In this document: one piece after another, positions 1-64,000 of the stretch | How positions within the stretch are numbered: position 1 is the stretch's first letter | How the letters are laid out: each line of letters begins with the position of its first letter | Source: a virus | Lineage: Duplodnaviria; Caudoviricetes | Length of the DNA stretch: 64,000 nt | Direction: 5' to 3' (one strand) | Virus record (IMG/VR): IMGVR_UViG_3300014204_000122 | Span: 64,001-128,000 of that record | Translations under genes and position numbers: made by a program | The notes under the pieces: model-generated | Databases searched by the model: none | The model's input: only the letters and a program-made list of their open reading frames with translations | Told to the model about the DNA's origin: nothing

Positions 1-108
1 CCTTCTAATATATCTTTTTTCATTTGATTATAACAGGAAGTAAAATCTGGAAATCTTAAAGTATAATCTATAACTATACCTACTTTATATCTGTTTTTGC
101 TTATTAAA

Positions 109-309
109 TTACTCATTGTTTACTGGTATTAAAAATTCTAAATCTTTTAAAAAATTATATGAAATAAAAAAGTGAGTGTTTGTGTTAAGATTTTCTAGAC
201 TATCTTCAAACATTACTATATTAACTGCTTTAATAATAATTTTTTTTAAATCTTCATTATTATTAAAAATTAAAAAATTTTCTAGTTTCTTTGCATCTAT
301 TTTTTGCAT
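109..309 (-). CDS. hypothetical protein
   Basis: 66-aa ORF abutting the upstream nuclease gene in the same minus-strand run. Confidence 0.55.
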   Translation of the reverse strand: MQKIDAKKLENFLIFNNNEDLKKIIIKAVNIVMFEDSLENLNTNTHFFISYNFLKDLEFLIPVNNE

Positions 310-1260
310 CTATTTTATTTTTTTTATTATATCTTCTTTGATTACTTTTTGTTTAGGACAATCAGTGCATATATCTTTTTTAAAAAAACAATAATCACAA
401 TATTTTTTTAATCCTTTTTCTATTTTTATTTTAGGTAATGTTTTTTCATCTTTAAAAGTATATATTTCTTTTGCAACTTGTTTTATATCTTCTAATACCC
501 ACTCTCTAAAATCTTCTGTTATATTAACTCTATATTCTTTAATTCCTATTGGTTGTCTTGTTAAAGCACAGTATTCAACATCTATTTTATCTATATCAAT
601 ATCGTATTTTTTTGATAAAAAATATTGATATAAAGCTGTTTGACCAAAAAAGATTTTTATTCTTAAATTTTCAAACTCTTCTTTGGATAACTCCTCTTTA
701 TTTTTTATTTTTTTATAAATAACATCAAAAGGAATTTTTCCTACTTTTTTTTCTAAATTCCACTCTCTTAGTGCACTTTTCCAATCTAAAACAATGTATT
801 TGTCTATTTTTTTATATTGTCCTATAAAATCTATAAACCCTTTAAAATAAATAACTTCTCCGTTAACCTCTACAAGGGGTTCATATATATTTTCTTCTAT
901 TCCCGCAATATCTATTCCTTTGAATCTATTATAAAAATCTAAAGAATTTACAACTCCAACAGCATCTTTAATTAAAGTTTTCCCAAAAAAAGATGTTGTA
1001 AATGCAGAATTTCCATTTTTTTTAACTTTTTGTGTTGCAATTTCTCTTATATTGTTTACTTTTAAGGGATCTTTTAAAATTTCCTCTATAGTTTCATGAA
1101 CAGAACTGCCAAAAACTAAAAATTCATTTGTTGGCTCTTTAATACCTAAATAATATTGTAAATACCATCTAAAAGGACATTGTTTATATATAGAATATTC
1201 CGAAAAAGAAATATGTTGTTTTTTCGGAATATCTATATTATTATTTATTTTTTCAGGCAT
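310..1260 (-). CDS. PD-(D/E)XK exonuclease (RecB/Cas4-like)
   Basis: SFS..Y.QCP, FGSSVHE, E..FKGFID, VLDWKS motifs; C-terminal C-x2-C-x5-C. Confidence 0.85.
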   Translation of the reverse strand: MPEKINNNIDIPKKQHISFSEYSIYKQCPFRWYLQYYLGIKEPTNEFLVFGSSVHETIEEILKDPLKVNNIREIATQKVKKNGNSAFTTSFFGKTLIKDAVGVVNSLDFYNRFKGIDIAGIEENIYEPLVEVNGEVIYFKGFIDFIGQYKKIDKYIVLDWKSALREWNLEKKVGKIPFDVIYKKIKNKEELSKEEFENLRIKIFFGQTALYQYFLSKKYDIDIDKIDVEYCALTRQPIGIKEYRVNITEDFREWVLEDIKQVAKEIYTFKDEKTLPKIKIEKGLKKYCDYCFFKKDICTDCPKQKVIKEDIIKKIK

Positions 1261-1278
1261 TTTTTATTATAAATAAAT

Positions 1279-1821
1279 TTAAAAATTACTCCCGTTATCT
1301 TCACAGAATTTTTTATAAGAAGCAACAAAATCAACATCAGCTGAACACCCAGGACCAAATATTCTAATTACACTACTAAATTCTCTAACAGTATGATCTA
1401 TTGTAAAAACTTTTCCTTTTTCACTATCAACAGCTAAGTGTTCTAATTCATGATAAACTAATCTAAATTTTTGATCATCTGAGGCGTCTTCCCATGTATC
1501 ATATGATATTTGAATAATTGCATCATAACCATGTAATACTTTTTGTAATTCACTCTCTGTTTTTGCCGTTCCTAAAACAACTTCACCATCTTTTTTAGGA
1601 GCTTTTTGTTTAAATACATATCCTATTTGATAAGGTGCTAAATCTTTTCTAAAGCGATCAATTAATTGCTCACCAATTTCAATAACTTCTTCTGCTAATA
1701 TAAATTTTTGATCATCAGATGGCCATGCGCCTAAAGGTGCAGATTTTAACTCAAATCCAAATTTTTCACAGGTTTTATTACCTGTATCTATTAACTCTAA
1801 TTTTAAATCGTCTTTTTCCAT
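1279..1821 (-). CDS. putative phage metallopeptidase
   Basis: LVYHELEH (HExxH) followed by DHTVREF, typical of this family. Confidence 0.7.
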   Translation of the reverse strand: MEKDDLKLELIDTGNKTCEKFGFELKSAPLGAWPSDDQKFILAEEVIEIGEQLIDRFRKDLAPYQIGYVFKQKAPKKDGEVVLGTAKTESELQKVLHGYDAIIQISYDTWEDASDDQKFRLVYHELEHLAVDSEKGKVFTIDHTVREFSSVIRIFGPGCSADVDFVASYKKFCEDNGSNF

Positions 1822-1834
1822 ATTTTGTTTGTTT

Positions 1835-2182
1835 TTAAAAATTAATTATTGTATTAAATAAACTTAATGTTAAATCGTTTTCTTCTGTTATTATAATGTT
1901 TTTATTAGCATCATCAACGTCTACAGAAAATTCTAATTGTTCTATATCCCATTCAGGAAAAATTAAAATTATTAAATTTGTAAAAGTGTCATAAGCTACG
2001 CATCTTAATTGATCCTTCTTTACTTTAGAAAAAACTCTATATTTTATTAAAAGTTCAGCATAGTCTTTAAATGTTTTACTAGAATTTTCTCTATTATACT
2101 GTTCTAAAAACATTATAATAGCCTTTCTTTGATTAATAGGTATACTATTTTCTTTAAAAAATAATTCTAAATTTAAGTTCAT
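1835..2182 (-). CDS. hypothetical protein
   Basis: 115-aa ORF in operon. Confidence 0.6.
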   Translation of the reverse strand: MNLNLELFFKENSIPINQRKAIIMFLEQYNRENSSKTFKDYAELLIKYRVFSKVKKDQLRCVAYDTFTNLIILIFPEWDIEQLEFSVDVDDANKNIIITEENDLTLSLFNTIINF

Positions 2183-2199
2183 TTTTATATTTATTAAGT

Positions 2200-3138
2200 T
2201 TATTTAATTAAAGAATTTAGCTCATCATGGCTAATATTGTCAGAAAAACCATTTGGTATTCCACTTGTTATTATCGAAAAAGCACCGTGGTTATGTAGAC
2301 TTTCTGAGTGTAAACAAACAACTCTAAAATCTAAAATTCTTTCATCTTTGATTAATTCTTGATAAAGTAATCGAGCTGCGTCTTCTACAAATTTTAAATA
2401 AGAACCATTTAATTCTGCAAAGGCTTGTTCATCTTCTCTTTTTACCATTACTTGGGTTTCTGTTTTTAAAGCCTCTAAACATATTTGCTGTAAATCTTCT
2501 ATCCAAATAAAATCTTCAAACTTGATAGATACTCTAGCTGTACTTCTTTGAGAGTGTGGTACAACTGCTTTATTTCTTGTTTTTTGCGCATGTCTACCTA
2601 ATTCATAAGAACAAGGGCAAGCACTGGAATAAATAAAATCAAAATGTAGAAATTTTTCAAAATTTCCTGTTTTATCAATTTTACCTTCTAAAGTTACATT
2701 ATAATACTGCCAACCACTAAGATTAGATCTTAAAGATTGCTGTCTAATTGGGTAACTAAAATTCATTAAAATATCAGCTTCAAAAGTGTCTAACTCTTGT
2801 TTATATTTTTTTAAAATTTCTCCTAACGTATCTAGTCCAAAAATATTATTTTCAAATTCATAAAAAGTGCGAACTATTCTACTCATATTAATTCCTTTTT
2901 TATCTGCTTCTAAGGATACAGAACCACAAACAGAAGTTTTTAAATTAATAGAACTTCCATCTTTAGTTTTAAAAGTTAATGGTAAAAGAAAATTATGAAT
3001 TCCTACTCTTTGTATTTTAACATTTTCTCCCTTGATATAGGAGTTGCCTGAATTTTGTAAATCAGGAAGAGTTGCAATGTATGCCTCATCTATTTTTAAA
3101 TTACTATCGTAATTAGTACTTAAATCTTTATCAATCAT
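2200..3138 (-). CDS. folE2: GTP cyclohydrolase I type B (FolE2)
   Basis: KGINMSR, SSACPCS, PHSQRS, VKREDE, FVEDAAR, ESLHNH motifs. Confidence 0.93.
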   Translation of the reverse strand: MIDKDLSTNYDSNLKIDEAYIATLPDLQNSGNSYIKGENVKIQRVGIHNFLLPLTFKTKDGSSINLKTSVCGSVSLEADKKGINMSRIVRTFYEFENNIFGLDTLGEILKKYKQELDTFEADILMNFSYPIRQQSLRSNLSGWQYYNVTLEGKIDKTGNFEKFLHFDFIYSSACPCSYELGRHAQKTRNKAVVPHSQRSTARVSIKFEDFIWIEDLQQICLEALKTETQVMVKREDEQAFAELNGSYLKFVEDAARLLYQELIKDERILDFRVVCLHSESLHNHGAFSIITSGIPNGFSDNISHDELNSLIK

Positions 3139-3218
3139 TATAAACGTTTTTGAAATTAACTATTTACTATAAAATAAGAAAAAAAAATCATTTTATTCAT
3201 ATTTAAAGAAAAAAAGAA

Positions 3219-3827
3219 ATGGATAGAGAAAAAGTATTAAATAGTATTAAAGAAAAGACTCCTATTAGAGTTTCTATTATTAAAGATAATATTACACATA
3301 TATTAAAAGTTATTCCTACTAAAATAAATAGTGATGATTTAATTATTGGTACTATTGAAAAAACAAACACTCCTATAGTTTTTGGATTAAGTAAAGTTTT
3401 AAAAGAGGCAACTACTGGAATTAAAGTCAGTCAGAAAAATTTAAATAAAATGGATGTTAATACTTTAGCTAAGGTATCTGAAAAAACTCAAATAGAAATT
3501 ACAGAAGCTGATGAAGAAGGAAGTTTTAATGTTTCAGTTAAAGAACCTGAAATAGAAAACGAAGCAAACGTTAAAGATATAGATATATCTAATAACATAA
3601 ATATGGCTAAAGAAAATTTAATAGCTTGGGCTACTCAAAAAAATATTGATTTAGATAAATTTAGTGATTTAAATAACAACAACGGTGAAATTGTATCTAA
3701 ACTTTTTGTAAAAAATCAACCTCACTTAGTTTTTATTCAACCTAATGGTAATATTAAAATAGGTGGACATAAAGTTGAAAGTTATGATACTTTTTCTGAT
3801 TTGATAGATTTTTTTTATAGTGTTTAA
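3219..3827 (+). CDS. hypothetical (probably virion/late) protein
   Basis: 202-aa ORF downstream of an ATATTTAAA motif; contains LKE/ITE sites. Confidence 0.6.
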   Translation: MDREKVLNSIKEKTPIRVSIIKDNITHILKVIPTKINSDDLIIGTIEKTNTPIVFGLSKVLKEATTGIKVSQKNLNKMDVNTLAKVSEKTQIEITEADEEGSFNVSVKEPEIENEANVKDIDISNNINMAKENLIAWATQKNIDLDKFSDLNNNNGEIVSKLFVKNQPHLVFIQPNGNIKIGGHKVESYDTFSDLIDFFYSV

Positions 3828-3832
3828 TAAAT

Positions 3833-4165
3833 ATGCGATATATTTACTTAATAAATAAAGAACATACTGACGATTACAAAATAGGAATTTCAAATAAGCC
3901 TGAAAAAAGATTAAAAACTTTACAAACTGGAAATTCTAAAAAGCTAATAATAATTGATAAGTTTTTATCTAGTTTTGCTACTAAAATAGAAACTCATCTT
4001 CATCATCAATTTTATAAAACTCAAAAAGTTGGAGAATGGTTTACTTTAAATGACAATGATGTTAAAGGTTTTAAAACTACTTGCGAGCAATTAGAAGAAT
4101 CTTTTAAGTTTCTTTTAAAAGAAAATTGTTTTTTTCAAAAAGATATTAACAAATTAAAATATTAA
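3833..4165 (+). CDS. GIY-YIG-like (T5orf172/Mug113) domain protein
   Basis: YIYLI..YKIGIS..PEKRLKTLQTGN..E..LH..GEWF. Confidence 0.85.
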   Translation: MRYIYLINKEHTDDYKIGISNKPEKRLKTLQTGNSKKLIIIDKFLSSFATKIETHLHHQFYKTQKVGEWFTLNDNDVKGFKTTCEQLEESFKFLLKENCFFQKDINKLKY

Positions 4166-4416
4166 TAATTTTCAAGTTCTTTTAATAATTCTTGTAATTT
4201 TGAAAAATTTGATTGTTCAAACATAATTATTTCAGAAACCAGGTCTTTTAATTTTACATTTTGAGACTCAAGTTTTATTTGTTGATACATATTTATAGAA
4301 TTAATTTTTTCAATCATTGAAAATCTTAAAAATTCTATTTCTTTACTATTACTAGGTTCATAATTACTATCTATGATTTTTTTTCCTATATATTCATTAA
4401 AATTAAACTCTTTCAT
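4162..4416 (-). CDS. hypothetical protein
   Basis: 84-aa ORF coupled to the methyltransferase gene. Confidence 0.55.
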   Translation of the reverse strand: MKEFNFNEYIGKKIIDSNYEPSNSKEIEFLRFSMIEKINSINMYQQIKLESQNVKLKDLVSEIIMFEQSNFSKLQELLKELENY

Positions 4417-4417
4417 T

Positions 4418-4981
4418 TTATTTTTTTATAATAACTGTAAATCCATTTCCCACTTTATCATCTTTGTCGTGATATTCTATAACATTATATCCTAAATAAT
4501 TACAAAGCTCAACCATATCTTCTGTAACCCATATAGTCCAATGTCTGTGATCATCAAAATCATCACTTGGATTTAAATCTCTTTCTATTAATTCATTTAA
4601 AGTTGTTCTTGGTTTATTTCTATCTATTGTTCTTTCTTTATGAGGGCATATTGTAAAAATATAACCACCTGGTTTAACAACCCTGATCCATTCTTTTAAT
4701 GTTTTTATCGGATTTTTAAAGTGTTCTATAACATGACTTGATAAAACATAGTCTAAAGAATCGTCTTCGAAAGGTAATTCATCTCCGTTTGCTACAATAT
4801 CTACATTTAAATATTCACCACAGTCTTTGATTTGTCTAGTTTGAAAAACAGTCATTTCTTTTGTATAATCTACATTTATACAATCTTTTATATTAAAAGG
4901 GTTGTGTGCTCCTCCTCCTATTTCTATTCCCTTAAGACCATCTAAATATTTATGTGCTAATTCTGATTCTTTTGCTTTCAT
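4418..4981 (-). CDS. class I SAM-dependent methyltransferase
   Basis: IEIGGG motif I, LPFEDDSLDYVLSSHVIEH, RVVKPGG. Confidence 0.88.
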   Translation of the reverse strand: MKAKESELAHKYLDGLKGIEIGGGAHNPFNIKDCINVDYTKEMTVFQTRQIKDCGEYLNVDIVANGDELPFEDDSLDYVLSSHVIEHFKNPIKTLKEWIRVVKPGGYIFTICPHKERTIDRNKPRTTLNELIERDLNPSDDFDDHRHWTIWVTEDMVELCNYLGYNVIEYHDKDDKVGNGFTVIIKK

Positions 4982-4984
4982 TTT

Positions 4985-7708
4985 TTATTTTAATAAATGT
5001 TTACTATCTGAAGAGTTACCTCCTCTATACCAATGATATAAATAAATACCTTTCATTAAAAATATTTTTTCATTAAAGTTTTGAAGTTTTCTACTAAAGT
5101 CATTATCTACTCCTAGCATGCCTTCTTCTAAAAAACCACCAACTTTTTTCCACGTACTTTTTTTAACCAATATTAATATTCCACTAAAAGGCTCTTTTGC
5201 CCCTACATTTGATTTATCTTCACATTGTGTTCCTAGTTCATCTTGTAATTTTCTCCCTAATTTTCTATGATAGGTCATATCATCATTATCCCAATTTGTT
5301 TCAGGGGTTAATTGCCACTTACATCCTATTCTATTTGTAACTGAAGTAAAAACACCCACGTTTGGATTCTCAATTATTATTTGCTGTATTATGTGACCAT
5401 AATCTGTTGTAGTGAAAATTGTATCTGCATCTACAAAACAAGCATAATCATTATCATTTGGTAAAACTTTCATAAAATCATTATAATATTTTCCAATATT
5501 CTTGTTTATATCATAAGGTATTGAGTAATATATATTTCCAATATCTCTATAATCTAATGATTTAAAATCTTCATCTTTGCCACTACAACCTATTGTATTC
5601 CAATTATAAAACTTTGCTTTATCGTTTGATAAAAGCCACATTTCTGCTTTATATCTATCTGTGTTGTTTACACCTGGTCTTATTATTTGTATATTATCTA
5701 TTACTTCTAATTTTTTTAAATAGTCACTACTGGTCCACCAAAAATTTCCTGAATAGTGATTGTTATACCAATCTTTACCTTTAATATAATTAGATCCAAC
5801 AGTATCATATTCGTTAAGAAGTTCAATATTTTTTTTCCATTTTTCAATATTAAAATATTCTAAATATCTTCTCCAATGAACTCTACTATAATTATGTAAA
5901 TTACCAAAAGATCCTTTTGTATGAAAATATAAACACTTAAACTCTTCTTTTAAAGAATGTTCTTTTAATTTTCTTAATATTGGTAATTCTGCAACCGTAT
6001 AATCTGTATTTTCATATATACATTCAAATTTAGAAGGTAATTGAGGTAAAAAAGATTTATCTCCTACTATACTATAATATATTTTATCTACATAGTTATA
6101 TAATCCTGTAACTTGTAATAAATGTAATTGGTCTTTAACTATACTTGTGCATAGGTTATCATACGCACCTATATGGTAATAAATATATGTTTTAGGTTTA
6201 GTTTTGTTTAATTTAACATAAGAGAGTATAAGACCTCCTTTTGTATTATTTTGGTGTACTAATGCATCTTTATTTTCTTTCCAATTTAATAAATGGTTTT
6301 TTATTTTTGTTATATTATTATATATTTCTTCGTTATTTATAGACATATATGATCTGAAATCAATTTTATTATCATAAGATTCTTTTAAGTATGTATAATG
6401 GTGCATATACATGTTTGATATGTGATAATTATTTTCTTTCATTTTTCTATTAGGATCAACTAAAACAGAAGAGTGAGTAGCCTCGAATTTTCTATTATTT
6501 ATTTTATAAATAGATGCGACAAAATAACTATCATCAAAATAATGATTTCTATCATAATAATAAGAACGAATAGGACAATATAAAGTATCTATATCATTAT
6601 AATACATGAATTTTATTTCGTTTTTTAATTCATCTGCGTTATATAACTCGTCAGTATCTAAAGGCATTATATAATGACAATTATTTTTTTTACAACACTC
6701 CAATCCTAAGTTTCTTTTTTCTAATACACTTTGTTGTTTACTATTTTCTTCTTTTTGATTATAATATACTATTTCATCTATTAGTTTCTCATCTATTAGT
6801 TTTTTAATAATAGATTTATTTATACTTGGCTCTTCTTTTCCACTAAAACCTATTTGTTGGTGAACAAGCACTATATAATCTACTACATTTTTTATACTTC
6901 TTATAGATTCTTCTATTAATTCTAAACCATAAAAAGTATTATATGCTGCTCCTACTTTAATTTTTATATTATCATCAATTATGTTAGAATTACAATAAAA
7001 ACTTTTAAGATTACTTGTTTCAAAGATAAAACTATATTTGCTTTTACCTCTTTTTGAATTTATATAGTTAATTTTTGAAGCTAATACTTCTTTATTATTG
7101 AAAAGATTTATAGATAAGTTTTCGTTAAAAACTCTTTTTAATACAGTAGTCTCTAAAATATCTATTTGTTTGAAATTATTAGAAACTAATCTATTTATTA
7201 AATCATAATCTGAAACACTCTTCCAATTTGAATATCCATTTAGTTGTAAAAAAGTAGATGTTTTTATACAAATTATATCATCAGTATTAATAAAATTTGA
7301 TAGTTTTGTTTTATCTGGATTGTTAAACTTTTTACAACCAACTCTTATAAAGTTATTATTTGATAAGCTTGATAGATTTGTTTTAAAAAAATCATTAATC
7401 ATTAAATCTTCTGCATTAAAAAAACATAACGTATCATATTGACTTTTTGAAACTAAAGAGTTTTTCATTAACCAAACTCCTATATTGTTTTCAGATAAAA
7501 ATATTTTTAAATTTTTATATTTATGCTTAATAGAATTTAATTTATTACAAGTATCCTTGCAAGTATCTACTCCTATTAAAATTTCATATTCGTAATTTAA
7601 TAAGGATTTTTGAAAATTAATAGAATTTAAACATTCCTCTATATAATTATGTGCTTTATTTGCATATATAATAATAGATAATCCTTGTTTTTTATTTAAA
7701 CAATCCAT
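4985..7708 (-). CDS. multi-module glycosyltransferase (about four GT-A/GT2-like domains)
   Basis: GT2-like N-terminus (SIII..YIEECLNSI, ILIGVD); LDTDE DxD; YFHTKG..HYSGNFWW module; FVDADT..GGF.E..VDNDF module. Confidence 0.8.
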   Translation of the reverse strand: MDCLNKKQGLSIIIYANKAHNYIEECLNSINFQKSLLNYEYEILIGVDTCKDTCNKLNSIKHKYKNLKIFLSENNIGVWLMKNSLVSKSQYDTLCFFNAEDLMINDFFKTNLSSLSNNNFIRVGCKKFNNPDKTKLSNFINTDDIICIKTSTFLQLNGYSNWKSVSDYDLINRLVSNNFKQIDILETTVLKRVFNENLSINLFNNKEVLASKINYINSKRGKSKYSFIFETSNLKSFYCNSNIIDDNIKIKVGAAYNTFYGLELIEESIRSIKNVVDYIVLVHQQIGFSGKEEPSINKSIIKKLIDEKLIDEIVYYNQKEENSKQQSVLEKRNLGLECCKKNNCHYIMPLDTDELYNADELKNEIKFMYYNDIDTLYCPIRSYYYDRNHYFDDSYFVASIYKINNRKFEATHSSVLVDPNRKMKENNYHISNMYMHHYTYLKESYDNKIDFRSYMSINNEEIYNNITKIKNHLLNWKENKDALVHQNNTKGGLILSYVKLNKTKPKTYIYYHIGAYDNLCTSIVKDQLHLLQVTGLYNYVDKIYYSIVGDKSFLPQLPSKFECIYENTDYTVAELPILRKLKEHSLKEEFKCLYFHTKGSFGNLHNYSRVHWRRYLEYFNIEKWKKNIELLNEYDTVGSNYIKGKDWYNNHYSGNFWWTSSDYLKKLEVIDNIQIIRPGVNNTDRYKAEMWLLSNDKAKFYNWNTIGCSGKDEDFKSLDYRDIGNIYYSIPYDINKNIGKYYNDFMKVLPNDNDYACFVDADTIFTTTDYGHIIQQIIIENPNVGVFTSVTNRIGCKWQLTPETNWDNDDMTYHRKLGRKLQDELGTQCEDKSNVGAKEPFSGILILVKKSTWKKVGGFLEEGMLGVDNDFSRKLQNFNEKIFLMKGIYLYHWYRGGNSSDSKHLLK

Positions 7709-7723
7709 GTTGTAAATAATTAT

Positions 7724-8050
7724 TTATTTATTAGAACCCCTTCTAACAAGTCCTAGATAAATTGATTTTTTTCTTTTTTTACTATCTATTTTAGGAAACC
7801 AATAATGAAAACCATCTCTTTCTATACTATAATGAAAAGTTCCGTGATGAATATCATCAGGTGTTTGTAAGGATTGAAAATCTTCAACTGCTTCTCCACC
7901 ATCATCAGAATTAATCTCTATTGGACTATTACTAAGCCCTATATTAATAGTAGTTGTTTCTTCTTTTAAAATAACTTTTTTGTGTGTTATTCTTTGAAGT
8001 TTTTCAATTAATAGTTCAATTTCTAATTGTTTTTCTTTGTTTGTTTTCAC
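7724..8050 (-). CDS. tagged putative internal head protein
   Basis: N-terminal MKTNKEKQLEIELLIEKLQRITHKKVILKE tag. Confidence 0.7.
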   Translation of the reverse strand: MKTNKEKQLEIELLIEKLQRITHKKVILKEETTTINIGLSNSPIEINSDDGGEAVEDFQSLQTPDDIHHGTFHYSIERDGFHYWFPKIDSKKRKKSIYLGLVRRGSNK

Positions 8051-8088
8051 TATAATTGGTTTATTCTTAAATATAGATTTTATAAATT

Positions 8089-9726
8089 TTATTGTAAATA
8101 TAAATCAAATATATCATCTTCTGTTAATCCGTCTCCTAAATTAACAATGTTTCTTTCAATAATAGTTTTCATACCATCTCTAAAATCCGCCTGTCTTCTT
8201 TCTATGTGAAATATATAAAACATCGCAATGGTCAAACTCATTATTAAGTCATCATGTTTGCCTTCCGCATGATCTCTTCTCCCTCTTTTACTCCAAATCC
8301 ATGTATATAATTCATTTATTATCATAGGACAAGGTATAATTAGTTTTTTTGTATTTAACATTTCTTCTAACTTGTCACCTCCTAATGTTCTAGTTTTTTC
8401 GGTTTGCCAAAATCCTATTTTACGCTTTTTATCTTTTTGTGATGGATCTTCTCTTTTTAACGTAGAATAAAACAAATTTGTATATTTATATGTATCTCTT
8501 AAAGATATTAATACAGATAATCCAAATTGGTGTTCTACTATTACCAATGCGTTTCCATATTCTCTAGCTACTGTATTTATTATTTCAGCAAATTTAGCTG
8601 TTTCAAATTGATCTTTATATGTAGCAACTATTTCAAAATTATTTAAATTTATAACTACAAAAGTTGAAAAGTCAGATCCGTCTCCTGTTGCAACGTCAGA
8701 TACAAGAATATATTTACAACCTTCTTCATATTTCTTCCATTGCTTATAATTCTTCCATGGTCCACTTGTTATTTCATTTAATTGTTTATATTCTTTTGCT
8801 AATATTTCTAAATCTCTAACTATTTCTGGATTTAAAACTTCTCCACCAGAACCGGCAAAACTACAATCTAACTCACATCTAGTTTTTTTAGCTCCAAGAA
8901 CTTTACTTTCTGCATCATACCAAGGGCTTCTTATTCTACCATCTCTAATAAAATTGTAATCTTCTCTACAAGTACATTTATATTTACGTCTATTTTTTAT
9001 ATTATTCATATCAGGCCATGTGTCACCCTTCATAAATTCTATATAACCACCTTCAGATTTAGCTTTATCTTCTATCCATCTGTATTGACCTAAATTATAA
9101 ATAGGGTGTTCTGTCCAATGTGCATTGATAATATTCCAGTTGTTTTCTTCCGCATTTGTATATTGCTCAAAGTACCACCCCTGGCTTCCTTTTGGTGTTG
9201 AAATTACTATACACTTTCCTTGTGATCTAGTTAAAGTTAAACCAGCGGCAGCCCATATATCCTCCATCCACGATATGGCAGCGCAGTTACTACTTACAAC
9301 TTCACTTGTATAATAAATACTATTTTTTTCAACATCGAGTAAATCAAATAACTCTACTTCACCTACCTTTTTTCTTTTAGAAATTACTCTATCACCCGTA
9401 ATAACTTCATCATTTTTTTTAAGTAAATAAGTGTATTTAAATTCTCCGTTTTTCATTAAAAACTTATGATATGGAGAACATTTTAATAAATTTCCATTAC
9501 TAAACTTAATATGATAACAATATGGTTTAACTATTTTTTTAACTGAAGAAAAATTACTCCAACCTGTAGGAGTTAATACTTCCCAATCAGATATTTTTTT
9601 AACCTCTTTAGAAGATTGCGCATCTACATTATCAATATCAATAGTATTAAAATCTAACAATTCGTCGTTAACTTCTATAGATATATTATTATCTTTTATA
9701 TGTTGTTGTAATTCATCGTAGTTCAT
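8089..9726 (-). CDS. terL: terminase large subunit, C-terminal part, preceded by a 147-aa C-intein
   Basis: Intein blocks (KCSPYHKF, ELFDLLDV, VVSSN/C) then ISTPKG, DVATGDGSDFS, HDDLIMS nuclease motifs of T4 gp17-like TerL. Confidence 0.9.
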   Translation of the reverse strand: MNYDELQQHIKDNNISIEVNDELLDFNTIDIDNVDAQSSKEVKKISDWEVLTPTGWSNFSSVKKIVKPYCYHIKFSNGNLLKCSPYHKFLMKNGEFKYTYLLKKNDEVITGDRVISKRKKVGEVELFDLLDVEKNSIYYTSEVVSSNCAAISWMEDIWAAAGLTLTRSQGKCIVISTPKGSQGWYFEQYTNAEENNWNIINAHWTEHPIYNLGQYRWIEDKAKSEGGYIEFMKGDTWPDMNNIKNRRKYKCTCREDYNFIRDGRIRSPWYDAESKVLGAKKTRCELDCSFAGSGGEVLNPEIVRDLEILAKEYKQLNEITSGPWKNYKQWKKYEEGCKYILVSDVATGDGSDFSTFVVINLNNFEIVATYKDQFETAKFAEIINTVAREYGNALVIVEHQFGLSVLISLRDTYKYTNLFYSTLKREDPSQKDKKRKIGFWQTEKTRTLGGDKLEEMLNTKKLIIPCPMIINELYTWIWSKRGRRDHAEGKHDDLIMSLTIAMFYIFHIERRQADFRDGMKTIIERNIVNLGDGLTEDDIFDLYLQ

Positions 9727-9867
9727 ATACTATATTATAGTTTTTTCTAAATATAATTTTTATTTAAATAAGATAGAATTTAAATTGTTTTCTACAGTAT
9801 TTTTTTTGTTTTTTAGATGATATCACTAAGATACATTATTTATATTTAAACAAGAAAAAAAATAATT

Positions 9868-10488
9868 TTATTTGTATTTTTCTAAATAAAAAAGATCTTT
9901 TAAGTCGATTGTTTTTGTTTGTTTTGTAATTTTATTTCTTACAACTACTTGATTATCAACTGATTCGTCGATACATAAGAGTGAAATTGTGTCTCCTCTA
10001 CATGCGTCAGGTTTATTTGCTTCGGCTAGTATTGTACTATCATTTTTTAATCCAAATGATTCTTTCGCATTATTATTTTCATCATAATCTGGGATAAGCC
10101 ACGGTGCTTTTTTTCTTGCCCCGTCTAAAAAATCTCTAACTCCTTTTAAAAACTTTTTAGATGTCTTTTTTTCTTGAGCTAATGCGTTAACTACTTTTTT
10201 TGATTTTGTAGCCATAAACCACGCTACATAGGCTTGAGCTACTGTAGTTAATCCTGTTTGACGAGTTTTCATAGTCATATTATAATCATATTCTTCAAAA
10301 TCTTTAATTGCAACATTTTGATAGGGATAAGGATCAAATAAAGTTTCAACTCCTGTATTTGGATCTGTAAGAGGAAAATAATTAGTTATAGTATACAAAG
10401 GGTCATTCATACACTTTATATATTCATTAGTTAAAACTGTTACTCTTTCTTTCTCTGGTAATGTGTTTAAATATTCTAAAGTTAACAT
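9868..10488 (-). CDS. terL: terminase large subunit, N-terminal part, ending in a 31-aa N-intein
   Basis: PYPYQ, Walker A KTRQTGLTT, RG, Walker B LLCIDE, then SVDNQVVVRNK..IDLKDL. Confidence 0.9.
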   Translation of the reverse strand: MLTLEYLNTLPEKERVTVLTNEYIKCMNDPLYTITNYFPLTDPNTGVETLFDPYPYQNVAIKDFEEYDYNMTMKTRQTGLTTVAQAYVAWFMATKSKKVVNALAQEKKTSKKFLKGVRDFLDGARKKAPWLIPDYDENNNAKESFGLKNDSTILAEANKPDACRGDTISLLCIDESVDNQVVVRNKITKQTKTIDLKDLFYLEKYK

Positions 10489-10495
10489 ATTTTAT

Positions 10496-12457
10496 TTAAA
10501 TGTATTTGTAAATATCATCTTCAACAGAAATTCCCCATGTTTCATCAGTAATATCGTTTGATAATTCTATATTATTATATTCTTCATAGAACCATAATGA
10601 ATATATTTGATTTTTTTTATCTTGAAATATAAAACCATAATCATAAAATACCATATCGTTATATCCTTCTTTAATATAATCTAATTCTTCAATTATTTCA
10701 TAATTTTCATTTGCTTTAATAAGATTATAATTTTTTTCTATAAATTTTATTTTCTCTGTACTATTTGTGTTAATTACTGTTGAAAAAGGGTAAAGATTTC
10801 TGATTGCAGAATTAGTATTAGTAGGACCATCATAATAAACGGTTTTAGAATCTTCATCAATTTTAACATGATCTTCAATAAATTTATTTTTTATAATATA
10901 ATTTGAATATTTATTTATAAGATATTCTTCAACTTTTTCAGATACAGTTGGAATGAGAATCCAAACTATTTTTTTTTCTTCGTCAACTTTAATTATTTTT
11001 TCTAATCTTTCATCTAATTTAATAGGTTTAATATATTTTGAATATGCCATTTGGCTATTTTCCAAAATAGGTGTTTTATTAATATTTTTATTATAATAAT
11101 CTTCTAAATTTTCTTCAGATTCAAAATATTTAATTTCACTTTTAATTGGATTAAAATTAACCATTTCTCTTCCTTTAATAATTATACCATCATATCCTAG
11201 TTTTAACATTTCAACTTCAATAGTAGTATCTTTACGAAAATCTCTTTTGTCTTTATATTTTTTTGCTATATTACCCCAAAACCAAATTTCCCAATCATTT
11301 AATGTATTAAAAGTTTTAGGGTTTTTAGGAATAGCACCTAATACAAAATGAATCTTACCAAAAGGTTTAGCCATTTGATGATTAGATAAACAAGCTGTAT
11401 ATAAACCATCTCCTAACATTGCTCCACCACCGTTAGGGACTCCTTTTTCTCTCATTCCTCTAACTGTAACGTTTTTACGTTTCCATTTTAAATAATCAGA
11501 GTGAACATCTTCTAATAAATTTTCTTTTTTTAATAAAGATGTATGTTGTATAGTTTTTTCTCCATCTTTAGTAGGTTCAGAATAAACTATTTTTTCAGGA
11601 TTAACTACATATGTTTGATCTTTAAACATATCAATATATTTTTGTCCCTTTCCAGATTTTAAATAAGCTATTGTCGAATGTGGATTGTAATCAGGATAAT
11701 CAGAATGATAAGGAAAAATATCTGTTAATTTTTTATTTATTGAATTTAAAATATTTTTTTTAGAATTATGCTCTCTACATTCAAATTTTAAAACATCATA
11801 TTCTTTATTCTCAAAACATGATATATTATATAATTCTAAAGCTGGTATTTTAAATTCCAAAATACAATCAATTATATCTTTATAACTTTCTATTTCTTTT
11901 GTTTTAAATCCATATAATAATGTTGTGTGTGGTTCAGTCTCTAAACCAAAAGTAGGTTTGTCATATATATCTTCAGTATTTATTTTTTTTTGAATTTCTT
12001 TTAATTTATCAAAATTAAAAAACAACATAGCACATCCATATTCATATTTAGGCTTAGTTCTTTCTTCTAATAATACTTTTTTATTAGTAAGTTTCTCTAA
12101 CATTTCTACCATTGTTTTAACCTTTGATGGATTAAAACTTGATTTCACAGTGGTTGATACTAAATCTTTTCTAATATATCTTTGTATTTTATCATCTAGA
12201 TAATTTTTATCTTGTTTAGAAATTTTCTTTTTAATTATTCTTTCTATAATGTCAATAAGAGTTCTAGAATATGTTGAAGGTGAAATATTTCCTTTATTTA
12301 CTCCAGTTCCTAATTTAATCATCTTGTTTTGATCTTTTTCATTTAAATTCCCAATAGTATTAGCTTCTGGTATAGTTCTTTTAACGGCAGCCATTGCTAT
12401 ATTTAATATAACAAATCCTTGGTTATCATCTGAGGGAATAGGATAATTAATATTCAT
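10496..12457 (-). CDS. multidomain protein with a 2H phosphoesterase (T4 gp57B/Acb1-like) domain and a possible ART-like domain
   Basis: EPHTTLLYG and NPHSTIAY (two Hx[T/S] motifs); LGDGLY...GYDGIII module; internal tag copy EKLTNKKVLLEE. Confidence 0.65.
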   Translation of the reverse strand: MNINYPIPSDDNQGFVILNIAMAAVKRTIPEANTIGNLNEKDQNKMIKLGTGVNKGNISPSTYSRTLIDIIERIIKKKISKQDKNYLDDKIQRYIRKDLVSTTVKSSFNPSKVKTMVEMLEKLTNKKVLLEERTKPKYEYGCAMLFFNFDKLKEIQKKINTEDIYDKPTFGLETEPHTTLLYGFKTKEIESYKDIIDCILEFKIPALELYNISCFENKEYDVLKFECREHNSKKNILNSINKKLTDIFPYHSDYPDYNPHSTIAYLKSGKGQKYIDMFKDQTYVVNPEKIVYSEPTKDGEKTIQHTSLLKKENLLEDVHSDYLKWKRKNVTVRGMREKGVPNGGGAMLGDGLYTACLSNHQMAKPFGKIHFVLGAIPKNPKTFNTLNDWEIWFWGNIAKKYKDKRDFRKDTTIEVEMLKLGYDGIIIKGREMVNFNPIKSEIKYFESEENLEDYYNKNINKTPILENSQMAYSKYIKPIKLDERLEKIIKVDEEKKIVWILIPTVSEKVEEYLINKYSNYIIKNKFIEDHVKIDEDSKTVYYDGPTNTNSAIRNLYPFSTVINTNSTEKIKFIEKNYNLIKANENYEIIEELDYIKEGYNDMVFYDYGFIFQDKKNQIYSLWFYEEYNNIELSNDITDETWGISVEDDIYKYI

Positions 12458-12461
12458 TGTT

Positions 12462-12899
12462 TTATTTATCTTCTAATAATACTTTTTTGTTAGTAAATTT
12501 TTCTAGTTTTTCTATTAAAACTTCTAGATTTTTATTAAAATTTTCAACATAAATATATTTTTTTACATTACTATGCTCTTCTATCTCTTTTTTCGTAAAT
12601 ATAAGCGCATTAGAAGCAATATTAAATGTTCCGCCTACTTCTCTAGGGCAATTTTCTAAACTCTTTAAATCATTATTAAACACATTAAAATCGCCTGTGA
12701 CAGAAATAAAATTAACAGGAATTTCTTTTAAACTGCAATTAGGAAGCTCTATACTGCCATTAACTCTAACTTGATAATCAGAATAATAATCTTTTAATAT
12801 ATTTAATTGTTCTAACTCTATATTTCCTTTATATAATAGTTCATTGTGGATTTTATCACTAGTTATAGTAACATTTTGATCAAAAATTTCTTTTTTCAT
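12462..12899 (-). CDS. LRR-like protein with C-terminal tag
   Basis: VTGDFNVFNNDLKSLENCPREVGGTF repeat; ends LIEKLEKFTNKKVLLEDK; ATG at 12899 preferred over the GTG at 12950. Confidence 0.65.
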   Translation of the reverse strand: MKKEIFDQNVTITSDKIHNELLYKGNIELEQLNILKDYYSDYQVRVNGSIELPNCSLKEIPVNFISVTGDFNVFNNDLKSLENCPREVGGTFNIASNALIFTKKEIEEHSNVKKYIYVENFNKNLEVLIEKLEKFTNKKVLLEDK

Positions 12900-13030
12900 T
12901 TTAAATTTGTTTTTTAAAAGTAAAGGTGGCGCTTTTAAACAGACAACCACCTTTTTAACTCATTAAGCTCATAACCATAATTAAATATTAAAAAAAATAA
13001 AAAAATTATATATTTAAAAATAAAATTAAC

Positions 13031-13690
13031 ATGAAAGAGATACAATTAGCCAAAATACTTGTAGATTATTACGAAAACAAAGGATATGAATGTTATAAAG
13101 AAGTGAGTTCATCAGGTAGTGGTGGATCTAAAAGAGCTGATTGTTATTTTATAAAAAAAGAAAATGGAGAAATAATTGATTCTTTTTCAGTTGAAACTAA
13201 AATGACACTGGGATTAAATGTTATAGAACAAGCTTATAAGTGGAAACCTCAAGCAAAACGTGTATATGTGGGAGTTCCTCGATTGAAAAGAAAACCTGTA
13301 AAAGCAAGAAAGTTTGCAATGTTTGTTTGCAATAAATTAGGCATAGGTATTATTGAAATAGCAAAAGGAGATATTAAAATTATACAAGAGGTAGAAGATA
13401 ATTTAAAATATAAAATGCCACCATTATATGAAGAACAAAAAAAATCTAAAGCAGGAAATGCAAAATCTCAATTTTTTACAAAATATAAAAAAACTATAGC
13501 TAATATAGATAAATTTATGAAAGACAAAAAAGAATATAGTTTAAAAGATTTATTAAATCAAATAGAACATCATTATTCAAATAATCTTTCAGCACATGGA
13601 TGTATAATAAAGTATATTAAAAAGGGAATTATAAAAAATTATACTACTAAAAGAGGAAATAAGTGTATAATGTTAGTTAAAATTAAATAA
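13031..13690 (+). CDS. PD-(D/E)XK family nuclease-like protein
   Basis: YKEV..RADC..SVETK..VIEQA motif pattern. Confidence 0.65.
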   Translation: MKEIQLAKILVDYYENKGYECYKEVSSSGSGGSKRADCYFIKKENGEIIDSFSVETKMTLGLNVIEQAYKWKPQAKRVYVGVPRLKRKPVKARKFAMFVCNKLGIGIIEIAKGDIKIIQEVEDNLKYKMPPLYEEQKKSKAGNAKSQFFTKYKKTIANIDKFMKDKKEYSLKDLLNQIEHHYSNNLSAHGCIIKYIKKGIIKNYTTKRGNKCIMLVKIK

Positions 13691-13691
13691 G

Positions 13692-13772
13692 TTCCCACGA
13701 CAGGATTCAAACCCGCATTTTCAACATTCAATTACGTATACTTGATCCGTATTCAAGCTCGGTTACGTAGGA
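13692..13772 (-). ncRNA. D-arm-less tRNA-like RNA, anticodon ACG (Arg)
   Basis: Acceptor TCCTACG/CGTGGGA; hairpin CTTGA-ATACGGA-TCAAG; T arm GCGGG-TTTGAAT-CCTGT; only 8 nt between acceptor and anticodon stems. Confidence 0.6.
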
Positions 13773-13786
13773 ATAAAAATAAAAAG

Positions 13787-13882
13787 TCTAGTGTGAGGGA
13801 TTCGAACCCTCGGATAATACTACCTGTGTACCACCGCACGCTTCCAAGACGTGCATCTTAAACCTAACTCGACCAACACTAG
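13787..13882 (-). tRNA. tRNA-Pro(UGG) with long variable arm
   Basis: CTAGTGT/ACACTAG-A; CACGT-CTTGGAA-GCGTG; about 25-nt V region; TTCGAAT T loop. Confidence 0.8.
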
Positions 13883-13892
13883 TTATAATTAG

Positions 13893-13964
13893 TAGCCCTA
13901 GATTGATTCGAACAATCATCAAGTCATTCGTAGTGACCCATTCTATCCGTTGAACTATAGAGCC
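13893..13964 (-). tRNA. tRNA-Arg(ACG)
   Basis: Cloverleaf with GGTCA-CTACGAA-TGACT. Confidence 0.92.
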
Positions 13965-13973
13965 TCAAATTTG

Positions 13974-14058
13974 CTGATTAGGTACGACTCGAACGTACAA
14001 GCTCTTTACGAGCACTTGCTTCAAAGACAAGTGTGTTTACCAATTCCACCACTAATCA
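13974..14058 (-). tRNA. tRNA-Gln(UUG) with long variable arm
   Basis: TGATTAG/CTAATCA-G; CTTGT-CTTTGAA-GCAAG; V arm GCTC-GTAAA-GAGC. Confidence 0.8.
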
Positions 14059-14064
14059 ATATTG

Positions 14065-14137
14065 TATCCATAGATGGGTTTGAACCACCGACCGCCAAGG
14101 TATAAGCTTGGAACTCTGACCACTGAGTTATATGGAT
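14065..14137 (-). tRNA. tRNA-Ile(UAU)
   Basis: CCAAG-CTTATAC-CTTGG; acceptor ATCCATA/TATGGAT. Confidence 0.88.
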
Positions 14138-14160
14138 ATATTTCAATTAACTTAATCTAG

Positions 14161-14235
14161 TCGAGGTGGTGAGATTTGAACTCACGAACCGACGTTTCCA
14201 GGACGCCGTTGTATAACCATCTGCATAACACCTCG
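14161..14235 (-). tRNA. divergent tRNA-Pro(UGG)
   Basis: CGAGGTG/CACCTCG-A; GGCGT-CCTGGAA-ACGTC (C33, A37); weak D stem. Confidence 0.7.
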
Positions 14236-14248
14236 TTATATTTTTTTG

Positions 14249-14319
14249 TTGTCTTACAAGGATTCGAACCTTGAATACCTGGATCAAAACCAGATGTGTT
14301 ACCATTACACTATAAGACA
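14249..14319 (-). tRNA. tRNA-Gln(UUG)
   Basis: TCTGG-TTTTGAT-CCAGG; U1:A72. Confidence 0.92.
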
Positions 14320-14391
14320 ATATATTTTAAAATCTAATTCTATGTTTCTCTGTCTATCGATCCTTTAAATTAGTAACGGTCTCCTGTATCG

Positions 14392-14467
14392 TCTAGGTAG
14401 TGAAATTTGAATTCACGTGCTCTGCATCCCAAATGCAGCGAGATAAACCTGACTCCTCTATACCTAG
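14392..14467 (-). tRNA. tRNA-Pro(UGG)
   Basis: CTGCA-TTTGGGA-TGCAG; C1:G72, A73. Confidence 0.92.
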
Positions 14468-14490
14468 TTATATATTTTTAAATTTTAAGC

Positions 14491-14527
14491 AAAAAAAAAT
14501 CTCAATCAAATTACTGATTGAGATTTT
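14491..14527 (-). terminator. attenuator terminator of tRNA array 1
   Basis: AAAATCTCAATCAG-TAAT-TTGATTGAGATTTTTTTTT on the minus strand. Confidence 0.85.
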
Positions 14528-14559
14528 CTATTAAAATATGAAATATTAACGTAAAACTT

Positions 14560-14649
14560 TTAAATTTTAATATTCAATTTTAAACATGACTCAATCAGGC
14601 TGCTTCTGCGCGGCTGTTGAGGTATTTGTATGTTTAAAATTGCGTTCAT
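14560..14649 (-). CDS. leader peptide 1 (MNAILNIQIPQQPRRSSLIESCLKLNIKI)
   Basis: 29-codon ORF between promoter repeat and terminator; codons 7-14 ATA CAA ATA CCT CAA CAG CCG CGC match array 1 tRNAs. Confidence 0.8.
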   Translation of the reverse strand: MNAILNIQIPQQPRRSSLIESCLKLNIKI

Positions 14650-14664
14650 TTTGTTTATTTTATT

Positions 14665-14767
14665 TTTAAATATTACTTTTTTATTTATTTATTATTAATA
14701 TAAGAAATTATTTTTGTTTTATTTCTATTTTGATACCCTAAAGATATATTTTTTTATAATACAAACC
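14665..14767 (-). promoter_or_regulatory. composite promoter block of tRNA array 1 (repeat copy A)
   Basis: About 100 bp nearly identical to 18125-18227; carries TTTG..TATCTTTAG, TTCTTATATT and ATATTTAAA elements. Confidence 0.7.
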
Positions 14768-15180
14768 TAATATTTTGAATTATTTTTTAACACTATACCA
14801 TTTTTATAAACTTCATACTCATAAAAACGAGGTAATCCATATTTTAGAGCTTCTGCTAAATCTGTCCATTCTTCTTCAGAAACCATATCATCTGGATAAG
14901 AAAAATTACCTTTTAAATGAGCAGGTATAGGTCTTAAATTAACTAAAACTAATTCACCTTCACCACCTTTAACATCTATTGCTAATTCTTCTGTGCTCCA
15001 ATCTGATTTAGTATCGATAATTTCTTCAACTCTATCACGAATTTCTTTTTGTGTATAAATTTTAGGTGTTGGAGGATCAGGAAACATATCTTCTTTCAAA
15101 ATTATTTTTTTTCCTGAAATTCTTTGTAATTTTTCAGTAAGCAATTGTATCTCTAATTGTTTTTCCTTTTCTGATTTCAT
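14767..15180 (-). CDS. tagged putative internal head protein
   Basis: MKSEKEKQLEIQLLTEKLQRISGKKIILKE tag. Confidence 0.75.
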   Translation of the reverse strand: MKSEKEKQLEIQLLTEKLQRISGKKIILKEDMFPDPPTPKIYTQKEIRDRVEEIIDTKSDWSTEELAIDVKGGEGELVLVNLRPIPAHLKGNFSYPDDMVSEEEWTDLAEALKYGLPRFYEYEVYKNGIVLKNNSKY

Positions 15181-15181
15181 T

Positions 15182-15568
15182 CTATTTTTCTTCTATATCT
15201 TCAATTTCTACATCACTATTTTCAAAATCTATAGGTTCTACACTTATTTGTGGTTGAGTTTCTTCTCCCTCTAATGCTTTATCAACACTGATAATTTCAC
15301 AAGAAACTATGTTAGTGAATACTTTTAATCTTTTATCAATTGCATTTTTAAGTTCTTCTTCTGAAGGTTCAAGATTATTTGTAATTATAATTTTACCTTC
15401 AATAAGAGTAGGTTCAAACCCTTCAAATAAAACAGATACTTTAAATAAATAAGTAATATTGTTCCAATAACTATTCATTTCTGTAAAAACTACTTTCTTG
15501 CCAGATATTCTTTGAATTTTTTCTGTAAGTAATTGTATCTCTAATTGTTTTTCTTTTTCTGTTTTCAT
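15182..15568 (-). CDS. tagged putative internal head protein
   Basis: N-terminal tag ending VVFTE. Confidence 0.75.
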   Translation of the reverse strand: MKTEKEKQLEIQLLTEKIQRISGKKVVFTEMNSYWNNITYLFKVSVLFEGFEPTLIEGKIIITNNLEPSEEELKNAIDKRLKVFTNIVSCEIISVDKALEGEETQPQISVEPIDFENSDVEIEDIEEK

Positions 15569-15580
15569 TATTGTTTATAG

Positions 15581-15838
15581 TTATACAGTTATTTTATTCC
15601 AAAAATCATTTAATTTTTTATCTGCACCCACTGCTAATTGAATTATGTCTTTAGATATAGGTCCTCCTATGATTTTAGCTGATTCTATAATGGCTTTTAA
15701 TTTTTCTGCTACTATTAAAATATCTTTTATATTATTAGTGGCTTCGTTTTCTTTTAAAACTACTTTCTTGCCAGATATTCTTTGGATCTTTTCAGTAAGT
15801 AATTGAATTTCTAATTGTTTTTCTTTTTCTGTTTTCAT
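15581..15838 (-). CDS. tagged putative internal head protein
   Basis: N-terminal tag ending VVLKE. Confidence 0.75.
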   Translation of the reverse strand: MKTEKEKQLEIQLLTEKIQRISGKKVVLKENEATNNIKDILIVAEKLKAIIESAKIIGGPISKDIIQLAVGADKKLNDFWNKITV

Positions 15839-15844
15839 TATTAA

Positions 15845-16261
15845 TTAAATACTGATTGTTTTTACTTCTTGAATATTTAGTTTTCCTGGAACTACTATAA
15901 AAGTAACATTTTCACAAGTCCATTTATCATAATCATCGAATGATTCATGTTTGCACTCTTCAATAAGCTCTAAAGCATCTTCTGATTCTTTTTTATCTAT
16001 AAGAGTTAAAAAATTAAGTAAGGCAATTTTTCTATTGATTCCTTTTACATAACTTATTTCTGAAACGTCTGCATTTCCTGAATTAGATTGTGAATAAACA
16101 GTAAATATTTTTTCTTCTTCTTGAGGTTCTCCTGGTTCCATAAGTTCTTCGATAATATCTTTGTCTTCACTTTCTGTAAAAACCACTTTCTTGCCAGATA
16201 TTCTTTGAATTTTTTCTGTAAGTAATTGTATCTCTAATTGTTTTTCTTTTTCTGATTTCAT
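15845..16261 (-). CDS. tagged putative internal head protein
   Basis: N-terminal tag ending VVFTE. Confidence 0.75.
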   Translation of the reverse strand: MKSEKEKQLEIQLLTEKIQRISGKKVVFTESEDKDIIEELMEPGEPQEEEKIFTVYSQSNSGNADVSEISYVKGINRKIALLNFLTLIDKKESEDALELIEECKHESFDDYDKWTCENVTFIVVPGKLNIQEVKTISI

Positions 16262-16296
16262 TTTATTTATATTTTAATTATTTACTTTAAATATAA

Positions 16297-16920
16297 TTAA
16301 TTTGGTTTTCCTACTAAAATTTTATAATGTTTTTCACCTGCAATGTCTCTTAAATACCAGCCTTCTTTTATATTAGATCCTTTAGGATTCTCTCCAACCC
16401 ATGTTACTTTCTTTCCTAATACTTGTTCTACTTCTTGTTGATTGTTTATAATAGGTACATTATATCTTTCTAGAACTTTCATTATTCTATTATCAACTTC
16501 ACAATAAAAACCTTGATTCTTTACTTTATTTGCAGCTCTTTCAAAATAAGATATAATAGAAGCTCTTGCTCCATCGTGTCCTACTCCTACTAATTTAATA
16601 CCGTGTTTAGTATTTTTTCCAAAATATAATACATCTATATCAGGATCTTGATCTATATCTACTACTTCTACATAAGAAAAATCATCATTTGATAAAATAT
16701 CATTTGTTGACTTTATATTACTATGACCTCCAATTTGAGAATATGCTATATTAATAAGTTCAAGAAATTCATCTACTAGTTCTGGGTGAGATTTTATATT
16801 GATTTTCTCCCACTCATGTTTTTTTAATCCTAATTTTGATGATTCTTTTTCTATAAGAATGACTTTGCTTTTAGAAATTTTTTCTAATTTTTCAATTAAT
16901 AATTGTAAAATAGGTTTCAT
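16297..16920 (-). CDS. protein with divergent N-terminal tag
   Basis: MKPILQLLIEKLEKISKSKVILIE. Confidence 0.7.
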   Translation of the reverse strand: MKPILQLLIEKLEKISKSKVILIEKESSKLGLKKHEWEKINIKSHPELVDEFLELINIAYSQIGGHSNIKSTNDILSNDDFSYVEVVDIDQDPDIDVLYFGKNTKHGIKLVGVGHDGARASIISYFERAANKVKNQGFYCEVDNRIMKVLERYNVPIINNQQEVEQVLGKKVTWVGENPKGSNIKEGWYLRDIAGEKHYKILVGKPN

Positions 16921-16985
16921 TTATAGCATTTTATTATAAATATAGGAAAGTAAAATATAAAAATTAAATTTTATAATATTTTTTG

Positions 16986-17068
16986 TACTCTAGGTCAGAC
17001 TCGAACTGACACGCTTGAGGGCGACGACGCTTAAAATCGTTGTGTACTACCAATTTCACCACTAGAGC
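16986..17068 (-). tRNA. tRNA-Leu(UAA)
   Basis: ACGAT-TTTAAGC-GTCGT; long V arm. Confidence 0.9.
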
Positions 17069-17073
17069 ATTTG

Positions 17074-17155
17074 TGATCTAAGAGAGATTTGAACTCTCAC
17101 TATTTACATAATTAGCTTCTTAAACTAACGTGTCTACCAATTCCACCATTAGACC
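17074..17155 (-). tRNA. tRNA-Leu(AAG)
   Basis: TTAGT-TTAAGAA-GCTAA; Leu-type D arm. Confidence 0.88.
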
Positions 17156-17163
17156 ATATTTTG

Positions 17164-17253
17164 CGGAAGATGAGGGGGTCGAACCCTCGTAACGGTTTTT
17201 AAGCGTCCTAATTGTTTAGCAAACAATCCTCTTTACCATTTGAGTAACCTTCC
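17164..17253 (-). tRNA. tRNA-Ser(GCU)
   Basis: ATTGT-TTGCTAA-ACAAT; long V arm; G73. Confidence 0.92.
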
Positions 17254-17265
17254 ATTTTATTTTTG

Positions 17266-17340
17266 TAGATTAGAAGGGAGTCGAACCCTCACTGAATAGT
17301 TTCTAAAACTATTGCCTCTTAACCATTGGGCTACTAATCC
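17266..17340 (-). tRNA. tRNA-Leu(UAG) with short variable loop
   Basis: ATAGT-TTTAGAA-ACTAT followed by a 5-nt V loop. Confidence 0.82.
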
Positions 17341-17354
17341 ATTTATATTTTTTG

Positions 17355-17445
17355 TACTCCAGGTCGGACTCGAACCGACAGTGTTTTCTCAATGAGTGTC
17401 ACCGTTTAAAAGTGATGCGTTTCAACCAAGTTTCGCCACTGGAGC
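17355..17445 (-). tRNA. tRNA-Leu(UAA)
   Basis: TCACT-TTTAAAC-GGTGA; long V arm. Confidence 0.9.
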
Positions 17446-17464
17446 ATATTTATTTTTTTATTTG

Positions 17465-17537
17465 GGTGAAAACGGGGCTCGAACCCTGTCCTAGATATTC
17501 ACAGTATCTCATGCTAACCAATAACACTATTTTCACC
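17465..17537 (-). tRNA. tRNA-His(GUG)
   Basis: G-1:C73; AGATA-CTGTGAA-TATCT. Confidence 0.9.
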
Positions 17538-17546
17538 ATATATTTG

Positions 17547-17639
17547 CGGAAGAAGTAGGATTCGAACCCACACACCCCTAAAGGCCCTCGGTTTTCAAGA
17601 CCGCCGCCGCTACCCTGCAAGCTTTCGGCTTATTCTTCC
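17547..17639 (-). tRNA. tRNA-Ser(UGA) with expanded D arm
   Basis: GCGGT-CTTGAAA-ACCGA; D arm GCCG-16nt-CGGC; G73. Confidence 0.82.
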
Positions 17640-17653
17640 ATTTTTTTATTTAG

Positions 17654-17743
17654 GGTGAAAGACGAGTCACGATCTCGCATTAAGTTGTTACACTATTCCA
17701 GAACCACAATCTGGTCGGCATCCAATTACCGGCTACTAACACC
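17654..17743 (-). tRNA. divergent tRNA-His(GUG) with long variable region
   Basis: G-1:C73; CCAGA-TTGTGGT-TCTGG; 19-nt V region; atypical D and T loops; two U.U acceptor mismatches. Confidence 0.65.
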
Positions 17744-17831
17744 ATATATTTTTAAAATAATATTATAAGCCGTACACTTTTCACAGTCGCTATGGGTTTC
17801 AACCATTTAGTACTTATAATATTATTTAAAG

Positions 17832-17915
17832 CGGAAGAAGAGAGATTCGAACTCTCGAAGCTTTTACACCCAGTTGTTTTCAAAACAATGTCCTCATGCC
17901 TACCGGATTTCTTCC
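17832..17915 (-). tRNA. tRNA-Ser(UGA), atypical D arm
   Basis: GGAAGAA/TTCTTCC-G; TTGT-TTTGAAA-ACAA; long V arm. Confidence 0.8.
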
Positions 17916-17936
17916 AAATTTATTTTTTTTACAATT

Positions 17937-17948
17937 ATTTCAATGAAC
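17937..17948 (-). promoter_or_regulatory. boxA-like antitermination element
   Basis: GTTCATTGAAAT between the terminator and the first tRNA. Confidence 0.55.
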
Positions 17949-17959
17949 TATATACAAAC

Positions 17960-18000
17960 AAAAAAAACCCTTGATCAATTTATTTAGATCAAGGGTTTTT
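17960..18000 (-). terminator. attenuator terminator of tRNA array 2
   Basis: AAAAACCCTTGATC-10nt-GATCAAGGGTTTTTTTT. Confidence 0.88.
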
Positions 18001-18026
18001 AATATTAACTTTTAAAATTATAGAAA

Positions 18027-18119
18027 TTATCTTTTCGTTAAATCATACCTTGATCCACATCTGCTACTTGATAACAGGTGTAAATGCGATAACAACGATA
18101 TGATAACTATTTTTTTCAT
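18027..18119 (-). CDS. leader peptide 2 (MKKIVIISLLSHLHLLSSSRCGSRYDLTKR)
   Basis: 30-codon ORF; codons 8-19 are exclusively Ser/Leu/His, matching array 2. Confidence 0.82.
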   Translation of the reverse strand: MKKIVIISLLSHLHLLSSSRCGSRYDLTKR

Positions 18120-18124
18120 TTTCT

Positions 18125-18227
18125 TTTAAATATTACTTTTTTATTTATTTATTATTAATATAAGAAATTATTTTTGTTTTATTTCTATTTTAATGCTCTA
18201 AAGATATATTTTTTTATAATACTAACC
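18125..18227 (-). promoter_or_regulatory. composite promoter block of tRNA array 2 (repeat copy B)
   Basis: Near-identical to 14665-14767. Confidence 0.7.
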
Positions 18228-18247
18228 AAATTATTTTAAATTATTTT

Positions 18248-18892
18248 TTATTTCATTACATATAGTTGGTATTTTCCTTTAGGAAATTCTTTAATTTCTT
18301 CAGGTGTATTAGCTGTTGCTAAAACCTTAGTTAATGTTCCAACATAGTAAGGATTATAAATTTTTGCTTTTCTATTATAAAGAGATGGAAGTTTAGTTGT
18401 ACCATTTCCATCATCAAATAAATATAAATCTCTATTATCTTTTAAATATTCTTCTGTTTTTCCTGAACCTGATAAAATAATTGTTTTATCATTTCCCACA
18501 AGTTTAAGTAAAAAATATGCTGTCTTATTTTGCACAAACTCATTATTTAATGGATTTTGCGTATCAATTTTACTATCTGAATTTAAACAAGCTATTTTTA
18601 TTCCTTTCTTTTCTTCTTCTAATATAATACTTTTATTAGATAATGTTGAAAATGCACTTTCATTTAGCACTTCAAAAACCAATATACCGTTACCACCAAA
18701 TTTTGAATTATTTCCTACTAATTGTCCCTCTTCATCAAATCCTAAATGAGACCAACCATCTTCTTCTAATTCTTTTTTAAATTCAGGATCTAATTCAACC
18801 TCTTCTTTTAAAACTACCTTCTTACCAGATATTCTTTGAATTTTTTCAGTAAGCAATTGTATTTCTAGTTGTTTTTCTTTTTCTGATTTCAT
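18248..18892 (-). CDS. tagged putative internal head protein
   Basis: N-terminal tag ending VVLKE. Confidence 0.75.
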   Translation of the reverse strand: MKSEKEKQLEIQLLTEKIQRISGKKVVLKEEVELDPEFKKELEEDGWSHLGFDEEGQLVGNNSKFGGNGILVFEVLNESAFSTLSNKSIILEEEKKGIKIACLNSDSKIDTQNPLNNEFVQNKTAYFLLKLVGNDKTIILSGSGKTEEYLKDNRDLYLFDDGNGTTKLPSLYNRKAKIYNPYYVGTLTKVLATANTPEEIKEFPKGKYQLYVMK

Positions 18893-18896
18893 TATT

Positions 18897-19466
18897 TTAT
18901 ATTTTATTTATTATTAAGTTTTCAGGAATATCAACTATATATTCTCCTGATGTTAAAGGGTCCAAAAATAAAAGTCCTCTTGGAGTACTTAAAACTAATT
19001 CTTTTCTTTTAGTTTGCGATGGATTTGAAATAAACCCTAAAACTTTTCCTACTTCAAAACTATTATAACCATTATATCCTATATATTGGTTTTGTTTAAG
19101 TAACCACAAACCTCCTGTTTTATCTAAATTTTTAATATGATCTTTAATACTATTATTAGATGTAAATTCTTCCTCAAAACTATCACCCATATCAGGATGT
19201 ACAATTAAAGGATTTTTAACTAAAGGTAATTTAACTTTATAATCAGGATATATTTTTTTAAAATATTCTAATACTTCAATTTTAATAGGAGTATTTTTTA
19301 AATTAATTATTTTATTTTCTTCATTAATATTATCAATAAAATTTTTTATTCGTTCTTCTATTTTAACAGGTTTGGCATGTTTAGAGTAGTAAACATAATC
19401 ATCTTCCAAAATAACCTTTTTATTAACAAGGTTTTCTAATTTTTCTATTAATATATTTATGTTCAT
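18897..19466 (-). CDS. protein with divergent tag
   Basis: MNINILIEKLENLVNKKVILED. Confidence 0.7.
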   Translation of the reverse strand: MNINILIEKLENLVNKKVILEDDYVYYSKHAKPVKIEERIKNFIDNINEENKIINLKNTPIKIEVLEYFKKIYPDYKVKLPLVKNPLIVHPDMGDSFEEEFTSNNSIKDHIKNLDKTGGLWLLKQNQYIGYNGYNSFEVGKVLGFISNPSQTKRKELVLSTPRGLLFLDPLTSGEYIVDIPENLIINKI

Positions 19467-19468
19467 TA

Positions 19469-22387
19469 TTATAATTCGTTATAATTTTCTTCTGCTTTTT
19501 CTAATTTTGGAGATAATTTTTTAATTTTCTCTTTTATTTTTTCAATTTTACTATTTAAATCATTCATTTCTCCTCCTATTTCATTAGCAACATTTTCACC
19601 TTCACTTTCGCCACCCTTTTCTATTGCTTGAGGAATTAATTCTTCTTGATCTATATATAATTGTCTTAATTCTCTTTTATAATCTTCTAATTCTCTTTCT
19701 AAGTCATCCATCTCATATCTAAGATTATCATATTTCTCCTCAACCCTATCTTTTCTGATTTGTTTATTTTTTTCTATTCTTTCACTTCTTTTATTTGCTA
19801 TATCATAATCAGATACTGTTATGCTTCTATCAAATTTTCCATTTACAAAAGGAGACCAACCTCTTTCAGTTCTTATATGTTTAATATCGTTTATAAATTT
19901 TATTGTACCTATAGGAATTACTGGTTTTGTATTGTTTTCTTTTGAAAAAACAGATTTTCTAGATTCTATTAAACTAGCACTAGAATTTGAATAAGAGAAT
20001 TTTTTTTCTTCTTCTATTTGCTCATATTCTTCTCTTGTAATGATTTTTGTTTCAACTTTAACTATTTCTATATATTCAGATAAATTTTCTTCCCATTTTT
20101 CTAACGCTGTTTTTTCTATTTCCTCTGCTTCTTTTTTAGTTAATATAACATCATTATAATCTCCAGCTATAATATCACATTGACATCTACCTACACTATC
20201 TATCCATTCTGCAACAACAACAAATCCTTTTATATCTTCTATTTTGTTTAATTTATTTATTTCATAAGCAGGGACTTCTTTAAACCCAGTAAATTTAGGT
20301 TGTTTTAATTTTTTAAATTGAGTAGCTTCTAATAAATCATCTTTTTTTTCAACTACATAATATTGATACGCATTATCTATCTCTTCAATAGAAGGCTTTG
20401 CTTTTTCAGAATATTGATCTCTAGTTATTCCTTTATCATCTAAAGCGTGTATTTTTTTCCAATCTTCATCATTATATTCTTCACCCTCTTCAGTTATTAC
20501 ATCATCTTCTTGGTTTTCTTGATTTAAAAGATCTTTATATTTATTAATAGAAATAGGAAATGCTCTAACGTTTGAAGTGTTATAATTTTCTGGATTATTA
20601 CTTTTCCATGTTTTTAAAGCTTTATTACACAGTTCATCTGCTTCTTCGTATGATACACCTTGTTCTGTAGAGTGTATTATATCCCATTTTTCTTCACCAT
20701 CTTCTGTCCATTTACATATAGCAACATATGAAGTTTTTATTATATCTTTTAGATTTCCATCAGAAATAATAGATGATTCTTCAATAATACCTTTTATGTC
20801 TTCTATAATATATTCTGTATAAGATTTTAAATCTATAGGGTTTAACTTTTCAGGTTTTATATTTGTTAAATAAGATATTATTTTTATTCCTTTTTCAGAA
20901 TCTTTTATAAAAGAATCAAAATCAGATATTTTTTTATTATTATCTTTTAATTTTTTTATTATATTTTCTTTTTCTTTTATAAGAATTTGGTCAAATTCGC
21001 TCAAACTAATATATTCTCTTTCTTTTTTATCTAATTCTATTAATTCTTCTTTGGAATTTACTACTGTGTCAGATATAATACTATTTTTATATTGAACTTT
21101 TATTTCTGTGAATGGTTTACCAAATTCAAAATTGGTATTTTCAAAAGCTTCCTCAATTGTTTTTCCTTCTCCTATTTGCTCTGATTCTTGTTCTACAAAA
21201 CTGCTTTCGTGATCTCTTACTACAATATTCCATCTATAATTAACCAAATATAAATCTTGATTTCTATTATATTCAAAACTATAACAATCATCGTTCTCAA
21301 TTGCTTCTTGATCTTCATCAGACATAATACGAGGTTTTCCTCCAATTAAATCATCATTATAAGTTAATAATGTTTCTATTAATAATTCATCGTTAGAAAC
21401 AATTTTATTTTTAAATAAATTAGAAGTAATAAAAGAGGGAAGATTATCATATTCTAAATTAATATATTTTTCACAATCATCAGGATCTTTAATTATAGTC
21501 AGTAACAAATTACAACGCTCATCAGAATTTAAAATTTCCCAATCTTTATTTGTAATTAAACTATTTTTATTTTCTTCTACAACATAAAGATTATCAGTTT
21601 CTTCTGTTAAACTTTTTACCAAAGATTCTTTTACTTCTTTTTCTACATCTTTTTTAATATCTTCAAAATTCTCAATAAATTCTTTAGTACAAGTGCCTCC
21701 CGTAATTGTAACCCTATCTGTTTGATTATAATGTAACTTATCAGCAGAGTATATATGATCTATAATTTCAGAAACATCTTTGCCCCATTTTTCTTCTATT
21801 AAATTAAAAATTCTAATTAACTCGTCACTTTCTAATTTATCGAACTTCTCCCATATTTCAACTAACCAATTTTCTATAGGGTAAAGTTCATCAAGACTAT
21901 ATATCTTGTTAGAGTTTATTGATTCTTCAATAACATCATTTGATTTTAATAAAGCTTTATTTAATCCTTGCATAGTAATGTCTATATTATCATTTACTGT
22001 AAAATTATCACCTGCAATAACATTTGTTCCTTCTAAAACAACAACACCATAACCACTATCACCATCAGGTTCATTATCATTTACATTTTCTTTTAATAAT
22101 TCCCAAGCTTTAAGAATACCATTTTCAGTAAACTCTTCTGTTTCTTCACTATAATCACTACCAACATCTCCAGTGAAATCATAAAAAAATACACATACCT
22201 CATTAATCATTTCTTCTAAACTATCGAAAGGTCTAATTGCTACACTTTCATCGTTCCAATAAATAAAAGAATAAGGACTAGCCTCTTCTTCTTCTAAATA
22301 TTCAAAACCTTTTACTTGTTTTTCGTTTGTTGTTATATGAATTGTTTTATAATCATAATGATTTGGAAAACCTGCGTATATTTTCAT
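19469..22387 (-). CDS. large acidic multi-module protein with C-terminal coiled coil
   Basis: 972 aa; modules separated by IEE/LTE/LIE/LLE sites; two related modules (YVAICKW..WDII and FVVVAEW..CDII). Confidence 0.65.
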   Translation of the reverse strand: MKIYAGFPNHYDYKTIHITTNEKQVKGFEYLEEEEASPYSFIYWNDESVAIRPFDSLEEMINEVCVFFYDFTGDVGSDYSEETEEFTENGILKAWELLKENVNDNEPDGDSGYGVVVLEGTNVIAGDNFTVNDNIDITMQGLNKALLKSNDVIEESINSNKIYSLDELYPIENWLVEIWEKFDKLESDELIRIFNLIEEKWGKDVSEIIDHIYSADKLHYNQTDRVTITGGTCTKEFIENFEDIKKDVEKEVKESLVKSLTEETDNLYVVEENKNSLITNKDWEILNSDERCNLLLTIIKDPDDCEKYINLEYDNLPSFITSNLFKNKIVSNDELLIETLLTYNDDLIGGKPRIMSDEDQEAIENDDCYSFEYNRNQDLYLVNYRWNIVVRDHESSFVEQESEQIGEGKTIEEAFENTNFEFGKPFTEIKVQYKNSIISDTVVNSKEELIELDKKEREYISLSEFDQILIKEKENIIKKLKDNNKKISDFDSFIKDSEKGIKIISYLTNIKPEKLNPIDLKSYTEYIIEDIKGIIEESSIISDGNLKDIIKTSYVAICKWTEDGEEKWDIIHSTEQGVSYEEADELCNKALKTWKSNNPENYNTSNVRAFPISINKYKDLLNQENQEDDVITEEGEEYNDEDWKKIHALDDKGITRDQYSEKAKPSIEEIDNAYQYYVVEKKDDLLEATQFKKLKQPKFTGFKEVPAYEINKLNKIEDIKGFVVVAEWIDSVGRCQCDIIAGDYNDVILTKKEAEEIEKTALEKWEENLSEYIEIVKVETKIITREEYEQIEEEKKFSYSNSSASLIESRKSVFSKENNTKPVIPIGTIKFINDIKHIRTERGWSPFVNGKFDRSITVSDYDIANKRSERIEKNKQIRKDRVEEKYDNLRYEMDDLERELEDYKRELRQLYIDQEELIPQAIEKGGESEGENVANEIGGEMNDLNSKIEKIKEKIKKLSPKLEKAEENYNEL

Positions 22388-22389
22388 TT

Positions 22390-23082
22390 TTATATTTTTT
22401 TAAATTCTATCATAGCTTTATAAAGGTTTTCTAAATCAGAATCAGAAAAAGATAAAGTATCAATTTCATGATTATGTAATATTTCAACCATTTTGTCAAT
22501 TTTTTCATCACTTATACTTTCCCAAATAGAGGAATCATAATCTGATGTAGTTCCATCTTCAAACTTTAATTTAATTGTGTTATCGTCAACTTTTTGTATA
22601 AATTTTCCTGTTTGACCCTGTTTATTAGCTGGATCAGTAGTTAAATTTCTAGGAACTGTTAGAGATTCTCCTATTTCGTGATAATCAAAAATGTTTTCTT
22701 TTAATACTGTTAAACCACTATTTAGTGATTCTTCAAATACCTCTCCCTCAGTAGCATCCTTTAAAAATTTAATAATTTTTTCTTCAGGTGATAATTTATC
22801 AGGTGTTTCACCCATAGCAATATCGTATTTGTCAATTAATTCAGCTTTTTCTTCATCGCTGTTATTTTCATTTTCACAAAATTTAATTACTTTATTAAAA
22901 AAAATTCTATCATCTTGAAAATTTCCTTTAATTTCATAATTTTTTAAATCCTGAAAAGTGGAATTATTATTTGATGATTCTTTTAATATGTCGATTGATA
23001 AAACCACTTTCTTACCAGATATTCTTTGGATTTTTTCTGTAAGTAATTGTATTTCTAATTGTTTTTCTTTTTCTGATTTCAT
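22390..23082 (-). CDS. tagged putative internal head protein
   Basis: N-terminal tag. Confidence 0.75.
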   Translation of the reverse strand: MKSEKEKQLEIQLLTEKIQRISGKKVVLSIDILKESSNNNSTFQDLKNYEIKGNFQDDRIFFNKVIKFCENENNSDEEKAELIDKYDIAMGETPDKLSPEEKIIKFLKDATEGEVFEESLNSGLTVLKENIFDYHEIGESLTVPRNLTTDPANKQGQTGKFIQKVDDNTIKLKFEDGTTSDYDSSIWESISDEKIDKMVEILHNHEIDTLSFSDSDLENLYKAMIEFKKI

Positions 23083-23135
23083 TATTAATTAATTTATTTT
23101 AAATATTAAATTTTACTTTAAATTATTAAAATAAA

Positions 23136-23456
23136 TTAATTTTCATCCTGATTATCTTCTATTTCATCAAAAACTTCTTCTTCCACTTCATCATAATCAA
23201 AATATTCTTCTTCCTCATCACCATCAACTTCTTCAATTTTTTTTACAACTCTATTTTTAGCAATATCGTCGCATTTTTTACCATTTTTTTTACACTCAAA
23301 TTTTAAAACATCTAAATTATCTTTTATATATTCCAATAAATCTTTATCAGAAATTTTATTATTATATATTCCTAATAAATATTCAGCAGGAATATTAATT
23401 AATTTTCGTCCCTTATAAGGTCCAAAATTAATTATTGAATCATCATCTAGTATCAT
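23136..23456 (-). CDS. DUF3820-like small protein with acidic tail
   Basis: FGPYKGRKLINIPAEYLL motif. Confidence 0.65.
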   Translation of the reverse strand: MILDDDSIINFGPYKGRKLINIPAEYLLGIYNNKISDKDLLEYIKDNLDVLKFECKKNGKKCDDIAKNRVVKKIEEVDGDEEEEYFDYDEVEEEVFDEIEDNQDEN

Positions 23457-23693
23457 TAAAATTATTTTTTTTGTTTATAAATATAACTTTAATTTAAAAT
23501 AAGTAATTTTTTTAAATTTAAAACATTGTTATTGTATTTAACTTAAATCTATACAAAATGTATTATATGAAAATACAATCATTATATTATTTTATGAGCT
23601 CTAAACAATTATCTTTCTAAATATGTAACTACATGTCACTTTAAATAAATAAGCTCTTTAAACAAAAGATTTCTTATATTAAACAATAAAATA

Positions 23694-23975
23694 AGGTTTG
23701 TATCGTAGTGGCGTACCTAACAAATAAAGCGTTAATTTTGTAAAACACCACTTGTTCATGTTCTTGTAATAAATAAAAGTCTTGCTCTGTCTACAGGTGA
23801 CAACAAGGACCTTAAAGCTGGTCATACCAAAATTTTTATTACACCGGTGGGAGAAACGGATGGAAAGGGTTGAGCATTTATAACCAACGCAAAAATATGG
23901 TTATAGAACTTTTTTAAAATTAGAGGATTTTGTTTACACAAAGGCCTTTAGCTTTAAGGGAGAAAACCTGAGGTA
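23694..23975 (+). ncRNA. candidate structured non-coding RNA
   Basis: ORF-free, GC-richer island with nested helices, downstream of a TTCTTATATT motif. Confidence 0.4.
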
Positions 23976-24021
23976 TGTATAAAAAATTATATTTAAAGAT
24001 AAATAATAAAATACAAATAAA

Positions 24022-24882
24022 ATGAAATCAGAATTAGAAAAATAATTAGAAATACAATTACTTACTGAAAAAATACAAAGAATCTCTGGAAAGAAAATTG
24101 TTTTAGAAGAAAGTGAAAAGGATATTTTTGATTTATATCAAACATATCCAATAAAGGGAAATAGAAAACTAGGTGTAGTAGAATCGATAAATGGAAAAGA
24201 TATTGAAAAAAAACAAACAGATAAAATTTGTAGTGATTTAGAAAACTTAGGATATTATACTCATGTTGTTAAAAATAGATTTGGTTATTATGATATTATT
24301 TTTTATAAAGATTTTAACAGTGAAATTGATAAAGCCATTAAGCTTTATAAAAAATACACGAGCTTTTCTATGATAGATAAAAAAGACACAATGGATGGAT
24401 TAACTAAAGATGAACATATTTTTTTAGGAAGAATGTTTGGTATAAAAGAATCAGAAATAAATAAATTTGTATTTGATATTTTTAATGACGATAACGATGA
24501 TGAAGAATGGAAAAAAGCTGTTGAAAATTATATAGATGAAAATGATGCTGTTTTAATAAAACCTTTTTTGGAAGATAAAAGAAAACTTTCGGCTAAATTT
24601 GAAATGCAAGGAACAACTATTATTGTAACTTTTAACAAAAAATTTATATTTCCGGAAAATTATAAAGCTGATTTTTTCTTTATGAGATTAATGGTAACAC
24701 AATTTAATAAAGGTTTAAAAAAATCAAATAAATTAAAAATAATATCTCCTAATATTATAAGTTGTGAAAATATTCCAGGAGAAATAGATTTGGATTTATT
24801 TAACGAACTTGTAAAAGAAATAGAGGAAGACCTTATTTGGGCTGCAAAACGATATTTAAAAAATACTTCAAAAAGATCTTAG
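24022..24882 (+). pseudogene. tagged head-protein gene with in-frame TAA at codon 8
   Basis: MKSELEK*LEIQLLTEKIQRISGKKIVLEE continues without further stops, in frame, into the 24370 ORF. Confidence 0.75.
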
Positions 24883-24883
24883 G

Positions 24884-24925
24884 TAATATTAAAAAGCCTA
24901 TATTTATATAGGCTTTTTAATATTA
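24884..24925. terminator. bidirectional intrinsic terminator
   Basis: TAATATTAAAAAGCCTATA..TATAGGCTTTTTAATATTA between convergent genes. Confidence 0.8.
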
Positions 24926-25197
24926 CGTTTATTTATTAATTAAAAGGTTTTAACAATTCTTCTTCTGATTTTTAAAAACCTCCAACCATTTCATCAGAAT
25001 CACCCCAAGAATCACTAATAATTTCATCTAAAACATCTTCAGATATTTTCCTTTCAAAAAACGCCTTACAATATCTTGCTAATACAGTAAAGTATTTGAT
25101 AGTTTTTGTTAAAGAAAATCCCACATAAGGATATCCTTTATCACCACTTTCTTCATTCCATTTATTCCAATAAGCTATAGCTTTTTAATAAGATTTT

Positions 25198-28100
25198 CTA
25201 AAATTCTAAGTTAATTTTTATATTTAAATCAGCTAAATTGTCTTTTACAATAGGAGGGCTAATTTTAGCATATACTAAAGGTAAACTATTAACATTTCCA
25301 TCTCTATTAGTTATATGAAAAGCAATTTCAGATATTAATTTTTTGTTATGTAAACTATTTCCCTCATCAAAAGTAGGGTTAACAGATTTATTCCATTTAT
25401 CCGCTTCTGCTTTAATATTAAATGTTAATCCATATTGAGTTACTTGTTCTTTGTGGGATAAGTTGCCTATTAATATATGAGGAGTAGCCATAGTTGTAAT
25501 TAATTCTGATTCTATTTCGTAAATATTAATAGAATTTAAATAACCAGCTAAATCTACTGTAACTTCCTCTCCTACAACATAAGGAATTGTATTAACAATT
25601 TTTAGATCTTTAACCCCAGTTATATTATAAGGATCCTCAATATCATAATCATATTTTCCTATTATAATATTAGCTATCATACTACCCATATTAACACTTG
25701 TTATATTAAATTGAGGTAAATTAACTTTAAATAAACTTGTAGCATTATTATAAGACCCATCTTCATTTTTACTAGGAATAGAAAAATTAAAAGGAATTAA
25801 TTCACCACACAATATAGATTCACAATGTTCGTTTTCTATATTATAAGTTATAAAATATTCATAACTAGGTTTGTTAGAATAAGTATAGCCAGGTCTACCA
25901 GAAAAACTTGGAGTTGTTAAAAGAATAGGTTCTGTAATCCAGTTAATGTTTCCGTAAACGCCACTAATATATTTAGCTACATAAAAACTATCTTGATCTA
26001 TAACTTTGTATACACATAATATATTATCAGGCGTAGAAGTAAAAATAGAACTGTTAGCGCCTGGTACATCTTTAATATAAATAATATCACCATCTTTATA
26101 ATTATGAGGTTGATTTAAACTAATAATTGTTGTACCGATTGTTGTGTCGTATCTTATTTCATTAATAAAACTAACACCAGTAGGGGTTATATTTGAAAAA
26201 GTTTCACCTGCAGTTATAGGTAATAAAGTATAATTTCTATTAGAAGAATATCCCAACGCTAAAGTAATTTCAGTATCAAAAAGTAAAACAAGATTTAAAT
26301 CATGTAATATGTATCCAATTTTTTTAACACTATTAAATAAAGTATATAAAGGTGAATAATTACCTAGAGAGTTATTATCGTTTTTTAATTCATTTATATT
26401 ATTTACAAACCAAGCAGGTTCTACTCCATTGTTTTTTTGAATAATTAAATATGGAATTTCTAAAGATATATTTTCTGCTATGGTTATTCTATCTTTAATT
26501 TGTTCGTTTAAATTAAGTACTGTAAAAGGCGTTTTAAAACCTGTTATAACTGGTAATAAATCTTGAAGTTGACTTTTTATTCCAAAATATTCTGATCCTT
26601 TATAATTTATATAATTTTTTTTACTTGAGGTATTATCCCCCAACATTTGATCTCTGTGTATTTCACGTTGTTGCCATAAACTATTATACAAATCTTCAGT
26701 ATTCCAATTTCTATTTAAAAGAATAAGTAAATATTTACCACTTCCAACAATATTAATGAAATTTTTATCAACATCTATATCAAAAGTATTTCCAATTTGT
26801 GTAACACTAGTTATTTGATAAATATATGTTTCTTGATTAAAAAAATAAGGAATATTATTAATTCCATCAGTTCCAGAAGAAGCTCCTAATATTTCGTTTG
26901 GTAAATATTGAACTATTAAATAAGAACCATCAGTAGGAACAGTATGAACGTCTTCAATAATTATTTCTTTTATTATTTTATCAGATTCTATTGTTAAAGT
27001 ATCATATAAACCAATAGGGGTAGTGTAAACTTCATTCCAAAAATATTTAGTAAACTCAAAACTATACGAATTACTTACATATGTATCAAACATAGGAGCA
27101 TTTATTAATGCAGATTCTAAAAAAATATTAATTGAATTTTCTGTATAAGATAAAACTTTATATTTTCCTGTCGGAATTACAACAAAACCTCCTATTTCTA
27201 TATCTATAGGAATAGTTATATATTCAAAAGAGTTATTGTTAAAAACTTCTCCTGTATATAATATTTTAACCTCATAATTTTCCCCTGTAGTCTCATCAAT
27301 TAATTCAGTAATTTTATTAAAAAAAATAGATTTATAAAATATACCTTTTTCTTTTAAAGGAGAAGATAATATATTTTCATAATTAGAACAATTAACAGTT
27401 TCTCCATAATAATTATTAGTTAAGTTTTGTTCTAATATATTATTTCCTTCAAAATAAACTCCAAAGGGATATAAATTATGATAATTGATAGTACAATTTC
27501 CTAATAATTGGCTTTTGTGTAATTTTAAAAATTTTAAATCTGTATTTTGAGCTAAAATATTACCATTTACTAAAATTGTTATTATATCAGAAGATCCTAA
27601 TACTATTTGACCTTGAAGATATATTTCTGCCATGTCTTTAAAATAACAAGTATCTGCTGGATATTCAGCAATTAGTTCTACTTTCCAATTACCTTGAGGT
27701 AAATTAATAATTTGATCAGTAGTATAATTATATATATATTCTTTATATATAGTATTAGTAATAATGTTTTTTATAATATATTTTACATTATAAAACCTTG
27801 TTAAAAGATTTTTACAATCACTTAAAGAAAGTTCATAAGTATGGCTTCCTTGCACAAATTCATCAATATTTGTTATCCCCGTGTTACTAATATTATCTAA
27901 ACTTAAGGTTAGAGTTGAAGTTTCGTTATCTATAATTGAAAGAGATGAACGTTCTAACGTTTTTATTTTAAAAGTAGGTAATTTAAAAGATGTTTTATAA
28001 ACACTACCAACTTCTCCATAATAAGTTGAGAAGCTATTATTTATTATAACATATATATGTTTTATATTAGGACCTGATTTAATTGAAGAGGCCCCTATTA

Positions 28101-29022
28101 AGGGAACACCTATTACAAAAGTATCAGATGAAGAAAAATTAACAGCCCTCCAAGATGAAGAATTTGAAATAACTTCTACAAATTTTCCGGCAGTATTTGA
28201 GTTAAATACGTTATAAGGAGTATTTATAATATATTTAAACCAAGAATCAATTGAAACAACACCTTTAGTGTTATTAATAAAAATTTCAATACCTTTTGTT
28301 GAACTATTATATCTTCCTGAAGTGTTTGTTTGATAAGTAAGCCATGATTGATTTAAATTACTTCCAGGGTTACTTGTATCGAATCCAGTAGCTAGTAATT
28401 TACCTTCTACTTTTTGAAAAATATTAACAATTTTACTAGTTTTAGCAATAGCTAAAGATGGATGAGTAATATTACCACACTCTACACTTATTTGTGAATC
28501 TATATGAGGGTTTCCATTAACATGTAAAAATAAATAAAAGTCTATTTTATATTCTCTAGAGTTGTTTCCTAATCCAGTTGAATCAAAAGTCATGTTATAA
28601 TTATCTTTAATTCCAATAACAGGTATAGAACTAGATACGGGCACTCCATTGTTATCTTCAAAATCACTTACTTTGGTATAAAAATCTCCTATTTCATAAG
28701 CATTAGTTACATTAGTAATAGGCCTATACATATATCCATTAACACTACCAACGGCTGTTGAAGGATAGGAAATAACTACAAGTGTTTGCCAGTGATTAAT
28801 ATGAGTAATACCATTTTCATCTATACTAGTACCCCCAGGAGCATCAGTACTATAAGTTATAGTAGTTTTATCATCTATTTCATCTTGAACTTCAACTACG
28901 AAGTTTTTTAAATTTATATTTTCTATAATTTTTGAAGAAGTTTGTATATCTTCTATATAGTCATTTTCTAATTTTAAACCATCAGAGGTTAAACAATAGA
29001 AATAATTTTTAGTAATACTCAT
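25198..29022 (-). CDS. large virion structural protein (baseplate/tail)
   Basis: 1274 aa, N/S/T/Y-rich; C-terminal ISEI..VYAKISPPIVK..IKINLEF typical of large-myophage baseplate proteins. Confidence 0.65.
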   Translation of the reverse strand: MSITKNYFYCLTSDGLKLENDYIEDIQTSSKIIENINLKNFVVEVQDEIDDKTTITYSTDAPGGTSIDENGITHINHWQTLVVISYPSTAVGSVNGYMYRPITNVTNAYEIGDFYTKVSDFEDNNGVPVSSSIPVIGIKDNYNMTFDSTGLGNNSREYKIDFYLFLHVNGNPHIDSQISVECGNITHPSLAIAKTSKIVNIFQKVEGKLLATGFDTSNPGSNLNQSWLTYQTNTSGRYNSSTKGIEIFINNTKGVVSIDSWFKYIINTPYNVFNSNTAGKFVEVISNSSSWRAVNFSSSDTFVIGVPLIGASSIKSGPNIKHIYVIINNSFSTYYGEVGSVYKTSFKLPTFKIKTLERSSLSIIDNETSTLTLSLDNISNTGITNIDEFVQGSHTYELSLSDCKNLLTRFYNVKYIIKNIITNTIYKEYIYNYTTDQIINLPQGNWKVELIAEYPADTCYFKDMAEIYLQGQIVLGSSDIITILVNGNILAQNTDLKFLKLHKSQLLGNCTINYHNLYPFGVYFEGNNILEQNLTNNYYGETVNCSNYENILSSPLKEKGIFYKSIFFNKITELIDETTGENYEVKILYTGEVFNNNSFEYITIPIDIEIGGFVVIPTGKYKVLSYTENSINIFLESALINAPMFDTYVSNSYSFEFTKYFWNEVYTTPIGLYDTLTIESDKIIKEIIIEDVHTVPTDGSYLIVQYLPNEILGASSGTDGINNIPYFFNQETYIYQITSVTQIGNTFDIDVDKNFINIVGSGKYLLILLNRNWNTEDLYNSLWQQREIHRDQMLGDNTSSKKNYINYKGSEYFGIKSQLQDLLPVITGFKTPFTVLNLNEQIKDRITIAENISLEIPYLIIQKNNGVEPAWFVNNINELKNDNNSLGNYSPLYTLFNSVKKIGYILHDLNLVLLFDTEITLALGYSSNRNYTLLPITAGETFSNITPTGVSFINEIRYDTTIGTTIISLNQPHNYKDGDIIYIKDVPGANSSIFTSTPDNILCVYKVIDQDSFYVAKYISGVYGNINWITEPILLTTPSFSGRPGYTYSNKPSYEYFITYNIENEHCESILCGELIPFNFSIPSKNEDGSYNNATSLFKVNLPQFNITSVNMGSMIANIIIGKYDYDIEDPYNITGVKDLKIVNTIPYVVGEEVTVDLAGYLNSINIYEIESELITTMATPHILIGNLSHKEQVTQYGLTFNIKAEADKWNKSVNPTFDEGNSLHNKKLISEIAFHITNRDGNVNSLPLVYAKISPPIVKDNLADLNIKINLEF

Positions 29023-29024
29023 TT

Positions 29025-29741
29025 TTAATATTTATAAACTAATTGTTTTTTTATTGCAGATTCATTACCTATAATACTTAATATATTTTCTCGTCCTAAA
29101 GTATTCCAAGTTTTAGGTTTAAGAAAAGAAAATGAATTATTATCTAAATCATATATTATTTCCCACCCTGTAGGAATATCTGATTCTATGGGATTTGTAA
29201 GAAAACCATTATTATCAAAAATTAAAGGCACGTTATTATTTAAAATAGTATAAGGTTCTTTTAATTGTAATAAATTACCATTACTATCTGTATAATTATC
29301 TATAAGAGTTTTAGGCAATATAACATATCCATCAGTGTTAGGTTCTGTATATAGTAAGGTAAAAAAATTATTTGCATTTATTAAAGTAGGTTTACTTCTT
29401 TTTGTAAAAAAAGTAATTGAATCGGGAGGATAATTATAGTTAGAACTTAATTCTACAACATTATTAGGTGTTTTAAAAATTTTAACAACATTAGCATGTA
29501 TTTCTCCACTTACGTTATTTATATCTCCAGTATATATTAATTTATGCTTAATTCCATAAGATTTAAACGGAGAATTAAAAGATCTTATATTTTCATAAGA
29601 AGCAGACATTTCATAATCGATATCACTATCCCCTAAAGAAATATTAGATATTTTAATACCACTAGTACTACCTCTTTGAGAAAATAAACGTCTAAGTTCA
29701 TCTTGTACTTTTATATCTAATGTAATATTATTCATTTTCAA
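29025..29741 (-). CDS. virion structural protein
   Basis: LGDSDIDY motif; located in the baseplate cluster. Confidence 0.55.
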   Translation of the reverse strand: MKMNNITLDIKVQDELRRLFSQRGSTSGIKISNISLGDSDIDYEMSASYENIRSFNSPFKSYGIKHKLIYTGDINNVSGEIHANVVKIFKTPNNVVELSSNYNYPPDSITFFTKRSKPTLINANNFFTLLYTEPNTDGYVILPKTLIDNYTDSNGNLLQLKEPYTILNNNVPLIFDNNGFLTNPIESDIPTGWEIIYDLDNNSFSFLKPKTWNTLGRENILSIIGNESAIKKQLVYKY

Positions 29742-30561
29742 TTATTATTTTTAAAACTTCATTATAAGAAATCTTCTTTTTATCTATTATACTTTGAATA
29801 CACGTTCCAGATTCATTTAAAAAAGGAAGAGCGTTAATTTCTAAAATTTTATATTCTCCGTTTTTTATCATAAAATCGATTGTACAACAAGATTTTATAT
29901 TTAGTTTTTTATATATATCTTCAAAATCTTTTTCTATAAAATTAAAAACAAGATCTTTATTATCATATATATATTTTACTTCTTCATTGTTATTTTTATT
30001 CCAAGTAGAACCTTGTTTTTTAATTAAAACAGGAGAACAAACTTTACCTTTTAATACAGTTATTGTATATTCTGTCCAATTATCATCAACAGATAAATAT
30101 TCTTCATATAAATAATTATCATCATATTTTTTTTCGTTATTTATTATTTTAACAGCAGCAGAATTTTCTCCTATTTTAGGTTTTTTAATACAAGGAAATT
30201 TTATATTAGCTTCCAAGTATGTTTTAGGAATATTTATTTTATTTTTTTTAGCCCATGTTTTAAATTTGGTTTTATCACCACAGATTTCTATAATCTCTTT
30301 AGAAGAAAACAAATAAGGCTTTTGATATTTATCTAAATATTCCTGAATTAACCCAGACTCACTCCAACCAAATTGTATACAGGGTAAAATTATATCAAAT
30401 TCTATTTTTTTTACAATATGTTCTAAATCTTTTATACCTCTAATATCGGTTAAGTAAACATCGTGTTTATCTTCTTTTAAGGTATTATAAAGCTCTCTTG
30501 ATACTATTTGAGTTAAGCCACTGCCTTCACCAATTGTTTTGTTTAAAATTAATATTTTCAT
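29728..30561 (-). CDS. ATP-grasp ligase (D-Ala-D-Ala ligase-like)
   Basis: GWSESGLIQ, GDKTKFK, FPCIKKP, EEYL..EYT, IDFM..ILEINALP. Confidence 0.8.
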   Translation of the reverse strand: MKILILNKTIGEGSGLTQIVSRELYNTLKEDKHDVYLTDIRGIKDLEHIVKKIEFDIILPCIQFGWSESGLIQEYLDKYQKPYLFSSKEIIEICGDKTKFKTWAKKNKINIPKTYLEANIKFPCIKKPKIGENSAAVKIINNEKKYDDNYLYEEYLSVDDNWTEYTITVLKGKVCSPVLIKKQGSTWNKNNNEEVKYIYDNKDLVFNFIEKDFEDIYKKLNIKSCCTIDFMIKNGEYKILEINALPFLNESGTCIQSIIDKKKISYNEVLKIIIENE

Positions 30562-30562
30562 T

Positions 30563-32359
30563 TTATATTGTTATATAATATCCTTTACTTATTAATACTA
30601 TGTTTTCTTTTATATCAGAAGGAATATTGAATTCCAATTCAATTTGTTCTCCCTGTCTTAAAGAGGTATATTTATCTTTAAACTCATAATTAATAGGTTT
30701 AATAGTTATATCTCCAATTTTTATATAAATATAATCTATATAAGATATTTCATTTTTTTCTTCTTTAATATATATATTTAATTTATTATCTTTTATATAA
30801 AAAGAATCTATACTTGTTTCTGATATTTTATCATTAAGAATACCTTCTTGATTTTCTAAAATTTCTGAATAAAATATTTGTTTATTGTTATAATTTAAAT
30901 ATAAGTAAGGACAAGCAATATCAATATAAGGACTAATTATACCACCAGATGTACTTCTTGAACTACTAAAAAGAGAATGATCACATTGTATGTCATTAAG
31001 AGTATATCTTGTTCTTAATTGCATTTGTGAAAAAGTACTGTTTTTATTTCTTGTTGAATAAATTTTTGGGTTTTCACTATATGATACATCAACTATTGAA
31101 GCTGACATTACCATCGATTGATCAGATTCAGGAGATTTAATAGATATAGTAGTTTGTGGTGATAAAACATAACCTGTATCTGGAGAAATACCCCCAAGAC
31201 CAGTTACTGTTATTAGTCTATGTAAAATTCCTTCAATTTCGATATCACTGTAGGTACTATAATAAACTGATTTACCATTATAGGTAATATTATTTCCCAA
31301 TTCAAGTGAAGGGATACTATTTATTGCTAATAGTTGATTAAAAGAATAAACAACTCCGAGAAAATTTGATCCGTCATAACTCATTGTAAATAAAGGATTA
31401 TATAATGTACTACCATTTTTCCCCTTCTCTACTGTTATATAAATTTCGTCTGTATTAGCATCAACAACAGTAGGAATATCTAATATTTTAAAAGTATAAG
31501 TATCACTATCATAACTTAAAGTATCTCCAATAGATAAAATTGGTTTTATTCCATAGCCTTCGGTACTTAACACAGGTGTTAGTTTTATAGTATTATAATT
31601 TACAATAAAACCAGTAAAAGTATTATTAGTCACATCTGTTAAGTGCTGCAATTCTAAATATTTATTTAATTGTATTGAACTAAAAGCAACAGGATTTGAG
31701 TTTCCGGCAACAGGACGTTGAACCAAAGATCCGGGAGTTGAACTGTATGTAGCTGTATTAGTTAAATTATAAGCAAGTTCTCCAAGATAAATTTTTCTTG
31801 TTAAATCTTTTAAAGATAATATATCTCTTTTTCTTATAAAAGTTTCATCCATATCAACAATGTCACCTAATTCATTAGTATTCCAATCATAAGGCTTAGC
31901 TGTTTCGCTTGTTCCTAATATATAAGAATATCTAGCAGTGCGAATAATATGACATTTTTTAAATATAGTATCTTCATATTCAACAGGAGAGGCGTTAATA
32001 TCAAAAGAATTTTCGTCACTATAACTAGTTTTAGGGATAATAATACAACCAAGATCTTCAAATTCAGGATCACTAACTCCAAAATAATTTCCTTGATTTA
32101 ATAATGCAGCAGCTTCTATAGAATAGAATTGTTTATTATAATAAACAATACCAGGGTTGCCTATAAGAGTGTCAGATCTTTGGTTTGCGTGTTGTGTTCT
32201 TAAAGGGAGAAAATCTGCATCTAATAATATTGCTTGATCGGCATTAATATTAAAAGAATTTAAGAATGTATAAAAAGCCTTATCACTTCTTTCTTTTAAA
32301 GTTATAAAATCATCTTTCCTAACAGGGTGACCACTTTCGTGAAATATTAAATCTTTCAT
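30563..32359 (-). CDS. putative tail fibre/structural protein
   Basis: 598 aa; C-terminal ACPYLY..E.SYIDY..GYY domain. Confidence 0.5.
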   Translation of the reverse strand: MKDLIFHESGHPVRKDDFITLKERSDKAFYTFLNSFNINADQAILLDADFLPLRTQHANQRSDTLIGNPGIVYYNKQFYSIEAAALLNQGNYFGVSDPEFEDLGCIIIPKTSYSDENSFDINASPVEYEDTIFKKCHIIRTARYSYILGTSETAKPYDWNTNELGDIVDMDETFIRKRDILSLKDLTRKIYLGELAYNLTNTATYSSTPGSLVQRPVAGNSNPVAFSSIQLNKYLELQHLTDVTNNTFTGFIVNYNTIKLTPVLSTEGYGIKPILSIGDTLSYDSDTYTFKILDIPTVVDANTDEIYITVEKGKNGSTLYNPLFTMSYDGSNFLGVVYSFNQLLAINSIPSLELGNNITYNGKSVYYSTYSDIEIEGILHRLITVTGLGGISPDTGYVLSPQTTISIKSPESDQSMVMSASIVDVSYSENPKIYSTRNKNSTFSQMQLRTRYTLNDIQCDHSLFSSSRSTSGGIISPYIDIACPYLYLNYNNKQIFYSEILENQEGILNDKISETSIDSFYIKDNKLNIYIKEEKNEISYIDYIYIKIGDITIKPINYEFKDKYTSLRQGEQIELEFNIPSDIKENIVLISKGYYITI

Positions 32360-32374
32360 TTTATTTTTTTGTTT

Positions 32375-35300
32375 TTATTTTGCATATAATTGTTTATTTA
32401 CTGTAATTTCGGCAGCTTCGTTTTTATCATAAATATAAATATCAAAACCATTTTCTCTAGTCCAATAAATATAATTTGATGGAATAATTTCTTTTGGCTC
32501 ACTATACCAAACTATTAAATCATTACTTCCATATGTTTCTTCGTGACAAGCAGATAAATCTTTTGGAGTACTAATATATGAGTATATTGATTCTCCGTCT
32601 GTATTTGTAGTACTAAACGCGCCATTAGTTTCAAAACCTATTTGTAAATATAAAGTTGAAGGATTTCCATATTGATTTACAAAATTTTGTAAATTAACAG
32701 AGTTTTCATTTCCTAAACTTAAATAAACATCCAAACCGTTGTGAATACAGGTAATATAATCAGAAAATTCAGAAGATATACTATTCATAAGATTTGTTAC
32801 TAATGAATATAAATTATTATTATTTCCAGTATTATATCTAATTAAGTTTTCTATAACAACATTATCATTTTTATCTATAATGTTTACAACAAAGGTTTGG
32901 TTTGTTTTTGTAGCAAGAACCTTAAAACTTGAGTGAGATGGAGAGTTTAAATAATGTCCTTCGTTTTTAAAAAAAGCCTTCGGATATCTATACTTACTTA
33001 TAAAAAAATTATATATTAAATTAAATCCAGTAATGTTAATTACAATAGGAATAAATTGTTTTATTATATTTTCAAATTTTAAGCTTGTATTTTTAGAATA
33101 TCTTAATAAATCTAGATAATTTAAAACTGTATCAGAAAAAGTATAATAATTATTTATAATAGATTCTAAATTAATATATGTATAGTCTTCATGTATAGCG
33201 TTTGTCCAACCATTTTCTTTTATTATATTTTTAACAAAATTATTATTTAATATTGTTTCTACTGCGTTTAAAGAAGTTTCTATAAAAACAGGATTAGGGT
33301 AGTTTTTAAATAAAGAATTAAAATTTGATCTGTTTACGTTAGATAATTCAACTAGATTACTATTTAAATTAAAAAAAGAATTAGTTTTGTAAGCAACAGA
33401 AGAAGCAACAGAAGTAGAAGGTAATGAACTTCTATAATTGGCAATTATTTTAATATAATCATTAACATATTCATCGTTAATTTTCTCTTGATCAGAAAAA
33501 TTAAACCACCATTTTTCTATTTCGTTTCCTAAAGTATTTGTTAAATTAGTATCTTCAATATCTGGTTGATTAATATATAATTTTTCATAAACTGCTATTT
33601 TATGAACATACATATTAATATTCACAGGCATTCCTGTAAATAAATCCCACCATTGTAATTCATTATTATATTCTACACTAATAGGATCATTTCCTAAAAG
33701 TTCCAAAGAATTCAATGGTAAAACTCTTCTTTTTAATATATCAGCTTTAGGAAAACATGATGATCCAAGAAAATTCTCAGTAGCTATTTGTTCGGGTGTT
33801 TTGGGAACATCTTCAAAACATTCTCTCCAAGGAATAAAATCATAAAATTTATAATCTTTAAATATTTCTATGCCTTCTAATCTATATGTTAGTTTTATAC
33901 AGTGATATAAACCATCACAATTAAATATATTTTGACATATAGCAACTCTATCATAAATACCAGTCGATCCTGGAGCTTTAGATCTAAGTCTTAATCTTAC
34001 AACTAAATCATTTTCTTCTAAAGAAGCAATAATATATTCACTAGCAGGACTAACTTTATAATTTGCATTAACTGGAGCAGGAACTTCGTCTGTAGGGTAT
34101 TTGTTGGGTAAAAAAAGTGAAATGTTATTATTCCAACTATAAAATTCACTCATACCTCCATAAATTTCTCTATAAACTTTATTTTCATAAGCTAAAGAAC
34201 CATTTAAATCACCATCATCAATGCAATTAAACGTAAAAGTATCAGAATCTAGTCTAGTGATTTGTTTTAGTCCTATTGTTTGTATAAGGTTTGAAATATA
34301 TGTTACATTTATTTCATCACCAGTTACATATCCATGAAATTTTGAATATACTGTAATTTTAGAGTTTTCGCGAGTCCAAGAAACCTTTTCATCCAAATCT
34401 CTTAATAAGGGTATTTGATAAGTATAATAGTTTTTAATTTTATCTATACTTATACCCTCCGCATAATTAACATCGTTTTCTATTATAAAAATAGAACCGT
34501 TATATGAATAATAACTTGATGTGTTTACAGCATGATATTTAAAAGAAACATTTCCTATTATTAATGTATCAAAAGTTTCTTCTTCATACATTAAATTATC
34601 GCTAATATTAAAATATACATTATCTATAACTGATGTATAAGTAACATCATATTCACCATATTTGTTTAACTCATCTAATTTATATAATCCACATAATTGA
34701 AACTTTGCTTTGTTTAAATTATCAGGAGAATCTTTATCTATAAAATAATCAATACTTACACCACTAAATTTTTCTGGAAAAGATAAAGGTAAAGCATAAT
34801 ATTCAGGATTGTTTATTCCATTTCTTTCTATAGGTTGAAGATTTAAATAGCTATTTTGTTTAAAAAGCACATATTGTTTTATGTTTTGTAAATATTTGGA
34901 AATATCATTAGCAATAGCCTCTGTAGGATCCATGTTTAATGATATTTCTCTTAAGTTATATATATTTTCATTATCATAAACAGGTTTGTAATGATATGGT
35001 TTATTTTCAGGACTTGAAGGATTTGTTTTATTAACAAATTTAGATGTATCTATTGTATATGTAATATTGGGAACGTTAACTTTTTCATTATTTGATTGTT
35101 TATATCCAAATCCCTCAGCATTGTTCCAATAATATTCATATTCATATATATTAGTCAATCCATTAGGAGATCCTAATAAGTTAATTAAAGATTCTATACA
35201 GGCAATAGTACCTTTTTTACTATATAAATATAATAAATTTACTAATAAATATTTTTGTCTTTTTTGAGAGAACTCTCTTAATTTAGAATTATCTAATAAA

Positions 35301-37180
35301 ACTTGATTATCTGTATACATAGAACTTCTTGTATTGGTTTGATCAAGTATTAATGTATTTAAATAATCTTCTTGGTTTTCATCATATAATTTAATACCAT
35401 AATGATCTGAGTATAATTTATAAAACTCAGGGGATAATTGATTAAATTCAGAATAATTTAAAGTATGAGTATATTGTAAAAAATCTATATATATTTTAAT
35501 ATAATCAAACATTTTACCAGCAAGTAATACATATCTAGTAAACATATTACTTTCAGATTCATTCATTTCATTAATTAATTCATGAGGAATACAACGTCTA
35601 ATTAATTGATTAGTTACATTTTGATCTAAATCAATAGCACCAATTAAATTATTAGAATCATCTTCTGTTTCTCTATAATATGAAAAATCTGTATTACTTT
35701 TATCCTTAACCATATTATCTGGATTTTGAATCCAGTGCTTAAAATCATCTCCTTCTATTATAATATTATTAGTAATAGGTTCTCTAGGCCAAGGAGTAGG
35801 ATTTAGAAAGTTTAACAAAGCTTTTTGTACACCATCTAATTGATTTTCATAATCTATAATATATTCCAAGTTAGGAGATAATAAAAATCCTTTATAAGTA
35901 AGAGATAGCTCATCAGGCGTTTTGTATGATATGTAGTTAGCTTGAGTTAATCTTCCATTTATTTGAACGTTTAAAATATCATCAGGTAAAACCATTTTAA
36001 TTTCATAAACATTATCTTCTATGAATTGTTCTATATCATAATAAGTATCTTCAACCAAGTCGGGTGTAAAAAAAGTTATAATAGTTTCAGAGCCTATAAC
36101 ACTAATATCTTTTATTCTTAAAACAGCTATAGTTTCATAATATTCAACAATTTCTTCAATAGCTCCAAAACCAGTATTAACAAAATAATTTCTTACAAAA
36201 GAAACTTTATCATTTTCTTTAATATGCTGTGGAAATCCTAAATTAGTATCTAACTTAATCTCTATAGGATCCCCTAAGGAAGTTATTTCAGTAGTTTGTA
36301 TATTATTGGAAGTATAAGATAATACAGCCGTTTTACCTCTTTGTAGTATTTCCAAATCTTCTAATTCTGAAGACATATTAATAAAATCAACAACTGTATA
36401 AATTCGATCAATAGAATAAAAAGGATATTGTTTATCTTTGATAATGGTTGCTTCTCCCAGTTTTGTATTTAAAGTATCATCTTCATAAAAAGTTATAATA
36501 CCTCCAAGTTTATAAGTTTCAGGGGTTTGTATTTCAATAACATAGCCAAATTCAACATCTTCACTAGTATATGGGGATACACTACCTATTATACCTGTTT
36601 TAAATATATTAAAATTAGATATAGGATATCTATTGTTTTCTTTATCTATTATATCATAATTTTGAGTCCAATTATAGTTTCCATTATTTGTAAAAGAAAT
36701 TAATCCTTTAAAAATAGTATCTTCTTTTAAACTAAAATAAAAATATGTATTTAATCCCCTAATATAAGGCTCAATTAAATTTTCTTCCCCTTGTTCATTT
36801 AAAATTCGAGCAATAAAAGCTTTATAAGGATAAGATTCTGATAAATAACTTATTTGATAACTTAATTCAGTATAAGAAGAACCAAAAAAAACAGTATTTC
36901 TTATATCTTCATTATCAATTAAAAGTTGAGTATATTTTGATAAAAAAACAGTCATAGCGTTATCTGATAAACTAGAATCAGATGATGTAATTTGAGAATT
37001 AAGACTATTTTTAATTTGCTCAAGTGTAAGAATTATATTAGGTGATATTACATTGTTAGAATTAGTAACAATTGTACTGTTTGGAATATTAGAAAAAACT
37101 CCATTGGGAGTTAAACTACTTCCAAAAAATTTACCACCTTTAATTGCATCATCTCCACTAGAGGTTAATATTGTTGGCAT
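32375..37180 (-). CDS. large baseplate wedge-like structural protein
   Basis: 1601 aa; LYSKKGTIACIESLINLLG motif typical of baseplate proteins. Confidence 0.65.
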   Translation of the reverse strand: MPTILTSSGDDAIKGGKFFGSSLTPNGVFSNIPNSTIVTNSNNVISPNIILTLEQIKNSLNSQITSSDSSLSDNAMTVFLSKYTQLLIDNEDIRNTVFFGSSYTELSYQISYLSESYPYKAFIARILNEQGEENLIEPYIRGLNTYFYFSLKEDTIFKGLISFTNNGNYNWTQNYDIIDKENNRYPISNFNIFKTGIIGSVSPYTSEDVEFGYVIEIQTPETYKLGGIITFYEDDTLNTKLGEATIIKDKQYPFYSIDRIYTVVDFINMSSELEDLEILQRGKTAVLSYTSNNIQTTEITSLGDPIEIKLDTNLGFPQHIKENDKVSFVRNYFVNTGFGAIEEIVEYYETIAVLRIKDISVIGSETIITFFTPDLVEDTYYDIEQFIEDNVYEIKMVLPDDILNVQINGRLTQANYISYKTPDELSLTYKGFLLSPNLEYIIDYENQLDGVQKALLNFLNPTPWPREPITNNIIIEGDDFKHWIQNPDNMVKDKSNTDFSYYRETEDDSNNLIGAIDLDQNVTNQLIRRCIPHELINEMNESESNMFTRYVLLAGKMFDYIKIYIDFLQYTHTLNYSEFNQLSPEFYKLYSDHYGIKLYDENQEDYLNTLILDQTNTRSSMYTDNQVLLDNSKLREFSQKRQKYLLVNLLYLYSKKGTIACIESLINLLGSPNGLTNIYEYEYYWNNAEGFGYKQSNNEKVNVPNITYTIDTSKFVNKTNPSSPENKPYHYKPVYDNENIYNLREISLNMDPTEAIANDISKYLQNIKQYVLFKQNSYLNLQPIERNGINNPEYYALPLSFPEKFSGVSIDYFIDKDSPDNLNKAKFQLCGLYKLDELNKYGEYDVTYTSVIDNVYFNISDNLMYEEETFDTLIIGNVSFKYHAVNTSSYYSYNGSIFIIENDVNYAEGISIDKIKNYYTYQIPLLRDLDEKVSWTRENSKITVYSKFHGYVTGDEINVTYISNLIQTIGLKQITRLDSDTFTFNCIDDGDLNGSLAYENKVYREIYGGMSEFYSWNNNISLFLPNKYPTDEVPAPVNANYKVSPASEYIIASLEENDLVVRLRLRSKAPGSTGIYDRVAICQNIFNCDGLYHCIKLTYRLEGIEIFKDYKFYDFIPWRECFEDVPKTPEQIATENFLGSSCFPKADILKRRVLPLNSLELLGNDPISVEYNNELQWWDLFTGMPVNINMYVHKIAVYEKLYINQPDIEDTNLTNTLGNEIEKWWFNFSDQEKINDEYVNDYIKIIANYRSSLPSTSVASSVAYKTNSFFNLNSNLVELSNVNRSNFNSLFKNYPNPVFIETSLNAVETILNNNFVKNIIKENGWTNAIHEDYTYINLESIINNYYTFSDTVLNYLDLLRYSKNTSLKFENIIKQFIPIVINITGFNLIYNFFISKYRYPKAFFKNEGHYLNSPSHSSFKVLATKTNQTFVVNIIDKNDNVVIENLIRYNTGNNNNLYSLVTNLMNSISSEFSDYITCIHNGLDVYLSLGNENSVNLQNFVNQYGNPSTLYLQIGFETNGAFSTTNTDGESIYSYISTPKDLSACHEETYGSNDLIVWYSEPKEIIPSNYIYWTRENGFDIYIYDKNEAAEITVNKQLYAK

Positions 37181-37181
37181 T

Positions 37182-38279
37182 TTATTCTATATTTAAATTT
37201 TTTCTAACTTCTTTATTGTTTACTTGAGATATTTGATAAGAAGCTATTATTGTACCATCTATACTTCCATCTTCAGAAACAGTAATACCATTATCATCAT
37301 ATATTTCAAAAACATTAGTTTGCAAATCTCTTGCAACATCATTTTTAATATATTGAGATAAACCAGTAATAGAATTATTAATAGATTGAAAATTTAATAT
37401 AATAGATATAGCATTGAAATATGATTCTTTTGGATAAATTTTTAATATATCACCAACAATTATATTTTGAAATGGAGAATCATATCCTATATAATTAGGA
37501 GAGAGTTCTAGGTTAACTAAAGCATTTGTATTAATATCATCGTTAGATATAAATTTAGTTGTTTTATATTCACCAGATGAAGAATAAACCTCTACAACAG
37601 ACCCTAATAAACGTCCTTTTTGTTGTAAATGATTAATGTTTTCAAATTCCCATATTGTGTTTAAAAATGGATTTTTATCTACACTATAATAGGTTCTCCT
37701 TTTTAAAGAAGTATTTGTAGAATTGACATAAGCTGTAGAAACAGATAAACTTCCACTTGTTGCTTCATAAGGGAGATGTTTTCCTAGACTAATAGTAGAA
37801 ACAGTCGTAGTTATACACTTGGATTGAATACTTAAATAATATAATCCATAATTATATGTATTATCATTATAATTTTTAAATCTATATTGAGGAATTTCTA
37901 ATAATTGAATTTTATTTCCAAGAACTTTAATTTTTTCTTCATCGTTCAAAAATAAGTTTTCAGACTCAATATTTTCATTACTAATAAAAAAATCTGCAAA
38001 AATAGGGTTAATAATATGAATAGTATCTATCGTTGATACACCTACATATTGTGTTGGGCTTTTAAATCCAGGGAAAAGGGGACTAAGATTGGTTCTATTA
38101 GCTGAAAGTAAAGAATAAGGAGTTTGACTAATTCCTTCATAATTAGTTTGACTATTTACAAAATCTTTTAATATCCATGATGCACTCTCTTCTGTGGGTA
38201 TAAACATCATTTTAGGAGAGGTTGGTGAAATAGGTATATAATTTACTATACTATTATCTGAAAAATCAAATTGTCTCAT
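37182..38279 (-). CDS. structural protein
   Basis: 365 aa in the baseplate operon. Confidence 0.55.
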   Translation of the reverse strand: MRQFDFSDNSIVNYIPISPTSPKMMFIPTEESASWILKDFVNSQTNYEGISQTPYSLLSANRTNLSPLFPGFKSPTQYVGVSTIDTIHIINPIFADFFISNENIESENLFLNDEEKIKVLGNKIQLLEIPQYRFKNYNDNTYNYGLYYLSIQSKCITTTVSTISLGKHLPYEATSGSLSVSTAYVNSTNTSLKRRTYYSVDKNPFLNTIWEFENINHLQQKGRLLGSVVEVYSSSGEYKTTKFISNDDINTNALVNLELSPNYIGYDSPFQNIIVGDILKIYPKESYFNAISIILNFQSINNSITGLSQYIKNDVARDLQTNVFEIYDDNGITVSEDGSIDGTIIASYQISQVNNKEVRKNLNIE

Positions 38280-38283
38280 GTTT

Positions 38284-39798
38284 TTAACGTTTTAAATAAA
38301 TATCTCTATCATTGTAAGGAGAAGCACTTACATTATCAAATCTAGTAACACCATCATAAATTAATTTAAATTTATAAGTATCTGGGCTTGTTTGTAGTCT
38401 TTCTCCGTTTTTAAACCTAATGTAAACTTCATATTCTATTTCTTCATAAAAATAAGATGTATCTACATAAAAAAATATCTCTTCACCATAAACACTAACT
38501 TTTGACCAAGGACATATTTCAAAATCACTAGTAGTAAGTATTTTATATTCAAAATTTGAAGATACAATATTTTTTCTTTTATCTTTTGCTATAATATTAA
38601 ATTTAACAATATCATTTTTAAATATTATATTTTTATTATAATAAGTAGTAGGATAGAAATATAATGTTGAATAAGAATTTTCTATAAAATTATAACCAGG
38701 TTTAGTAATCATCATAGATTTAGCTATTGTATTAGAATTTATAGACCACGTTTCTTGAAACTCTCCAGATGTTAAAGGTAAATAAGTATAACTATGAATT
38801 CCATTTCCTAAATAAGTAACAATAGGAATTTTAATTTTATCTATATCATCTATAGGTAATTGTAAGTCAGTAACAACAACAGATAAATTTTCAATTTCTG
38901 TTAAGTTCCAATTTATAAGATATAAAGTAGATTCCGTATCTTGTTTTAACATATATCGAGAATCAACAATATTATCTTCTATAAAAAATTCTAAATAAGG
39001 TTTAAATATAGTTTTAGTATGTCTAGATTTTACAAATTTAGTATATAAAACATCATCACTATCAAAAATATCAAAATTTAAAGCAAAATTACACTCTACT
39101 TCATTTTCTATGGAATTTTTTACAGGATCTAAACCGTTTTCTATAATTTTATTATAAGTAAAGGTTAAATCATCTGCCCTAGATTGTAGTTGTAAACTAG
39201 TTAAAGGTGTTTTAAATTCATCAGGTATAGGATCAGAAGTAAAGAAATAAACGGTTCCATTCCATTGATAACAATTTCCATTTATTAAATTATAGTAATA
39301 AGAATTTAAAATAGGAATGATAGGAGTAGTAAATGTATCCTCTAAATAAAATAAATTATCTGCTGGGTTGAAATAACCATTAATATAATTAACCCAATAA
39401 TCATTATTAGTTCTCTTTTCCCAATTACTAACACTTTCAAGAGCATTAGGTGGCGAAAAATTAAAACCATCACCTTCAACAAATTCAGAGTTAAAATAAT
39501 ATAAATTAATAGGTTTTATATTACTTATACTGTTTTTATTTATGGGAGTTCTACCTATATCTCTAAGAACACCACCATCATATAGTTTTAAATTATATGT
39601 ATAAGTTTTACCTTCTAGTTTGGTTTTTAGTTCGTTTAAATTAAATCCTAATAATATTCTTGATTTGCCTGCACCATCATTTAATTCAAACACAGGATTT
39701 TTTCCTGTATTAATTAAACCTTTTTGAATAGTTGAAGATCCAGTAGTAGGTTTAAAAATAGTATTATTTTTATCAGGGTATATTCTTATATAAGACAT
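38284..39798 (-). CDS. virion structural protein
   Basis: YPDKNNTI..NTGKNPVFEL..SRILL..SRHTKTIFKPYLE pattern. Confidence 0.6.
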   Translation of the reverse strand: MSYIRIYPDKNNTIFKPTTGSSTIQKGLINTGKNPVFELNDGAGKSRILLGFNLNELKTKLEGKTYTYNLKLYDGGVLRDIGRTPINKNSISNIKPINLYYFNSEFVEGDGFNFSPPNALESVSNWEKRTNNDYWVNYINGYFNPADNLFYLEDTFTTPIIPILNSYYYNLINGNCYQWNGTVYFFTSDPIPDEFKTPLTSLQLQSRADDLTFTYNKIIENGLDPVKNSIENEVECNFALNFDIFDSDDVLYTKFVKSRHTKTIFKPYLEFFIEDNIVDSRYMLKQDTESTLYLINWNLTEIENLSVVVTDLQLPIDDIDKIKIPIVTYLGNGIHSYTYLPLTSGEFQETWSINSNTIAKSMMITKPGYNFIENSYSTLYFYPTTYYNKNIIFKNDIVKFNIIAKDKRKNIVSSNFEYKILTTSDFEICPWSKVSVYGEEIFFYVDTSYFYEEIEYEVYIRFKNGERLQTSPDTYKFKLIYDGVTRFDNVSASPYNDRDIYLKR

Positions 39799-39888
39799 TG
39801 TAATAAATATTTTTAATTAAATACAAGTTTAACAAACATTTTCGTATTTAAAACAAAAACAAATTAAACATTTTGAAAATAATATAAA

Positions 39889-42800
39889 ATGGCCAGCTCT
39901 ATTAAAGTAAATAAAACACAAATTCAAGCTGTAGAAAATATCTTAATAGCTAATACTGTTTTTAGAAAGGCTCATTTTTTAGCTCAATGTCATGCAGAAA
40001 CATCAGGTTTTTATTATAAAGAAGAAAATTTAGCATATGGAACAAGAGCTTTAAGAGATTTGTTTGGAAAATATTTTAAAACGTTAACAGATGCTCAAAT
40101 AACTAAAAATTATGCTTATAAACCTCAAAAAATTGCTAATAGAATATATGCTAACAGAATGGGTAATGGAAGTGAAGCTTCAGGAGATGGGTGGAAATAC
40201 AGAGGAAGAGGATATATTCAACTTACAGGTAAAAGTAATTATATAGCCTTTCAAAATTCTGGATTGTTAGACTCGGGAGATAATGTTATTGTCAATCCTG
40301 ATTTGGTAGCAAGTAAATATCCTCTTAGAAGTGCATCTTTCTTTTTTAGTAAAAATGATATATGGACATATTGCGATCATGGTGCGGCAGACCCTGTAGT
40401 TGTTTCAGTATCAGCAGCTGTAAATACAGGAAATCCTAATTCTAATCCAGATAAAATTATTCATTTAGATACAAGAAGAGAATGTTTTAAGGCATATTAT
40501 GAATATTATACAGGAACTACTCCTCCAGGGTATGATCAATCAAATGAAGGACTAATACCAACAAGTGAAACAGGAAAAAAAAGTGAAGAACAACCATCTT
40601 GGGAAAAGACTTTTGAGCAAATAGGGGTAAATATAGCTAATATTGAAGCAGATCAGGTAGACGTAACTTGGGGTAAAAGAACAAATTCTAGTGAAGATAG
40701 TGATTGGATTAGTCTTAAACAGTTTATTTTATATCTAGCATCTAAATATACACCACAAAGTCTTTTACCTTTTGTAGAACTTATACCAGAGGTTTCAATG
40801 AATAACGGATACTATGATAAAGACGGAACAGTTCCTGATAATGTAAAAAATAGTACAGGAAGCAAATCATCTAAATTTAAAGATAAAATAATTGAAAAAG
40901 CTAAAGAGTTAGATAAAGAATTACCTAAAGGATCTTTTTATACAGATTCAAATAAAGCTAAATTAGGACAAGAAACTTTTAATAAAGGTAGTGGTGTAGC
41001 AGATTTAACAACATTAGATCCTTGGAGAGAAACTCAAGATTGGATGGGGGTACCTAACGAAGGAGGAAAACAAATTATAGAACTTAGAAAGGTTGGAGTA
41101 AGAGCTTTTGGACAATTAGTTTTATCACCAGGTGCTTTAGATAAATCAGCTTCAAAACCAGGACCAATAGGATTTCAAGAGTTTGAAATAAAATCAGGAG
41201 CTCAATGTGATAATGGATTAGCTTTAATATCTATGAAGTTAGTAGATATACAAGGAAATAAATTTACAGACTTAACTTCTCCTTGGTCTTTTATTTATGA
41301 TACAAGACCCGGCGCTGTTGGTGGAGATTTTTGGTTTAGATATGGTTGGCAATTAAGATTACCTTTTTATGATAAAAAAGATAAAACTTCTTGGGGTTTT
41401 TGGAATCACCCAGGTTGGGATATTTTTGGAAATGAAGTTAAGTGGTATATAATTAATCAAATATTACCATGGAAACCTTATATTACTTTAACTCAAAACC
41501 TTAGTGCATCAGATTCTAATACTAAAGATAAAAATGGCAATATATTAGGAGATATAACTAGAGATGTTCAATTTAACTCCATGTTTGATGATGGAATTCA
41601 ATATGATGAAGAAAGCGGTTCTGTTACTATATCTAGATCTAATTTAACTGAAGCTAATTATGTAAAGTTAGCTATTTTAAATCCTGAAATAACAATGAAT
41701 CAAAATGGGTCTTTAATTGCAGACTTATCTTTCAGAACAACAGGATCAATTTGTCATCAAATGCCTTTAGCTTTTGCACATAATTTAAGAAGAGTTATAT
41801 CTGAAACAACAAAAATTATATTAGGTGATCTTTTAGTGGCTTACTTAAGCGATTTAGAGAGTTTTCAAAACCTTTTAGATTCAGATGAAGTTAGAAAAAA
41901 AAGAGATTATTTAAATTCAAAAAGATCTTCTTTAAATTTAACAAAATCTAGAAATTTTGATGGTTTCGTTCACATAGTAGGTCTTGGAAAAGGAGCAGGT
42001 GCTGGAGGTTCAGTACACCCTGACTCTATATGGCTGGAGGTAAGCAAAAAGAAAGTAAGGTTGTTAGAGGATAAAGTACCTGATAATGAGATGACTATTA
42101 TAAGATGGTTTAGAGAAGTTTTAGAAGATAATGGTTGTGCCTTGCAATCGGCTGCAACAGGATCGGGTGCAGGGATTAATTCAGCATGGATAATTGCTGT
42201 AACAGATGACTTTGAAGAAGAAAGATACAAACCCAGCAAATGGAGACAATCAGAATCAACAAATGGAGACAGTAGTATAGATGGAACGAAAGCAGCAGCT
42301 ACTACTTTAGCTTTAATGCAATCGGAAAAAGACGTATTTTCTTATAGATTTCAAGGGGCTTTAAATACACAAATTTCTGTAGAAAAATCAGATGCCCCAA
42401 ACGCAATGAAAGTTGATGTTAATTTTGCTGTTGGTGATTTTTTAACATATGATGGAGAAAGTGTTAAAACAGAAAAAGTTCCTGTAACAACAACAGATAG
42501 ACAAAGAAATTTAAAAATATTATTTGCACAAATGCAAAATGTAAAAGTAACAGCTTTGTGTCATCCTTGGATAGGTCCAGGAAAAAATATTTTTATAAAA
42601 GGATTAGGGTTTTTTGATGGGGAATATATGGTTTTATCTTGTTCACATAAGTTAGATAATAGTAATTCATTTACTTCTGAATTAGAAGCAGCAAGAATAT
42701 TAAAAGATGATAACACAGCAGATATACATAAAGAAAATGTAGATAATAAACAAGAAGAAGGAGGTAATACCAATAAGTCTAAACAAACTGAATATCAAAA

Positions 42801-42981
42801 AGAATCATCAACTAAAGAAAAACCTAAAGAAAATAATCCTGTTTACACTAAAGAACAAAAAGACGCTGTTATGAAAAAAAAATTAAAAAATCAAGAACTT
42901 ACAGCAGAAGAAAAAAAAACTTGGGATTCTTTAAGTCCGTCAGATAAAAAAGGAGCTTTTAAGGAAATGAAAAAAAAGTAA
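39889..42981 (+). CDS. GH19 lysozyme fused to baseplate hub-like protein
   Basis: AHFLAQCHAETSGF, EENL, YANRMGNG, GDGWKYRGRGYIQLTGKSNY; C-terminal GEYMVLSCSH..FTSEL hub-like segment. Confidence 0.8.
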   Translation: MASSIKVNKTQIQAVENILIANTVFRKAHFLAQCHAETSGFYYKEENLAYGTRALRDLFGKYFKTLTDAQITKNYAYKPQKIANRIYANRMGNGSEASGDGWKYRGRGYIQLTGKSNYIAFQNSGLLDSGDNVIVNPDLVASKYPLRSASFFFSKNDIWTYCDHGAADPVVVSVSAAVNTGNPNSNPDKIIHLDTRRECFKAYYEYYTGTTPPGYDQSNEGLIPTSETGKKSEEQPSWEKTFEQIGVNIANIEADQVDVTWGKRTNSSEDSDWISLKQFILYLASKYTPQSLLPFVELIPEVSMNNGYYDKDGTVPDNVKNSTGSKSSKFKDKIIEKAKELDKELPKGSFYTDSNKAKLGQETFNKGSGVADLTTLDPWRETQDWMGVPNEGGKQIIELRKVGVRAFGQLVLSPGALDKSASKPGPIGFQEFEIKSGAQCDNGLALISMKLVDIQGNKFTDLTSPWSFIYDTRPGAVGGDFWFRYGWQLRLPFYDKKDKTSWGFWNHPGWDIFGNEVKWYIINQILPWKPYITLTQNLSASDSNTKDKNGNILGDITRDVQFNSMFDDGIQYDEESGSVTISRSNLTEANYVKLAILNPEITMNQNGSLIADLSFRTTGSICHQMPLAFAHNLRRVISETTKIILGDLLVAYLSDLESFQNLLDSDEVRKKRDYLNSKRSSLNLTKSRNFDGFVHIVGLGKGAGAGGSVHPDSIWLEVSKKKVRLLEDKVPDNEMTIIRWFREVLEDNGCALQSAATGSGAGINSAWIIAVTDDFEEERYKPSKWRQSESTNGDSSIDGTKAAATTLALMQSEKDVFSYRFQGALNTQISVEKSDAPNAMKVDVNFAVGDFLTYDGESVKTEKVPVTTTDRQRNLKILFAQMQNVKVTALCHPWIGPGKNIFIKGLGFFDGEYMVLSCSHKLDNSNSFTSELEAARILKDDNTADIHKENVDNKQEEGGNTNKSKQTEYQKESSTKEKPKENNPVYTKEQKDAVMKKKLKNQELTAEEKKTWDSLSPSDKKGAFKEMKKK

Positions 42982-42982
42982 A

Positions 42983-43843
42983 TTATTCTGAATAAAAAGG
43001 AAGTAGTTTCTTTTTTAATAATTTTGAATTTTTAACATAAAAATAATTTAAATCATTTTGTACCTCTGTTAAAATTAAAGATTGAACAGATGAGCAAGTT
43101 GATAACAATTGTTTTATTTTAGATTCTATTAAAGATTCATTTACATCAGCATCTAAAATTAATAAAACGTTAGTATCTGTTAAAAAATCCAGTATTTTAT
43201 CATTAATCTCTGTACCTAATAAAATTAAAGAATTAGGAACAATTAATCCATCAAGTATACCTTCTGTAATTATAATAATAGAATTTTTATTAATAAAATT
43301 TTCATAAAAACAAACAAATTTAGAACTTAAATGTTTTTTATATTTCTTTGTATAAAAATTTTGTGAAACAAAAGCAACAAGTTCTCCATTTTTGTTATAA
43401 GAAGGATATATTATATTATTTTTAAAATTCCCATCATAACAATATAATATACCTCTTTCTTTTATTATTTCAAAAGTTAACCCTCTAGATTTTAAATAAT
43501 CGTAAATTTCAGGATAATTATATACAGTTCCACAATTTGGTGGTAAAATTAAAGTTTTTTCTTCAACTTGTGATTTGTAATTGTCTTTTTTATCTTTTTT
43601 AAATAACTTAGCAAAATCAGCATAACCATATTTTTCTATTATAAAAGACAAGCCACCTTTTAAACCGCAGGCCCAGCAATGGCAGGCGTTTTTATTTAAA
43701 GAAATTTCAAGATTATATTTATCAATAGGATTTCCTAATTCCTTTTCACATCTAGGACAATTAAATTTTAATTGACTTCCATCTGTTTTATATTCACCCA
43801 AAGGTTGAAGTGCTCTTAATAATTGCTCGTAAGTTCCAGACAT
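42983..43843 (-). CDS. DNA primase (Zn finger + TOPRIM)
   Basis: CPRC..CHCWACG, YLKSRG, ITEGILD, LDAD; start taken at MSGTYEQ. Confidence 0.85.
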   Translation of the reverse strand: MSGTYEQLLRALQPLGEYKTDGSQLKFNCPRCEKELGNPIDKYNLEISLNKNACHCWACGLKGGLSFIIEKYGYADFAKLFKKDKKDNYKSQVEEKTLILPPNCGTVYNYPEIYDYLKSRGLTFEIIKERGILYCYDGNFKNNIIYPSYNKNGELVAFVSQNFYTKKYKKHLSSKFVCFYENFINKNSIIIITEGILDGLIVPNSLILLGTEINDKILDFLTDTNVLLILDADVNESLIESKIKQLLSTCSSVQSLILTEVQNDLNYFYVKNSKLLKKKLLPFYSE

Positions 43844-43928
43844 TTTAAAAAAAATAATTTTTAATAATAAAATAAGAAAAAATTTAAACAATAATTATAT
43901 TTAAGTAAAATAAACAAGGTTTAACAAA

Positions 43929-44747
43929 ATGGAAAAAGAATTACAATTACTTATTGAAAAATTACAAAAACTTTCAAACAAAAAAGCTTTTTTGGTAAAA
44001 ACCAATATATTTAAAGAATCTTTAAATAGTGCAAAACAAAAATATTTAATAAATAATTTAATTGAAGAAGATATATTTAAAAAATTATTAGAATCTGATA
44101 AAACATCATCTAAAAAATATATTGAATGGATGTGCAAAATATATTTAAAAGATCAGCCTGAGTTACATGAATTAAAAAATGCAATAGAGGAATTTAATGC
44201 TCTTGTTTTAGATAAGAGAATAAAAGGAGAAGAGTCAAATATAGAAAAATATAAAAGTTTTAAAGAGTTTAGTGAATATATTGATAGAAAAAATAATGAA
44301 GAAATAGTTGTTTCTAAAACACAACAAGAGAATGATTATAAAATATTAATAAATAATTCTGAACTTTTTGTGGTAGCTCCACATAATCATGCTGCTAGTA
44401 GAAAAGTAGGTTTAAAATGGTTCGCAGTAAGACCTAACACTAAAACAGGAACAAATGATTGTCCGTGGTGTACAACATATGGTGCTGAGTCTCATTGGAA
44501 GGGTTATTGGGAAAGTGGCCTTGATTCTTTTTATTATGTTAAAGTTAAAGGAAAACTTAAAGAGAAAATAATATCAACACCTGGATTAGGTCCAAAATGT
44601 GAATATGTTGCTTTACAAATACATATTACAGGAGGTATTAGAGTTTGGAATACGGATGATAGTCAAATTTCAAAAGGTGGAGAATATATGAGAATATTAG
44701 AAGAATATCTAGAAGAAAATAATTTAATAGAGAGTTTTTGGGAGTAA
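43929..44747 (+). CDS. tagged protein with a conserved phage WCT domain
   Basis: MEKELQLLIEKLQKLSNKK tag; DKTSSKKYIEWM and WCTT motifs. Confidence 0.65.
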   Translation: MEKELQLLIEKLQKLSNKKAFLVKTNIFKESLNSAKQKYLINNLIEEDIFKKLLESDKTSSKKYIEWMCKIYLKDQPELHELKNAIEEFNALVLDKRIKGEESNIEKYKSFKEFSEYIDRKNNEEIVVSKTQQENDYKILINNSELFVVAPHNHAASRKVGLKWFAVRPNTKTGTNDCPWCTTYGAESHWKGYWESGLDSFYYVKVKGKLKEKIISTPGLGPKCEYVALQIHITGGIRVWNTDDSQISKGGEYMRILEEYLEENNLIESFWE

Positions 44748-44768
44748 ATTAATTAAATATTTATAGAA

Positions 44769-45011
44769 GTGTATACAGCAATATTATTAGAAGATACAAA
44801 AAAATTTAAAAAAGGTGATTTAATAAAAAATATTAAGAGATCACCTGAAGGTATAATTAAAGAAGACGATTTAATACCTTATGATAAAGTATTAATATTA
44901 AATGAAGCTTTATCAACACAAGATATTGCACAAGTAAAAAAAATAGTAAAAGATATTTTAAAATTAGTTTTTTGGAGATTGTATACAAGAAATTCATTTG
45001 TTTTACAATAA
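44769..45011 (+). CDS. hypothetical head-region protein
   Basis: 80 aa with LLE/LNE sites. Confidence 0.55.
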   Translation: MYTAILLEDTKKFKKGDLIKNIKRSPEGIIKEDDLIPYDKVLILNEALSTQDIAQVKKIVKDILKLVFWRLYTRNSFVLQ

Positions 45012-45058
45012 TTTTAAAAAACAGTTATATTTAAATAAAATAATAATTATATATTTCA

Positions 45059-46273
45059 ATGAATTCAAAAAACTTATCGCAAAAAATTGATAGTATTTTA
45101 ATGAAAGAAGAACTTACAGATAAAAAAACAGTTAGTAATTCTGGAAGAGTTTATGTTCACGAAACTGTGGATGTAATCTTAAAAAATAGAAACTTTAATC
45201 AATCTTTACAAGATGATTTAGATCTTACAGAAGAAAATTTTAATAAAATTAACGATAGTATTTTAAAAGAATATGTTGAATATTGTGGGTTTAATTATTC
45301 TAATCGCAATCAAGCAATTCAAATTTTATTTGAAAATAATAAAGTTAATCAAGATGTTATTTTTTCTTTAGAAGATAAACAACGAGAAGAACAACAAGAG
45401 TATGAGTTAAAAGAAGTTTTTGAAAATTACAATAAAGTAATAGAAGAAGATTTTCAAACTAAATTTGGTGAAGATGTTGATTTTAGAAATATAGAAGAAA
45501 AACAAATTTTTGAAATAGGTAGTTTAATATATGAACAACTAGATAATTTTGGAAAAGAAGATTGGAAAGAATATATTTCTATATTAAAAGAAAATAATGT
45601 AGATTGTTTTTATGATACTGAAACTGATAAATATATAGTTAAAAAATTATTAAAAGAAGATATACAAGAAAGATATCTCATAGAAGAAGCTGATAAAAAA
45701 ATAATTGAAAATATTATAAAACCAACAAGTTTTACTTTATTAGAAGTTAGAGGCTTACCTAAATCAACATATAAAGATTATGTTATTGAAACCATTGTTG
45801 AAAAAGATGGCCAACAAACATTAATAGAATATCATGATACGCAATTAAGAAAACCTTGGAAAATAGCAAATAACGAATTTCAATTTTTACAAGAAGCGTT
45901 ACAATCAATAATCCCTCCAACTAAAGATTTTTATAAAGAAAAAAGTTCTGAAGTAAAAAAACCTACTATTTTAACTAAAATAATTAAAGAAAATTATAAT
46001 AAAACAGATAATCTTCCATTGGCTGAAAGTCAAAGAAGAGAAATGGAATCTAAAAAATTAATTTCTAAGTTAGATAAATTACATAACTCTGATAATATTA
46101 TTGAATTATTAGAAGAAGGAGTTAAAGTAAAAACAAATAAAGGTAACGGAATAGTACGCCATATAGATTGGATATATGGAACAGTTAATATTAACACTAA
46201 AGAAGATAATAATGGAATTAGTAGCTTTGTTTCTAATGTTAGTTTTGATGACATTTCGGAAGTAGGAGAATAA
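45059..46273 (+). CDS. hypothetical head-region protein
   Basis: 404 aa, many L/I-x-E sites, late motif upstream. Confidence 0.6.
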   Translation: MNSKNLSQKIDSILMKEELTDKKTVSNSGRVYVHETVDVILKNRNFNQSLQDDLDLTEENFNKINDSILKEYVEYCGFNYSNRNQAIQILFENNKVNQDVIFSLEDKQREEQQEYELKEVFENYNKVIEEDFQTKFGEDVDFRNIEEKQIFEIGSLIYEQLDNFGKEDWKEYISILKENNVDCFYDTETDKYIVKKLLKEDIQERYLIEEADKKIIENIIKPTSFTLLEVRGLPKSTYKDYVIETIVEKDGQQTLIEYHDTQLRKPWKIANNEFQFLQEALQSIIPPTKDFYKEKSSEVKKPTILTKIIKENYNKTDNLPLAESQRREMESKKLISKLDKLHNSDNIIELLEEGVKVKTNKGNGIVRHIDWIYGTVNINTKEDNNGISSFVSNVSFDDISEVGE

Positions 46274-46290
46274 TATATTTAAACGTTATT

Positions 46291-46319
46291 AAAACTATAG
46301 ATTATGTCTATAGTTTTTT
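46291..46319 (+). terminator. intrinsic terminator
   Basis: AAAACTATAGA..TCTATAGTTTTTT. Confidence 0.7.
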
Positions 46320-46384
46320 ATTTACAAGGTGTTTAAATTTTTTCTTATTTTATATTAAATGGGACAGTTCAAAAATAATACACA

Positions 46385-48112
46385 ATGAGTAATTTTAGAG
46401 ACGAGCTAACAGATTTTTATAAAAGACTGTCAGGAAAAGAAAGAATAAAAATAGCCAATTCAAATGTTAACATACTTAATTCTGCCCCAACTGAGCAAGA
46501 AAGAGTTATGAAACAAAAAATCTGGCAATTAAATCAATATGTTAGATTAAAAAGTAGCAATAGGAGATATTTACAATTTTTTGATGAATATCGCCAAATG
46601 GATGTTACTTTCCCTATTATAAAGGCAGCTCTAGATATATATGCAGAAGAAACAGTAAGTAAGGACGTAAGTGGAGATCTTATTAAAATAGTAACAGAAA
46701 ATGAAAAAGTAAAACAATTGCTTGAAGAATGTTATTTTTCTAATTTAGATTTAAATAAAAGAGCTTTTATAATAGCTAGAGAGTTTTGTAAATTTGGAAA
46801 TGTTTATGCCTATCTTATAACTAGACAAGATGATGGTGTTGTAGATTTAGTCTTTTTACCAGCAGATGCTTTAGTAAGACAACAAATGTTAGGATTAACT
46901 GCATATGAAGATCAAATGGATTTTGAAAAAATAAATGAATATCAATTTGTATGGCATGGTAGTGGTGGTGGTGGAACTGTTTTTGAACCATGGGAAATTG
47001 TACATTGGAAAAATTCAGAAGATTTAGAATCAGAACCATATGGAGTATCAATTTTAAGACCTATTGTAGAAACGTGGAGAAGAGTTGTTTTAATGAGAGA
47101 AGCTTTAATTGTATATAGAATTTCAAGGGCACCTCAGCGTTACTTATTTAAAATTGCAACAGATGGCTTAACTGGAGAAGAAGCTTATAGGTTTGCACAA
47201 GATGTTAAAAAAGAAGTCAAAAAGAAGCCTTTAGTAGATCCAAGAACAGGGGAAATAGATTTTAAGCATAACCCCATGTCTGTTATGGATGATTTTTTTA
47301 TACCAGTAGCTCAAAATAATTCTTCGGATATACAAGTTTTAGATGGAGCCAGTAATTTGGATGCTATAGAAGATTATAAAATTATCAAAGACGATTTGTT
47401 TGCAGGATTAAAAATACCAAAAGCATATTTAACTTTTGAAGAAACGTTAAGTAATAAAGCAGCTTTAGGGGAAGAAGACGCAAGGTTTAGTAAAACAATA
47501 CAACGTATACAAACAGAGTTTATACAAGGTTTAGTTCATATAGGTATAGTTCATTTATTTCTTAATGGATGTTCTACTGAAGAAATACAGTCTTTTAGTT
47601 TAGAAATGGCCCAATCTTCTACAATAGCGGAACAGAGAAAATGGGAAATAATGACAGCTAAACTAGATGTTGCTGTTAAATTATGGGATGAACAAAAAGC
47701 AGGATTGAATTTTATGACTTATGCGGATGTTTTAAAAACAGTATTTAAATTTACAGATGAAGAGATACAAGAAACTATAAAAAAACAATTTATAGAAAAG
47801 AAAATAGCATGGAGATTAGAACAGATAAAAACAAATGGTTTTTATGAAATGCCAGAACTTGATAATTTAACCGATAAGTTAAAAGGATTAACTCCTGGAT
47901 CTAGCATGTCAGATAAAGACTTAAATATATTTAAATCTTTGAATTTTGAAAGTTTTGAAAGTATAAAACCTATTATTGACCAGCACATAGATGAAGAAAT
48001 AGCAACTATGTTTAAAACTCCTTCTATAAAGCCAACAAAAAAAGATATAAATAGAGTAAAGGGTTTACTTACAGATAATATAGAAAAAACAAAAAAGGAT
48101 ATAAAAGTTTAA
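46385..48112 (+). CDS. portal protein (T4 gp20-like)
   Basis: IIKAALDIYAEE, PYGVSIL, LIVYRISRAPQR, DDFFIP, GLKIPKAYL, EDARFSKTIQRIQ. Confidence 0.92.
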   Translation: MSNFRDELTDFYKRLSGKERIKIANSNVNILNSAPTEQERVMKQKIWQLNQYVRLKSSNRRYLQFFDEYRQMDVTFPIIKAALDIYAEETVSKDVSGDLIKIVTENEKVKQLLEECYFSNLDLNKRAFIIAREFCKFGNVYAYLITRQDDGVVDLVFLPADALVRQQMLGLTAYEDQMDFEKINEYQFVWHGSGGGGTVFEPWEIVHWKNSEDLESEPYGVSILRPIVETWRRVVLMREALIVYRISRAPQRYLFKIATDGLTGEEAYRFAQDVKKEVKKKPLVDPRTGEIDFKHNPMSVMDDFFIPVAQNNSSDIQVLDGASNLDAIEDYKIIKDDLFAGLKIPKAYLTFEETLSNKAALGEEDARFSKTIQRIQTEFIQGLVHIGIVHLFLNGCSTEEIQSFSLEMAQSSTIAEQRKWEIMTAKLDVAVKLWDEQKAGLNFMTYADVLKTVFKFTDEEIQETIKKQFIEKKIAWRLEQIKTNGFYEMPELDNLTDKLKGLTPGSSMSDKDLNIFKSLNFESFESIKPIIDQHIDEEIATMFKTPSIKPTKKDINRVKGLLTDNIEKTKKDIKV

Positions 48113-48132
48113 GTAATTATCATCAAAAAGTA

Positions 48133-48168
48133 AAAAAGATCATATAAATTTATATGATCTTTTTTTTT
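48133..48168 (+). terminator. intrinsic terminator
   Basis: AAAAAGATCATATA..TATATGATCTTTTTTTT. Confidence 0.8.
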
Positions 48169-48205
48169 ATTTAATATTTAAAAAAAACTTTAATTTATAA
48201 AAAGA

Positions 48206-49114
48206 ATGAAACTTACAAAAATAGAATTTCAGTGTTTAACTGAACAAGAAAATAAAAATCTTAGCAAACATACTTTTTCTATGTTGGAAAAATATGCTAG
48301 TAAATTATCACCTAAAGATAATTTTTATACAAATAAATGTATAAAGGTTTTAAAAGAGGAAGTTAAAAAAAATATTGATATTTCAAATACAATTTTTAAG
48401 GTTTACGAATTAAAAGAAAATATATTAAACCTTTTAAAAGAAGATAGTAATGGAGAAAAAAGAGCCGTTATTAGAGATAAAGAAAATATTAAAAACATTG
48501 TAGTAACTACAATGGGTGAAGGAAAAAGAGACCTTGAAACAATTTATGTGGATTTTAGTATTATTGTTAAGCCTTTTGGAGATTCAAAAGCAGCAGTTGG
48601 AAGAGAGATAGAAAGAATTATAGTTAATAATGATCGTTTAGGAACAAAAATCATAGCACAATTATTACCTCAAATTGATGGATTTGCAGGAACGGGAACA
48701 TATCAAGGATATATAAGATCAACACCAGTAGCACCAGGAGATTCAATTAAAGCTAGAAATGATATATCTATTGATACTACTTATGCTAAAGATCCTAAAA
48801 GTTTTAAAGAATATGTTGAAGGAATATCTCAATTGTTTGATCTTTTAGATGAAAAAGTTGTAAGTTGGTTAGATGTTGAAAATTACGATGATGAAAATGT
48901 AGCTGCAGGCTCTGATGAAACAGAAGAAGAAAAAAGAGATAAAGAATTTAAAAATTCTGAAAGAGAATTTGATAATCCTGATGATGAACAAATTGAAAAA
49001 GGTATTTTGAGTAAATTACGCAAGGAAGGTTTGAAAAGAGAAAAAAATTTAGAGATTGAATTACTTACAGAAAAAATTCAAAAGCTTTCAGGTAAAACAG
49101 TTATTTTTGAATAA
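48206..49114 (+). CDS. head-region protein with C-terminal tag
   Basis: Ends REKNLEIELLTEKIQKLSGKTVIFE. Confidence 0.7.
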   Translation: MKLTKIEFQCLTEQENKNLSKHTFSMLEKYASKLSPKDNFYTNKCIKVLKEEVKKNIDISNTIFKVYELKENILNLLKEDSNGEKRAVIRDKENIKNIVVTTMGEGKRDLETIYVDFSIIVKPFGDSKAAVGREIERIIVNNDRLGTKIIAQLLPQIDGFAGTGTYQGYIRSTPVAPGDSIKARNDISIDTTYAKDPKSFKEYVEGISQLFDLLDEKVVSWLDVENYDDENVAAGSDETEEEKRDKEFKNSEREFDNPDDEQIEKGILSKLRKEGLKREKNLEIELLTEKIQKLSGKTVIFE

Positions 49115-49135
49115 AAATAATTAACAAATAAAATA

Positions 49136-49171
49136 AAAAAAGATCTTAAATAAATTAGGATCTTTTTTTTT
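49136..49171 (+). terminator. intrinsic terminator
   Basis: AAAAAAGATCTTAA..TTAGGATCTTTTTTTTT. Confidence 0.75.
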
Positions 49172-49256
49172 GCTATCTTAATTAGTAAAAATAGTTAAAA
49201 AAATATTTTTTTAAGCATTAAGGTTATATTTATAAAAAACTATAGTTATATATTTA

Positions 49257-50027
49257 ATGAATTACGGTAAGAAAATAAAAATTACAAAAGAACGTGCGTT
49301 GTTAGATGAGTCTAAAATAAACGGCCGTATAATAAATTCAGCAACTAATGGCTTTTTATTAGAAGCAGAAGGTGGAATGTCATATATGGAAAAGTGCAAA
49401 CTTAATCCAGATTTACCAATATTTTTAACAGGAATTATACAAACTGGTGATAAGCCTAATAGAAATGGTAGAATATATCCATGGGACTATTTAAAACGTG
49501 AGGCTATTAGATATATGGAAAATGAGGTTAAAAACGGATTGTCTTTTGGGGAGTTAGATCACCCTTCAGACTCTGCAACTCCTTCTCTAAGTAACGCTGC
49601 ACTAGCTATTGAAGATCTTTCCTTTAAAGGTAAAGATGTGATTGCAAAAATCAGAGTGTTAAATGCTTATATGCCTGATAACGCTCCAGGTAGAAAAGTA
49701 AGAGGTTTTTTATTAAATGGTAAAAATGTAGGAATATCCTCAAGAGCTTTAGGTTCTTTAGAACAATATTCAAATACAGAATATGACGTAGTAGCTGAAG
49801 ATATGGAAATGGTATGTTGGGATTTTGTTTCTAATGCTTCTAATTATGGATCTGAAAAAATGCAATTATCAGAAGAAAACGGATCTAAACCTCAATTACA
49901 TAAAAAATCTAAATTATTATTTGAATCTGAACTTCCTAAAATTCAAACATTAACAGAAGCAGAGAAAGTTTATTTAGAAATATTAGGAATTGAAAATTTT
50001 ATAAAAACTAAAAACATTTTAGGATAA
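49257..50027 (+). CDS. prohead protease (T4 gp21-like)
   Basis: NRNGRIYP, GELDHP, GISSRALGS, WDFVS. Confidence 0.93.
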   Translation: MNYGKKIKITKERALLDESKINGRIINSATNGFLLEAEGGMSYMEKCKLNPDLPIFLTGIIQTGDKPNRNGRIYPWDYLKREAIRYMENEVKNGLSFGELDHPSDSATPSLSNAALAIEDLSFKGKDVIAKIRVLNAYMPDNAPGRKVRGFLLNGKNVGISSRALGSLEQYSNTEYDVVAEDMEMVCWDFVSNASNYGSEKMQLSEENGSKPQLHKKSKLLFESELPKIQTLTEAEKVYLEILGIENFIKTKNILG

Positions 50028-50028
50028 G

Positions 50029-50706
50029 ATGAAAACAGAAAAAAAAATATTTAAAGAAGAGATAGCAATTAATTATTATCTTTTATCAAAAAAAGATATG
50101 AATGATTTTAAAGCTGATGAATTTAATAATGATAATTATTTATTAATAAAAGATATATCACAGTTAGATAAAAGAGATATATTGGACTTATATAAAGATA
50201 AAGGTTATATTAAAGTTATTCAAATAGGAAAAGATTCTTTTAATGAGTTATCTACATCTTTAAAATTTCAAAAAACACCTGGTTTAAGTTTAGTAGAAGA
50301 AATTAAAGAATATAAAAATAAAAAAATATTTAAAGAAATTGAAGCAAAAGATCCAGGATATCATAAATATGATAATGAATCTATTGTAGAAGATATTAAA
50401 AAATATTGTGAAAAAAATAAAAATACTGAATTAAAAAATATACAAATTGAAGGCGAATTACTTACTGTAGATATAGAGTTAGAATATGATTCTGAAGAAG
50501 AAAATTTATTTTTCAGAAGAGAAAAAGTAAAGCAACTAGTGTATGACACAAAAACAGAGTTAGAAAAAGCTTTAAGAAAAAAAGCACATGATTTTTTACC
50601 TTTATCAGTACAAGGTATTGATATTCAACCTAAAAAAGCAAGATTTGAATTAGTTAGTATGTTATCTTTTAAAACTCGAGCAAATATAGAAATGTATGTA
50701 GGTTAA
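50029..50706 (+). CDS. hypothetical head-region protein
   Basis: Between protease and scaffold; KKIFKE occurs twice. Confidence 0.6.
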   Translation: MKTEKKIFKEEIAINYYLLSKKDMNDFKADEFNNDNYLLIKDISQLDKRDILDLYKDKGYIKVIQIGKDSFNELSTSLKFQKTPGLSLVEEIKEYKNKKIFKEIEAKDPGYHKYDNESIVEDIKKYCEKNKNTELKNIQIEGELLTVDIELEYDSEEENLFFRREKVKQLVYDTKTELEKALRKKAHDFLPLSVQGIDIQPKKARFELVSMLSFKTRANIEMYVG

Positions 50707-50786
50707 TCAAAATAAATTGATTAAAATATTTAATTTTTTTGAGTTAGTTATATTTAAATAAAAAATAAACAATAAATTTTTGTAAA

Positions 50787-52259
50787 ATGGACAAAACTAA
50801 AATAAAAAAACTATTAACAGAAGATTTTTCTCTTAATTCCCCAATTGAAGTTATAGATGGTGTTGAGGATGGAAACATTGAAAATCCAGTAACAGTTAAT
50901 TTAAAACCAGGGGATATTATTACTGTTATAGATAATGAAGGCTCTAAAAAAGGAGTAGTACAAGTAGCTGAAAATTCAGGAGATTTAAATGTTGCTATTG
51001 AAGATGAAGAAGAATCTTTAGATCAAGATGATTTGGATATTATAGATATTATAGATTCGGAAGATGAAGAAGAATCTTTAGATCAAGACGATTTAAATAT
51101 TATAGATTCAGAAGATGAAGATGAAGAACAGGAAGAATCTTTAGAAAGTGAGGATTTACAAAATAAAATTGAAGAAATTAAAACTAGTATAGATAACCTA
51201 CAAGAGGAAATAGAAAATATTGAATTGCAAATATCTGATAACGAAGAAATAGAAAATATAGAAGATAGTGAAATTGAACTAGATTTAGAGGATGAAGAAG
51301 AATCTTTAGATCAAGACGATTTAGATATTATAGATATTATAGATTCAGATGATGAAGAGGATAATTTAAACGCAGCAATAGATGAAGTTGAAAGCGAGAC
51401 AGAAGAAATAAATGAAAGTGATATTTCTGACGATGATGATCTTATTGATATTTCTGATATAAATAATAATGATGAAATAGAATTAACAGAAGATATTAAT
51501 ATTAGTTATGATGACGATAAAGAAACTATAGAAGATATAGAAACTTTAGATCAAAATAGCTTAGATACTAATGATTTAGAAATAGAAGATTTAGAACCAG
51601 AAGATGAAGAAGTTGGTTTATCACCAGAGGAATTAGATGCAGCTGGCCTAGGAGATTTAAACCCAACGTTATCTGACACATCAGAAGAAATTACAGATAC
51701 TAATATGTTAAATACAGAATTGGAAGATGAAGTTTCTGACGAAACTCTTTCTGATGTAGATGAAGGTGAAGCTATAAAAAAACAAGAAGATGTGGATGAG
51801 TTAGTGGTATCTTTACTTGATGACGAAGAATTAGAATATATTTCTGATTCACCTAATGATGAAATAGATCTAAAATTAGAGTCAGTTTCTAAAAAAGAAA
51901 AAATGTTACAAGAATCTGTTAAAAAATTAGAACTTGAAAACTATAAACTTTTAAAGGTTAATGGAATTTTAAATTTATTACCTGATTTGTCTTTAGAAAC
52001 AAAACAAACATTGGCAGAAAGTTTTGATAAATGTTCAACAACAACACAAGTTAAAAATTTATATAGTAAAGTTGTTTCAACTGTAAAGGAACATAAAAAA
52101 CCAAAACTTAATACATTAATTATAGAAAGTAATAAAGGCTATAATACAATAGGTATTCCAATGAAAGATAATTTTGATGATAATATTTTAACAGAAGATC
52201 AAAAAAGAAAAAATTATTTAATGGGAATAAACGAAAACGAAGAAGATTATTTCGGATAA
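50787..52259 (+). CDS. acidic prohead scaffold/core protein (gp22-like)
   Basis: Extremely D/E-rich; immediately upstream of MCP; C-terminal LENYKLLKVN..ESFD..VKNLY. Confidence 0.75.
   Translation: MDKTKIKKLLTEDFSLNSPIEVIDGVEDGNIENPVTVNLKPGDIITVIDNEGSKKGVVQVAENSGDLNVAIEDEEESLDQDDLDIIDIIDSEDEEESLDQDDLNIIDSEDEDEEQEESLESEDLQNKIEEIKTSIDNLQEEIENIELQISDNEEIENIEDSEIELDLEDEEESLDQDDLDIIDIIDSDDEEDNLNAAIDEVESETEEINESDISDDDDLIDISDINNNDEIELTEDINISYDDDKETIEDIETLDQNSLDTNDLEIEDLEPEDEEVGLSPEELDAAGLGDLNPTLSDTSEEITDTNMLNTELEDEVSDETLSDVDEGEAIKKQEDVDELVVSLLDDEELEYISDSPNDEIDLKLESVSKKEKMLQESVKKLELENYKLLKVNGILNLLPDLSLETKQTLAESFDKCSTTTQVKNLYSKVVSTVKEHKKPKLNTLIIESNKGYNTIGIPMKDNFDDNILTEDQKRKNYLMGINENEEDYFG
51000..51350 (+). 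repeat. three copies of the EDEEESLDQDDL(DII)DIIDS coding repeat
   Basis: GATGAAGAAGAATCTTTAGATCAAGA at about 51003, 51063 and 51291. Confidence 0.8.
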
Positions 52260-52284
52260 TTTTAATAAAATAAGAAAATAAATA

Positions 52285-52315
52285 AAAAAACCCAAGAAAT
52301 TTCTTGGGTTTTTTT
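52285..52315 (+). terminator. intrinsic terminator
   Basis: AAAAAACCCAAGAAATTTCTTGGGTTTTTTT. Confidence 0.8.
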
Positions 52316-52374
52316 ATTTCTGTAATATTTAAAATAAAATACATTAATTTAAAAACAATTTAAAAATTGATAAA

Positions 52375-54051
52375 ATGAGACAATTACAAGAAAACACTGA
52401 AAAATATAATTTAGGCCGTATTCTTGACCGTTCAGAAACTACACGTATTACAGAAGTAGTTTCAGCATGGAAAAAATCGGGTTATTTATATGGTCTTAAA
52501 GGTAGAGACCTAGGTAAAATGGCTATTTTAGCTGAAAATCAAAAAAAACAAATTTTACAAGAAAATAACACTACTGCAGATATGGCAGTATTTGACACAA
52601 TCGCAATTCCTATGATTCGTCGTCAAAATGCATTAATGGTAACTCCTAATTTAATTAGTGTTCAACCATTATCATATCCAAACGGTATTGTTTTCTATTT
52701 AGACTATGAAGTGTCTAACGAAAAAGTATCTGTTGGTACAGCAAAAACATGGGAAGGTAAATCAGGATATGATCGTTTTTACGATAATGCTGGTTATGAT
52801 ACTTCTAAAGGACGTATTATTGCACGTGGTTATCCTACATATGCTGGCCCTATTGCTCCTATTGATGCTGCTTTAGCTGCAGAATTTCAAGTTGCAGGTG
52901 TTGACTTAGGTGCCGGTGCTGATCTTAATCTTGCAATTGTAGAACTTGATGGTGCTGCAGTTGGTGGATTTGCAATGAATAACTTAGCTTCTTTAAGAGT
53001 ATTTGCTCATAATGGTATTAAAGAATTAGTAGAAGGTGTAGATTATTTTATTCAAAAAACAATACAAGATTGGGGAACTGATTTATTATCTAAAAATCGT
53101 GTTGCAGGTGTAACAGCTTCAGGTAACGCAGGTGGACAAAATCAACCGCCAGCAAATACAGGTGGTGGAATACAAGGTCCAGGTGCAGGTGATAATATTG
53201 TTGAAGTAAAAATTATTCCTACAGTAGCTGGTTTAGGTGCAAACGTAACAGTTCGTTTTGGATTTAACGATTATGCTAACTTAGAATTAGAACCACAAAA
53301 CAGTACAGAATTACGTATGAAAATTACTTCTGCTCCTGTTCAAACTCATATTCATAAGTTAAAAACAGCTTGGACTATTGAATTAGCTCAAGACTTAATG
53401 GCTTACCACGCAATTGATGCTGAAGCTGAATTAACTCAGTTAATGTCAGAAGAAGTAGCTCAAGAAAAAGACCGTATGATCATTAAAGAATTAGTATATG
53501 GTGCAGCTCACTTTGAAGTGTGGAATGCAGATTTTGCTACTGCTGTTGATCCTAATCCTGCTAATACAGTATTCCGTGGTACAGAAGGAACATACAATCA
53601 AACATTAGTTTATGCCGTTAACAGAATCAATGGTAAAATCCAAAAATCAACTCGTAGAGGTGGTGCTAACTGGATTCTTATCTCTGCTGAAGGTGCAGCT
53701 AAATTAGAAAACTTAGATACTTATAAACCAATTGAAGGTGATGCAGAAGGAACAAAATTTGCTGCAGGTGTTGAAAAAATGGGTAAATTATCTAAAAAAT
53801 GGGATGTGTTTGTTGATCCAATGTTACCAGCTGAAGTTTGTTTAGTAGGTCGTAAAGGTACTTCTTTCTTTGATACAGGATTCGTTTATTGTCCATATAT
53901 TGAATATATACTATCTCCAGTTGTTATTGATCCAGAGACTTTCAACCCTCGTAGACAATTAGCTTCTAGATTCGGAACAAAAATGTTAAATAATAAATTC
54001 TATGGTATTGTTCATATGAAAGGAATTGAAAAATTCGAGATATTTGACTAA
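52375..54051 (+). CDS. major capsid protein (T4 gp23-like)
   Basis: AILAENQ, LISVQPL, KLKTAWTIELAQDL.AYH.IDAEAEL, G.VYCPYI, FNPR; strongly biased codon usage. Confidence 0.95.
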   Translation: MRQLQENTEKYNLGRILDRSETTRITEVVSAWKKSGYLYGLKGRDLGKMAILAENQKKQILQENNTTADMAVFDTIAIPMIRRQNALMVTPNLISVQPLSYPNGIVFYLDYEVSNEKVSVGTAKTWEGKSGYDRFYDNAGYDTSKGRIIARGYPTYAGPIAPIDAALAAEFQVAGVDLGAGADLNLAIVELDGAAVGGFAMNNLASLRVFAHNGIKELVEGVDYFIQKTIQDWGTDLLSKNRVAGVTASGNAGGQNQPPANTGGGIQGPGAGDNIVEVKIIPTVAGLGANVTVRFGFNDYANLELEPQNSTELRMKITSAPVQTHIHKLKTAWTIELAQDLMAYHAIDAEAELTQLMSEEVAQEKDRMIIKELVYGAAHFEVWNADFATAVDPNPANTVFRGTEGTYNQTLVYAVNRINGKIQKSTRRGGANWILISAEGAAKLENLDTYKPIEGDAEGTKFAAGVEKMGKLSKKWDVFVDPMLPAEVCLVGRKGTSFFDTGFVYCPYIEYILSPVVIDPETFNPRRQLASRFGTKMLNNKFYGIVHMKGIEKFEIFD

Positions 54052-54073
54052 TAATCAAATAATTATATAAAAT

Positions 54074-54100
54074 AAAAGCCTTGTTTTTTACAAGGCTTTT
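54074..54100 (+). terminator. intrinsic terminator after MCP
   Basis: AAAAGCCTTG..CAAGGCTTTT. Confidence 0.8.
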
Positions 54101-54169
54101 ATTTTGTTTTAAAAATAATATCGAAGAATAAAGTATATTAAAAAATAATTCTTATTTTAAAAAATAAAA

Positions 54170-55513
54170 ATGAGGGAAGAAATCCAAAATATTTTAGATA
54201 AAGATAAACTATATAATTTAACGAGAAAAAATTATTTAGAAAAAAACTATAAAACAATTTATGATAATTTATATATGTTTAAAAATATATATTATTTTAA
54301 TATAGAATTACCCTTTGCCCAATTAGTTTATCTTTATTCTTACGATTTAAAAGAATTACCTGTTTGCTTAAAGTGTAATAGTAATAAGCTTACTTTTGTA
54401 TCTTTTTCGCAAGGATATAAAAAATATTGCTCTAAAAAATGCTCAAACAATCACCAAGAAAGAATAGATAAGCGTAACCAAACTATTTTAAAAAAATATG
54501 GCGTTAAAAACATATCTCAATCTGAAATAATAAAAGAGAAAAAGAGAAAAAATTCTATAGAAAAACATGGAGTAGATAGTCCGTTAAAATTAAAAGAAAT
54601 AAGGGATAAATGTGAAGCAACTTGTGTTCTAAAATATGGAGATTATAATGTTTCTAAAGTAAAAGAATTATATAATAAGCAACGAATTAAATATCAAAAA
54701 ACATTAAAAGATAAATATGGAGTAGATCACATTTCTAAAGTAAAGAGTGTACAAGAAAGTAAAGAAAAAACATATTTAAAAAATTGGGGTGTTAAAAATC
54801 CCTTTTTATCCAAAATTATACAAGATAAAAAAAATAATACAATTCAAGAAAGATATGGAGTTAATAATGTTGGAAAATTATTAGCAACTATAGATAAAAG
54901 AGAAAAAACATATTTAGAAAAGTATGGGGTTAAAAACCCTATGTTGTTATACAAACCGGTTAAAACTTCTAAAATAGAAACAAAAATTTGCAAATTAATA
55001 AATGGAGAAAAATTTAGATTTCAAGGACGTGAATATGACATTAAGGTAGGAAAAGATATATTTGAGATAGATGGAGATTATTTTCATCCAAAAGAAAAGA
55101 AAAACTTAGGTATAATGCAAATGGGTGGATTGATAAATGATTATAGAAAATATAATGCTATTGTAGGTTCTGAATATAATATTTATAAAATATATACTTC
55201 TAATCTACCAAAAAATTTAGAAGGGTTAACAATTGATTTGCTTAAACAACTAAGTTATGAACCCAATTATCAAATAAACTATGAAGATGTTTTGATATCC
55301 AGTGATTACTTAAAAAAATACGTTAAAGAAAAAGGAGAAAATAAGTTATTTAAATATGTGTTTAAACAATTAGTTGATATTTGTATAGAAATAGGAAAAT
55401 TAAATTTGACAAAAGAAGAAATAGAAGAAAGAGTAAGATATATTTTGTTGAACAAGTTAGATTTTAGTTTCAACAATATTTTAAATAATTCTTATTTTAA
55501 AATAAATAAATAA
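54170..55513 (+). CDS. homing-endonuclease-like protein with KYGV repeats
   Basis: C-x2-C..YCSKKC Zn motif, about seven KYGVxN repeats, FEIDGDYFH Vsr-like nuclease motif. Confidence 0.7.
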   Translation: MREEIQNILDKDKLYNLTRKNYLEKNYKTIYDNLYMFKNIYYFNIELPFAQLVYLYSYDLKELPVCLKCNSNKLTFVSFSQGYKKYCSKKCSNNHQERIDKRNQTILKKYGVKNISQSEIIKEKKRKNSIEKHGVDSPLKLKEIRDKCEATCVLKYGDYNVSKVKELYNKQRIKYQKTLKDKYGVDHISKVKSVQESKEKTYLKNWGVKNPFLSKIIQDKKNNTIQERYGVNNVGKLLATIDKREKTYLEKYGVKNPMLLYKPVKTSKIETKICKLINGEKFRFQGREYDIKVGKDIFEIDGDYFHPKEKKNLGIMQMGGLINDYRKYNAIVGSEYNIYKIYTSNLPKNLEGLTIDLLKQLSYEPNYQINYEDVLISSDYLKKYVKEKGENKLFKYVFKQLVDICIEIGKLNLTKEEIEERVRYILLNKLDFSFNNILNNSYFKINK

Positions 55514-55517
55514 TAAA

Positions 55518-55946
55518 ATGAAAGAAGAAATAAAAGAAATTATAGATACATATAGTATTTTTAAATTAATTAAGCCACAATTTTTAGAGAAAGAATATAA
55601 TAGTATTTTCTTAAAAATAAGCGTATTTAAAGAAAGATATTATAAAAATGATATATTACCATATTCTCAGATAGTTTATTTGTATAATCACAATATAATA
55701 AGTATACCGAAGTGTTATTGTGGTAATCAATGTACTTTTAAATCTTTTTCAGAGGGATATAGAGGCTATTGTTCTAATAAATGCTCAGCCAATTCAAAAA
55801 ATAAACAAGAAAAAATAGAAAAAACTTGCACAGAGAGGTATGGTGTAAAAAATGTAGCACAAAAACAAGAAGTAAAAGATAAAAAAAGAGAAACTTTTTT
55901 AGCAAATGAAAAAAATATGATAAAAAATAAAAAAACTTTTATATAG
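55518..55946 (+). CDS. truncated paralog of the KYGV-repeat protein
   Basis: Same N-terminal region, Zn motif and one repeat; no nuclease domain. Confidence 0.65.
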   Translation: MKEEIKEIIDTYSIFKLIKPQFLEKEYNSIFLKISVFKERYYKNDILPYSQIVYLYNHNIISIPKCYCGNQCTFKSFSEGYRGYCSNKCSANSKNKQEKIEKTCTERYGVKNVAQKQEVKDKKRETFLANEKNMIKNKKTFI

Positions 55947-56042
55947 AAGTGTAGCAAATATGTTTTAAAGTGTTTTTAATCTTTAAAAAATAAAATATTT
56001 AGTAAAAAATTAATATTTATATAAAATGTTAATATAGACTAA

Positions 56043-56804
56043 ATGGAAAAAAATAAAACAGAACAATATAGACAATTATATCCCAAAGGAACACAAATAG
56101 AATTAATTTCTATGGATGATGATTTTACCAATTTAAAACAAGGAGATAAGGGGATAATTCAATTGGTGGATGATATAGGTAATGTTCACGTAAATTGGGA
56201 AAATGGTTCAAAATTAGCTTTAGTTCCAGAAGTGGATTCGTTTAAAATAATATCAAACAAATCAGAGATTGAAACAGTTAAGTTTAATGAATTAAAAGAT
56301 AAATTTAAAGAAGAGTATTCATATCTTGATATTCCAGAAGATAATATAATTCAAAAATTTGCAAATAAAGCTTTAAATATAGATGTTAAAGTTGATTTAC
56401 TTGCAGGATATGTATTGTCAGGGAAAGAAAATTCAGCTGAAATTGAAGAAAGTTATACTAAAGAAAAAGATGATAAACCTGGCTACCCAAGAGGAGATGA
56501 GCCTACCAAAATTATTGAAGAGGATGAAAATATTGAAGAAAAAGAAGAAAATCTTAATATTATCTCTTTAGGAGAAATAACTTCTGAAATTTTTGAAAAC
56601 AACAAAGAATATATAAAAGAACAAATTATTGATAATTTTATTACCCAGTTTAAAGCATCTGGTGTATCTCCAGGATTAGCAGAAGATCAAGCAAAAGATC
56701 TTTGGAGAGAAAATTATGGTGAATTTACATATGAAGGTTTAAAAGAAGCTATAGATGATGCTTTTTTAATAGATAGTAGTTTTACAGTTGAGATTATTAA
56801 ATAA
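56043..56804 (+). CDS. DUF4314-like domain protein
   Basis: YPKGTQIELISMDD..G.I..VDDIG..HVNWENGS.LAL.P..D.F. Confidence 0.7.
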   Translation: MEKNKTEQYRQLYPKGTQIELISMDDDFTNLKQGDKGIIQLVDDIGNVHVNWENGSKLALVPEVDSFKIISNKSEIETVKFNELKDKFKEEYSYLDIPEDNIIQKFANKALNIDVKVDLLAGYVLSGKENSAEIEESYTKEKDDKPGYPRGDEPTKIIEEDENIEEKEENLNIISLGEITSEIFENNKEYIKEQIIDNFITQFKASGVSPGLAEDQAKDLWRENYGEFTYEGLKEAIDDAFLIDSSFTVEIIK

Positions 56805-56814
56805 TAATTAAAAA

Positions 56815-57084
56815 ATGGCAAGTAGATATACAAGAAGAACATTTATACAACCTACAAGAAAGATATCAATAGCTAATACAGATGTTTATCATACTTTTAA
56901 TCAGTTTGATAATGTTGATGCTTTAGCTGATAAATGGTATCACGATGTAACATTAGGTTGGGTTATTATGTGCGCCAATCCACAATATAAATTTGAGTTT
57001 CAAATAAACCCAGGTGATAAAATTAGAATAGCTTTTCCTATTAATAGAATATGGAATGAATGGGGTTATAATAATGAAGTTTAA
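56815..57084 (+). CDS. LysM/tail-X-like baseplate protein
   Basis: D.LA.KWY.D..LGWVI..AN..I.PG..IRI. Confidence 0.75.
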   Translation: MASRYTRRTFIQPTRKISIANTDVYHTFNQFDNVDALADKWYHDVTLGWVIMCANPQYKFEFQINPGDKIRIAFPINRIWNEWGYNNEV

Positions 57085-57096
57085 CAAATATAAAAA

Positions 57097-58563
57097 ATGA
57101 AATCAGAAAAAGAAAAACAATTGGAAATACAACTACTTACTGAAAAAATTCAAAATATATCTGGAAAAAAGGTTATTTTCAAAGAAGAGTTTAATATAGA
57201 AGAGGAAGACGATTATTATTTAATAACCTCTTTAGAAGATGAAATAGAAACTGAAGCTTTTATAGATAATTCAAAATATATTCAAAATAAATTTCCAAAT
57301 GAAAAAGTTTTAAAAATTGATTGTGTTTATAATAATGATTTTTTTAAAAAATTTATAGGGTTTTTAAAAAAGAATAATATTAAATATAATATTAGAAAGG
57401 CAAGATTAGATAATTTTTGTAGAATCAATATAAATGTAAAAGATTTAAAATCAACAAACATTTTAAAAGAAAACGAAGAGAAAACATATAAAATATCAAA
57501 AACATATAACGATAAAACTAAAGTTATTGAAGATACTTTAGAAGGATTAATCAAATATTTTAGTTATACTTTAGAATCAGGAAAAAGTCATAATAGTTCA
57601 ATAGATAAAAGACCTAAAACAATTAATAGTCTTATAAGTAATTTAAGAAAAGCTTTTGATGAATTAGAAGGAGGTTTTTCTAGAACAAGTATTAGGTTAA
57701 TTAAAGAAAATGTTGAAGTATTAAAAGAAACTATGTCTGCTATCCCTCCTGTTAAAAGTAAAACATCTGATTTAGAGAATTTAAGAGCTGCAATTATAGC
57801 AGAATATGATGCTATTAATTTATATGATCAAATGGCTAATAATACAAAAAATAGTAAAATTAAAGAAGTTTTGTTAGATATAGCTAAAGAAGAAAAAACT
57901 CATGTAGGTGAATTAGAAGCACTTTTAAAAGACTTTGACAAACAACATGCAGAAGAAGTCGTTTCAGGAGAAAAAGAGGTTAAAAAAGCTTTAAAAGAAG
58001 AAAAAACAACAGTTTTAAAAGAAGCTATTAATCCTAGCAGTTGGAATATGACTAATGTGGCAAATAAAGTAGAAAGTTATGCAAATGAAAAAAATATACC
58101 TTTTGCTAAATTTAAAATTGAAAGAAAACCTTATGGGTATGGAGCTACTAGAACTACAGCTAAATTAAAAATAGGTTCAAATATAATTCTTATGAAAGTA
58201 GATAAAGTACCTGGAATGGGCAATAACGCAAATGACCTTGAGGTATATATGATAGATCCACAAGATGAATCTAAAGGTATAAAAATCAGCAACTGGTGTT
58301 ATTTATCAGATATTCCAAAATTTTTAGATAAATGGTTTGAATCATCTCAAGTTAGTTCTGATATTAAAACAATGTCTAAAGAAGAGGTTGAAAAATTAAA
58401 ATCAGATTTAAAAAAGGCAAGAATTGAAAATAATGAAGAAATAAGTGATGATCAAGCTTTTGATATAGCAGAAAATATTATAAATGAAAATCCGGGTTTA
58501 AAGGAATATTTAACTAGTATAGGAATTAAAGATATACAAGGCTATATAGCTAATTGGATATAA
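57097..58563 (+). CDS. tagged multi-module protein with a ferritin-like domain
   Basis: N-terminal tag; LRAAIIAEYDAINLYDQMA..DIAKEEKTHVGEL; modules separated by LKE/IKE. Confidence 0.75.
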   Translation: MKSEKEKQLEIQLLTEKIQNISGKKVIFKEEFNIEEEDDYYLITSLEDEIETEAFIDNSKYIQNKFPNEKVLKIDCVYNNDFFKKFIGFLKKNNIKYNIRKARLDNFCRININVKDLKSTNILKENEEKTYKISKTYNDKTKVIEDTLEGLIKYFSYTLESGKSHNSSIDKRPKTINSLISNLRKAFDELEGGFSRTSIRLIKENVEVLKETMSAIPPVKSKTSDLENLRAAIIAEYDAINLYDQMANNTKNSKIKEVLLDIAKEEKTHVGELEALLKDFDKQHAEEVVSGEKEVKKALKEEKTTVLKEAINPSSWNMTNVANKVESYANEKNIPFAKFKIERKPYGYGATRTTAKLKIGSNIILMKVDKVPGMGNNANDLEVYMIDPQDESKGIKISNWCYLSDIPKFLDKWFESSQVSSDIKTMSKEEVEKLKSDLKKARIENNEEISDDQAFDIAENIINENPGLKEYLTSIGIKDIQGYIANWI

Positions 58564-58627
58564 AAAAATAAACATTGATAATCAATGAATTATAAATTAT
58601 TTTAAATTATTTTAAGAAAAAGGTTGT

Positions 58628-58741
58628 TTTGTATTAGAAAAAACCATTATCTTTAGCATAACAAATTAAGAGAAATAATACACTTTTGTAAAAATTTTTC
58701 TTATATTAATAATGAAAAATAAAAAATAGTTATATTTAAAA
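58628..58741 (+). promoter_or_regulatory. composite promoter block of tRNA array 3
   Basis: TTTGTATTA..TATCTTTAG, TTCTTATATTAATAAT and TATATTTAAA in the same order as for arrays 1 and 2. Confidence 0.65.
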
Positions 58742-58760
58742 GAAACAATAAATAAAAAAA

Positions 58761-58847
58761 ATGAAAAAGTGGTATACATATAGAACAATTATGACAGCCT
58801 TTAATAAAGGGGTAGAGGATTGTGGTGTACTCGATATTCGGATTTAA
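58761..58847 (+). CDS. leader peptide 3 (MKKWYTYRTIMTAFNKGVEDCGVLDIRI)
   Basis: 28-codon ORF; the first 21 codons contain exactly the 15 amino acids served by array 3. Confidence 0.85.
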   Translation: MKKWYTYRTIMTAFNKGVEDCGVLDIRI

Positions 58848-58872
58848 ACATTAATAAAGTAATTAAATATTT

Positions 58873-58906
58873 AAACCCGAATCAGTAAAAAGTTTCGGGT
58901 TTTTTT
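58873..58906 (+). terminator. attenuator terminator of tRNA array 3
   Basis: AAACCCGAA-12nt-TTCGGGTTTTTTT. Confidence 0.85.
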
Positions 58907-58929
58907 ATCCGGAAAAAAAAATAAAAAAA

Positions 58930-58941
58930 GTTCTTTGACAT
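58930..58941 (+). promoter_or_regulatory. boxA-like antitermination element
   Basis: GTTCTTTGACAT between the terminator and the first tRNA-like RNA. Confidence 0.6.
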
Positions 58942-58957
58942 ATTGGTATAAAAAAAT

Positions 58958-59046
58958 GGTTCTGTGGTGAAAGTATCACAAGGCAGTCGATTCACAACAG
59001 TGAGGTATCTTCAGTCGTGTTACAGGTTCATATCCTGTCAGAACCA
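58958..59046 (+). ncRNA. tRNA-like RNA without a canonical anticodon arm
   Basis: Acceptor GGTTCTG/CAGAACC-A, D arm GTGA-AAGTA-TCAC, T arm ACAGG-TTCATAT-CCTGT; about 40-nt irregular middle. Confidence 0.6.
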
Positions 59047-59055
59047 CATAATATT

Positions 59056-59136
59056 GGATCAGTTGAGCAATTGGTTGGCTCGCCTGACTGTAGATCAGGT
59101 CTGAAAGGCGTGGGGGTTCGAATCCCTCCTGATCCA
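59056..59136 (+). tRNA. tRNA-Tyr(GUA)
   Basis: CCTGA-CTGTAGA-TCAGG. Confidence 0.92.
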
Positions 59137-59152
59137 CATGATATTTTTCACT

Positions 59153-59390
59153 AGGTTTTGTTAATCTGACAAAATAATAAACCTTTAAACATATTAAATA
59201 AAAAGTCAGAATAGTTTAATATGGGTTTTAAGACGGTTTAAGCGCCGATAAATTATTCATTCAGTGGAAAGTAAAGTTTAGTTGTGTAGCATTGTAATTA
59301 TTTATAATGAATTAAATTTTATGGACTCCGAGATGATCATATATATAGAAAGGTATATAATTTTACAAGTAGAAGGCTTGTTATTAAAAC
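59153..59390 (+). ncRNA. candidate structured RNA within the tRNA array
   Basis: Several hairpins; complementary loops TCTGAC/GTCAGA. Confidence 0.4.
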
Positions 59391-59410
59391 TTATTTTTTT
59401 TAAGAAATAT

Positions 59411-59486
59411 TCCTCTGTAGCTATTAATTGGTTAGAGCGATAAATTGTTAATTTGGGGGTTGTTGGTTCGAGTCCAACTGGAGGAG
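59411..59486 (+). tRNA. tRNA-Asn(GUU)
   Basis: TCCTCTG/TGGAGGA-G; loop TTGTTAA; weak anticodon stem. Confidence 0.85.
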
Positions 59487-59497
59487 CAAAATAAAAT

Positions 59498-59570
59498 GGA
59501 TGAGTGGCGTAATTGGTAGCGCAATTGACTGTTAATCAATAGGTTATGGGATCGTACCCCATCTCATCCG
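59498..59570 (+). tRNA. tRNA-Asn(GUU)
   Basis: ATTGA-CTGTTAA-TCAAT; T loop ATCGTAC. Confidence 0.88.
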
Positions 59571-59582
59571 CAAACAAAAAAT

Positions 59583-59657
59583 GCCTTGATAGCGCAGGTG
59601 GTCAGTTCGCGCTGGACTGAAAATCCAGAGATAGTGGTTCAACTCCACTTCAGGGCA
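59583..59657 (+). tRNA. tRNA-Phe(GAA)
   Basis: CTGGA-CTGAAAA-TCCAG. Confidence 0.92.
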
Positions 59658-59670
59658 CATAAAATAAAAC

Positions 59671-59755
59671 GCACGAATAGCACGTAACTGGAAGCGTCCT
59701 TCTCTTCTAAAGAAGTGACTTTATGTTCTTGAAGGTTCGAATCCTTCTTCGTGTA
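59671..59755 (+). tRNA. tRNA-Arg(UCU) with long variable region
   Basis: CTTCT-CTTCTAA-AGAAG; 15-nt V region. Confidence 0.85.
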
Positions 59756-59782
59756 CAATTAAAATAATAGTTATTATAAAAT

Positions 59783-59853
59783 AGATCTATGGTGTAGTGG
59801 TAACATTTTGAGCTCCAACCTCAACGTCCTGCGTTCGAATCGTAGTGGGTCTG
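59783..59853 (+). tRNA. tRNA-Trp(CCA)
   Basis: TTGAG-CTCCAAC-CTCAA; G73. Confidence 0.9.
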
Positions 59854-59871
59854 CAAAAAAATAAAACATAT

Positions 59872-59956
59872 GTCACGTTCGACTAGCGGTCCAGGTCGCC
59901 AGGTTTTCATCCTGGTTAGAGAAATCTTAACATCGGTTCAAATCCGATACGTGATA
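59872..59956 (+). tRNA. tRNA-Glu(UUC) with long variable arm
   Basis: CCAGG-TTTTCAT-CCTGG; V arm containing AGA-GAAA-TCT. Confidence 0.85.
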
Positions 59957-59980
59957 CTGTAGATAAAATAAATAAAATAA

Positions 59981-60052
59981 CACCCGTTCGACAAGTGGTT
60001 AAGTCGTCAGGTTTTCAACCTGGAGTCACGAGTTCAAATCTCGTACGGGTGA
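59981..60052 (+). tRNA. tRNA-Glu(UUC)
   Basis: TCAGG-TTTTCAA-CCTGG. Confidence 0.9.
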
Positions 60053-60058
60053 CTAAAT

Positions 60059-60130
60059 AGTTCGGTGGTACAATGGTGGTATAACTCGTTGTCTGCGAGA
60101 TGGTTAGGGGTTCAAGTCCCCTCCGAACTG
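60059..60130 (+). tRNA. tRNA-Asp(GUC)
   Basis: CTCG-TTGTCTG-CGAG; G73. Confidence 0.85.
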
Positions 60131-60255
60131 CAATAAATTAAATAAATAAATAAAAATTAAATTATAAGTAAAATGAAAAAACAAATTAAGCAAGTCAAAC
60201 TTTAGAACAACACCTCTATCAAGGATACGTGTTGTAAAAATTAAAAAATTACAAT

Positions 60256-60328
60256 GCGTTCGTAGCTCAATTGGTGGAGCACTCGACTTTTGATCGAGGG
60301 GCTGTGAGTTCAATTCTCACCGGACGTA
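60256..60328 (+). tRNA. tRNA-Lys(UUU), G37
   Basis: CTCGA-CTTTTGA-TCGAG. Confidence 0.88.
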
Positions 60329-60335
60329 CAAGTAT

Positions 60336-60427
60336 GCGTTTGTTCGCTTAGCCCGGTCGAAAGCACCACTCTTTTAAAGTGGATAGTTATTATAACTACA
60401 TCGTAGGTTCAAATCCTACCAGACGTA
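60336..60427 (+). tRNA. tRNA-Lys(UUU) with long variable arm
   Basis: CCACT-CTTTTAA-AGTGG; V arm TAGTTA-TTA-TAACTA. Confidence 0.85.
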
Positions 60428-60438
60428 CTTAATTATAT

Positions 60439-60514
60439 AGAGGTATAGCTCAGCCCGGTTTAGAGCAACTCTTTTACACAGAGAAGGTCGTTGGTTCGAA
60501 TCCAGCTATCTCTA
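60439..60514 (+). tRNA. tRNA-Val(UAC)
   Basis: CTCT-TTTACAC-AGAG. Confidence 0.9.
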
Positions 60515-60527
60515 CAAAAAAATAAAT

Positions 60528-60599
60528 GGTCTATTGGTGTTAATGGTAACATGCTACACTGTCTATGTAGTGCTTTCGGTTCGAATCCGTGATAGACCG
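60528..60599 (+). tRNA. tRNA-Asp(GUC)
   Basis: CTACA-CTGTCTA-TGTAG; G73. Confidence 0.88.
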
Positions 60600-60609
60600 C
60601 ACAATATAT

Positions 60610-60684
60610 TGGAATATAGCTCAGCCCGGTCAGAGCGCGAAACTGATACTTTCGATGTCGGGGGTTCAAATCCCTCTATTCCAA
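60610..60684 (+). tRNA. tRNA-Ile(GAU)
   Basis: CGAAA-CTGATAC-TTTCG. Confidence 0.9.
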
Positions 60685-60762
60685 CATTTTAAAGTAATAA
60701 TTAATTAAAAAAAATAAAAAAATGAAAACAATAATTGGAGGTGACAGCTTGGTCGCGATTTA

Positions 60763-61239
60763 ATGAAAGAACAAAGAATTCAACTTAAAAAGAAACAAAT
60801 TGATAGTAAAAATCATAGAAAGTTACAAAAATATTCTACTAATTTTAATGAAATATTTTCTTTTTTTTTAAAAAGCTATAGAAAAGGAATTTTAACCTTT
60901 TGTGGATCAAACGTTGAAGTAGATTTTGATTATAATGAAGGAAACAGTAAGTTTTGTTTTAGAAAGTATGATAATGGTGAATATAAGTTCCAATCTATTA
61001 AATCTAAACATCCAAATATTTTAAAATCAGTAATTATAGGAAAGAAAAGTTGGGGATTATTTTTACAACAATGGTCAGATGGTATAGTTGATTGGAGTTT
61101 TACAGAAGAAGAAATTTTACAAGAGTTTAAAGATAATAATATAACAATTCCTGAACCTTTGTTAAAAGATTTTCGTAATGTTATTTTAAAAAAGAAAATT
61201 AAAAGAAATGATGAATATTTAAAAAACTGGAGGTTATAA
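60763..61239 (+). CDS. hypothetical protein inside tRNA array 3
   Basis: 158-aa ORF co-oriented with the tRNAs. Confidence 0.65.
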   Translation: MKEQRIQLKKKQIDSKNHRKLQKYSTNFNEIFSFFLKSYRKGILTFCGSNVEVDFDYNEGNSKFCFRKYDNGEYKFQSIKSKHPNILKSVIIGKKSWGLFLQQWSDGIVDWSFTEEEILQEFKDNNITIPEPLLKDFRNVILKKKIKRNDEYLKNWRL

Positions 61240-61437
61240 ATGAAATTAAAAACATTAGAAGAAAAGGAAGATTATTTAAAACAATTAGCAAAAGAAAGAA
61301 ATTATAAAAATCTTAATTTAACATTAAATCCAAATAAAAATATTACAAAAGAAATGATCATAGATGATTTAATATTTTTATTTGAATTAAAAAGAGATAA
61401 GAAAATGAAATTAATTTTTACAACTAAAGGTAAATAA
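61240..61437 (+). CDS. hypothetical protein inside tRNA array 3
   Basis: 65-aa ORF abutting the previous ORF. Confidence 0.55.
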   Translation: MKLKTLEEKEDYLKQLAKERNYKNLNLTLNPNKNITKEMIIDDLIFLFELKRDKKMKLIFTTKGK

Positions 61438-61514
61438 TTTTTAAAGAAGTATTTGTGAACATTAACACAATGGTAGTAAAAATGTTGATTTTCGGTAATA
61501 AGAACCGTTTTTTA

Positions 61515-61588
61515 GGAGAATTAACTCAGCTGACTAGAGTACCTACCTTGCACGTAGGAGGTCATCGGTTTGAATCCGATATTCTCCA
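61515..61588 (+). tRNA. tRNA-Ala(UGC), A3:U70
   Basis: CCTAC-CTTGCAC-GTAGG; acceptor GGAGAAT/ATTCTCC. Confidence 0.85.
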
Positions 61589-61596
61589 CAAATAAT

Positions 61597-61668
61597 GCAA
61601 GAGTAGCTCAGGGATAGAGCGATTGATTACCAATCAATAGGTCGGGATTTTGAAACTCCTCTCTTGCT
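61597..61668 (+). tRNA. tRNA-Gly(ACC)
   Basis: ATTGA-TTACCAA-TCAAT; G1:C72, C2:G71, U73. Confidence 0.82.
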
Positions 61669-61778
61669 CAAATTTTCTCTCCCAAAACAAGATAAATAGG
61701 TAGGAGGTAGGTGTGTTAAATCTTTTAACATAAATTTTAAAGTTTTTCTTTTAATTTATCTTGTTTTTTATTATTTTT

Positions 61779-61851
61779 GCAAAATGTAGCTTAATTGGCT
61801 AAAGCACTTGTCTTCCAAACAGGGGATGCGGATCGTACCCGACATTTTGCT
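61779..61851 (+). tRNA. tRNA-Gly(UCC)
   Basis: CTTGT-CTTCCAA-ACAGG; acceptor GCAAAATG/CATTTTGC; U73. Confidence 0.82.
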
Positions 61852-61886
61852 CATTTAGTTGTAGGATCTATAAAACCTTCATATTT

Positions 61887-61959
61887 GCCGAAATAACACA
61901 ATTGGTAGTGTAGTTGATTTGTAATCAACAGGTTAGGAGTTCAAATCTCCTTTTCGGCT
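61887..61959 (+). tRNA. tRNA-Thr(UGU)
   Basis: GTTGA-TTTGTAA-TCAAC. Confidence 0.92.
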
Positions 61960-61970
61960 CAAAATTATAT

Positions 61971-62053
61971 TGCGGTGTGCCTGAAGTTGGTATCAGTGAG
62001 GTCTCATAAACCTCTGTCGTTTGACCTCGCGGGTTCGAGTCCCGCTGCCGCAA
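61971..62053 (+). tRNA. tRNA-Met(CAU) with long variable arm
   Basis: GAGGT-CTCATAA-ACCTC; V arm GTC-GTTT-GAC; fMet-like acceptor and T arm. Confidence 0.82.
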
Positions 62054-62063
62054 CAAAAAATAT

Positions 62064-62137
62064 GCACATATGCTCGAGTGGTTTATGGGGCTGGTCTGCA
62101 AAACCAGTATTCGATGGTTCAAATCCATCTATGTGCT
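62064..62137 (+). tRNA. tRNA-Cys(GCA)
   Basis: CTGGT-CTGCAAA-ACCAG; U73. Confidence 0.92.
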
Positions 62138-62267
62138 CAAAAATATACCAATATGCTTATTTTTTCTTATTTTATTTAAAAGATGTTTAAAATTTTTGAA
62201 GGTAATAAATAAATTCTTATTTTTAAACTATAAATATAAATGATAGAAAAGAATAAATCAAAAAAAT

Positions 62268-63227
62268 ATGAGTACAAAAAAAACTACCGACTTTGTTATA
62301 CCTAATGAATTAGAATCTATTACTCAAGAAATGTTAATAGAATATTGTTTAACACAACCATTTCCAGGAAGTGCAAAATGGGAATCTCAAAACCCAATAT
62401 GGGATGCATTTTTGCCTGGAAGTATGTCACCTAGAGATGCTTGGTTTGATAGAGATAAAATAACTAAAGCAGTTAAGAATATGTATTGGATAATAGGGAA
62501 AGGCGAAAAAGAAGGTAAATATTATGATTTTAATCAAAAACATAGAGATTCTTTAAAAACTTGTATTGTAGAGAATAATAAAATTACACATGCTGATATT
62601 GGTATATTGTATAAAGTTTTAACTCGATTTACGGTAGCAAAAATTGCTCCTAAAGTTACTGCCTTACGTTATTATAACATGTACAATATTATAAAAGAAT
62701 CTAACATAGATATTTCTTCTGGAGTGTATATGCCAATGGCAGGTTTTGGAGGAATTAAAGAGGCAGCTGAAGTTTGGTATAAAGAAAATAAAATACAAAA
62801 ACAAAAAGATAATTGGGATTATTTAATTGAAACTTATGATATAAACGCTAGTTTTTGCAATTATTATGGTTGGGAAAAGCGTGATATGCTAGCTCAGGTT
62901 ATAGAAACCGATAAAACTTGTTTAGTTTGTCCTCCTTTTGGAAAAAAATATGAACATTGGAAAGGAACTCCTGATGATATGGCAGATATAACATTTATAG
63001 AATGGTATGATTTAATAAAAAAACATGTAAAAGCAAAAAACTATATAATTGTTGGTCCTGAGATTGATTTTACAAATAGTGGTTCAAACAAAGGGGTAGA
63101 CTCTGAAGGAAATAGACGCTGTAGTTTATTCTCTAAAACTGTTGGGATAATGTTGTGGACGGATGAAATGATAGCTTTTTTTAAAAATAATAAAGAAGCT
63201 AGAGTTAAAGCAGGAATTAAAGAATAA
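62268..63227 (+). CDS. putative amino-methyltransferase-like protein
   Basis: VYMPMAGFGG (motif I-like), YDIN, LVCPPF (motif IV-like). Confidence 0.5.
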   Translation: MSTKKTTDFVIPNELESITQEMLIEYCLTQPFPGSAKWESQNPIWDAFLPGSMSPRDAWFDRDKITKAVKNMYWIIGKGEKEGKYYDFNQKHRDSLKTCIVENNKITHADIGILYKVLTRFTVAKIAPKVTALRYYNMYNIIKESNIDISSGVYMPMAGFGGIKEAAEVWYKENKIQKQKDNWDYLIETYDINASFCNYYGWEKRDMLAQVIETDKTCLVCPPFGKKYEHWKGTPDDMADITFIEWYDLIKKHVKAKNYIIVGPEIDFTNSGSNKGVDSEGNRRCSLFSKTVGIMLWTDEMIAFFKNNKEARVKAGIKE

Positions 63228-63275
63228 TACACATAAAAATGTATTACAATATGAAAAAATTTTATAATTGTTTAT

Positions 63276-63339
63276 AGATTTTTATAAGATTTTTATAAGA
63301 TTTTTATAAGATTTTTATAAGATTTTTATAAGATTTTTA
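63276..63339. repeat. 11-bp tandem repeat (AGATTTTTATA) x5.8
   Basis: Read directly in the intergenic gap between convergent genes. Confidence 0.9.
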
Positions 63340-63382
63340 GATCATATATTACCAATATGTAAATTTTTTTTCTTTATTCATT

Positions 63383-63697
63383 TTAATATTTTATATTTAA
63401 AAATTTTGCCACAGTATCAAATTGTTTATAACTCATCCAATCAATCCACAAAATCCAATTATATTTCTCGCTAGGTTTTGTTAAAGGTATAATTTTTTTG
63501 CCATTACTTAAAAAATCAATATTGTTTTCTAATTCTTCTTTAGTAATACCATTCATGAAAATTCGATCTTCTTGAAAATCAAAATCTATTTTTTGCTGAT
63601 TTATATTTTCCCTCAAAATTACTTTCTTACCAGAAATTCTTTCTATTTTTTCGGTAAGTAATTGTATCTCTAATTGTTTTTCTTTTTCTGTTTTCAT
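63383..63697 (-). CDS. tagged putative internal head protein
   Basis: MKTEKEKQLEIQLLTEKIERISGKKVILRE. Confidence 0.75.
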   Translation of the reverse strand: MKTEKEKQLEIQLLTEKIERISGKKVILRENINQQKIDFDFQEDRIFMNGITKEELENNIDFLSNGKKIIPLTKPSEKYNWILWIDWMSYKQFDTVAKFLNIKY

Positions 63698-63712
63698 TAT
63701 TTTTTAAATTTT

Positions 63713-64000
63713 TTATTTAACATTAGAAGATCCGACACGTATAAATTTTCCAACATTATTAGCATCTTTTGTTTTTAGAACTATAGTTGTTTTTTCATCA
63801 CTTTCTAGTTTTGTAATTGTATATTTAGAGGGATATCCGTTATTAGATTTTTCTATAACTTGATATTTTTCTTTAGTATCTTTATTTGTAAAAAGATGAA
63901 CAGCTTTATAACTCCAAGATCCCACATTACGTGTTGTATGACTATCTTCTTGTGTTAAAACAAATCCAGCTTTTTTAAATTCATATTTTAAATTCTCCCA
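63713..64000 (-). CDS. partial hypothetical protein (5' end outside window)
   Basis: Frame stays open from 63925 to the window edge (WENLKYEF..). Confidence 0.6.
   Translation of the reverse strand, partial: WENLKYEFKKAGFVLTQEDSHTTRNVGSWSYKAVHLFTNKDTKEKYQVIEKSNNGYPSKYTITKLESDEKTTIVLKTKDANNVGKFIRVGSSNVK

Follow-up and report, generated by a model that had tools for sequence, protein, structure and literature searches.

How are the tRNA genes of a large phage controlled when they are divided among separate arrays? The question was raised by an uncultured large phage of 25% GC with a Bacteroidota-type host (virus record of 136.6 kb; the 64-kb stretch of it that was analysed is referred to as the window). 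Its 34-36 tRNA genes all lie within three arrays, and none was found outside them in the 136.6-kb record:

13786 to 14467, minus strand: tRNA array 1, Pro-UGG (three copies), Gln-UUG (two), Ile-UAU and Arg-ACG (ARAGORN, Rfam)
16985 to 17915, minus strand: tRNA array 2, Ser-UGA (two), Ser-GCU, His-GUG (two), Leu-UAA (two), Leu-UAG and Leu-AAG (ARAGORN, Rfam)
58958 to 62138, plus strand: tRNA array 3, about 21 tRNAs for Tyr, Asn, Phe, Arg-UCU, Trp, Glu, Asp, Lys, Val, Ile-GAU, Ala, Gly, Thr, Met and Cys (ARAGORN, Rfam)

A default ARAGORN run detected 30 tRNAs. Rfam and a relaxed ARAGORN run added two Ser-UGA genes, His, Leu-UAA, Asn, Gly-ACC (assigned by eye) and a single weak Glu-like gene; four of the nine tRNAs of array 2 were detected solely by Rfam or at the relaxed threshold. 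Each added gene is consistent with the same partition of amino acids, namely Pro, Gln, Ile-UAU and Arg-ACG in array 1, Ser, Leu and His in array 2 and 15 others in array 3. As the original prediction had claimed, the arrays together cover all 20 amino acids and, if U34 superwobble is assumed, all codons except CGG. Many of the tRNAs are present both as a normal copy and as a long-extra-arm variant, and small ORFs are embedded in array 3 at 60763-61450.

All three arrays have the predicted layout of a shared upstream block, a leader ORF of 28-30 codons, an intrinsic terminator and then the tRNAs. The shared blocks are putative promoters, as judged from a motif:

14664 to 14789, minus strand: putative promoter/5'UTR block of array 1 (identity to the array-2 block, motif)
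18124 to 18250, minus strand: putative promoter/5'UTR block of array 2 (identity to the array-1 block)
58628 to 58756, plus strand: putative promoter/5'UTR block of array 3 (similarity to the other blocks)

Over about 127 nt, the blocks of arrays 1 and 2 are identical at 120 positions. About 100 positions are common to these and the block upstream of leader 3, which is also conserved in the relative G005. Across the 136.6 kb, the 17-mer TTTCTTATATTAATAAT has just three copies, each of them preceding an array. In the array-1 block, a Bacteroidota-type TTTG ... TAtcTTTA motif is followed by an A-rich untranslated leader of roughly 95 nt.

The leader ORFs were all recovered by a content-blind pipeline:

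14560 to 14649, minus strand: leader ORF 1, MNAILNIQIPQQPRRSSLIESCLKLNIKI, 29 codons
18027 to 18119, minus strand: leader ORF 2, MKKIVIISLLSHLHLLSSSRCGSRYDLTKR, 30 codons
58761 to 58847, plus strand: leader ORF 3, MKKWYTYRTIMTAFNKGVEDCGVLDIRI, 28 codons

They start with ATG and have A-rich sequence upstream; the integrity of the ORFs and these start contexts suggest that the leaders are translated. Codon-run analysis located in each of them an uninterrupted block of codons read by tRNAs of its own array:

14608 to 14631, minus strand: sensor block 1, ATA CAA ATA CCT CAA CAG CCG CGC
18063 to 18098, minus strand: sensor block 2, TCG TTG TTA TCG CAT TTA CAC CTG TTA TCA AGT AGC
58764 to 58829, plus strand: sensor block 3, 22 consecutive array-3 codons

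Sensor block 1 (leader codons 7-14) comprises eight consecutive codons for Ile-UAU, Gln-UUG, Pro-UGG and Arg-ACG, and sensor block 2 (codons 8-19) comprises 12 consecutive Ser, Leu and His codons that sample all array-2 tRNA species but Leu-AAG. Sensor block 3 (codons 2-23) includes all 15 amino acids of its array, with AGA for Arg and ATT for Ile. In the ORFs of this phage, the three codon sets have background frequencies of 0.113 (array 1), 0.164 (array 2) and 0.724 (array 3). For their respective codon sets, no run in the six frames of the window exceeds those of 8 and 12, whose chance probability is <1e-6 each. For leader 3, simulation gave P = 8e-4 for 22 in-set codons, and 0 of 1,573 such draws covered the 15 amino acids, which places P for run and coverage taken together below about 5e-7. 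Codon content is mutually exclusive among the three leaders, and the match to the arrays extends to synonymous codons at the split amino acids: leader 1 has ATA twice and CGC, and leader 3 has ATT and AGA instead (P = 0.016). Inclusion of phage G003, which has ATA/TTA versus ATY/CTC/TTG, gives a combined P of about 2e-5. Runs and synonymous choice together confirm the claim that leader codons match the tRNAs of their own array.

Downstream of each sensor block, the 3' part of the leader contains a segment (region 2) that is complementary to the 5' arm of the terminator:

14488 to 14529, minus strand: intrinsic terminator 1, stem of 14-16 bp, 4-nt loop, U9 (fold -14.8 kcal/mol)
17955 to 18000, minus strand: intrinsic terminator 2, stem of 14 bp, 10-nt loop, U8 (fold -18.5 kcal/mol)
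58870 to 58908, plus strand: intrinsic terminator 3, AAACCCGAA / UUCGGGUUU, then U7 (fold -11.0 kcal/mol)
14590 to 14598, minus strand: region 2 (antiterminator strand) 1, CTGATTGAG, 9 nt, complementary to terminator 5' arm CTCAATCAG
18048 to 18056, minus strand: region 2 (antiterminator strand) 2, GGATCAAGG, 8-9 nt, complementary to terminator 5' arm CCTTGATC
58836 to 58848, plus strand: region 2 (antiterminator strand) 3, ATTCGGATTTAAA, complementary to TTTAAACCCGAAT at 12/13 positions (single A x C mismatch)

That this pairing and the terminator hairpin are mutually exclusive had been proposed and holds at all three arrays, as judged from the complementarity and from ribosome-masked folds, in which the 2:3 antiterminator was obtained. 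The complementarity is specific to each locus (7.4 nt versus 5.1; permutation P<1e-5), and 18 further arrays gave 6.9 versus 5.0 nt. The distance from the end of the sensor block to region 2 is always 5-19 nt, which is the geometry required for a stalled ribosome. Sensor block 1 contains region 1 (CUCAACAG), whose predicted pairing partner is region 2 (p = 0.84), and in the nascent-RNA fold of leader 2, region 2 first pairs with sensor-block nt 29-41 (p = 0.67). The stop codons of leaders 1 and 2 are situated about 30 nt beyond region 2; termination behind an unstalled ribosome would therefore require 1:2 refolding, and this assumes suitable kinetics. In leader 3 the stop codon is inside region 2, and nascent-RNA folds show no distinct 1:2 hairpin for this leader, in which region 2 has a pairing probability of 0.25.

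Between terminator and tRNAs, a boxA-like element was found at arrays 2 and 3 only, in agreement with the original prediction, and the array-2 copy is degenerate; boxA is absent after terminator 1:

17937 to 17948, minus strand: degenerate boxA-like element, GTTCATTGAAAT, a weaker match than the array-3 copy
58930 to 58948, plus strand: boxA, GTTCTTTGACATATTGGTA, a 19-mer ending 9 nt before the first tRNA-like gene

Identical copies of the array-3 19-mer are present in 119 genome contigs, nearly all of them from Bacteroidota; where inspected in Bacteroidota genomes, it lies between tRNA-Ala and 23S rRNA and is the rRNA-operon boxA of this group. In phage contigs boxA is located 24-31 nt before the first tRNA. 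The phage element might likewise be used by NusB/NusE.

If the leaders sense their own arrays, leader codons and array content should change together in other phages, and terminators and antiterminators should show compensatory changes. In three other phages the tRNAs are split differently, and the leader codons follow their own split. The content-blind pipeline recovered the same leader type in 10 operons of 4 phages with differing tRNA splits, and the true pairing of leaders with arrays was the single best of 144 within-genome reassignments. The peptide sequences are not conserved between phages; their composition tracks the arrays. The closest relative, G005 (capsid protein 83% identical), carries Ser-GCU in place of Glu and has no Glu tRNA. 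Its orthologous leader contains AGC/AGT and zero Glu codons, so that the amino acids covered are precisely the 15 of its own array; the window shows the reverse. The stem of terminator 3 differs between the two by a compensatory C-G to U-A change. In L251 the ortholog of leader 3 spans 7489-7590. Leader/array correspondence is kept in both homologous and analogous loci, and together with the co-variation of terminator and antiterminator it strongly supports the structural reading of these leaders as attenuators.

In the likely reading, the arrays form three transcription units, each of them controlled by a ribosome-mediated (leader-peptide) attenuator as a sensor of decoding speed. The anatomy, its statistics and its covariation across phages are established, and the following kinetics and conditional read-through are proposed. 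Transcription from a host-type promoter would produce the A-rich 5'UTR and the leader. During fast reading, region 1 of arrays 1 and 2 would re-capture region 2 behind the ribosome, and on array 3 the terminating ribosome would cover region 2. With region 2 occupied, the terminator hairpin would form and RNA polymerase would halt before the tRNAs. A ribosome that stalls in the sensor block would leave region 2 free to pair with the emerging terminator 5' arm, and the polymerase would continue; on arrays 2 and 3 it would then take up the rRNA-type boxA signal and be carried through the long untranslated array. Since the sensor block contains only own-array codons, a stall would report a shortage of exactly those charged tRNAs. 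Because such a leader is wired to a switchable stop, the tRNA block is probably made only when ribosomes read its codons slowly. The outcome would be three independent supply-and-demand loops, which jointly serve all 20 amino acids. Stalling could occur under several conditions, namely cleavage of host tRNAs, their degradation induced by the phage, high codon demand from its AT-rich genome, and amino-acid starvation; the last would open the switch too, though extra tRNA would then be of no help.

A possible but doubtful extension is that the same attenuator was selected to detect cleavage or loss of host tRNAs by anticodon nucleases or tRNA-targeting immunity, and induces only the replacement module. 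Such a link to anti-defence is plausible: separately gated tRNA modules would suit a targeted response, and phage tRNAs are known to rescue infection from tRNA-targeting defences (PMC10264068, PMC11555353, PMC11464382). Potentially, the long-extra-arm variants could be nuclease-resistant versions, and a protein with a weak 2H/RNA-ligase superfamily match is located 1.3 kb from array 1. However, the sequence gives no indication of what makes the ribosome stall, and to our knowledge the Pro/Gln/Ile/Arg and Ser/Leu/His groupings correspond to no known nuclease target set. The amino-acid splits are also quite different in relatives, which argues against fixed defence-specific modules, and codon demand is an obvious reason for a phage with 25% GC to need extra tRNA in a Bacteroidota host.

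It appears very unlikely that the leaders are general sensors of translation stress or coupling that report ribosome movement only, with incidental codon content. With codons for most amino acids, leader 3 and many of the leaders from other phages do resemble a general probe, and the whiB7 uORF responds to many insults (PMC10274678). Leaders 1 and 2 are narrow, however (four and three amino acids), the three leaders exclude each other's codons, and across phages leaders follow array content including synonymous codons and the exchange of Glu for Ser. Least probable is an absence of regulation, in which the leaders would be chance ORFs or encode trans-acting peptides, the hairpins would end an upstream transcript and the arrays would be transcribed from elsewhere. 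Weak hairpins are common in AT-rich DNA, but a putative promoter block precedes each leader, and the space between terminator and first tRNA (9-25 nt after boxA) is too short to hold a promoter. The low chance probability of the runs in leaders 1 and 2, the unconserved peptides whose composition follows the arrays and the co-variation of antiterminator with terminator also speak against it.

In enterobacteria, leader-peptide attenuators include trpL, hisL, pheL and the multivalent thrL and ilvGMEDA leaders. The proposed phage attenuators resemble this group in combining a short leader ORF, regulatory codons and a terminator with an exclusive antiterminator, with ribosome speed as the readout; a 1:2 protector hairpin is also predicted in leaders 1 and 2, though not in leader 3, and several amino acids would be sensed per leader as in thr and ilv. 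Enterobacterial attenuators regulate biosynthetic enzymes or synthetases, whereas the phage system would regulate tRNAs, so that the loop closes on tRNA supply itself. A phage leader polls up to 15 amino acids once each, in contrast to runs of one, and the control is phage-borne, set in Shine-Dalgarno-poor Bacteroidota and combined with boxA. The Rfam families His_leader (RF00514), Trp_leader (RF00513) and Thr_leader (RF00506) gave covariance-model scores of 18.7, 17.4 and 17.3 bits, below their gathering cut-offs of 49, 41 and 55 (E values of leader-family matches 0.5-0.8), and attenuator 1 had no Rfam leader-family match. A literature search found no published description of leader-peptide attenuation for tRNA genes.

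T-box riboswitches of Firmicutes bind uncharged tRNA directly via a specifier codon and do not need translation. Both they and the proposed attenuators would report the state of particular tRNAs by transcription antitermination; the phage leaders gave no T-box match in Rfam at the gathering threshold or E<=1. Antitermination by boxA and Nus factors is known from E. coli rrn operons and phage lambda nut. The phage shares its 19-mer with rRNA-operon boxA, likewise ahead of long untranslated structured-RNA genes, but its copy lies downstream of a conditional terminator and Nus-factor binding is putative. In mycobacteria, the whiB7 uORF attenuator is opened by knock-down of tRNAs or tRNA synthetases, and the uORF codons set what is sensed (PMC10274678). 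As proposed here, stalling in a short ORF prevents termination and the coding sequence determines which shortage is sensed; whiB7, however, is a transcription factor for the stress and antibiotic response, with an Ala-enriched, unpartitioned uORF that has no link to tRNA genes.

The phage record (about 63% complete by CheckV, G+C content about 25%), whose genes include those for a major head protein, a portal and a terminase, carries all tRNA genes of its 136.6 kb in three arrays inside the window. Among the sequencing runs listed as holding it, none is of RNA, and the one of DNA, a landfill metagenome, is probably its source sample. ARAGORN identified 30 tRNAs, and the extra genes detected with Rfam and relaxed ARAGORN all respect the same array partition:

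13786-14467, (-) strand: array 1, Pro x3, Gln x2, Ile-UAU, Arg-ACG
16985-17915, (-) strand: array 2, Ser-UGA x2, Ser-GCU, His x2, Leu-UAA x2, Leu-UAG, Leu-AAG
58958-62138, (+) strand: array 3, Tyr, Asn, Phe, Arg-UCU, Trp, Glu, Asp, Lys, Val, Ile-GAU, Ala, Gly, Thr, Met, Cys

As the original prediction had claimed, the combined tRNA content of the three arrays covers all 20 amino acids (20/20). If superwobble by U34 is assumed, CGG is the only sense codon left uncovered.

Each array is preceded by a common block of about 127 nt. Its copies at arrays 1 and 2 agree at 120 positions, the copy at array 3 agrees with them at about 100, and the core 17-mer is confined to this block within the record. 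The block is followed by an ATG ORF (leaders 1, 2 and 3, with 29, 30 and 28 codons), an intrinsic terminator (-14.8, -18.5 and -11.0 kcal/mol, with U9, U8 and U7, respectively) and, at arrays 2 and 3 only, boxA, a putative Nus-factor antitermination element. All parts of the predicted layout (putative promoter block, leader ORF, terminator, and boxA in arrays 2 and 3) were thus located at the three arrays. The loop limit of the terminator scan (<=8 nt) recovers terminator 1 only. A sigma-70 promoter scan, which is ill-suited to Bacteroidota promoters, gave no enrichment over shuffles. A 23-mer of the promoter block matched in IMG/VR solely an unrelated AT-rich repeat without tRNAs, and blastn of the region upstream of array 3 against GenBank phages gave no match. 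A search of the leaders against Rfam yielded no family, only hits below threshold to the His, Trp and Thr leaders (17-19 bits).

When each leader codon was marked by the array able to read it, a sensor block of codons read by the leader's own array emerged in all three units. In leader 1, five foreign codons precede eight own-array codons (ATA CAA ATA CCT CAA CAG CCG CGC), after which foreign codons resume; in leader 2, six foreign codons are followed by 12 own-array codons (SLLSHLHLLSSS) and then by mostly foreign ones. Leader 3 has 22 own-array codons from codon 2 onwards, including all 15 amino acids of its array, and then CTC. Codons of the three sets make up 0.113, 0.164 and 0.724 of those in the long ORFs of the phage. 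Among all runs for the respective sets in six frames of the 64-kb window, those of 8 and 12 codons rank as the longest. A run of 22 in-set codons, as in leader 3, has a probability of 8e-4, and 1,573 random draws of this kind included none that covered 15 amino acids. Amino acids that are split between arrays follow the same partition, with ATA twice and CGC in leader 1 versus ATT and AGA in leader 3 (P=0.016 given the amino acids). The proposed match between leader codons and own-array tRNAs therefore extends to synonymous choice. A leader codon order that mirrors the order of the tRNA genes was ruled out, since the two orders do not match.

The 3' part of each leader repeats the 3' arm of its terminator (CTGATTGAG in leader 1, GGATCAAGG in leader 2, and ATTCGGATTTAAA in leader 3, with 12 of 13 positions matching). 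Consequently, a segment complementary to the terminator 5' arm, as had been predicted, is present in all three leaders; we call this antiterminator strand region 2. Folds of the nascent RNA, ending at the terminator loop, were computed with the bases under the ribosome masked. With the A site within the sensor block, the antiterminator between region 2 and the terminator 5' arm (2:3) is predicted to form, and with the ribosome on region 2 it is lost. In the nascent-RNA folds of leaders 1 and 2, region 2 first pairs with part of the sensor block (the 1:2 protector hairpin, p=0.84 and 0.67), and these leaders are therefore predicted to form all three hairpins of a trp-type attenuator. No clear 1:2 protector is seen for leader 3 (0.25); here the stop codon falls within region 2, and a terminating ribosome would cover this region.

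The closest relative found, G005 (locus L251, IMGVR_UViG_3300031521_000075), has a capsid protein 83% identical to that of the window phage, shares the promoter block with it and carries an ortholog of leader 3, MKNWYTYKTIKTFAISFAGNRVSNDCGM followed by LGIRI. Its array contains Ser-GCU and lacks a Glu tRNA (Ala-UGC and Gly-UCC were read by eye from two genes missed by ARAGORN). Its sensor block comprises exactly its own 15 amino acids, with AGC and AGT and zero Glu codons; leader 3 of the window has GAG and zero Ser codons. The correspondence between leader and array was to be checked in related phages, and this Glu/Ser swap speaks in its favour. Moreover, a C-G pair in the terminator stem of the window is replaced by a compensatory U-A pair in G005, whereby the G005 antiterminator becomes a perfect match. 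G005 also has a second attenuator in tandem, with 47 in-set codons in succession; both tandem leaders are written only in the amino acids of the array, and six of six Ser codons across the two are AGY. The two complete leader-terminator units lie at L251:7489-7950, before boxA and the array, and are identical in L250.

A wider comparison was possible through boxA: more than 110 IMG/VR contigs contain its 19-mer GTTCTTTGACATAYTGGTA, and in about 48 of these a tRNA array follows it, with the first tRNA usually 24-31 nt downstream. A content-blind finder, which takes the best terminator and then the longest ATG ORF ending <=90 nt upstream, recovered 23 distinct leaders from the 47 boxA loci with enough upstream sequence, or 18 once similar ones were collapsed. 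Among these 18, the fraction of an array's amino acids present in its own leader was 0.97, versus 0.88 in other leaders (P=1e-4). The fraction of leader residues within the own array's set was 0.57 versus 0.49, with many arrays cut by locus ends (P=1e-5), and the longest complement between leader and terminator arm was 6.9 versus 5.0 nt (P<5e-6). Three other phages with tRNA arrays, G001, G002 and G003, partition their tRNAs otherwise than the window phage, and their leaders follow each partition. For G001, the pairs are:

Array {Gly, Pro, Ala, Gln, Thr}: leader ..TQTTVTATQQGAAGTG.PA.PQG..
Array {Leu, Met, Asn, Asp, Glu, Tyr}: leader EN.N.YNYLLNNLDEEM
Array {Trp, His, Phe, Ile, Lys, Arg, Ser, Val}: leader ISVISSIKRHWSFK

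Each of the two G003 leaders has 25 own codons in succession, one with ATA/TTA, fitting Ile-UAU/Leu-UAA, and the other with ATY/CTC/TTG, fitting Ile-GAU/Leu-AAG, CAA, UAG; the leaders of the two G002 arrays likewise track them. Over 10 operons from four genomes, the true leader-array pairing was the single best of 144 within-genome reassignments by matched fraction and run length, and antiterminator complementarity was 7.4 versus 5.1 nt (P<1e-5). A search with the protein encoded between arrays 1 and 2 found no relatives, and these two arrays are therefore without close orthologs for comparison; their support comes from the within-window statistics and the analogous operons of other phages.

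The boxA 19-mer was also found in 119 bacterial genome contigs, nearly all from Bacteroidota, and lies between tRNA-Ala and the 23S rRNA gene in those whose context was inspected. It is therefore the rRNA-operon boxA of the host clade. No 16S rRNA start was detected after boxA in these contigs, since the copies matched there belong to the spacer ahead of 23S rRNA. Antitermination at rrn and lambda nut is well established, and by analogy the phage presumably uses boxA to carry polymerase through its long untranslated arrays. A reading of boxA as a sigma-70 -35 box (TTGACA) was rejected, as the first tRNA begins only 9-25 nt further on. In more than 20 viral contigs with a G+C content of 37-39% (L013, L017, L018, L029, L033, L039, L043, L048, L055, L056 and others), a recurrent non-tRNA element is headed by the same 19-mer, with a conserved, GC-rich, structured-looking stretch of about 110 nt (..ccgccggttatccggtaccc..) before boxA and 'aaatggtgttttggaagccgacac' after it.

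A further shared element is the pentamer ACATA. Of 26 non-redundant leaders, 21 have it with its first base 12-19 nt past the ATG (shuffles, mean 1.6), against only 2 of 47 ordinary ORFs of the window. It occurs in all three reading frames and is therefore a nucleotide signal, not a peptide motif. ACATA(T) is also present in leaders in L123-L129, L251 and many boxA-linked loci; in the window it lies at:

14628-14633, (-) strand: leader 1
18098-18103, (-) strand: leader 2
58776-58781, (+) strand: leader 3

The hexamer ACATAT is also part of boxA (GTTCTTTGACATATTGGTA). ACATA(T) could be a pause or ribosome-loading signal.

The reason for phage tRNA genes has been debated for fifty years and, to our knowledge, their control has hardly been asked about. 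The sequence anatomy described here makes it quite probable that the arrays are under ribosome-mediated attenuation, which would report the supply of exactly the charged tRNAs that each array encodes. The shortage itself may be caused by the codon demand of a genome with 25% G+C or by host tRNA decay during infection, and tRNA-cleaving defences are also a candidate cause (PMC10264068, PMC11555353, PMC11464382). The originally proposed purpose, counter-defence against such nucleases, is held only tentatively, because the sequence does not tell the cause of the tRNA shortage. It is tempting to speculate, at less than even odds, that large Bacteroidota phages run a modular surveillance of the tRNA pool, with gated modules that are each switched on only when their own codons decode slowly and that replace exactly the host tRNAs removed by defence nucleases or by the phage's own host shut-off. 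If true, this would be the first leader-peptide attenuation over tRNA genes and a new layer in the phage-host tRNA conflict. No account of leader-peptide or attenuator control of tRNA genes was found in the literature, including the main phage-tRNA paper, with incomplete coverage of subscription journals. The nearest experimentally studied analogue is whiB7, whose uORF senses tRNA or synthetase knock-down via its codon content (PMC10274678). If the attenuation switches function as their structure suggests, the supply of phage tRNAs would be set by a direct measurement of decoding speed per codon family, and trp-type attenuation, a textbook mechanism, would extend to a new gene class. The leader sequence would then be a simple, readable signature of the tRNAs that a phage treats as limiting, and reporters would make the question of demand versus defence testable. 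Because its parts (promoter, leader of about 90 nt, terminator) are modular and small, such a switch could serve in Bacteroidota as a sensor of how available an individual tRNA is.

Pro, Gln, Arg, Glu, Lys and His tRNAs normally lack a long class II-like variable arm. In the arrays, many of these are paired, a normal-length copy with an 84-97 nt copy carrying such an arm:

Loci noted: 13786-13882, 13973-14058, 59671-59756, 59872-59957, 60336-60428, 17653-17742
Also noted: 58958-59046, first gene of array 3, of uncertain identity (Rfam 34.6 bits, no clear U33)

Array 3 also contains ORFs of 158 aa (60763-61239, (+) strand), with no match in Pfam, and of about 70 aa, read by eye (61240-61450, (+) strand). 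G001 likewise has ORFs of about 1 kb between its tRNAs (L010:1823-2676, 2947-3297, 3431-4440). Also within array 3, a long inverted repeat followed by a T-run at 61669-61779 on the (+) strand (AAAACAAGATAAAT .. ATTTATCTTGTTTTTT, arms about 65 nt apart) sits between the tRNA at 61597-61668 (Gly-ACC by eye) and tRNA-Gly(UCC) at 61779-61852, and could be an internal stop or processing site. Finally, a 653-aa protein encoded 1.3 kb from array 1 (10496-12457, (-) strand) weakly matches the 2'-5' RNA ligase/2H superfamily (24 bits in Pfam, where the cut-off is 27) and a PHROG RNA ligase; judging from these matches, it may be an RNA repair enzyme.

What the first reader, a model, noticed from the sequence alone, without database searches (positions are those of the whole stretch)
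13787..62053. Systematic class switching of tRNA bodies: long variable arms on Pro, Gln, His, Arg, Glu, Lys and Met, and a short-arm Leu
Established: bacterial long V arms are confined to Leu, Ser, Tyr and Sec. Seen: long V regions on Pro(UGG) 13787-13882 (Ser-like D arm, but C1:G72/A73), Gln(UUG) 13974-14058 (Leu-like D arm, U1:A72/G73), His 17654-17743, Arg(UCU) 59671-59755, Glu 59872-59956, Lys 60336-60427 and Met 61971-62053. Leu(UAG) 17266-17340 has only a 5-nt loop. Pro, Gln, His, Glu and Lys each also have a conventional copy with the same anticodon. Inference: a structurally diversified backup set that evades tRNA-recognising nucleases or toxins. Alternatively some (for example the G73 long-arm Gln) could be mischarged by SerRS.
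Basis: partly seen in the sequence, partly recalled or inferred. Interest (0 to 1): 0.8.

Follow-up and report, generated by a model that had tools for sequence, protein, structure and literature searches.

The report
Phage tRNAs with swapped body plans
A landfill phage carries proline, glutamine, glutamate, lysine, arginine and methionine tRNAs with an extra arm and a leucine tRNA without one; the same odd designs recur in many phages and may shield their tRNAs from bacterial tRNA-cutting defences.

Summary
The observation largely holds. ARAGORN and Rfam both-96-nt tRNAs with Pro, Gln, Arg, Glu, Lys and Met anticodons and 14-25-nt variable regions, and a 75-nt Leu(UAG) with a 5-nt loop. The long His is weak: ARAGORN finds it only at a lowered threshold, Rfam not at all. 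The long Arg has a long loop but no stable stem.

These are not decayed copies. The long Pro, Lys, Glu and Gln belong to families found in many phage contigs. Their extra-arm stems covary strongly: Pro, 24 sequences, 7 of 8 pairs changed on both sides; Lys, 19 sequences, 3 of 3. All 8 other-wise chosen phage genomes sampled hold at least one such tRNA, and 6 of 8 hold a short Leu. Two family patterns were nearly or wholly absent from bacterial genomes.

Acceptor ends and discriminators fit the anticodons, so cognate charging is likely. Escape from host tRNA-cutting defences is plausible, with published precedent, but untested. This scan has noted long-armed phage tRNAs before on other DNA. I found no paper describing them. 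This window stands out for the number of isotypes affected.

The parts
13787..13882 (-). Long tRNA-Pro(UGG): 96 nt, 8-bp extra arm, C1:G72, A73
   Evidence: ARAGORN; Rfam 47.8 bits; member of a 24-sequence covarying family
13974..14058 (-). Long tRNA-Gln(UUG): 85 nt, 4-bp extra arm, U1:A72, G73, Leu-like D arm
   Evidence: ARAGORN; Rfam 54.9 bits; V hairpin -5.7 kcal/mol, 0.2% of shuffles as low; family members; 5' half closest to Leu(UAA)
17266..17340 (-). Short-arm tRNA-Leu(UAG): 75 nt, 5-nt variable loop, A73
   Evidence: ARAGORN; Rfam 56.7 bits; short Leu found in 6 of 8 phage genomes sampled
17654..17743 (-). Candidate long tRNA-His(GUG) with encoded G-1 and C73; weak, possibly decaying
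   Evidence: Only ARAGORN -ps90; two U.U acceptor mismatches; no Rfam match at E<=10; G-1 read
59671..59755 (+). Long tRNA-Arg(UCU): 85 nt, 15-nt variable region without a stable stem; only UCU copy
   Evidence: ARAGORN; Rfam 43.2 bits; V region folds to 0.0 kcal/mol; only one doubtful analogue elsewhere
59872..59956 (+). Long tRNA-Glu(UUC): 85 nt, 3-bp arm with GAAA loop
   Evidence: ARAGORN; Rfam 50.5 bits; family in 9 of 9 IMG/VR loci and in LR756502.1 and LR756500.1; body closest to the conventional Glu
60336..60427 (+). Long tRNA-Lys(UUU): 92 nt, 5-bp arm followed by CAUC, A73
   Evidence: ARAGORN; Rfam 49.7 bits; 19-sequence family, extra-arm stem 100% paired with changes on both sides at all 3 pairs
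61971..62053 (+). Long tRNA-Met(CAU): 83 nt, 3-bp arm, initiator-like acceptor, A73; only CAU copy
   Evidence: ARAGORN; Rfam 41.4 bits; four other long Met(CAU) in other phages
14161..14467 (-). Conventional partners in array 1: Pro(UGG) 14161-14235 and 14392-14467, Gln(UUG) 14249-14319
   Evidence: ARAGORN; Rfam 30.2 bits (Pro 14161) and 68.5 bits (Gln); no Rfam hit at gathering score for Pro 14392-14467
17465..17537 (-). Conventional tRNA-His(GUG) with G-1
   Evidence: ARAGORN; Rfam 45.6 bits
59981..60328 (+). Conventional partners in array 3: Glu(UUC) 59981-60052 and Lys(UUU) 60256-60328 (an Asp tRNA lies between them)
   Evidence: ARAGORN; Rfam 61.5 and 67.4 bits

Best explanation
These are working phage tRNA genes of conserved, phage-specific 'class-switched' families. 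Each keeps the acceptor end, discriminator and anticodon that host synthetases use, so it is charged with the amino acid of its anticodon. It serves the phage's dominant A/T-rich codons. What has changed is the body: a hairpin arm is added in the variable region (Pro, Gln, Glu, Lys, Met; a long loop in Arg) or removed (Leu). The most likely benefit is that host tRNA-directed defence nucleases and toxins, which read body shape as well as the anticodon loop, no longer fit.

Shown: the genes are real, conserved across phages, and have covarying extra arms. Inferred: cognate charging. More weakly inferred: escape from defence.
For: Real genes: two programs agree on 6 long tRNAs and the short Leu, and shuffles give none.

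Conserved families:
- The Pro pattern hit 36 IMG/VR stretches. 34 of the 35 new loci carry a 93-98-nt tRNA-Pro(UGG).
- All 9 Glu loci carry the long form.
- 6 of 7 Gln loci do.
- All 10 new Lys loci in IMG/VR and 2 MAG contigs do.

Covariation:
- Pro arm: 8 pairs, 97.4% of cells paired, 7 pairs changed on both sides. Whole-structure score 0.902 against 0.232 in shuffles (0 of 500 as high) and at most 0.135 when slid.
- Lys arm: 3 of 3 pairs changed on both sides, 19 of 19 paired. Score 0.706 against 0.207.
- Glu: 8 distinct stems in 9 loci.

Identity marks are kept: C1:G72 in 23 of 24 and A73 in 24 of 24 long Pro. In the window: A73 for Lys and Met, U1:A72/G73 for Gln, G-1/C73 for His.

Use: the anticodons read AAA (91% of Lys codons), GAA (89%), CAA (94%) and AGA (79%). 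Met and Arg(UCU) exist only in the long form.

Phage-specific: the Lys pattern hit 2 contigs in 185,579 species genomes, both with phage-like tRNA arrays. The Pro pattern hit 0 of 802 bacterial genomes.

No synthetase of Pfam PF00152, PF00587 or PF00749 lies in the contig, so host enzymes must do the charging.

Defence link:
- Retron-Eco7 cuts tRNA-Tyr in the V loop, and the longer V loop of SP15 tRNA-Tyr is needed to neutralise it (PMC12673091).
- AriB targets Lys(UUU), Thr(UGU) and Asn(GUU), and also reads the D loop (PMC12409363).
- Lys, Asn and Thr make up 13 of the 28 long tRNAs in the 8 genomes.
- A T5-like coliphage carries a long-armed tRNA-Thr(UGU) that keeps the AriB site, where T5 itself has a short one with that site mutated.
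Against: There is no RNA, charging or cleavage data. No RNA sequencing run holds this DNA.

The host is unknown, so no particular defence system can be named.

GluRS and class II synthetases might clash with an extra arm (recalled structural knowledge, not tested).

The long Arg has no stable stem, and the Glu, His and Met stems are marginal on their own.

The long Pro and Lys bodies resemble Ser- and Tyr-type D arms, which leaves room for misrecognition by SerRS or TyrRS.

17 of 28 long tRNAs sit beside a conventional copy, which also fits plain dosage.

The isotype match with known nuclease targets is post hoc.

The contig is about 63% complete by CheckV, so a phage synthetase or partner protein could lie in the missing part.
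Confidence: 0.4

Rival explanations
1. Tolerated legacy. The odd bodies are historical accidents of tRNA gene duplication in phage arrays. Class II scaffolds (Ser-, Tyr- or Leu-type) were recruited by a one-base anticodon change plus new identity marks, or a variable loop grew in place. The tRNAs work normally, but the arm itself brings no advantage.
For: The best D-arm match of long Pro is Ser in 11, Tyr in 5 and Pro in 1 of 28. For long Lys it is Tyr in 11 and Lys in 0 of 21. For long Gln it is Leu in 4 of 8. Long Glu matches Glu in 9 of 12, which points to growth in place. In the window, the 5' half of the long Gln is closest to Leu(UAA), at 0.82. Single-base paths exist: Ser UGA to Pro UGG, Leu UAG to Gln UUG, and Tyr GUA to His GUG or Asn GUU (genetic code).
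Against: The arm is kept by compensatory change over wide divergence, from 28 to 59% G+C. A neutral arm would be expected to erode. Parts of the arm region are conserved in sequence: CAUC-type tails after the Lys arm and a G.U pair in 20 of 24 Pro arms. Gain and loss of arms recur in many isotypes and many phages, but are near-absent from cells.
Confidence: 0.25
2. Private handle. The arm is a docking site for a phage-encoded partner, such as a dedicated synthetase, modification enzyme or protective protein. This would make a phage-only tRNA pool.
For: Sequence conservation next to and inside the arms.
Against: No match to PF00152, PF00587, PF00749, PF01743, PF09511 or PF05731 in the 136.6-kb contig. 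Ten ORFs flanking the arrays have no Pfam match. Eleven isotypes carry arms of different geometry, which one partner would not easily fit. The contig is about 63% complete, so this is not excluded.
Confidence: 0.1
3. Mischarging. The long arm draws SerRS, LeuRS or TyrRS, so these tRNAs insert Ser, Leu or Tyr at Pro, Gln or Lys codons. Nematode nev-tRNAs are charged with Leu in this way.
For: Ser-, Tyr- and Leu-like D arms. The long Pro arm is 8-9 bp with a single spacer base, like Ser (Ser geometry recalled). G73 on the long Gln. Precedents: nev-tRNAs (PMC3333845, abstract in listing) and allo-tRNAs (PMC5389517).
Against: The cognate marks are what selection has kept: C1:G72 in 23 of 24 and A73 in 24 of 24 long Pro, not the G73 of Ser. 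The Leu-like long Gln has lost A73, which LeuRS needs in E. coli (recalled). These tRNAs read the commonest codons of the phage, so wholesale miscoding would damage every phage protein.
Confidence: 0.07
4. Non-decoding decoys or sensors. The long forms are not used by ribosomes. They soak up or report on host nucleases that attack the matching host tRNA.
For: Conventional copies lie beside many of them (17 of 28). Phage tRNA arrays do hold tRNA-like RNAs that cannot decode. One here, at 58958-59046, lacks an anticodon arm. T5 has several annotated tRNA-like stable RNAs.
Against: Anticodon loops are canonical and invariant within families. Acceptor and T arms are standard 7/5. In 11 of 28 cases the long form is the only copy for its anticodon. 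Class II bodies are fully compatible with the ribosome (textbook).
Confidence: 0.08
5. Decaying pseudogenes, at least for the weakest members.
For: The long His has two acceptor mismatches and no Rfam match. The long Arg has no arm stem and only one doubtful analogue elsewhere.
Against: For Pro, Gln, Glu, Lys and Met this is contradicted by conservation and covariation in other phages. Long His tRNAs with sound stems exist in other phages.
Confidence: 0.05

Closest known systems
Canonical class II (type II) tRNAs of bacteria and phages: tRNA-Leu, tRNA-Ser, tRNA-Tyr
   Same: A 7/5 cloverleaf with a base-paired arm in the variable region. The arm is often capped by a GNRA-type loop, as in this phage's own Leu and Ser. 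The D arms of the long Pro, Lys and Gln families resemble Ser-, Tyr- and Leu-type D arms.
   Different: The anticodons, discriminators and first base pairs are those of Pro, Gln, Glu, Lys, Arg and Met. Conversely, Leu(UAG) lacks the arm.
allo-tRNAs and selC* tRNA-Cys (Mukai et al., NAR 2017, PMC5389517; abstract and passages read)
   Same: Bacterial and phage-associated tRNAs with a long arm and non-Ser/Leu/Tyr anticodons. selC* shows that a long-armed body can keep Cys identity.
   Different: allo-tRNAs are defined by 8/4 or 9/3 acceptor/T-stem composition and mostly G73/U73 Ser-type identity. The tRNAs here are 7/5 with cognate marks. That paper names 8/4 Ser and His tRNAs in phages. In the passages I read it does not name long-armed Pro, Lys, Glu or Gln; its supplements were not seen.
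Nematode nev-tRNAs (Hamashima et al., NAR 2012, PMC3333845; abstract seen in a search listing only)
   Same: Class II bodies carrying class I anticodons (Gly, Ile), conserved in a lineage.
   Different: They are eukaryotic and are charged with Leu in vitro, so identity follows the body. Here the identity marks follow the anticodon.
Type I tRNA-Leu(CAA) of Streptomyces coelicolor (Fan et al., NAR 2019, PMC6614811; abstract read)
   Same: A leucine tRNA with a short variable loop that coexists with long-armed Leu tRNAs and is charged by the single LeuRS.
   Different: It is a cellular gene, and charging depends on a special LeuRS domain. Here the gene is a phage gene of a recurrent phage family, and the host LeuRS is unknown.
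Phage tRNAs that neutralise tRNA-cutting defences: T5 tRNA-Lys, -Thr and -Asn against PARIS AriB (PMC12409363; PMC11464382, listing only), SP15/T5 tRNA-Tyr against Retron-Eco7 (PMC11555353, PMC12673091), and anticodon-loop variants (PMC10264068)
   Same: Phage copies of the very isoacceptors that defences destroy, altered so that the nuclease fails while translation goes on. For SP15 tRNA-Tyr the variable loop is the decisive part.
   Different: The published escapes rest on point changes in the anticodon stem-loop or D loop, or on a longer arm in a tRNA that already has one. Adding an arm to class I isotypes, or deleting it from Leu, is not described there: 'variable', 'V-loop' and 'class II' occur 0 times in PMC10264068, and 'variable', 'V-loop' and 'V-arm' 0 times in PMC12409363. 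No resistance has been measured for any tRNA here.

Membership tests
tRNA (Rfam RF00005) | Score at or above the family's gathering score (29 bits) with full-length model match | tested here: met
   Pro 47.8, Gln 54.9, Arg 43.2, Glu 50.5, Lys 49.7, Met 41.4, short Leu 56.7 bits, all matching model positions 1-71. Not met for the long His.
Class II (long-arm) tRNA architecture | Variable region over about 10 nt that forms a stem-loop | tested here: inconclusive
   All are 14-25 nt long. The stem is clear for Pro (8 bp), Gln (4 bp) and Lys (5 bp). It is 3 bp and marginal for Glu and Met. There is none for Arg. Family covariation supports the Pro, Lys and Glu arms.
Class II (long-arm) tRNA architecture | Isotype Leu, Ser, Tyr or Sec (bacterial rule) | tested here: not met
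   Anticodons are UGG, UUG, UCU, UUC, UUU and CAU.
allo-tRNA (PMC5389517) | 12-bp acceptor branch split 8/4 or 9/3 | tested here: not met
   ARAGORN draws 7-bp acceptor and 5-bp T stems for all six.
allo-tRNA (PMC5389517) | Ser-type identity (G73 or U73 with a long arm) | tested here: not met
   A73 in Pro, Arg, Glu, Lys and Met. Only Gln has G73, together with U1:A72.
Phage long-arm tRNA-Pro(UGG) family (defined here) | About 95 nt; C1:G72; A73; loop CUUGGAA; 8-9-bp arm; one spacer base before the T stem | tested here: met
   The window copy aligns over its full length with 23 others. The arm is paired and covaries.
Phage long-arm tRNA-Lys family (defined here) | D loop with GGUCGAA; one base, then a 3-5-bp arm, then a 4-nt CAUC-type tail before the T stem | tested here: met
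   The window copy has all of these features. 19 sequences are aligned and the arm is 100% paired.
Type I tRNA-Leu (PMC6614811) | Leu anticodon with a 4-5-nt variable loop | tested here: met
   Leu(UAG) 17266-17340 has a 5-nt loop.
Type I tRNA-Leu (PMC6614811) | Leucylation by the cell's LeuRS | not testable with these tools
Defence-neutralising phage tRNAs (PARIS and Retron-Eco7 literature) | Measured resistance to the nuclease, and rescue of infection | not testable with these tools
   Only sequence parallels are available.

The most novel reading that the evidence does not exclude
Switching tRNA class is a general phage counter-defence principle. By adding a hairpin arm to class I tRNAs or deleting it from tRNA-Leu, while keeping the few marks that synthetases read, phages build a translation-competent tRNA set. 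The altered body shape would make that set invisible to whole groups of host tRNA-directed nucleases and toxins (AriB-, PtuAB-, PrrC- and VapC-type).
Probability: 0.3. Interest if true: 0.85.

Novelty: new variant of a known kind. Interest (0 to 1): 0.7.

Why it matters
Textbooks tie the long variable arm to Leu, Ser, Tyr and Sec in bacteria. Here one phage breaks that rule for six or seven other amino acids, and breaks it in reverse for Leu. The same designs are conserved, with compensatory change, in many unrelated phages. These include cultured ones where they are annotated simply as tRNA-Lys, tRNA-Asn or tRNA-Thr.

If they are charged correctly, they show how little of the tRNA body synthetases need. 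They would also be natural scaffolds for tRNA engineering.

If the arm blocks defence nucleases, it is a new and general move in the phage-bacterium contest over tRNAs. It would be directly testable in E. coli with T5-like phages and PARIS or Retron-Eco7.

Tried and rejected
Introns. ARAGORN with introns allowed gave the same calls for all the long tRNAs. It added only one implausible gene with a 1134-nt intron. I rejected the idea that the extra segments are introns.

Another genetic code. ORFs of at least 100 aa cover 0.93 of the contig under the standard code, and no suppressor tRNA was called. I did not pursue this.

Closer relatives.
- The ORF next to array 2 (16297-16920) found no relative in IMG/VR.
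- blastn of a long Pro against the phage collection found nothing.
- The rubrerythrin-like ORF gave three loci, one of them useful.

Partner proteins. Pfam on 10 large ORFs showed only that this is a T4-like phage, through portal and gp23 matches. Ten ORFs flanking the arrays had no match. Six family searches of the contig found nothing. For PF09511 the control genomes did not ring either, so that blank says nothing.

Expression. No RNA holder was listed for this DNA; the best DNA holder is a landfill metagenome.

T5. I expected a long-armed Asn or Thr and found none. A T5-like relative does have a long Thr.

Covariation counts for Glu and Gln. MAFFT did not place their arm stems in register, so I did not run pair counts on them. 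I report only the list of distinct stems.

Parser errors. My first segment parser misplaced the T arm where CCA is encoded. The bracket parser flagged some 72-74-nt tRNAs as having V=10-11. therefore counts only tRNAs of at least 80 nt with V of at least 11, and drops those rows and the '?' and Stop calls.

Rows left out of alignments:
- From A1: the 81-nt Lys(CUU) of LR756502.1.
- From A2: L114, whose ends were shifted, and duplicate sequences.
- From A3: L144 (a duplicate) and a second long Glu of L146.
- From A4: L155 (a duplicate) and L156.

Literature. Six searches found no paper on long-armed Pro, Lys, Glu, Gln, Asn or Thr tRNAs in phages. Subscription journals and all supplements were out of reach, among them the supplementary figures of PMC5389517, which may bear on this claim.

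Full report
WHAT THE WINDOW IS. The window is bases 64001-128000 of a 136,569-bp viral contig with 26% G+C. CheckV rates the contig about 63% complete. A T4-type portal (Pfam PF07230, E 5e-58) and a gp23-type major capsid protein (PF07068, E 4e-57) mark it as a distant T4-like phage. The only strong DNA holder among public runs is a landfill metagenome. The standard genetic code fits.

THE OBSERVATION. ARAGORN at default settings finds 30 tRNA genes in three arrays. Rfam's tRNA model finds 33 matches above its gathering score.

| tRNA | Coordinates | Length (nt) | Variable region (nt) | Rfam bits |
|---|---|---|---|---|
| Pro(UGG) | 13787-13882 | 96 | 25 | 47.8 |
| Gln(UUG) | 13974-14058 | 85 | 16 | 54.9 |
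| Arg(UCU) | 59671-59755 | 85 | 15 | 43.2 |
| Glu(UUC) | 59872-59956 | 85 | 16 | 50.5 |
| Lys(UUU) | 60336-60427 | 92 | 20 | 49.7 |
| Met(CAU) | 61971-62053 | 83 | 14 | 41.4 |
| Leu(UAG) | 17266-17340 | 75 | 5 | 56.7 |

Twenty dinucleotide shuffles of the window gave no ARAGORN call. One hundred shuffles of the array regions gave one.

The drawn structures have standard 7-bp acceptor and 5-bp T stems. Allowing introns changes nothing for these genes. Conventional copies with the same anticodon exist for Pro (two), Gln, His, Glu and Lys. Arg(UCU) and Met(CAU) exist only in the long form.

Two parts of the observation are weaker:
- The long His (17654-17743, with an encoded G-1 and C73) is called only at a lowered ARAGORN threshold. 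It has two U.U mismatches in its acceptor stem. It has no Rfam match even at E<=10.
- Folded on their own, the variable regions form convincing hairpins only for Gln (-5.7 kcal/mol; 0.2% of shuffles as low), Pro (-5.9; 7%), Lys (-2.0; 1.2%) and Met (-1.3; 4.8%). Glu (-0.1) and His (-0.4) are marginal. Arg (0.0) has no stem.

THESE ARE MEMBERS OF WIDESPREAD PHAGE FAMILIES. A related 135.6-kb IMG/VR contig, found through a neighbouring protein, has a long Pro(UGG) and a long Cys(GCA). An ORF inside array 3 led by blastn to the 642-kb phage LR756502.1. Its arrays hold three long Lys, one long Glu, one long Thr and one long Gln, plus two short Leu.

I then sampled tRNA-rich stretches of three more huge phages and two cultured phages, all taken from the same blastn list and not chosen for long arms. 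With strict criteria (at least 80 nt, variable region at least 11 nt), the eight genomes gave these counts:
- 28 long tRNAs of isotypes other than Leu, Ser or Tyr, among 299 tRNAs.
- At least one in each of the 8 genomes.
- By isotype: Lys 8, Gln 3, Glu 3, Asn 3, Pro 2, Arg 2, Met 2, Thr 2, and Cys, Val and His 1 each.
- Short Leu: 11 of 31 Leu genes, in 6 of 8 genomes.

In GenBank, Xanthomonas phage X1 already lists an 83-nt tRNA-Asn beside a 73-nt one, an 82-nt tRNA-Lys beside a 73-nt one, and a 74-nt tRNA-Leu, all without comment.

Patterns built from conserved parts outside the arm stems were scanned over IMG/VR.
- The Lys patterns hit 4 and then 9 stretches, 10 distinct new loci in all. 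Each holds an 85-92-nt tRNA-Lys inside a tRNA array.
- The same Lys pattern hit only 2 contigs in one genome each of 185,579 prokaryote species. Both contigs carry phage-like tRNA arrays.
- The Pro pattern hit 36 stretches. 34 of the 35 new loci hold a 93-98-nt tRNA-Pro(UGG), and one has no ARAGORN call.
- The Pro pattern was not found in 0 of 2, 0 of 401 and 0 of 401 bacterial genomes of two phyla.
- The Glu pattern hit 9 loci, all with an 84-89-nt tRNA-Glu(UUC).
- The Gln pattern hit 7 loci. 6 hold an 81-85-nt tRNA-Gln(UUG), and one has no call.
- Long Met(CAU) with initiator-like acceptor stems turned up in four other phages.
- For Arg(UCU) I found only one doubtful analogue.

THE ARMS COVARY. 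In an alignment of 19 long Lys tRNAs, the three core pairs of the arm are paired in 19 of 19. All three pairs show changes on both sides, in 5, 9 and 12 sequences. The covariation score of the tested helices is 0.706, against 0.207 in shuffles (0 of 500 as high) and at most 0.090 with the partners slid.

In 24 distinct long Pro tRNAs, the 8-pair arm is paired in 97.4% of cells, and 7 pairs change on both sides. The whole cloverleaf is paired in 99.1% of cells. The score is 0.902, against 0.232 in shuffles (0 of 500) and at most 0.135 when slid. The search patterns fixed loops and spacing, not the stem letters, so they did not force this result. The sequences are related, so the shuffle control overstates significance; the slid control does not share that weakness. 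Nine Glu loci show eight different arm stems of 3-6 bp.

Some features next to the arms are conserved:
- A 4-nt CAUC-type tail follows the Lys arm.
- One spacer base follows the Pro arm, and one G.U pair is kept in 20 of 24 Pro arms.

WHOSE IDENTITY? The marks that synthetases are known to read (rules recalled from E. coli work) follow the anticodon, not the body:
- Long Pro: C1:G72 in 23 of 24 and A73 in 24 of 24.
- Window Gln: U1:A72 and G73, which recur in its family.
- Lys and Met: A73.
- His: G-1 and C73.

The bodies tell a mixed story of origin (scores are low, so this is suggestive only):
- The D arm of long Pro most resembles Ser (11), Tyr (5) or Cys (4), and Pro in only 1 of 28.
- Long Lys resembles Tyr in 11 of 21 and never Lys.
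- Long Gln resembles Leu in 4 of 8.
- Long Glu resembles Glu in 9 of 12.

In the window, the long Glu is closest to its conventional neighbour in all three parts compared (0.70, 0.88, 0.80). The long Gln is closest to Leu(UAA) in its 5' half (0.82). So some families look like class II scaffolds that changed anticodon and identity: one base separates Ser UGA from Pro UGG and Leu UAG from Gln UUG. Others look like class I tRNAs whose variable loop grew.

The Leu-like Gln has G73 in place of A73, which argues against leucylation (recalled rule).

The contig holds no synthetase of Pfam families PF00152, PF00587 or PF00749. The long tRNAs read the phage's dominant codons: AAA 91%, GAA 89%, CAA 94%, AGA 79%. 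Host synthetases charging them with the cognate amino acid is thus the simplest reading. It is an inference.

WHY CHANGE THE BODY? Nothing here measures function. The literature gives a direct precedent. Retron-Eco7 cuts E. coli tRNA-Tyr in its variable loop, and phage SP15's tRNA-Tyr needs its 5-nt-longer loop to neutralise the system (PMC12673091, passages). PARIS AriB cuts tRNA-Lys(UUU), Thr(UGU) and Asn(GUU) on the 3' side of the anticodon stem. It also depends on the D loop, and restoring the cut site in T5 tRNA-Lys did not restore cleavage (PMC12409363, abstract and two sections).

Lys, Asn and Thr are 13 of the 28 long tRNAs in my eight genomes. This match was noticed after the fact.

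T5 itself has no long-armed class I isotype. At the place where T5 has its 75-nt tRNA-Thr, the T5-like coliphage Stokescottia has an 84-nt (plus CCA) tRNA-Thr(UGU). That tRNA has the same arm layout as the Lys family and an intact U36-A-A-U-C-A41 AriB site, while T5's copy has G39. This suggests that body remodelling and anticodon-stem mutation may be alternative routes to the same end. It also offers a clean test in E. coli.

Loss of the arm in Leu fits the same logic, and it is biochemically feasible: Streptomyces coelicolor LeuRS charges a short-loop tRNA-Leu (PMC6614811, abstract).

My estimates:
- The Pro, Gln, Glu and Lys genes are real and conserved: about 0.9.
- Charging is cognate: about 0.65.
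- The body change is selected for escape from tRNA-directed defences: about 0.35.
- The full chain: 0.4 as stated, rounded up because the parts are correlated.

The rivals are a tolerated evolutionary legacy, a handle for a phage partner, mischarging, decoys and decay. They are set out above with the results that would refute each.

WHAT IS KNOWN, AND NOVELTY. The closest published things are:
- allo-tRNAs and selC* tRNA-Cys (different stem composition and identity).
- Nematode nev-tRNAs (eukaryotic, charged according to the body).
- The Streptomyces type I tRNA-Leu.
- The nuclease-resistant phage tRNAs of T5 and SP15 (point changes, or a longer arm on a tRNA that already has one).

Six full-text searches found no description of long-armed Pro, Lys, Glu, Gln, Asn or Thr tRNAs in phages. 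Subscription journals and supplements were not visible.

This scan has recorded the phenomenon before on other DNA. A word search returned 225 notes in at least 206 genomes, mostly on Lys, Asn and Thr. It also returned notes on short Leu and on many-isotype arrays. My results agree with those notes and were obtained independently.

This window adds breadth in a single phage: six firm long isotypes plus a short Leu. It also adds family-level covariation for Pro, which is the most extreme case with an 8-9-bp arm, and recurrent long-armed families for Glu and Gln.

I class it as a new variant of a known kind, and I rate the interest at 0.7.

Noticed in passing
window 58958-59046 (+): A tRNA-like element at the head of array 3. 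It has acceptor, D and T arms (Rfam tRNA 34.6 bits), but 37 nt of other sequence stand where the 17-nt anticodon arm should be. ARAGORN does not call it. It recalls the tRNA-like stable RNAs annotated in T5.
   Followed up: partly
window 17548-17639 (-) and 17831-17915 (-): Two odd Ser(UGA) candidates. The first has a 16-nt D loop and matches only Rfam's tRNA-Sec model, below threshold (31.8 bits against 47). The second scores only 17.9 bits on the tRNA model. Both are called by ARAGORN only at -ps90.
   Followed up: partly
window 59498-59570, 61780-61850 (+) and many loci (e.g. L094, L071): T loops of the GAUCGUA type, with A where T54 should be and U where A58 should be, recur in Asn, Gly and other tRNAs of these phages. 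This would swap the usual T54:A58 pair.
   Followed up: no
all three arrays of the window: No tRNA encodes CCA. 29 of 30 are followed by C, and 22 of 30 by CA (17 by CAA), directly after the discriminator. This may be a processing signal.
   Followed up: no
window 61597-61668 (+), 59411-59486 (+), 17355-17445 (-): Three good Rfam tRNA matches (53.9, 42.3 and 47.9 bits) that ARAGORN misses at default settings. By my reading of the sequence, the first has an ACC (Gly) anticodon with A34. The related contig G001 also has a Gly(ACC).
   Followed up: partly
window 14392-14467 and 14161-14235 (-): The two 'conventional' Pro(UGG) genes score worse on Rfam's tRNA model than the long one does: no match at gathering score and 30.2 bits, against 47.8 bits for the long one.
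   Followed up: no
window 60763-61239 (+): A 158-aa ORF inside array 3 has no Pfam match. It is similar at the DNA level (67% over 437 bases) to a stretch of the 642-kb phage LR756502.1 that also lies beside a tRNA array.
   Followed up: partly
L158 (Escherichia phage Stokescottia OR896820.1) 1486-1572: A T5-like coliphage has a long-armed tRNA-Thr(UGU) that keeps the AriB cleavage motif, where T5 has a short tRNA-Thr with that motif mutated. This is a ready-made experimental pair.
   Followed up: partly
L096 7664-7741; L070 (LR756502.1) about 390899-390971; L080 (LR756501.1) 204243-204333: Other phage arrays hold a UUA-anticodon (ochre suppressor) tRNA and tRNAs that ARAGORN reads with 2- or 4-base anticodons.
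   Followed up: no
window 57097-58563 (+): A 488-aa ORF with a rubrerythrin/ferritin-like domain (Pfam PF02915, E 1.4e-10) lies between the capsid gene region and array 3. It is shared with three IMG/VR contigs.
   Followed up: no

Follow-up and report, generated by a model that had tools for sequence, protein, structure and literature searches.

The closest described systems are the ribosome-mediated attenuators of bacterial operons. The leader of ilvGMEDA carries Ile, Leu and Val codons and that of thr carries Thr and Ile codons, both controlling biosynthetic enzymes; a stall on any of these regulatory codons raises read-through, and tRNA charging reflects the amino-acid supply. The trp leader has two Trp regulatory codons, and the ribosome that has reached its stop codon covers region 2. 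tRNA genes are commonly regarded as constitutive or growth-rate controlled, and the roles proposed for the tRNA arrays of large phages include compensation of codon usage, replacement of tRNAs after breakdown of those of the host, and escape from anticodon nucleases.

The window, i.e., the whole stretch of 64,000 nucleotides analyzed here, belongs to the 136,569-bp contig (136.5 kb; 26% GC) of an uncultured T4-like phage. One of its tRNA arrays lies behind a short ORF and a terminator hairpin. As judged from its sequence, this arrangement is likely to be a ribosome-mediated (leader-peptide) transcription attenuator placing tRNA supply under feedback control, through which the phage would probably make these tRNAs only when ribosomes decode the corresponding codons slowly.

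Like the ilvGMEDA and thr attenuators, the phage unit combines a short leader holding the codons of several amino acids with an intrinsic terminator and an alternative antiterminator. It differs from them in that it would regulate the tRNAs themselves, in that its codons are isoacceptor-specific (ATA for UAU and CGC for ACG) and in that it is viral and recurs ahead of all three amino-acid-sorted arrays of the phage. Sequence similarity to the enterobacterial leaders was not detected, no Rfam leader family (Trp, His, Leu, Thr or Phe) being matched in 13600-14800 at E<=10. With the E. coli trpL leader it shares the four regions and their 1:2, 2:3 and 3:4 pairings, a region 1 placed over the regulatory codons, a terminator that is the most stable of the pairings, a switch that would hence be kinetic and a predicted termination when the leader is left untranslated, and the energy hierarchy of the three pairings resembles the textbook trp values. 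Unlike in trp, the stop codon lies 27-28 nt beyond region 2 in both the phage unit and its ortholog, so that the off state would rely on refolding of 1:2; moreover, the regulatory codons of the phage leader number eight and stand for four amino acids, and its target is a tRNA operon.

Leader-peptide attenuation of a component of the translation apparatus is exemplified by E. coli pheST, although this system is cellular, targets a synthetase and involves a single amino acid, whereas the phage unit targets tRNA genes. Likewise, the T-boxes of Firmicutes read tRNA status through a codon-like element and act through a terminator/antiterminator switch. They differ, however, in binding the tRNA directly without a ribosome, in having one specifier codon and in their conserved T-box loop, whereas the phage codons lie in a conserved ORF. 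A literature search, with most subscription journals outside its reach, returned no publication on leader-peptide control of tRNA genes. What the phage would present is a known mechanism, ribosome-mediated attenuation, in a new setting, phage tRNA genes.

Organization of the locus

Unit 1 is read from the minus strand in the order late-type promoter motif, 29-codon ORF, terminator hairpin with a U9 tract and array of seven tRNA genes (Table 1). The leader ORF put forward in a first-pass annotation of the window is indeed present, as a frame running from ATG through 29 codons to TAA, and it would supply the short 5' ORF with a credible start that characterizes an attenuator. Its start context is A-rich and contains no Shine-Dalgarno motif, an absence that is the norm in this genome (96 of the 102 long ORFs). 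Starts of this kind, along with the GC content of 26%, hint that the host may be Bacteroidota-like. The upstream gene ends at 14767, and the stretch between it and the leader is free of terminators. The ATG stands at a position usual for a gene start, behind a motif that capsid genes also have; both the start context and the promoter motif are of the same kind as those of ordinary genes of the phage.

The motif TAATATTTAAA starts 26 nt ahead of the leader ATG (14675 to 14649), and ~15 nt separate its end from the ATG. Sequences of the form T(A/T)ATATTTAAA occur in 33 copies versus ~9.5 expected, and about half of these copies lie 19-73 nt ahead of an ORF start. They precede the major capsid protein gene, prohead-side genes, portal-adjoining genes and all three leaders of the phage, a distribution from which we infer a late-type promoter. 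When the sequence was scanned with the sigma-70 consensus, promoter-like sites were no commoner than in shuffled sequence. Inspection by eye of the interval between the terminator and the first tRNA revealed no separate promoter: the first tRNA begins at 14467, only 22 nt past the U tract, and these 22 nt offer no usable hexamer spacing and thus no room for a promoter of its own.

Table 1. Features of unit 1 and its two sister units (positions in the window).
Feature	Position	Strand	Basis or remark
Upstream block TATCTTTAGGGTATCAAA	14729..14746	-	Conserved; identical in the ortholog L190 and in L122 and L163 units
17-nt AT box	14691..14707	-	Common to the three leader units of this phage
Late-type promoter motif TAATATTTAAA	14665..14675	-	Putative promoter
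Leader ORF, ATG start, 29 codons + TAA	14560..14649	-	Read directly from the sequence
Regulatory codon run, codons 7-14	14608..14631	-	All eight read by array tRNAs
Region 1 CCUCAACAGC, codons 10-13 (anti-antiterminator 5' strand)	14613..14622	-	Pairs with region 2 in the minimum-energy fold
Region 2, antiterminator strand, codons 17-21 (core CUGAUUGAG, 14598-14590)	14589..14599	-	9-bp duplex with region 3
AU-rich spacer hairpin, stop codon to terminator	14529..14572	-	In the minimum-energy fold
Region 3, terminator 5' arm	14514..14529	-	Fold
Region 4, terminator 3' arm + U9 tract (14499-14491)	14491..14509	-	16-bp stem, then U9
Regulated array: Pro(UGG), Gln(UUG), Pro(UGG), Ile(UAU), Gln(UUG), Arg(ACG), Pro(UGG)	13786..14467	-	ARAGORN + Rfam RF00005 (Infernal)
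Sister unit 2: leader with 12 consecutive Ser/Leu/His codons, then terminator	17963..18119	-	Sequence
Sister unit 3: leader sampling the amino acids of the array that follows (19-20 tRNAs), then terminator	58761..58907	+	Sequence

The leader codons match the tRNA array

Codons 7-14 of the leader were found where the first-pass annotation had placed them and encode Ile-ATA, Gln-CAA, Ile-ATA, Pro-CCT, Gln-CAA, Gln-CAG, Pro-CCG and Arg-CGC. The count of eight cognate codons out of eight lets the UGG anticodon read CCU. ARAGORN and Infernal agreed on the array as originally described, with three Pro(UGG), two Gln(UUG), one Ile(UAU) and one Arg(ACG) tRNA. An additional ACG tRNA-like RNA (~13692-13775), also part of that description, can be seen by eye; it was recognized neither by ARAGORN at a lowered threshold nor by Rfam at E<=10. 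The match between leader and array extends to isoacceptors, ATA fitting the UAU tRNA and CGC fitting the ACG tRNA, and AGA at codon 15 is read by a tRNA of another array.

The set of cognate codons has a frequency of 0.10-0.11, and the analytic probability of such a run in a 28-codon ORF is ~5e-7. The run of eight is longer than any other cognate run in the six frames of the contig (136,569 bp) and is the sole one exceeding six codons among its 623 small ORFs from ATG to stop. These eight consecutive array-cognate codons provide the tie between regulatory codons and regulated product that is seen in attenuators. Three of the codons, CAG, CCG and CGC, have frequencies of 2.0, 1.0 and 0.4 per thousand in the long ORFs of the phage, and their choice may have served a GC-rich hairpin as much as sensing. 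Derivation of the leader from fragments of tRNA genes was considered and rejected, as an antisense fragment yields the codon once and not an in-frame run.

Alternative pairings and stall register

The pairings 1:2, 2:3 and 3:4 are mutually exclusive, with region 1 placed within the regulatory codons. The terminator consists of 16 pairs at 14529-14494 followed by the U9 tract to 14491 (-17.2 kcal/mol), i.e., a stable hairpin with a U tract directly behind it, as is typical of intrinsic terminators. On the minus strand of 13500-18500 a terminator scan returned this as its one strong site, plus a weak site of 5 pairs; the terminator of unit 2, whose 10-nt loop is above the limit of the scan, was left out. 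The 1:2 hairpin has a core of -10.5 kcal/mol and reaches -16.7 to -19.9 kcal/mol when extended, the extended form spanning 14642-14575 having -19.7 kcal/mol and a z of -6.5. The first-pass annotation had also pointed to a 9-nt complement between leader and terminator, and the terminator 5' arm does contain CTCAATCAG, to which CTGATTGAG of codons 18-20 (14598-14590) is exactly reverse-complementary. The perfect 9-bp 2:3 duplex has -12.1 to -12.8 kcal/mol, a complementarity (-12.1 kcal/mol) that was equalled in 2 of 300 shuffles, and the fold of the whole leader has a z of -5.7. The models thus predict a 2:3 antiterminator, a 1:2 hairpin with region 1 on the regulatory codons and an intrinsic terminator, as in a classical attenuator.

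Folds computed without a ribosome contained 1:2 and 3:4 at every transcript length, and at equilibrium the terminator always won. Therefore, switching must be cotranscriptional, which is also the case in trp. The check that had been proposed for the locus, cotranscriptional-type folding, was carried out as a model calculation with an assumed 31-nt ribosome footprint and with region 4 not yet made; 2:3 formed for A-site positions at codons 5-14 but for none at codons 15-25, as would be expected of a stall-dependent antiterminator. Arithmetic with the 31-nt footprint confines the state in which region 1 is fully covered and region 2 is free to about codons 9-13. In the model, productive stall positions coincide with the codon run 7-14.

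The distance from region 2 to the stop codon had been flagged from the start as a difficulty, and rightly so: the strand ends 27 nt before the stop codon, and a terminating ribosome therefore cannot mask it, so that the off state needs refolding of 1:2, which is a kinetic assumption. Masking of region 2 by a ribosome at the stop codon, as in trp and his, is absent from unit 1 (27 nt) and from its ortholog in L190 (28 nt), and the geometry for it is present in six other units, in which the gap measures -6 to 8 nt. The attenuator model would survive the 27-nt gap, given that the ortholog has a gap of 28 nt and that a strong 1:2 hairpin is predicted to be able to recapture region 2 in both once a ribosome has passed without stalling.

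Sister units and related phages

Each of the three leader units of the phage precedes an array of its own, and the arrays are sorted by amino acid. The array of unit 2 is composed solely of Ser, Leu and His tRNAs. In L122, the leader of the unit 3 ortholog is conserved as a peptide and has changed in step with its array, which has gained Ser and lost Glu. Behind their terminators, unit 3 and the ortholog L190 have a boxA-like element, and unit 2, L122, L163 and L186 have a weaker one; in unit 1, the 22 nt leading from the U tract to the first tRNA contain none.

Twelve units from four related phage lineages (that of the window, the 83% lineage and two 61% lineages) were compared; some of them are orthologs, hence not all are independent, and the leader ORFs were picked by eye without a blind rule. 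All 12 have retained an open frame, 19-53 codons in length. The match between leader and array was expressed as a binomial score against background codon use. Either 9 or 10 of the 12 leaders, according to the wobble rule applied, had their best match in their own array or in an identical one belonging to a tandem unit, and one further leader had it in the orthologous array of a relative; none of 200,000 permutations reached the observed sum of scores. Correspondingly, the leader segment complementary to the terminator arm was specific to the own terminator in 7 of the 12 units, and the summed leader-terminator complementarity was also reached by 0 of 200,000 permutations. For region 2 of unit 1, the own terminator arm was the best partner among the 12 arms (z ~ -4.6). 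In the second tandem unit of L122 the finder picked the 2:3 pairing as the terminator, and the arm-specificity value of that unit is not meaningful. When the leader alone was folded, at least 7 nt of region 2 paired upstream in 8 of 11 units, mostly with codons 7-13. The set also includes L158:4376 (Ile-UAU), with two ATA codons and without a significant antiterminator, and L186:1177, which matches its single Lys tRNA weakly; several tRNAs in the relatives have no leader at all.

The ortholog of unit 1 in L190/L192 shares the promoter block of the latter, and the first tRNA-Pro of the ortholog and that of the window are 77% identical. Its array comprises Pro, Pro, CAU, Ser, His, Leu and Leu tRNAs and no Gln, and its leader run comprises Ile-ATA, Leu, His, Pro and Ser codons, Gln being missing here as well; a CGC codon of the leader has no cognate tRNA in the recovered part of the array. 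In this lineage Gln belongs to a different array, one shared with Leu and Glu and preceded by a leader composed of codons for these three amino acids. The leader and terminator sequences of the window and of L190, as well as the leader peptides, cannot be aligned, yet the RNA geometry is that of the window, with region 2 at codons 19-22, a distance of 28 nt from there to the stop and a terminator arm beginning at nt 125. According to the model, 2:3 of the ortholog forms only with the A site at codon 15 or before, which is the end of its run, and its fold has a z of -5.0. As read from these comparisons, the ortholog leader has changed along with its re-assorted tRNA set, and such covariation, both across the 12 units and in L190, is the strongest support for the proposed attenuator.

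Attempts to widen the comparison gave little further material. Contigs from the landfill source run and small pieces from freshwater, wastewater and soil showed no differences inside the leader or terminator and hence added no covariation. None of the sequencing runs listed as containing the sequence was an RNA run. A 1274-aa ORF had no match by tblastn in the phage collection, and the genes on either side of the first two arrays (products of 219 aa and 972 aa) led to no relatives. An alignment of capsid proteins, used as the query, added only three contigs, the examined stretch of which contained no tRNAs, and the tRNAs of array 1 and of the 61% lineage were too diverged to yield search patterns.

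Alternative explanations

A translation-dependent attenuator could simply report general translation capacity, that is, ribosome availability, coupling or global starvation, with the codon match adding little. The ribosome-free fold consists of 1:2 and 3:4, the terminating state, so that any change in leader translation would alter the output, and the fact that region 2 is unmasked at the stop codon would make the switch sensitive to overall ribosome speed. However, this explanation does not account for the match of leaders to their own arrays across the 12 units (0 of 200,000 permutations), for the change of the ortholog leader with its tRNA set or for a run that ends exactly at the last productive stall, and we regard it as improbable. 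T-box-like sensing without translation, in which the anticodons of uncharged tRNAs would pair with the run and stabilize the antiterminator, is very improbable. The run is by definition complementary to the anticodons of the array, and the unit would control genes of the tRNA system, but the run is in frame with an ATG at a normal distance from the promoter motif, frames of 19-53 codons are open in 12 of 12 units despite the frequent stops of 26% GC DNA, and the orthologous leaders of unit 3 are conserved as peptides. Neither the T-box family (RF00230) nor any other Rfam cis-regulatory family was matched at E<=10, alignment of orthologous units revealed no conserved element resembling the T-box loop, which pairs with the 3' end of the tRNA, and T-boxes read a single specifier codon.

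The contig holds 623 small ORFs, terminators behind gene clusters are common, and no terminator separates the end of the upstream gene (14767) from the leader, all of which would suit a chance ORF next to the ordinary terminator of an upstream cluster or late transcript, with the tRNAs arising from leaky read-through. Such a coincidence is scarcely credible in view of the probability of the run alone (~5e-7), the rarity of the 2:3 complement (2 of 300 shuffles), the recurrence of the same layout in two sister units and in nine units of relatives, with own-array and own-arm matches, and the conserved geometry of an ortholog whose leader and terminator sequences no longer align. The leaders might instead encode a functional micropeptide, the hairpins being processing or protein-binding sites and the terminator merely ending a small gene. 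Most units do begin with Met-Lys or Met-Asn, and residues at both ends of the peptide are common to the orthologous unit 3 leaders; beyond the N-termini, however, the peptides of the 12 units have no common sequence, the conserved C-terminal residues of unit 3 coincide with the antiterminator strand, and the window and L190 leaders are unalignable as peptides even though their RNA geometry is kept. A micropeptide is thus a very improbable explanation of the units.

Proposed mechanism and physiological role

The leader-peptide attenuator suggested in the first-pass annotation held at every point that the sequence allows to be tested, namely the ORF, the codons, the terminator, the exclusive pairings and the stall register. 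In this mechanism, transcription would start at a late-type phage promoter, only a few nucleotides ahead of the leader ATG, and ribosome loading would be immediate. If aminoacyl-tRNAs for ATA, CAA/CAG, CCN and CGC were scarce, the ribosome would stall on codons 7-14 and cover region 1, and the freed region 2 (CUGAUUGAG) would pair with the terminator 5' arm as the latter emerges. No terminator would then form, and RNA polymerase would proceed into the seven tRNA genes (Pro, Gln, Ile-UAU and Arg-ACG). If decoding were fast, the ribosome would advance, 1:2 would re-form behind it and hold region 2, and 3:4 would form and stop transcription at the U9 tract. Since the products of the array are the very tRNAs being tested, the circuit would be one of negative feedback, i.e., a controller of tRNA supply.

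As a tentative extension, the three units could form an inducible circuit of counter-defence and supply, in which each amino-acid-sorted array is switched on separately when the host tRNAs for its codons are depleted; we consider this possible, though rather unlikely. Depletion could be caused by host anticodon nucleases or other tRNA-targeting defences, by a phage-induced breakdown of host translation or by a mismatch in codon usage. If this were the role of the units, the phage would read tRNA availability codon by codon and replace only the missing tRNAs.

Should the attenuator operate as proposed, the phage would measure the decoding speed at defined codons and adjust its own tRNA output by feedback, and the sorting of the arrays by amino acid would have its explanation in a translated codon test coupled to a terminator. 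The question of why large phages carry and use tRNA arrays would become testable with simple reporters. Additionally, the units could serve synthetic biology as compact, codon-specific sensors of tRNA availability, and their signature, a small ORF followed by a terminator and by tRNAs with a codon-anticodon match, could be used to annotate such units in viral metagenomes.

Further upstream elements

Two more elements lie upstream of the promoter motif (Table 1). The 17-nt AT box occurs in exactly three copies in the 136.5-kb contig, every one of them ahead of a leader. It was not found in the ortholog L190, and as a marker for IMG/VR viral contigs it proved non-specific, giving more than 117 matches, mostly to unrelated AT-rich DNA. 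The conserved upstream block TATCTTTAGGGTATCAAA may be a second promoter or a regulator site. Variants of this block with 3 mismatches each are located at both sister units of the window, and a related TTTAGG..TATAAT block is seen at units of the 61% lineages.

Unit 1 and its proposed mode of action

The window lies within a 136,569-bp IMG/VR contig (26% GC), and Pfam hits to Gp23 and the T4 portal protein identify the phage, at the level of sequence, as a T4-like myovirus. ARAGORN called 30 tRNAs, all inside the window and arranged as three arrays. The first (array 1) starts 22 nt past a terminator that follows a short leader ORF, the whole being referred to here as unit 1 (see table). Codons 7-14 of this leader read ATA CAA ATA CCT CAA CAG CCG CGC, as the first-pass annotation had given them, and CTGATTGAG (14598-14590, minus strand) is indeed an exact complement of the terminator 5' arm. 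The best-supported reading of this arrangement is that unit 1 is a putative ribosome-mediated attenuator controlling array 1. Slow decoding of ATA, Gln, Pro or CGN codons would increase transcription of the array, and since the array products would relieve the stall, the circuit would constitute a feedback loop. Possible triggers are mismatched codon usage, depletion of host tRNAs and defences that target tRNAs.

This way of working resembles that of the multivalent ilv and thr leaders, and the four-region layout is common to unit 1 and trp. Unlike these systems, unit 1 would regulate tRNA genes, its codons are isoacceptor-specific, the element is viral and repeated once per array, and region 2 is unmasked at the stop codon. 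An Rfam search of unit 1 returned no leader family and no T-box membership, and literature searches turned up no account of tRNA genes under the control of a leader peptide.

Coordinates of the units and associated features (window positions unless a contig of a relative, L followed by a number, is named; nt of regions 1-3 counted from the A of the unit 1 leader ATG)
Feature	Position	Strand	Content
Leader ORF, unit 1	14649-14560	-	ATG, 29 codons
Region 1	nt 28-37, codons 10-13	-	5' strand of the 1:2 pairing
Region 2	nt 51-61, codons 17-21	-	alternative partners: region 1, region 3
Region 3	nt 121-136	-	terminator 5' arm
Terminator, unit 1	14529-14491	-	16-bp hairpin and U9 tract
Array 1	14467-13786	-	seven tRNAs: Pro, Gln, Pro, Ile(UAU), Gln, Arg(ACG), Pro
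Second conserved block	14746-14729	-	~95 nt upstream; common to relatives
T(A/T)ATATTTAAA copies	52323, 50748, 48172, 45025	+	upstream of ORF starts
T(A/T)ATATTTAAA copies	23108, 16296; others	-; 	upstream of ORF starts
Unit 2	17963-18119	-	sister unit
Unit 3	58761-58907	+	sister unit
boxA-like element	58930-58946	+	
boxA-like element	17932-17948	-	
boxA-like element, relatives	L190 past terminator; L122 ~7958; L189; L186 ~2346		
Tandem paralog genes	14767-16261, 16297-16920, 12462-12950, 10496-12457	-	near-identical N-terminal segment (strand given for 14767-16261)
Unit 3 ortholog	L122		leader kept at peptide level, Ser codons gained, Glu lost; array 3 ortholog with Ser added, without Glu
Unit	L163/L189		leader Leu, Glu, Gln; array Leu, Glu, Glu, Leu, Gln
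Unit	L158:1323		leader Pro, Ile, Val, Glu, Asp, Ala; array Pro, Glu, Asp, Pro, Ala, Ile, Val
Unit	L158:9473		leader five Gln codons; array single tRNA-Gln
Unit	L158:4376		leader two ATA codons; array tRNA-Ile(UAU)
Unit	L186:2180		leader Val, Ile, Asp, Cys, Ala, Glu; array Glu, Asp, Asp, Ala, Val, Cys, Cys, Ile, Ile

The start context of the leader is normal for this genome, as Shine-Dalgarno-like motifs precede only 6 of 102 long ORFs and starts are A-rich. The motif T(A/T)ATATTTAAA occurs in 33 copies (~9.5 expected), about half of them 19-73 nt upstream of ORF starts, including those of the major capsid protein, prohead-side genes and portal-adjoining genes, and it lies 16-31 nt upstream of all three leader ATGs. 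It is probably the late-type promoter of the phage, the counterpart of TATAAATA in T4, which would place the leader at the extreme 5' end of a late transcript.

Predicted switching and the stall range

In the proposed switch, pairing of regions 1 and 2 (1:2) forms the anti-antiterminator, 2:3 the antiterminator and 3:4 the terminator. Computed energies in unit 1 are -10.5 kcal/mol for the 1:2 core hairpin (-16.7 to -19.9 kcal/mol with its AU extension, codons 3-7 plus 21-25), -12.8 kcal/mol for 2:3, a perfect 9-bp duplex, and -17.2 kcal/mol for 3:4. In ribosome-free folds, 1:2 followed by 3:4 formed at all transcript lengths, so that termination is the predicted default. In folds constrained by a presumed 31-nt ribosome footprint on a transcript still lacking region 4, 2:3 was the minimum-energy structure with the A site on codons 5-14 and ceased to be so on codons 15-25, because the ribosome itself sits over region 2. 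By arithmetic with the same footprint, region 1 is wholly covered and region 2 free at about codons 9-13. In these models, the run of codons 7-14 coincides with the positions at which a stall would be productive. The terminator is always the stabler structure in the full-length transcript; therefore, switching must be kinetic, as in trp.

Neither the codon run nor the folds are typical of chance. Of the codons in this genome, 10-11% are cognate to array 1; in the six frames of the contig every other such run is shorter than these eight, and among its 623 ATG-to-stop small ORFs the run is unique (next runs 6, 5 and 4), with an analytic probability of ~5e-7 for a 28-codon ORF. Frequencies in the long ORFs of the phage are 2.0, 1.0 and 0.4 per thousand for CAG, CCG and CGC, three adjacent codons of the run. 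Against shuffles, the fold of the leader region scored z = -5.7 and the 1:2 hairpin alone z = -6.5, and the 2:3 complementarity was attained in 2 of 300 shuffles.

Sister units and relatives

The same layout recurs in the two sister units. Array 2 holds only Ser, Leu and His tRNAs, and its terminator is preceded by a leader with twelve Ser/Leu/His codons in succession; array 3 (19-20 tRNAs, 15 amino acids) likewise follows a terminator and a leader with codons for nearly all of its amino acids. The ~100 nt upstream of units 1 and 2 are nearly identical. Relatives were retrieved by capsid-protein searches (one lineage at 83% identity, others at 60-63%) and further units by searching viral and metagenome contigs with the conserved-promoter-block pattern. 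The same kind of unit is present in each lineage found, with differing content, and in the unit 3 ortholog of L122 the changes in the leader parallel those in the array. The fit is imperfect: the leader at L186:1177 weakly matches its single Lys tRNA, the Ile unit of L158 lacks a significant antiterminator, and several tRNAs of relatives lie downstream of ordinary genes without a leader.

These correspondences were scored over 12 units, which are partly non-independent, with leader ORFs chosen by eye and six arrays that clearly differ in content. Each leader was compared with each array (binomial tail against background codon use). In 9 or 10 of the 12 cases, the number varying with the wobble rule, the best match was the leader's own array or an identical one belonging to a tandem unit; in one further case it was a relative's orthologous array. 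The observed sum was attained in none of 200,000 random re-pairings, and for the first eight units taken by themselves the true pairing ranks best of 40,320 permutations. Analogously, when the best duplex of each leader with each terminator 5' arm was computed, the own arm was the best partner in 7 of 12 units (in unit 1, -12.1 kcal/mol, the other leaders averaging -5.7, sd 1.4), and the observed sum was again attained in 0 of 200,000 permutations. Thus, codon content and antiterminator covary with the downstream array and terminator, respectively.

No RNA run was listed as containing the sequence, and no differences were found within the unit 1 leader or terminator among the DNA contigs compared. 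A diverged ortholog is carried by two metagenome contigs of the same sequence (L190 and L192), with the same upstream block and a first tRNA-Pro 77% identical to that of unit 1. Its array holds Pro, Pro, a CAU tRNA, Ser(UGA), His, Leu(UAG) and Leu(UAG), and its leader codons 5-15 specify Ile-ATA, Leu, His, Ile-ATA, Leu, Pro, Ile-ATA, Ser, Arg-CGC, Pro and Leu; the leader has gained His, Leu and Ser and lost Gln, matching the change in the array, and the tRNA cognate to CGC is absent from the recovered part of the array. Judging by the three ATA codons, the CAU tRNA may be a lysidine-requiring Ile tRNA; this argument is partly circular. Leader and terminator are no longer alignable with those of unit 1, but their geometry is preserved: a two-tier 1:2 hairpin occurs in both, as does a terminator arm starting at nt 125, and in constrained folds of the ortholog 2:3 forms only with the A site at or before codon 15, the end of the codon run.

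This comparison bears on the caveat in the first-pass annotation that region 2 lies about 30 nt before the stop codon. The gap is real, measuring 27 nt in unit 1 and 28 nt in the ortholog (region 2 at codons 19-22), and its conservation points to design rather than accident. Accompanying the long gap, the strong 1:2 hairpin could recapture region 2 behind an unstalled ribosome. In six other units region 2 adjoins or overlaps the stop codon. When the leader was folded alone, 8 of 11 units had at least 7 nt of region 2 paired to upstream sequence, mostly codons 7-13.

Additional elements

In units 2 and 3 and most relatives, the interval from the terminator to the first tRNA contains a boxA-like element (GTTCTTTGACATATTGG and variants); unit 1 lacks it there, but the ortholog on L190 has it. 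The element could be an rrn-type antitermination signal, shielding the untranslated tRNA transcript from Rho. In the 83% lineage, tandem leader-terminator units of 33 and 53 codons precede the array 3 ortholog (L122:7489-7920), each with its own terminator and antiterminator, an arrangement that reads as a double gate. In one 61% lineage, a CAU-anticodon tRNA directly follows the conserved promoter block without leader or terminator (L186:1960-2097), which fits with ATG being unusable as a regulatory codon in a leader. Inside array 3, a 10-codon Lys/Ile/Val-rich ORF and a hairpin without a U tract (60174-60250, plus strand) lie upstream of a Lys, Lys, Val, Asp, Ile sub-block and may represent an internal checkpoint or a decayed attenuator.

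Two tRNA-like sequences were seen by eye. The ACG tRNA-like RNA of the first-pass annotation, a degenerate sequence with an ACG anticodon-like loop 3' of the last array 1 tRNA (13692-13775, minus strand), was recognised by neither ARAGORN nor Rfam; the other, between Ala and Gly in array 3 (61600-61670, plus strand), has an apparent ACC anticodon and was uncalled by ARAGORN. Several tRNAs exceed the usual length (Pro 97 nt, Gln 86 nt and Lys 93 nt; 13786-13882, 13973-14058, 60336-60428 and others), with an additional arm within the variable region, which is unexpected in these isotypes. Finally, four tandem genes directly upstream of the unit 1 leader share nearly identical N-terminal segments of ~30 residues, and a related ~20-residue segment recurs in larger neighbouring proteins, forming a modular paralog family.
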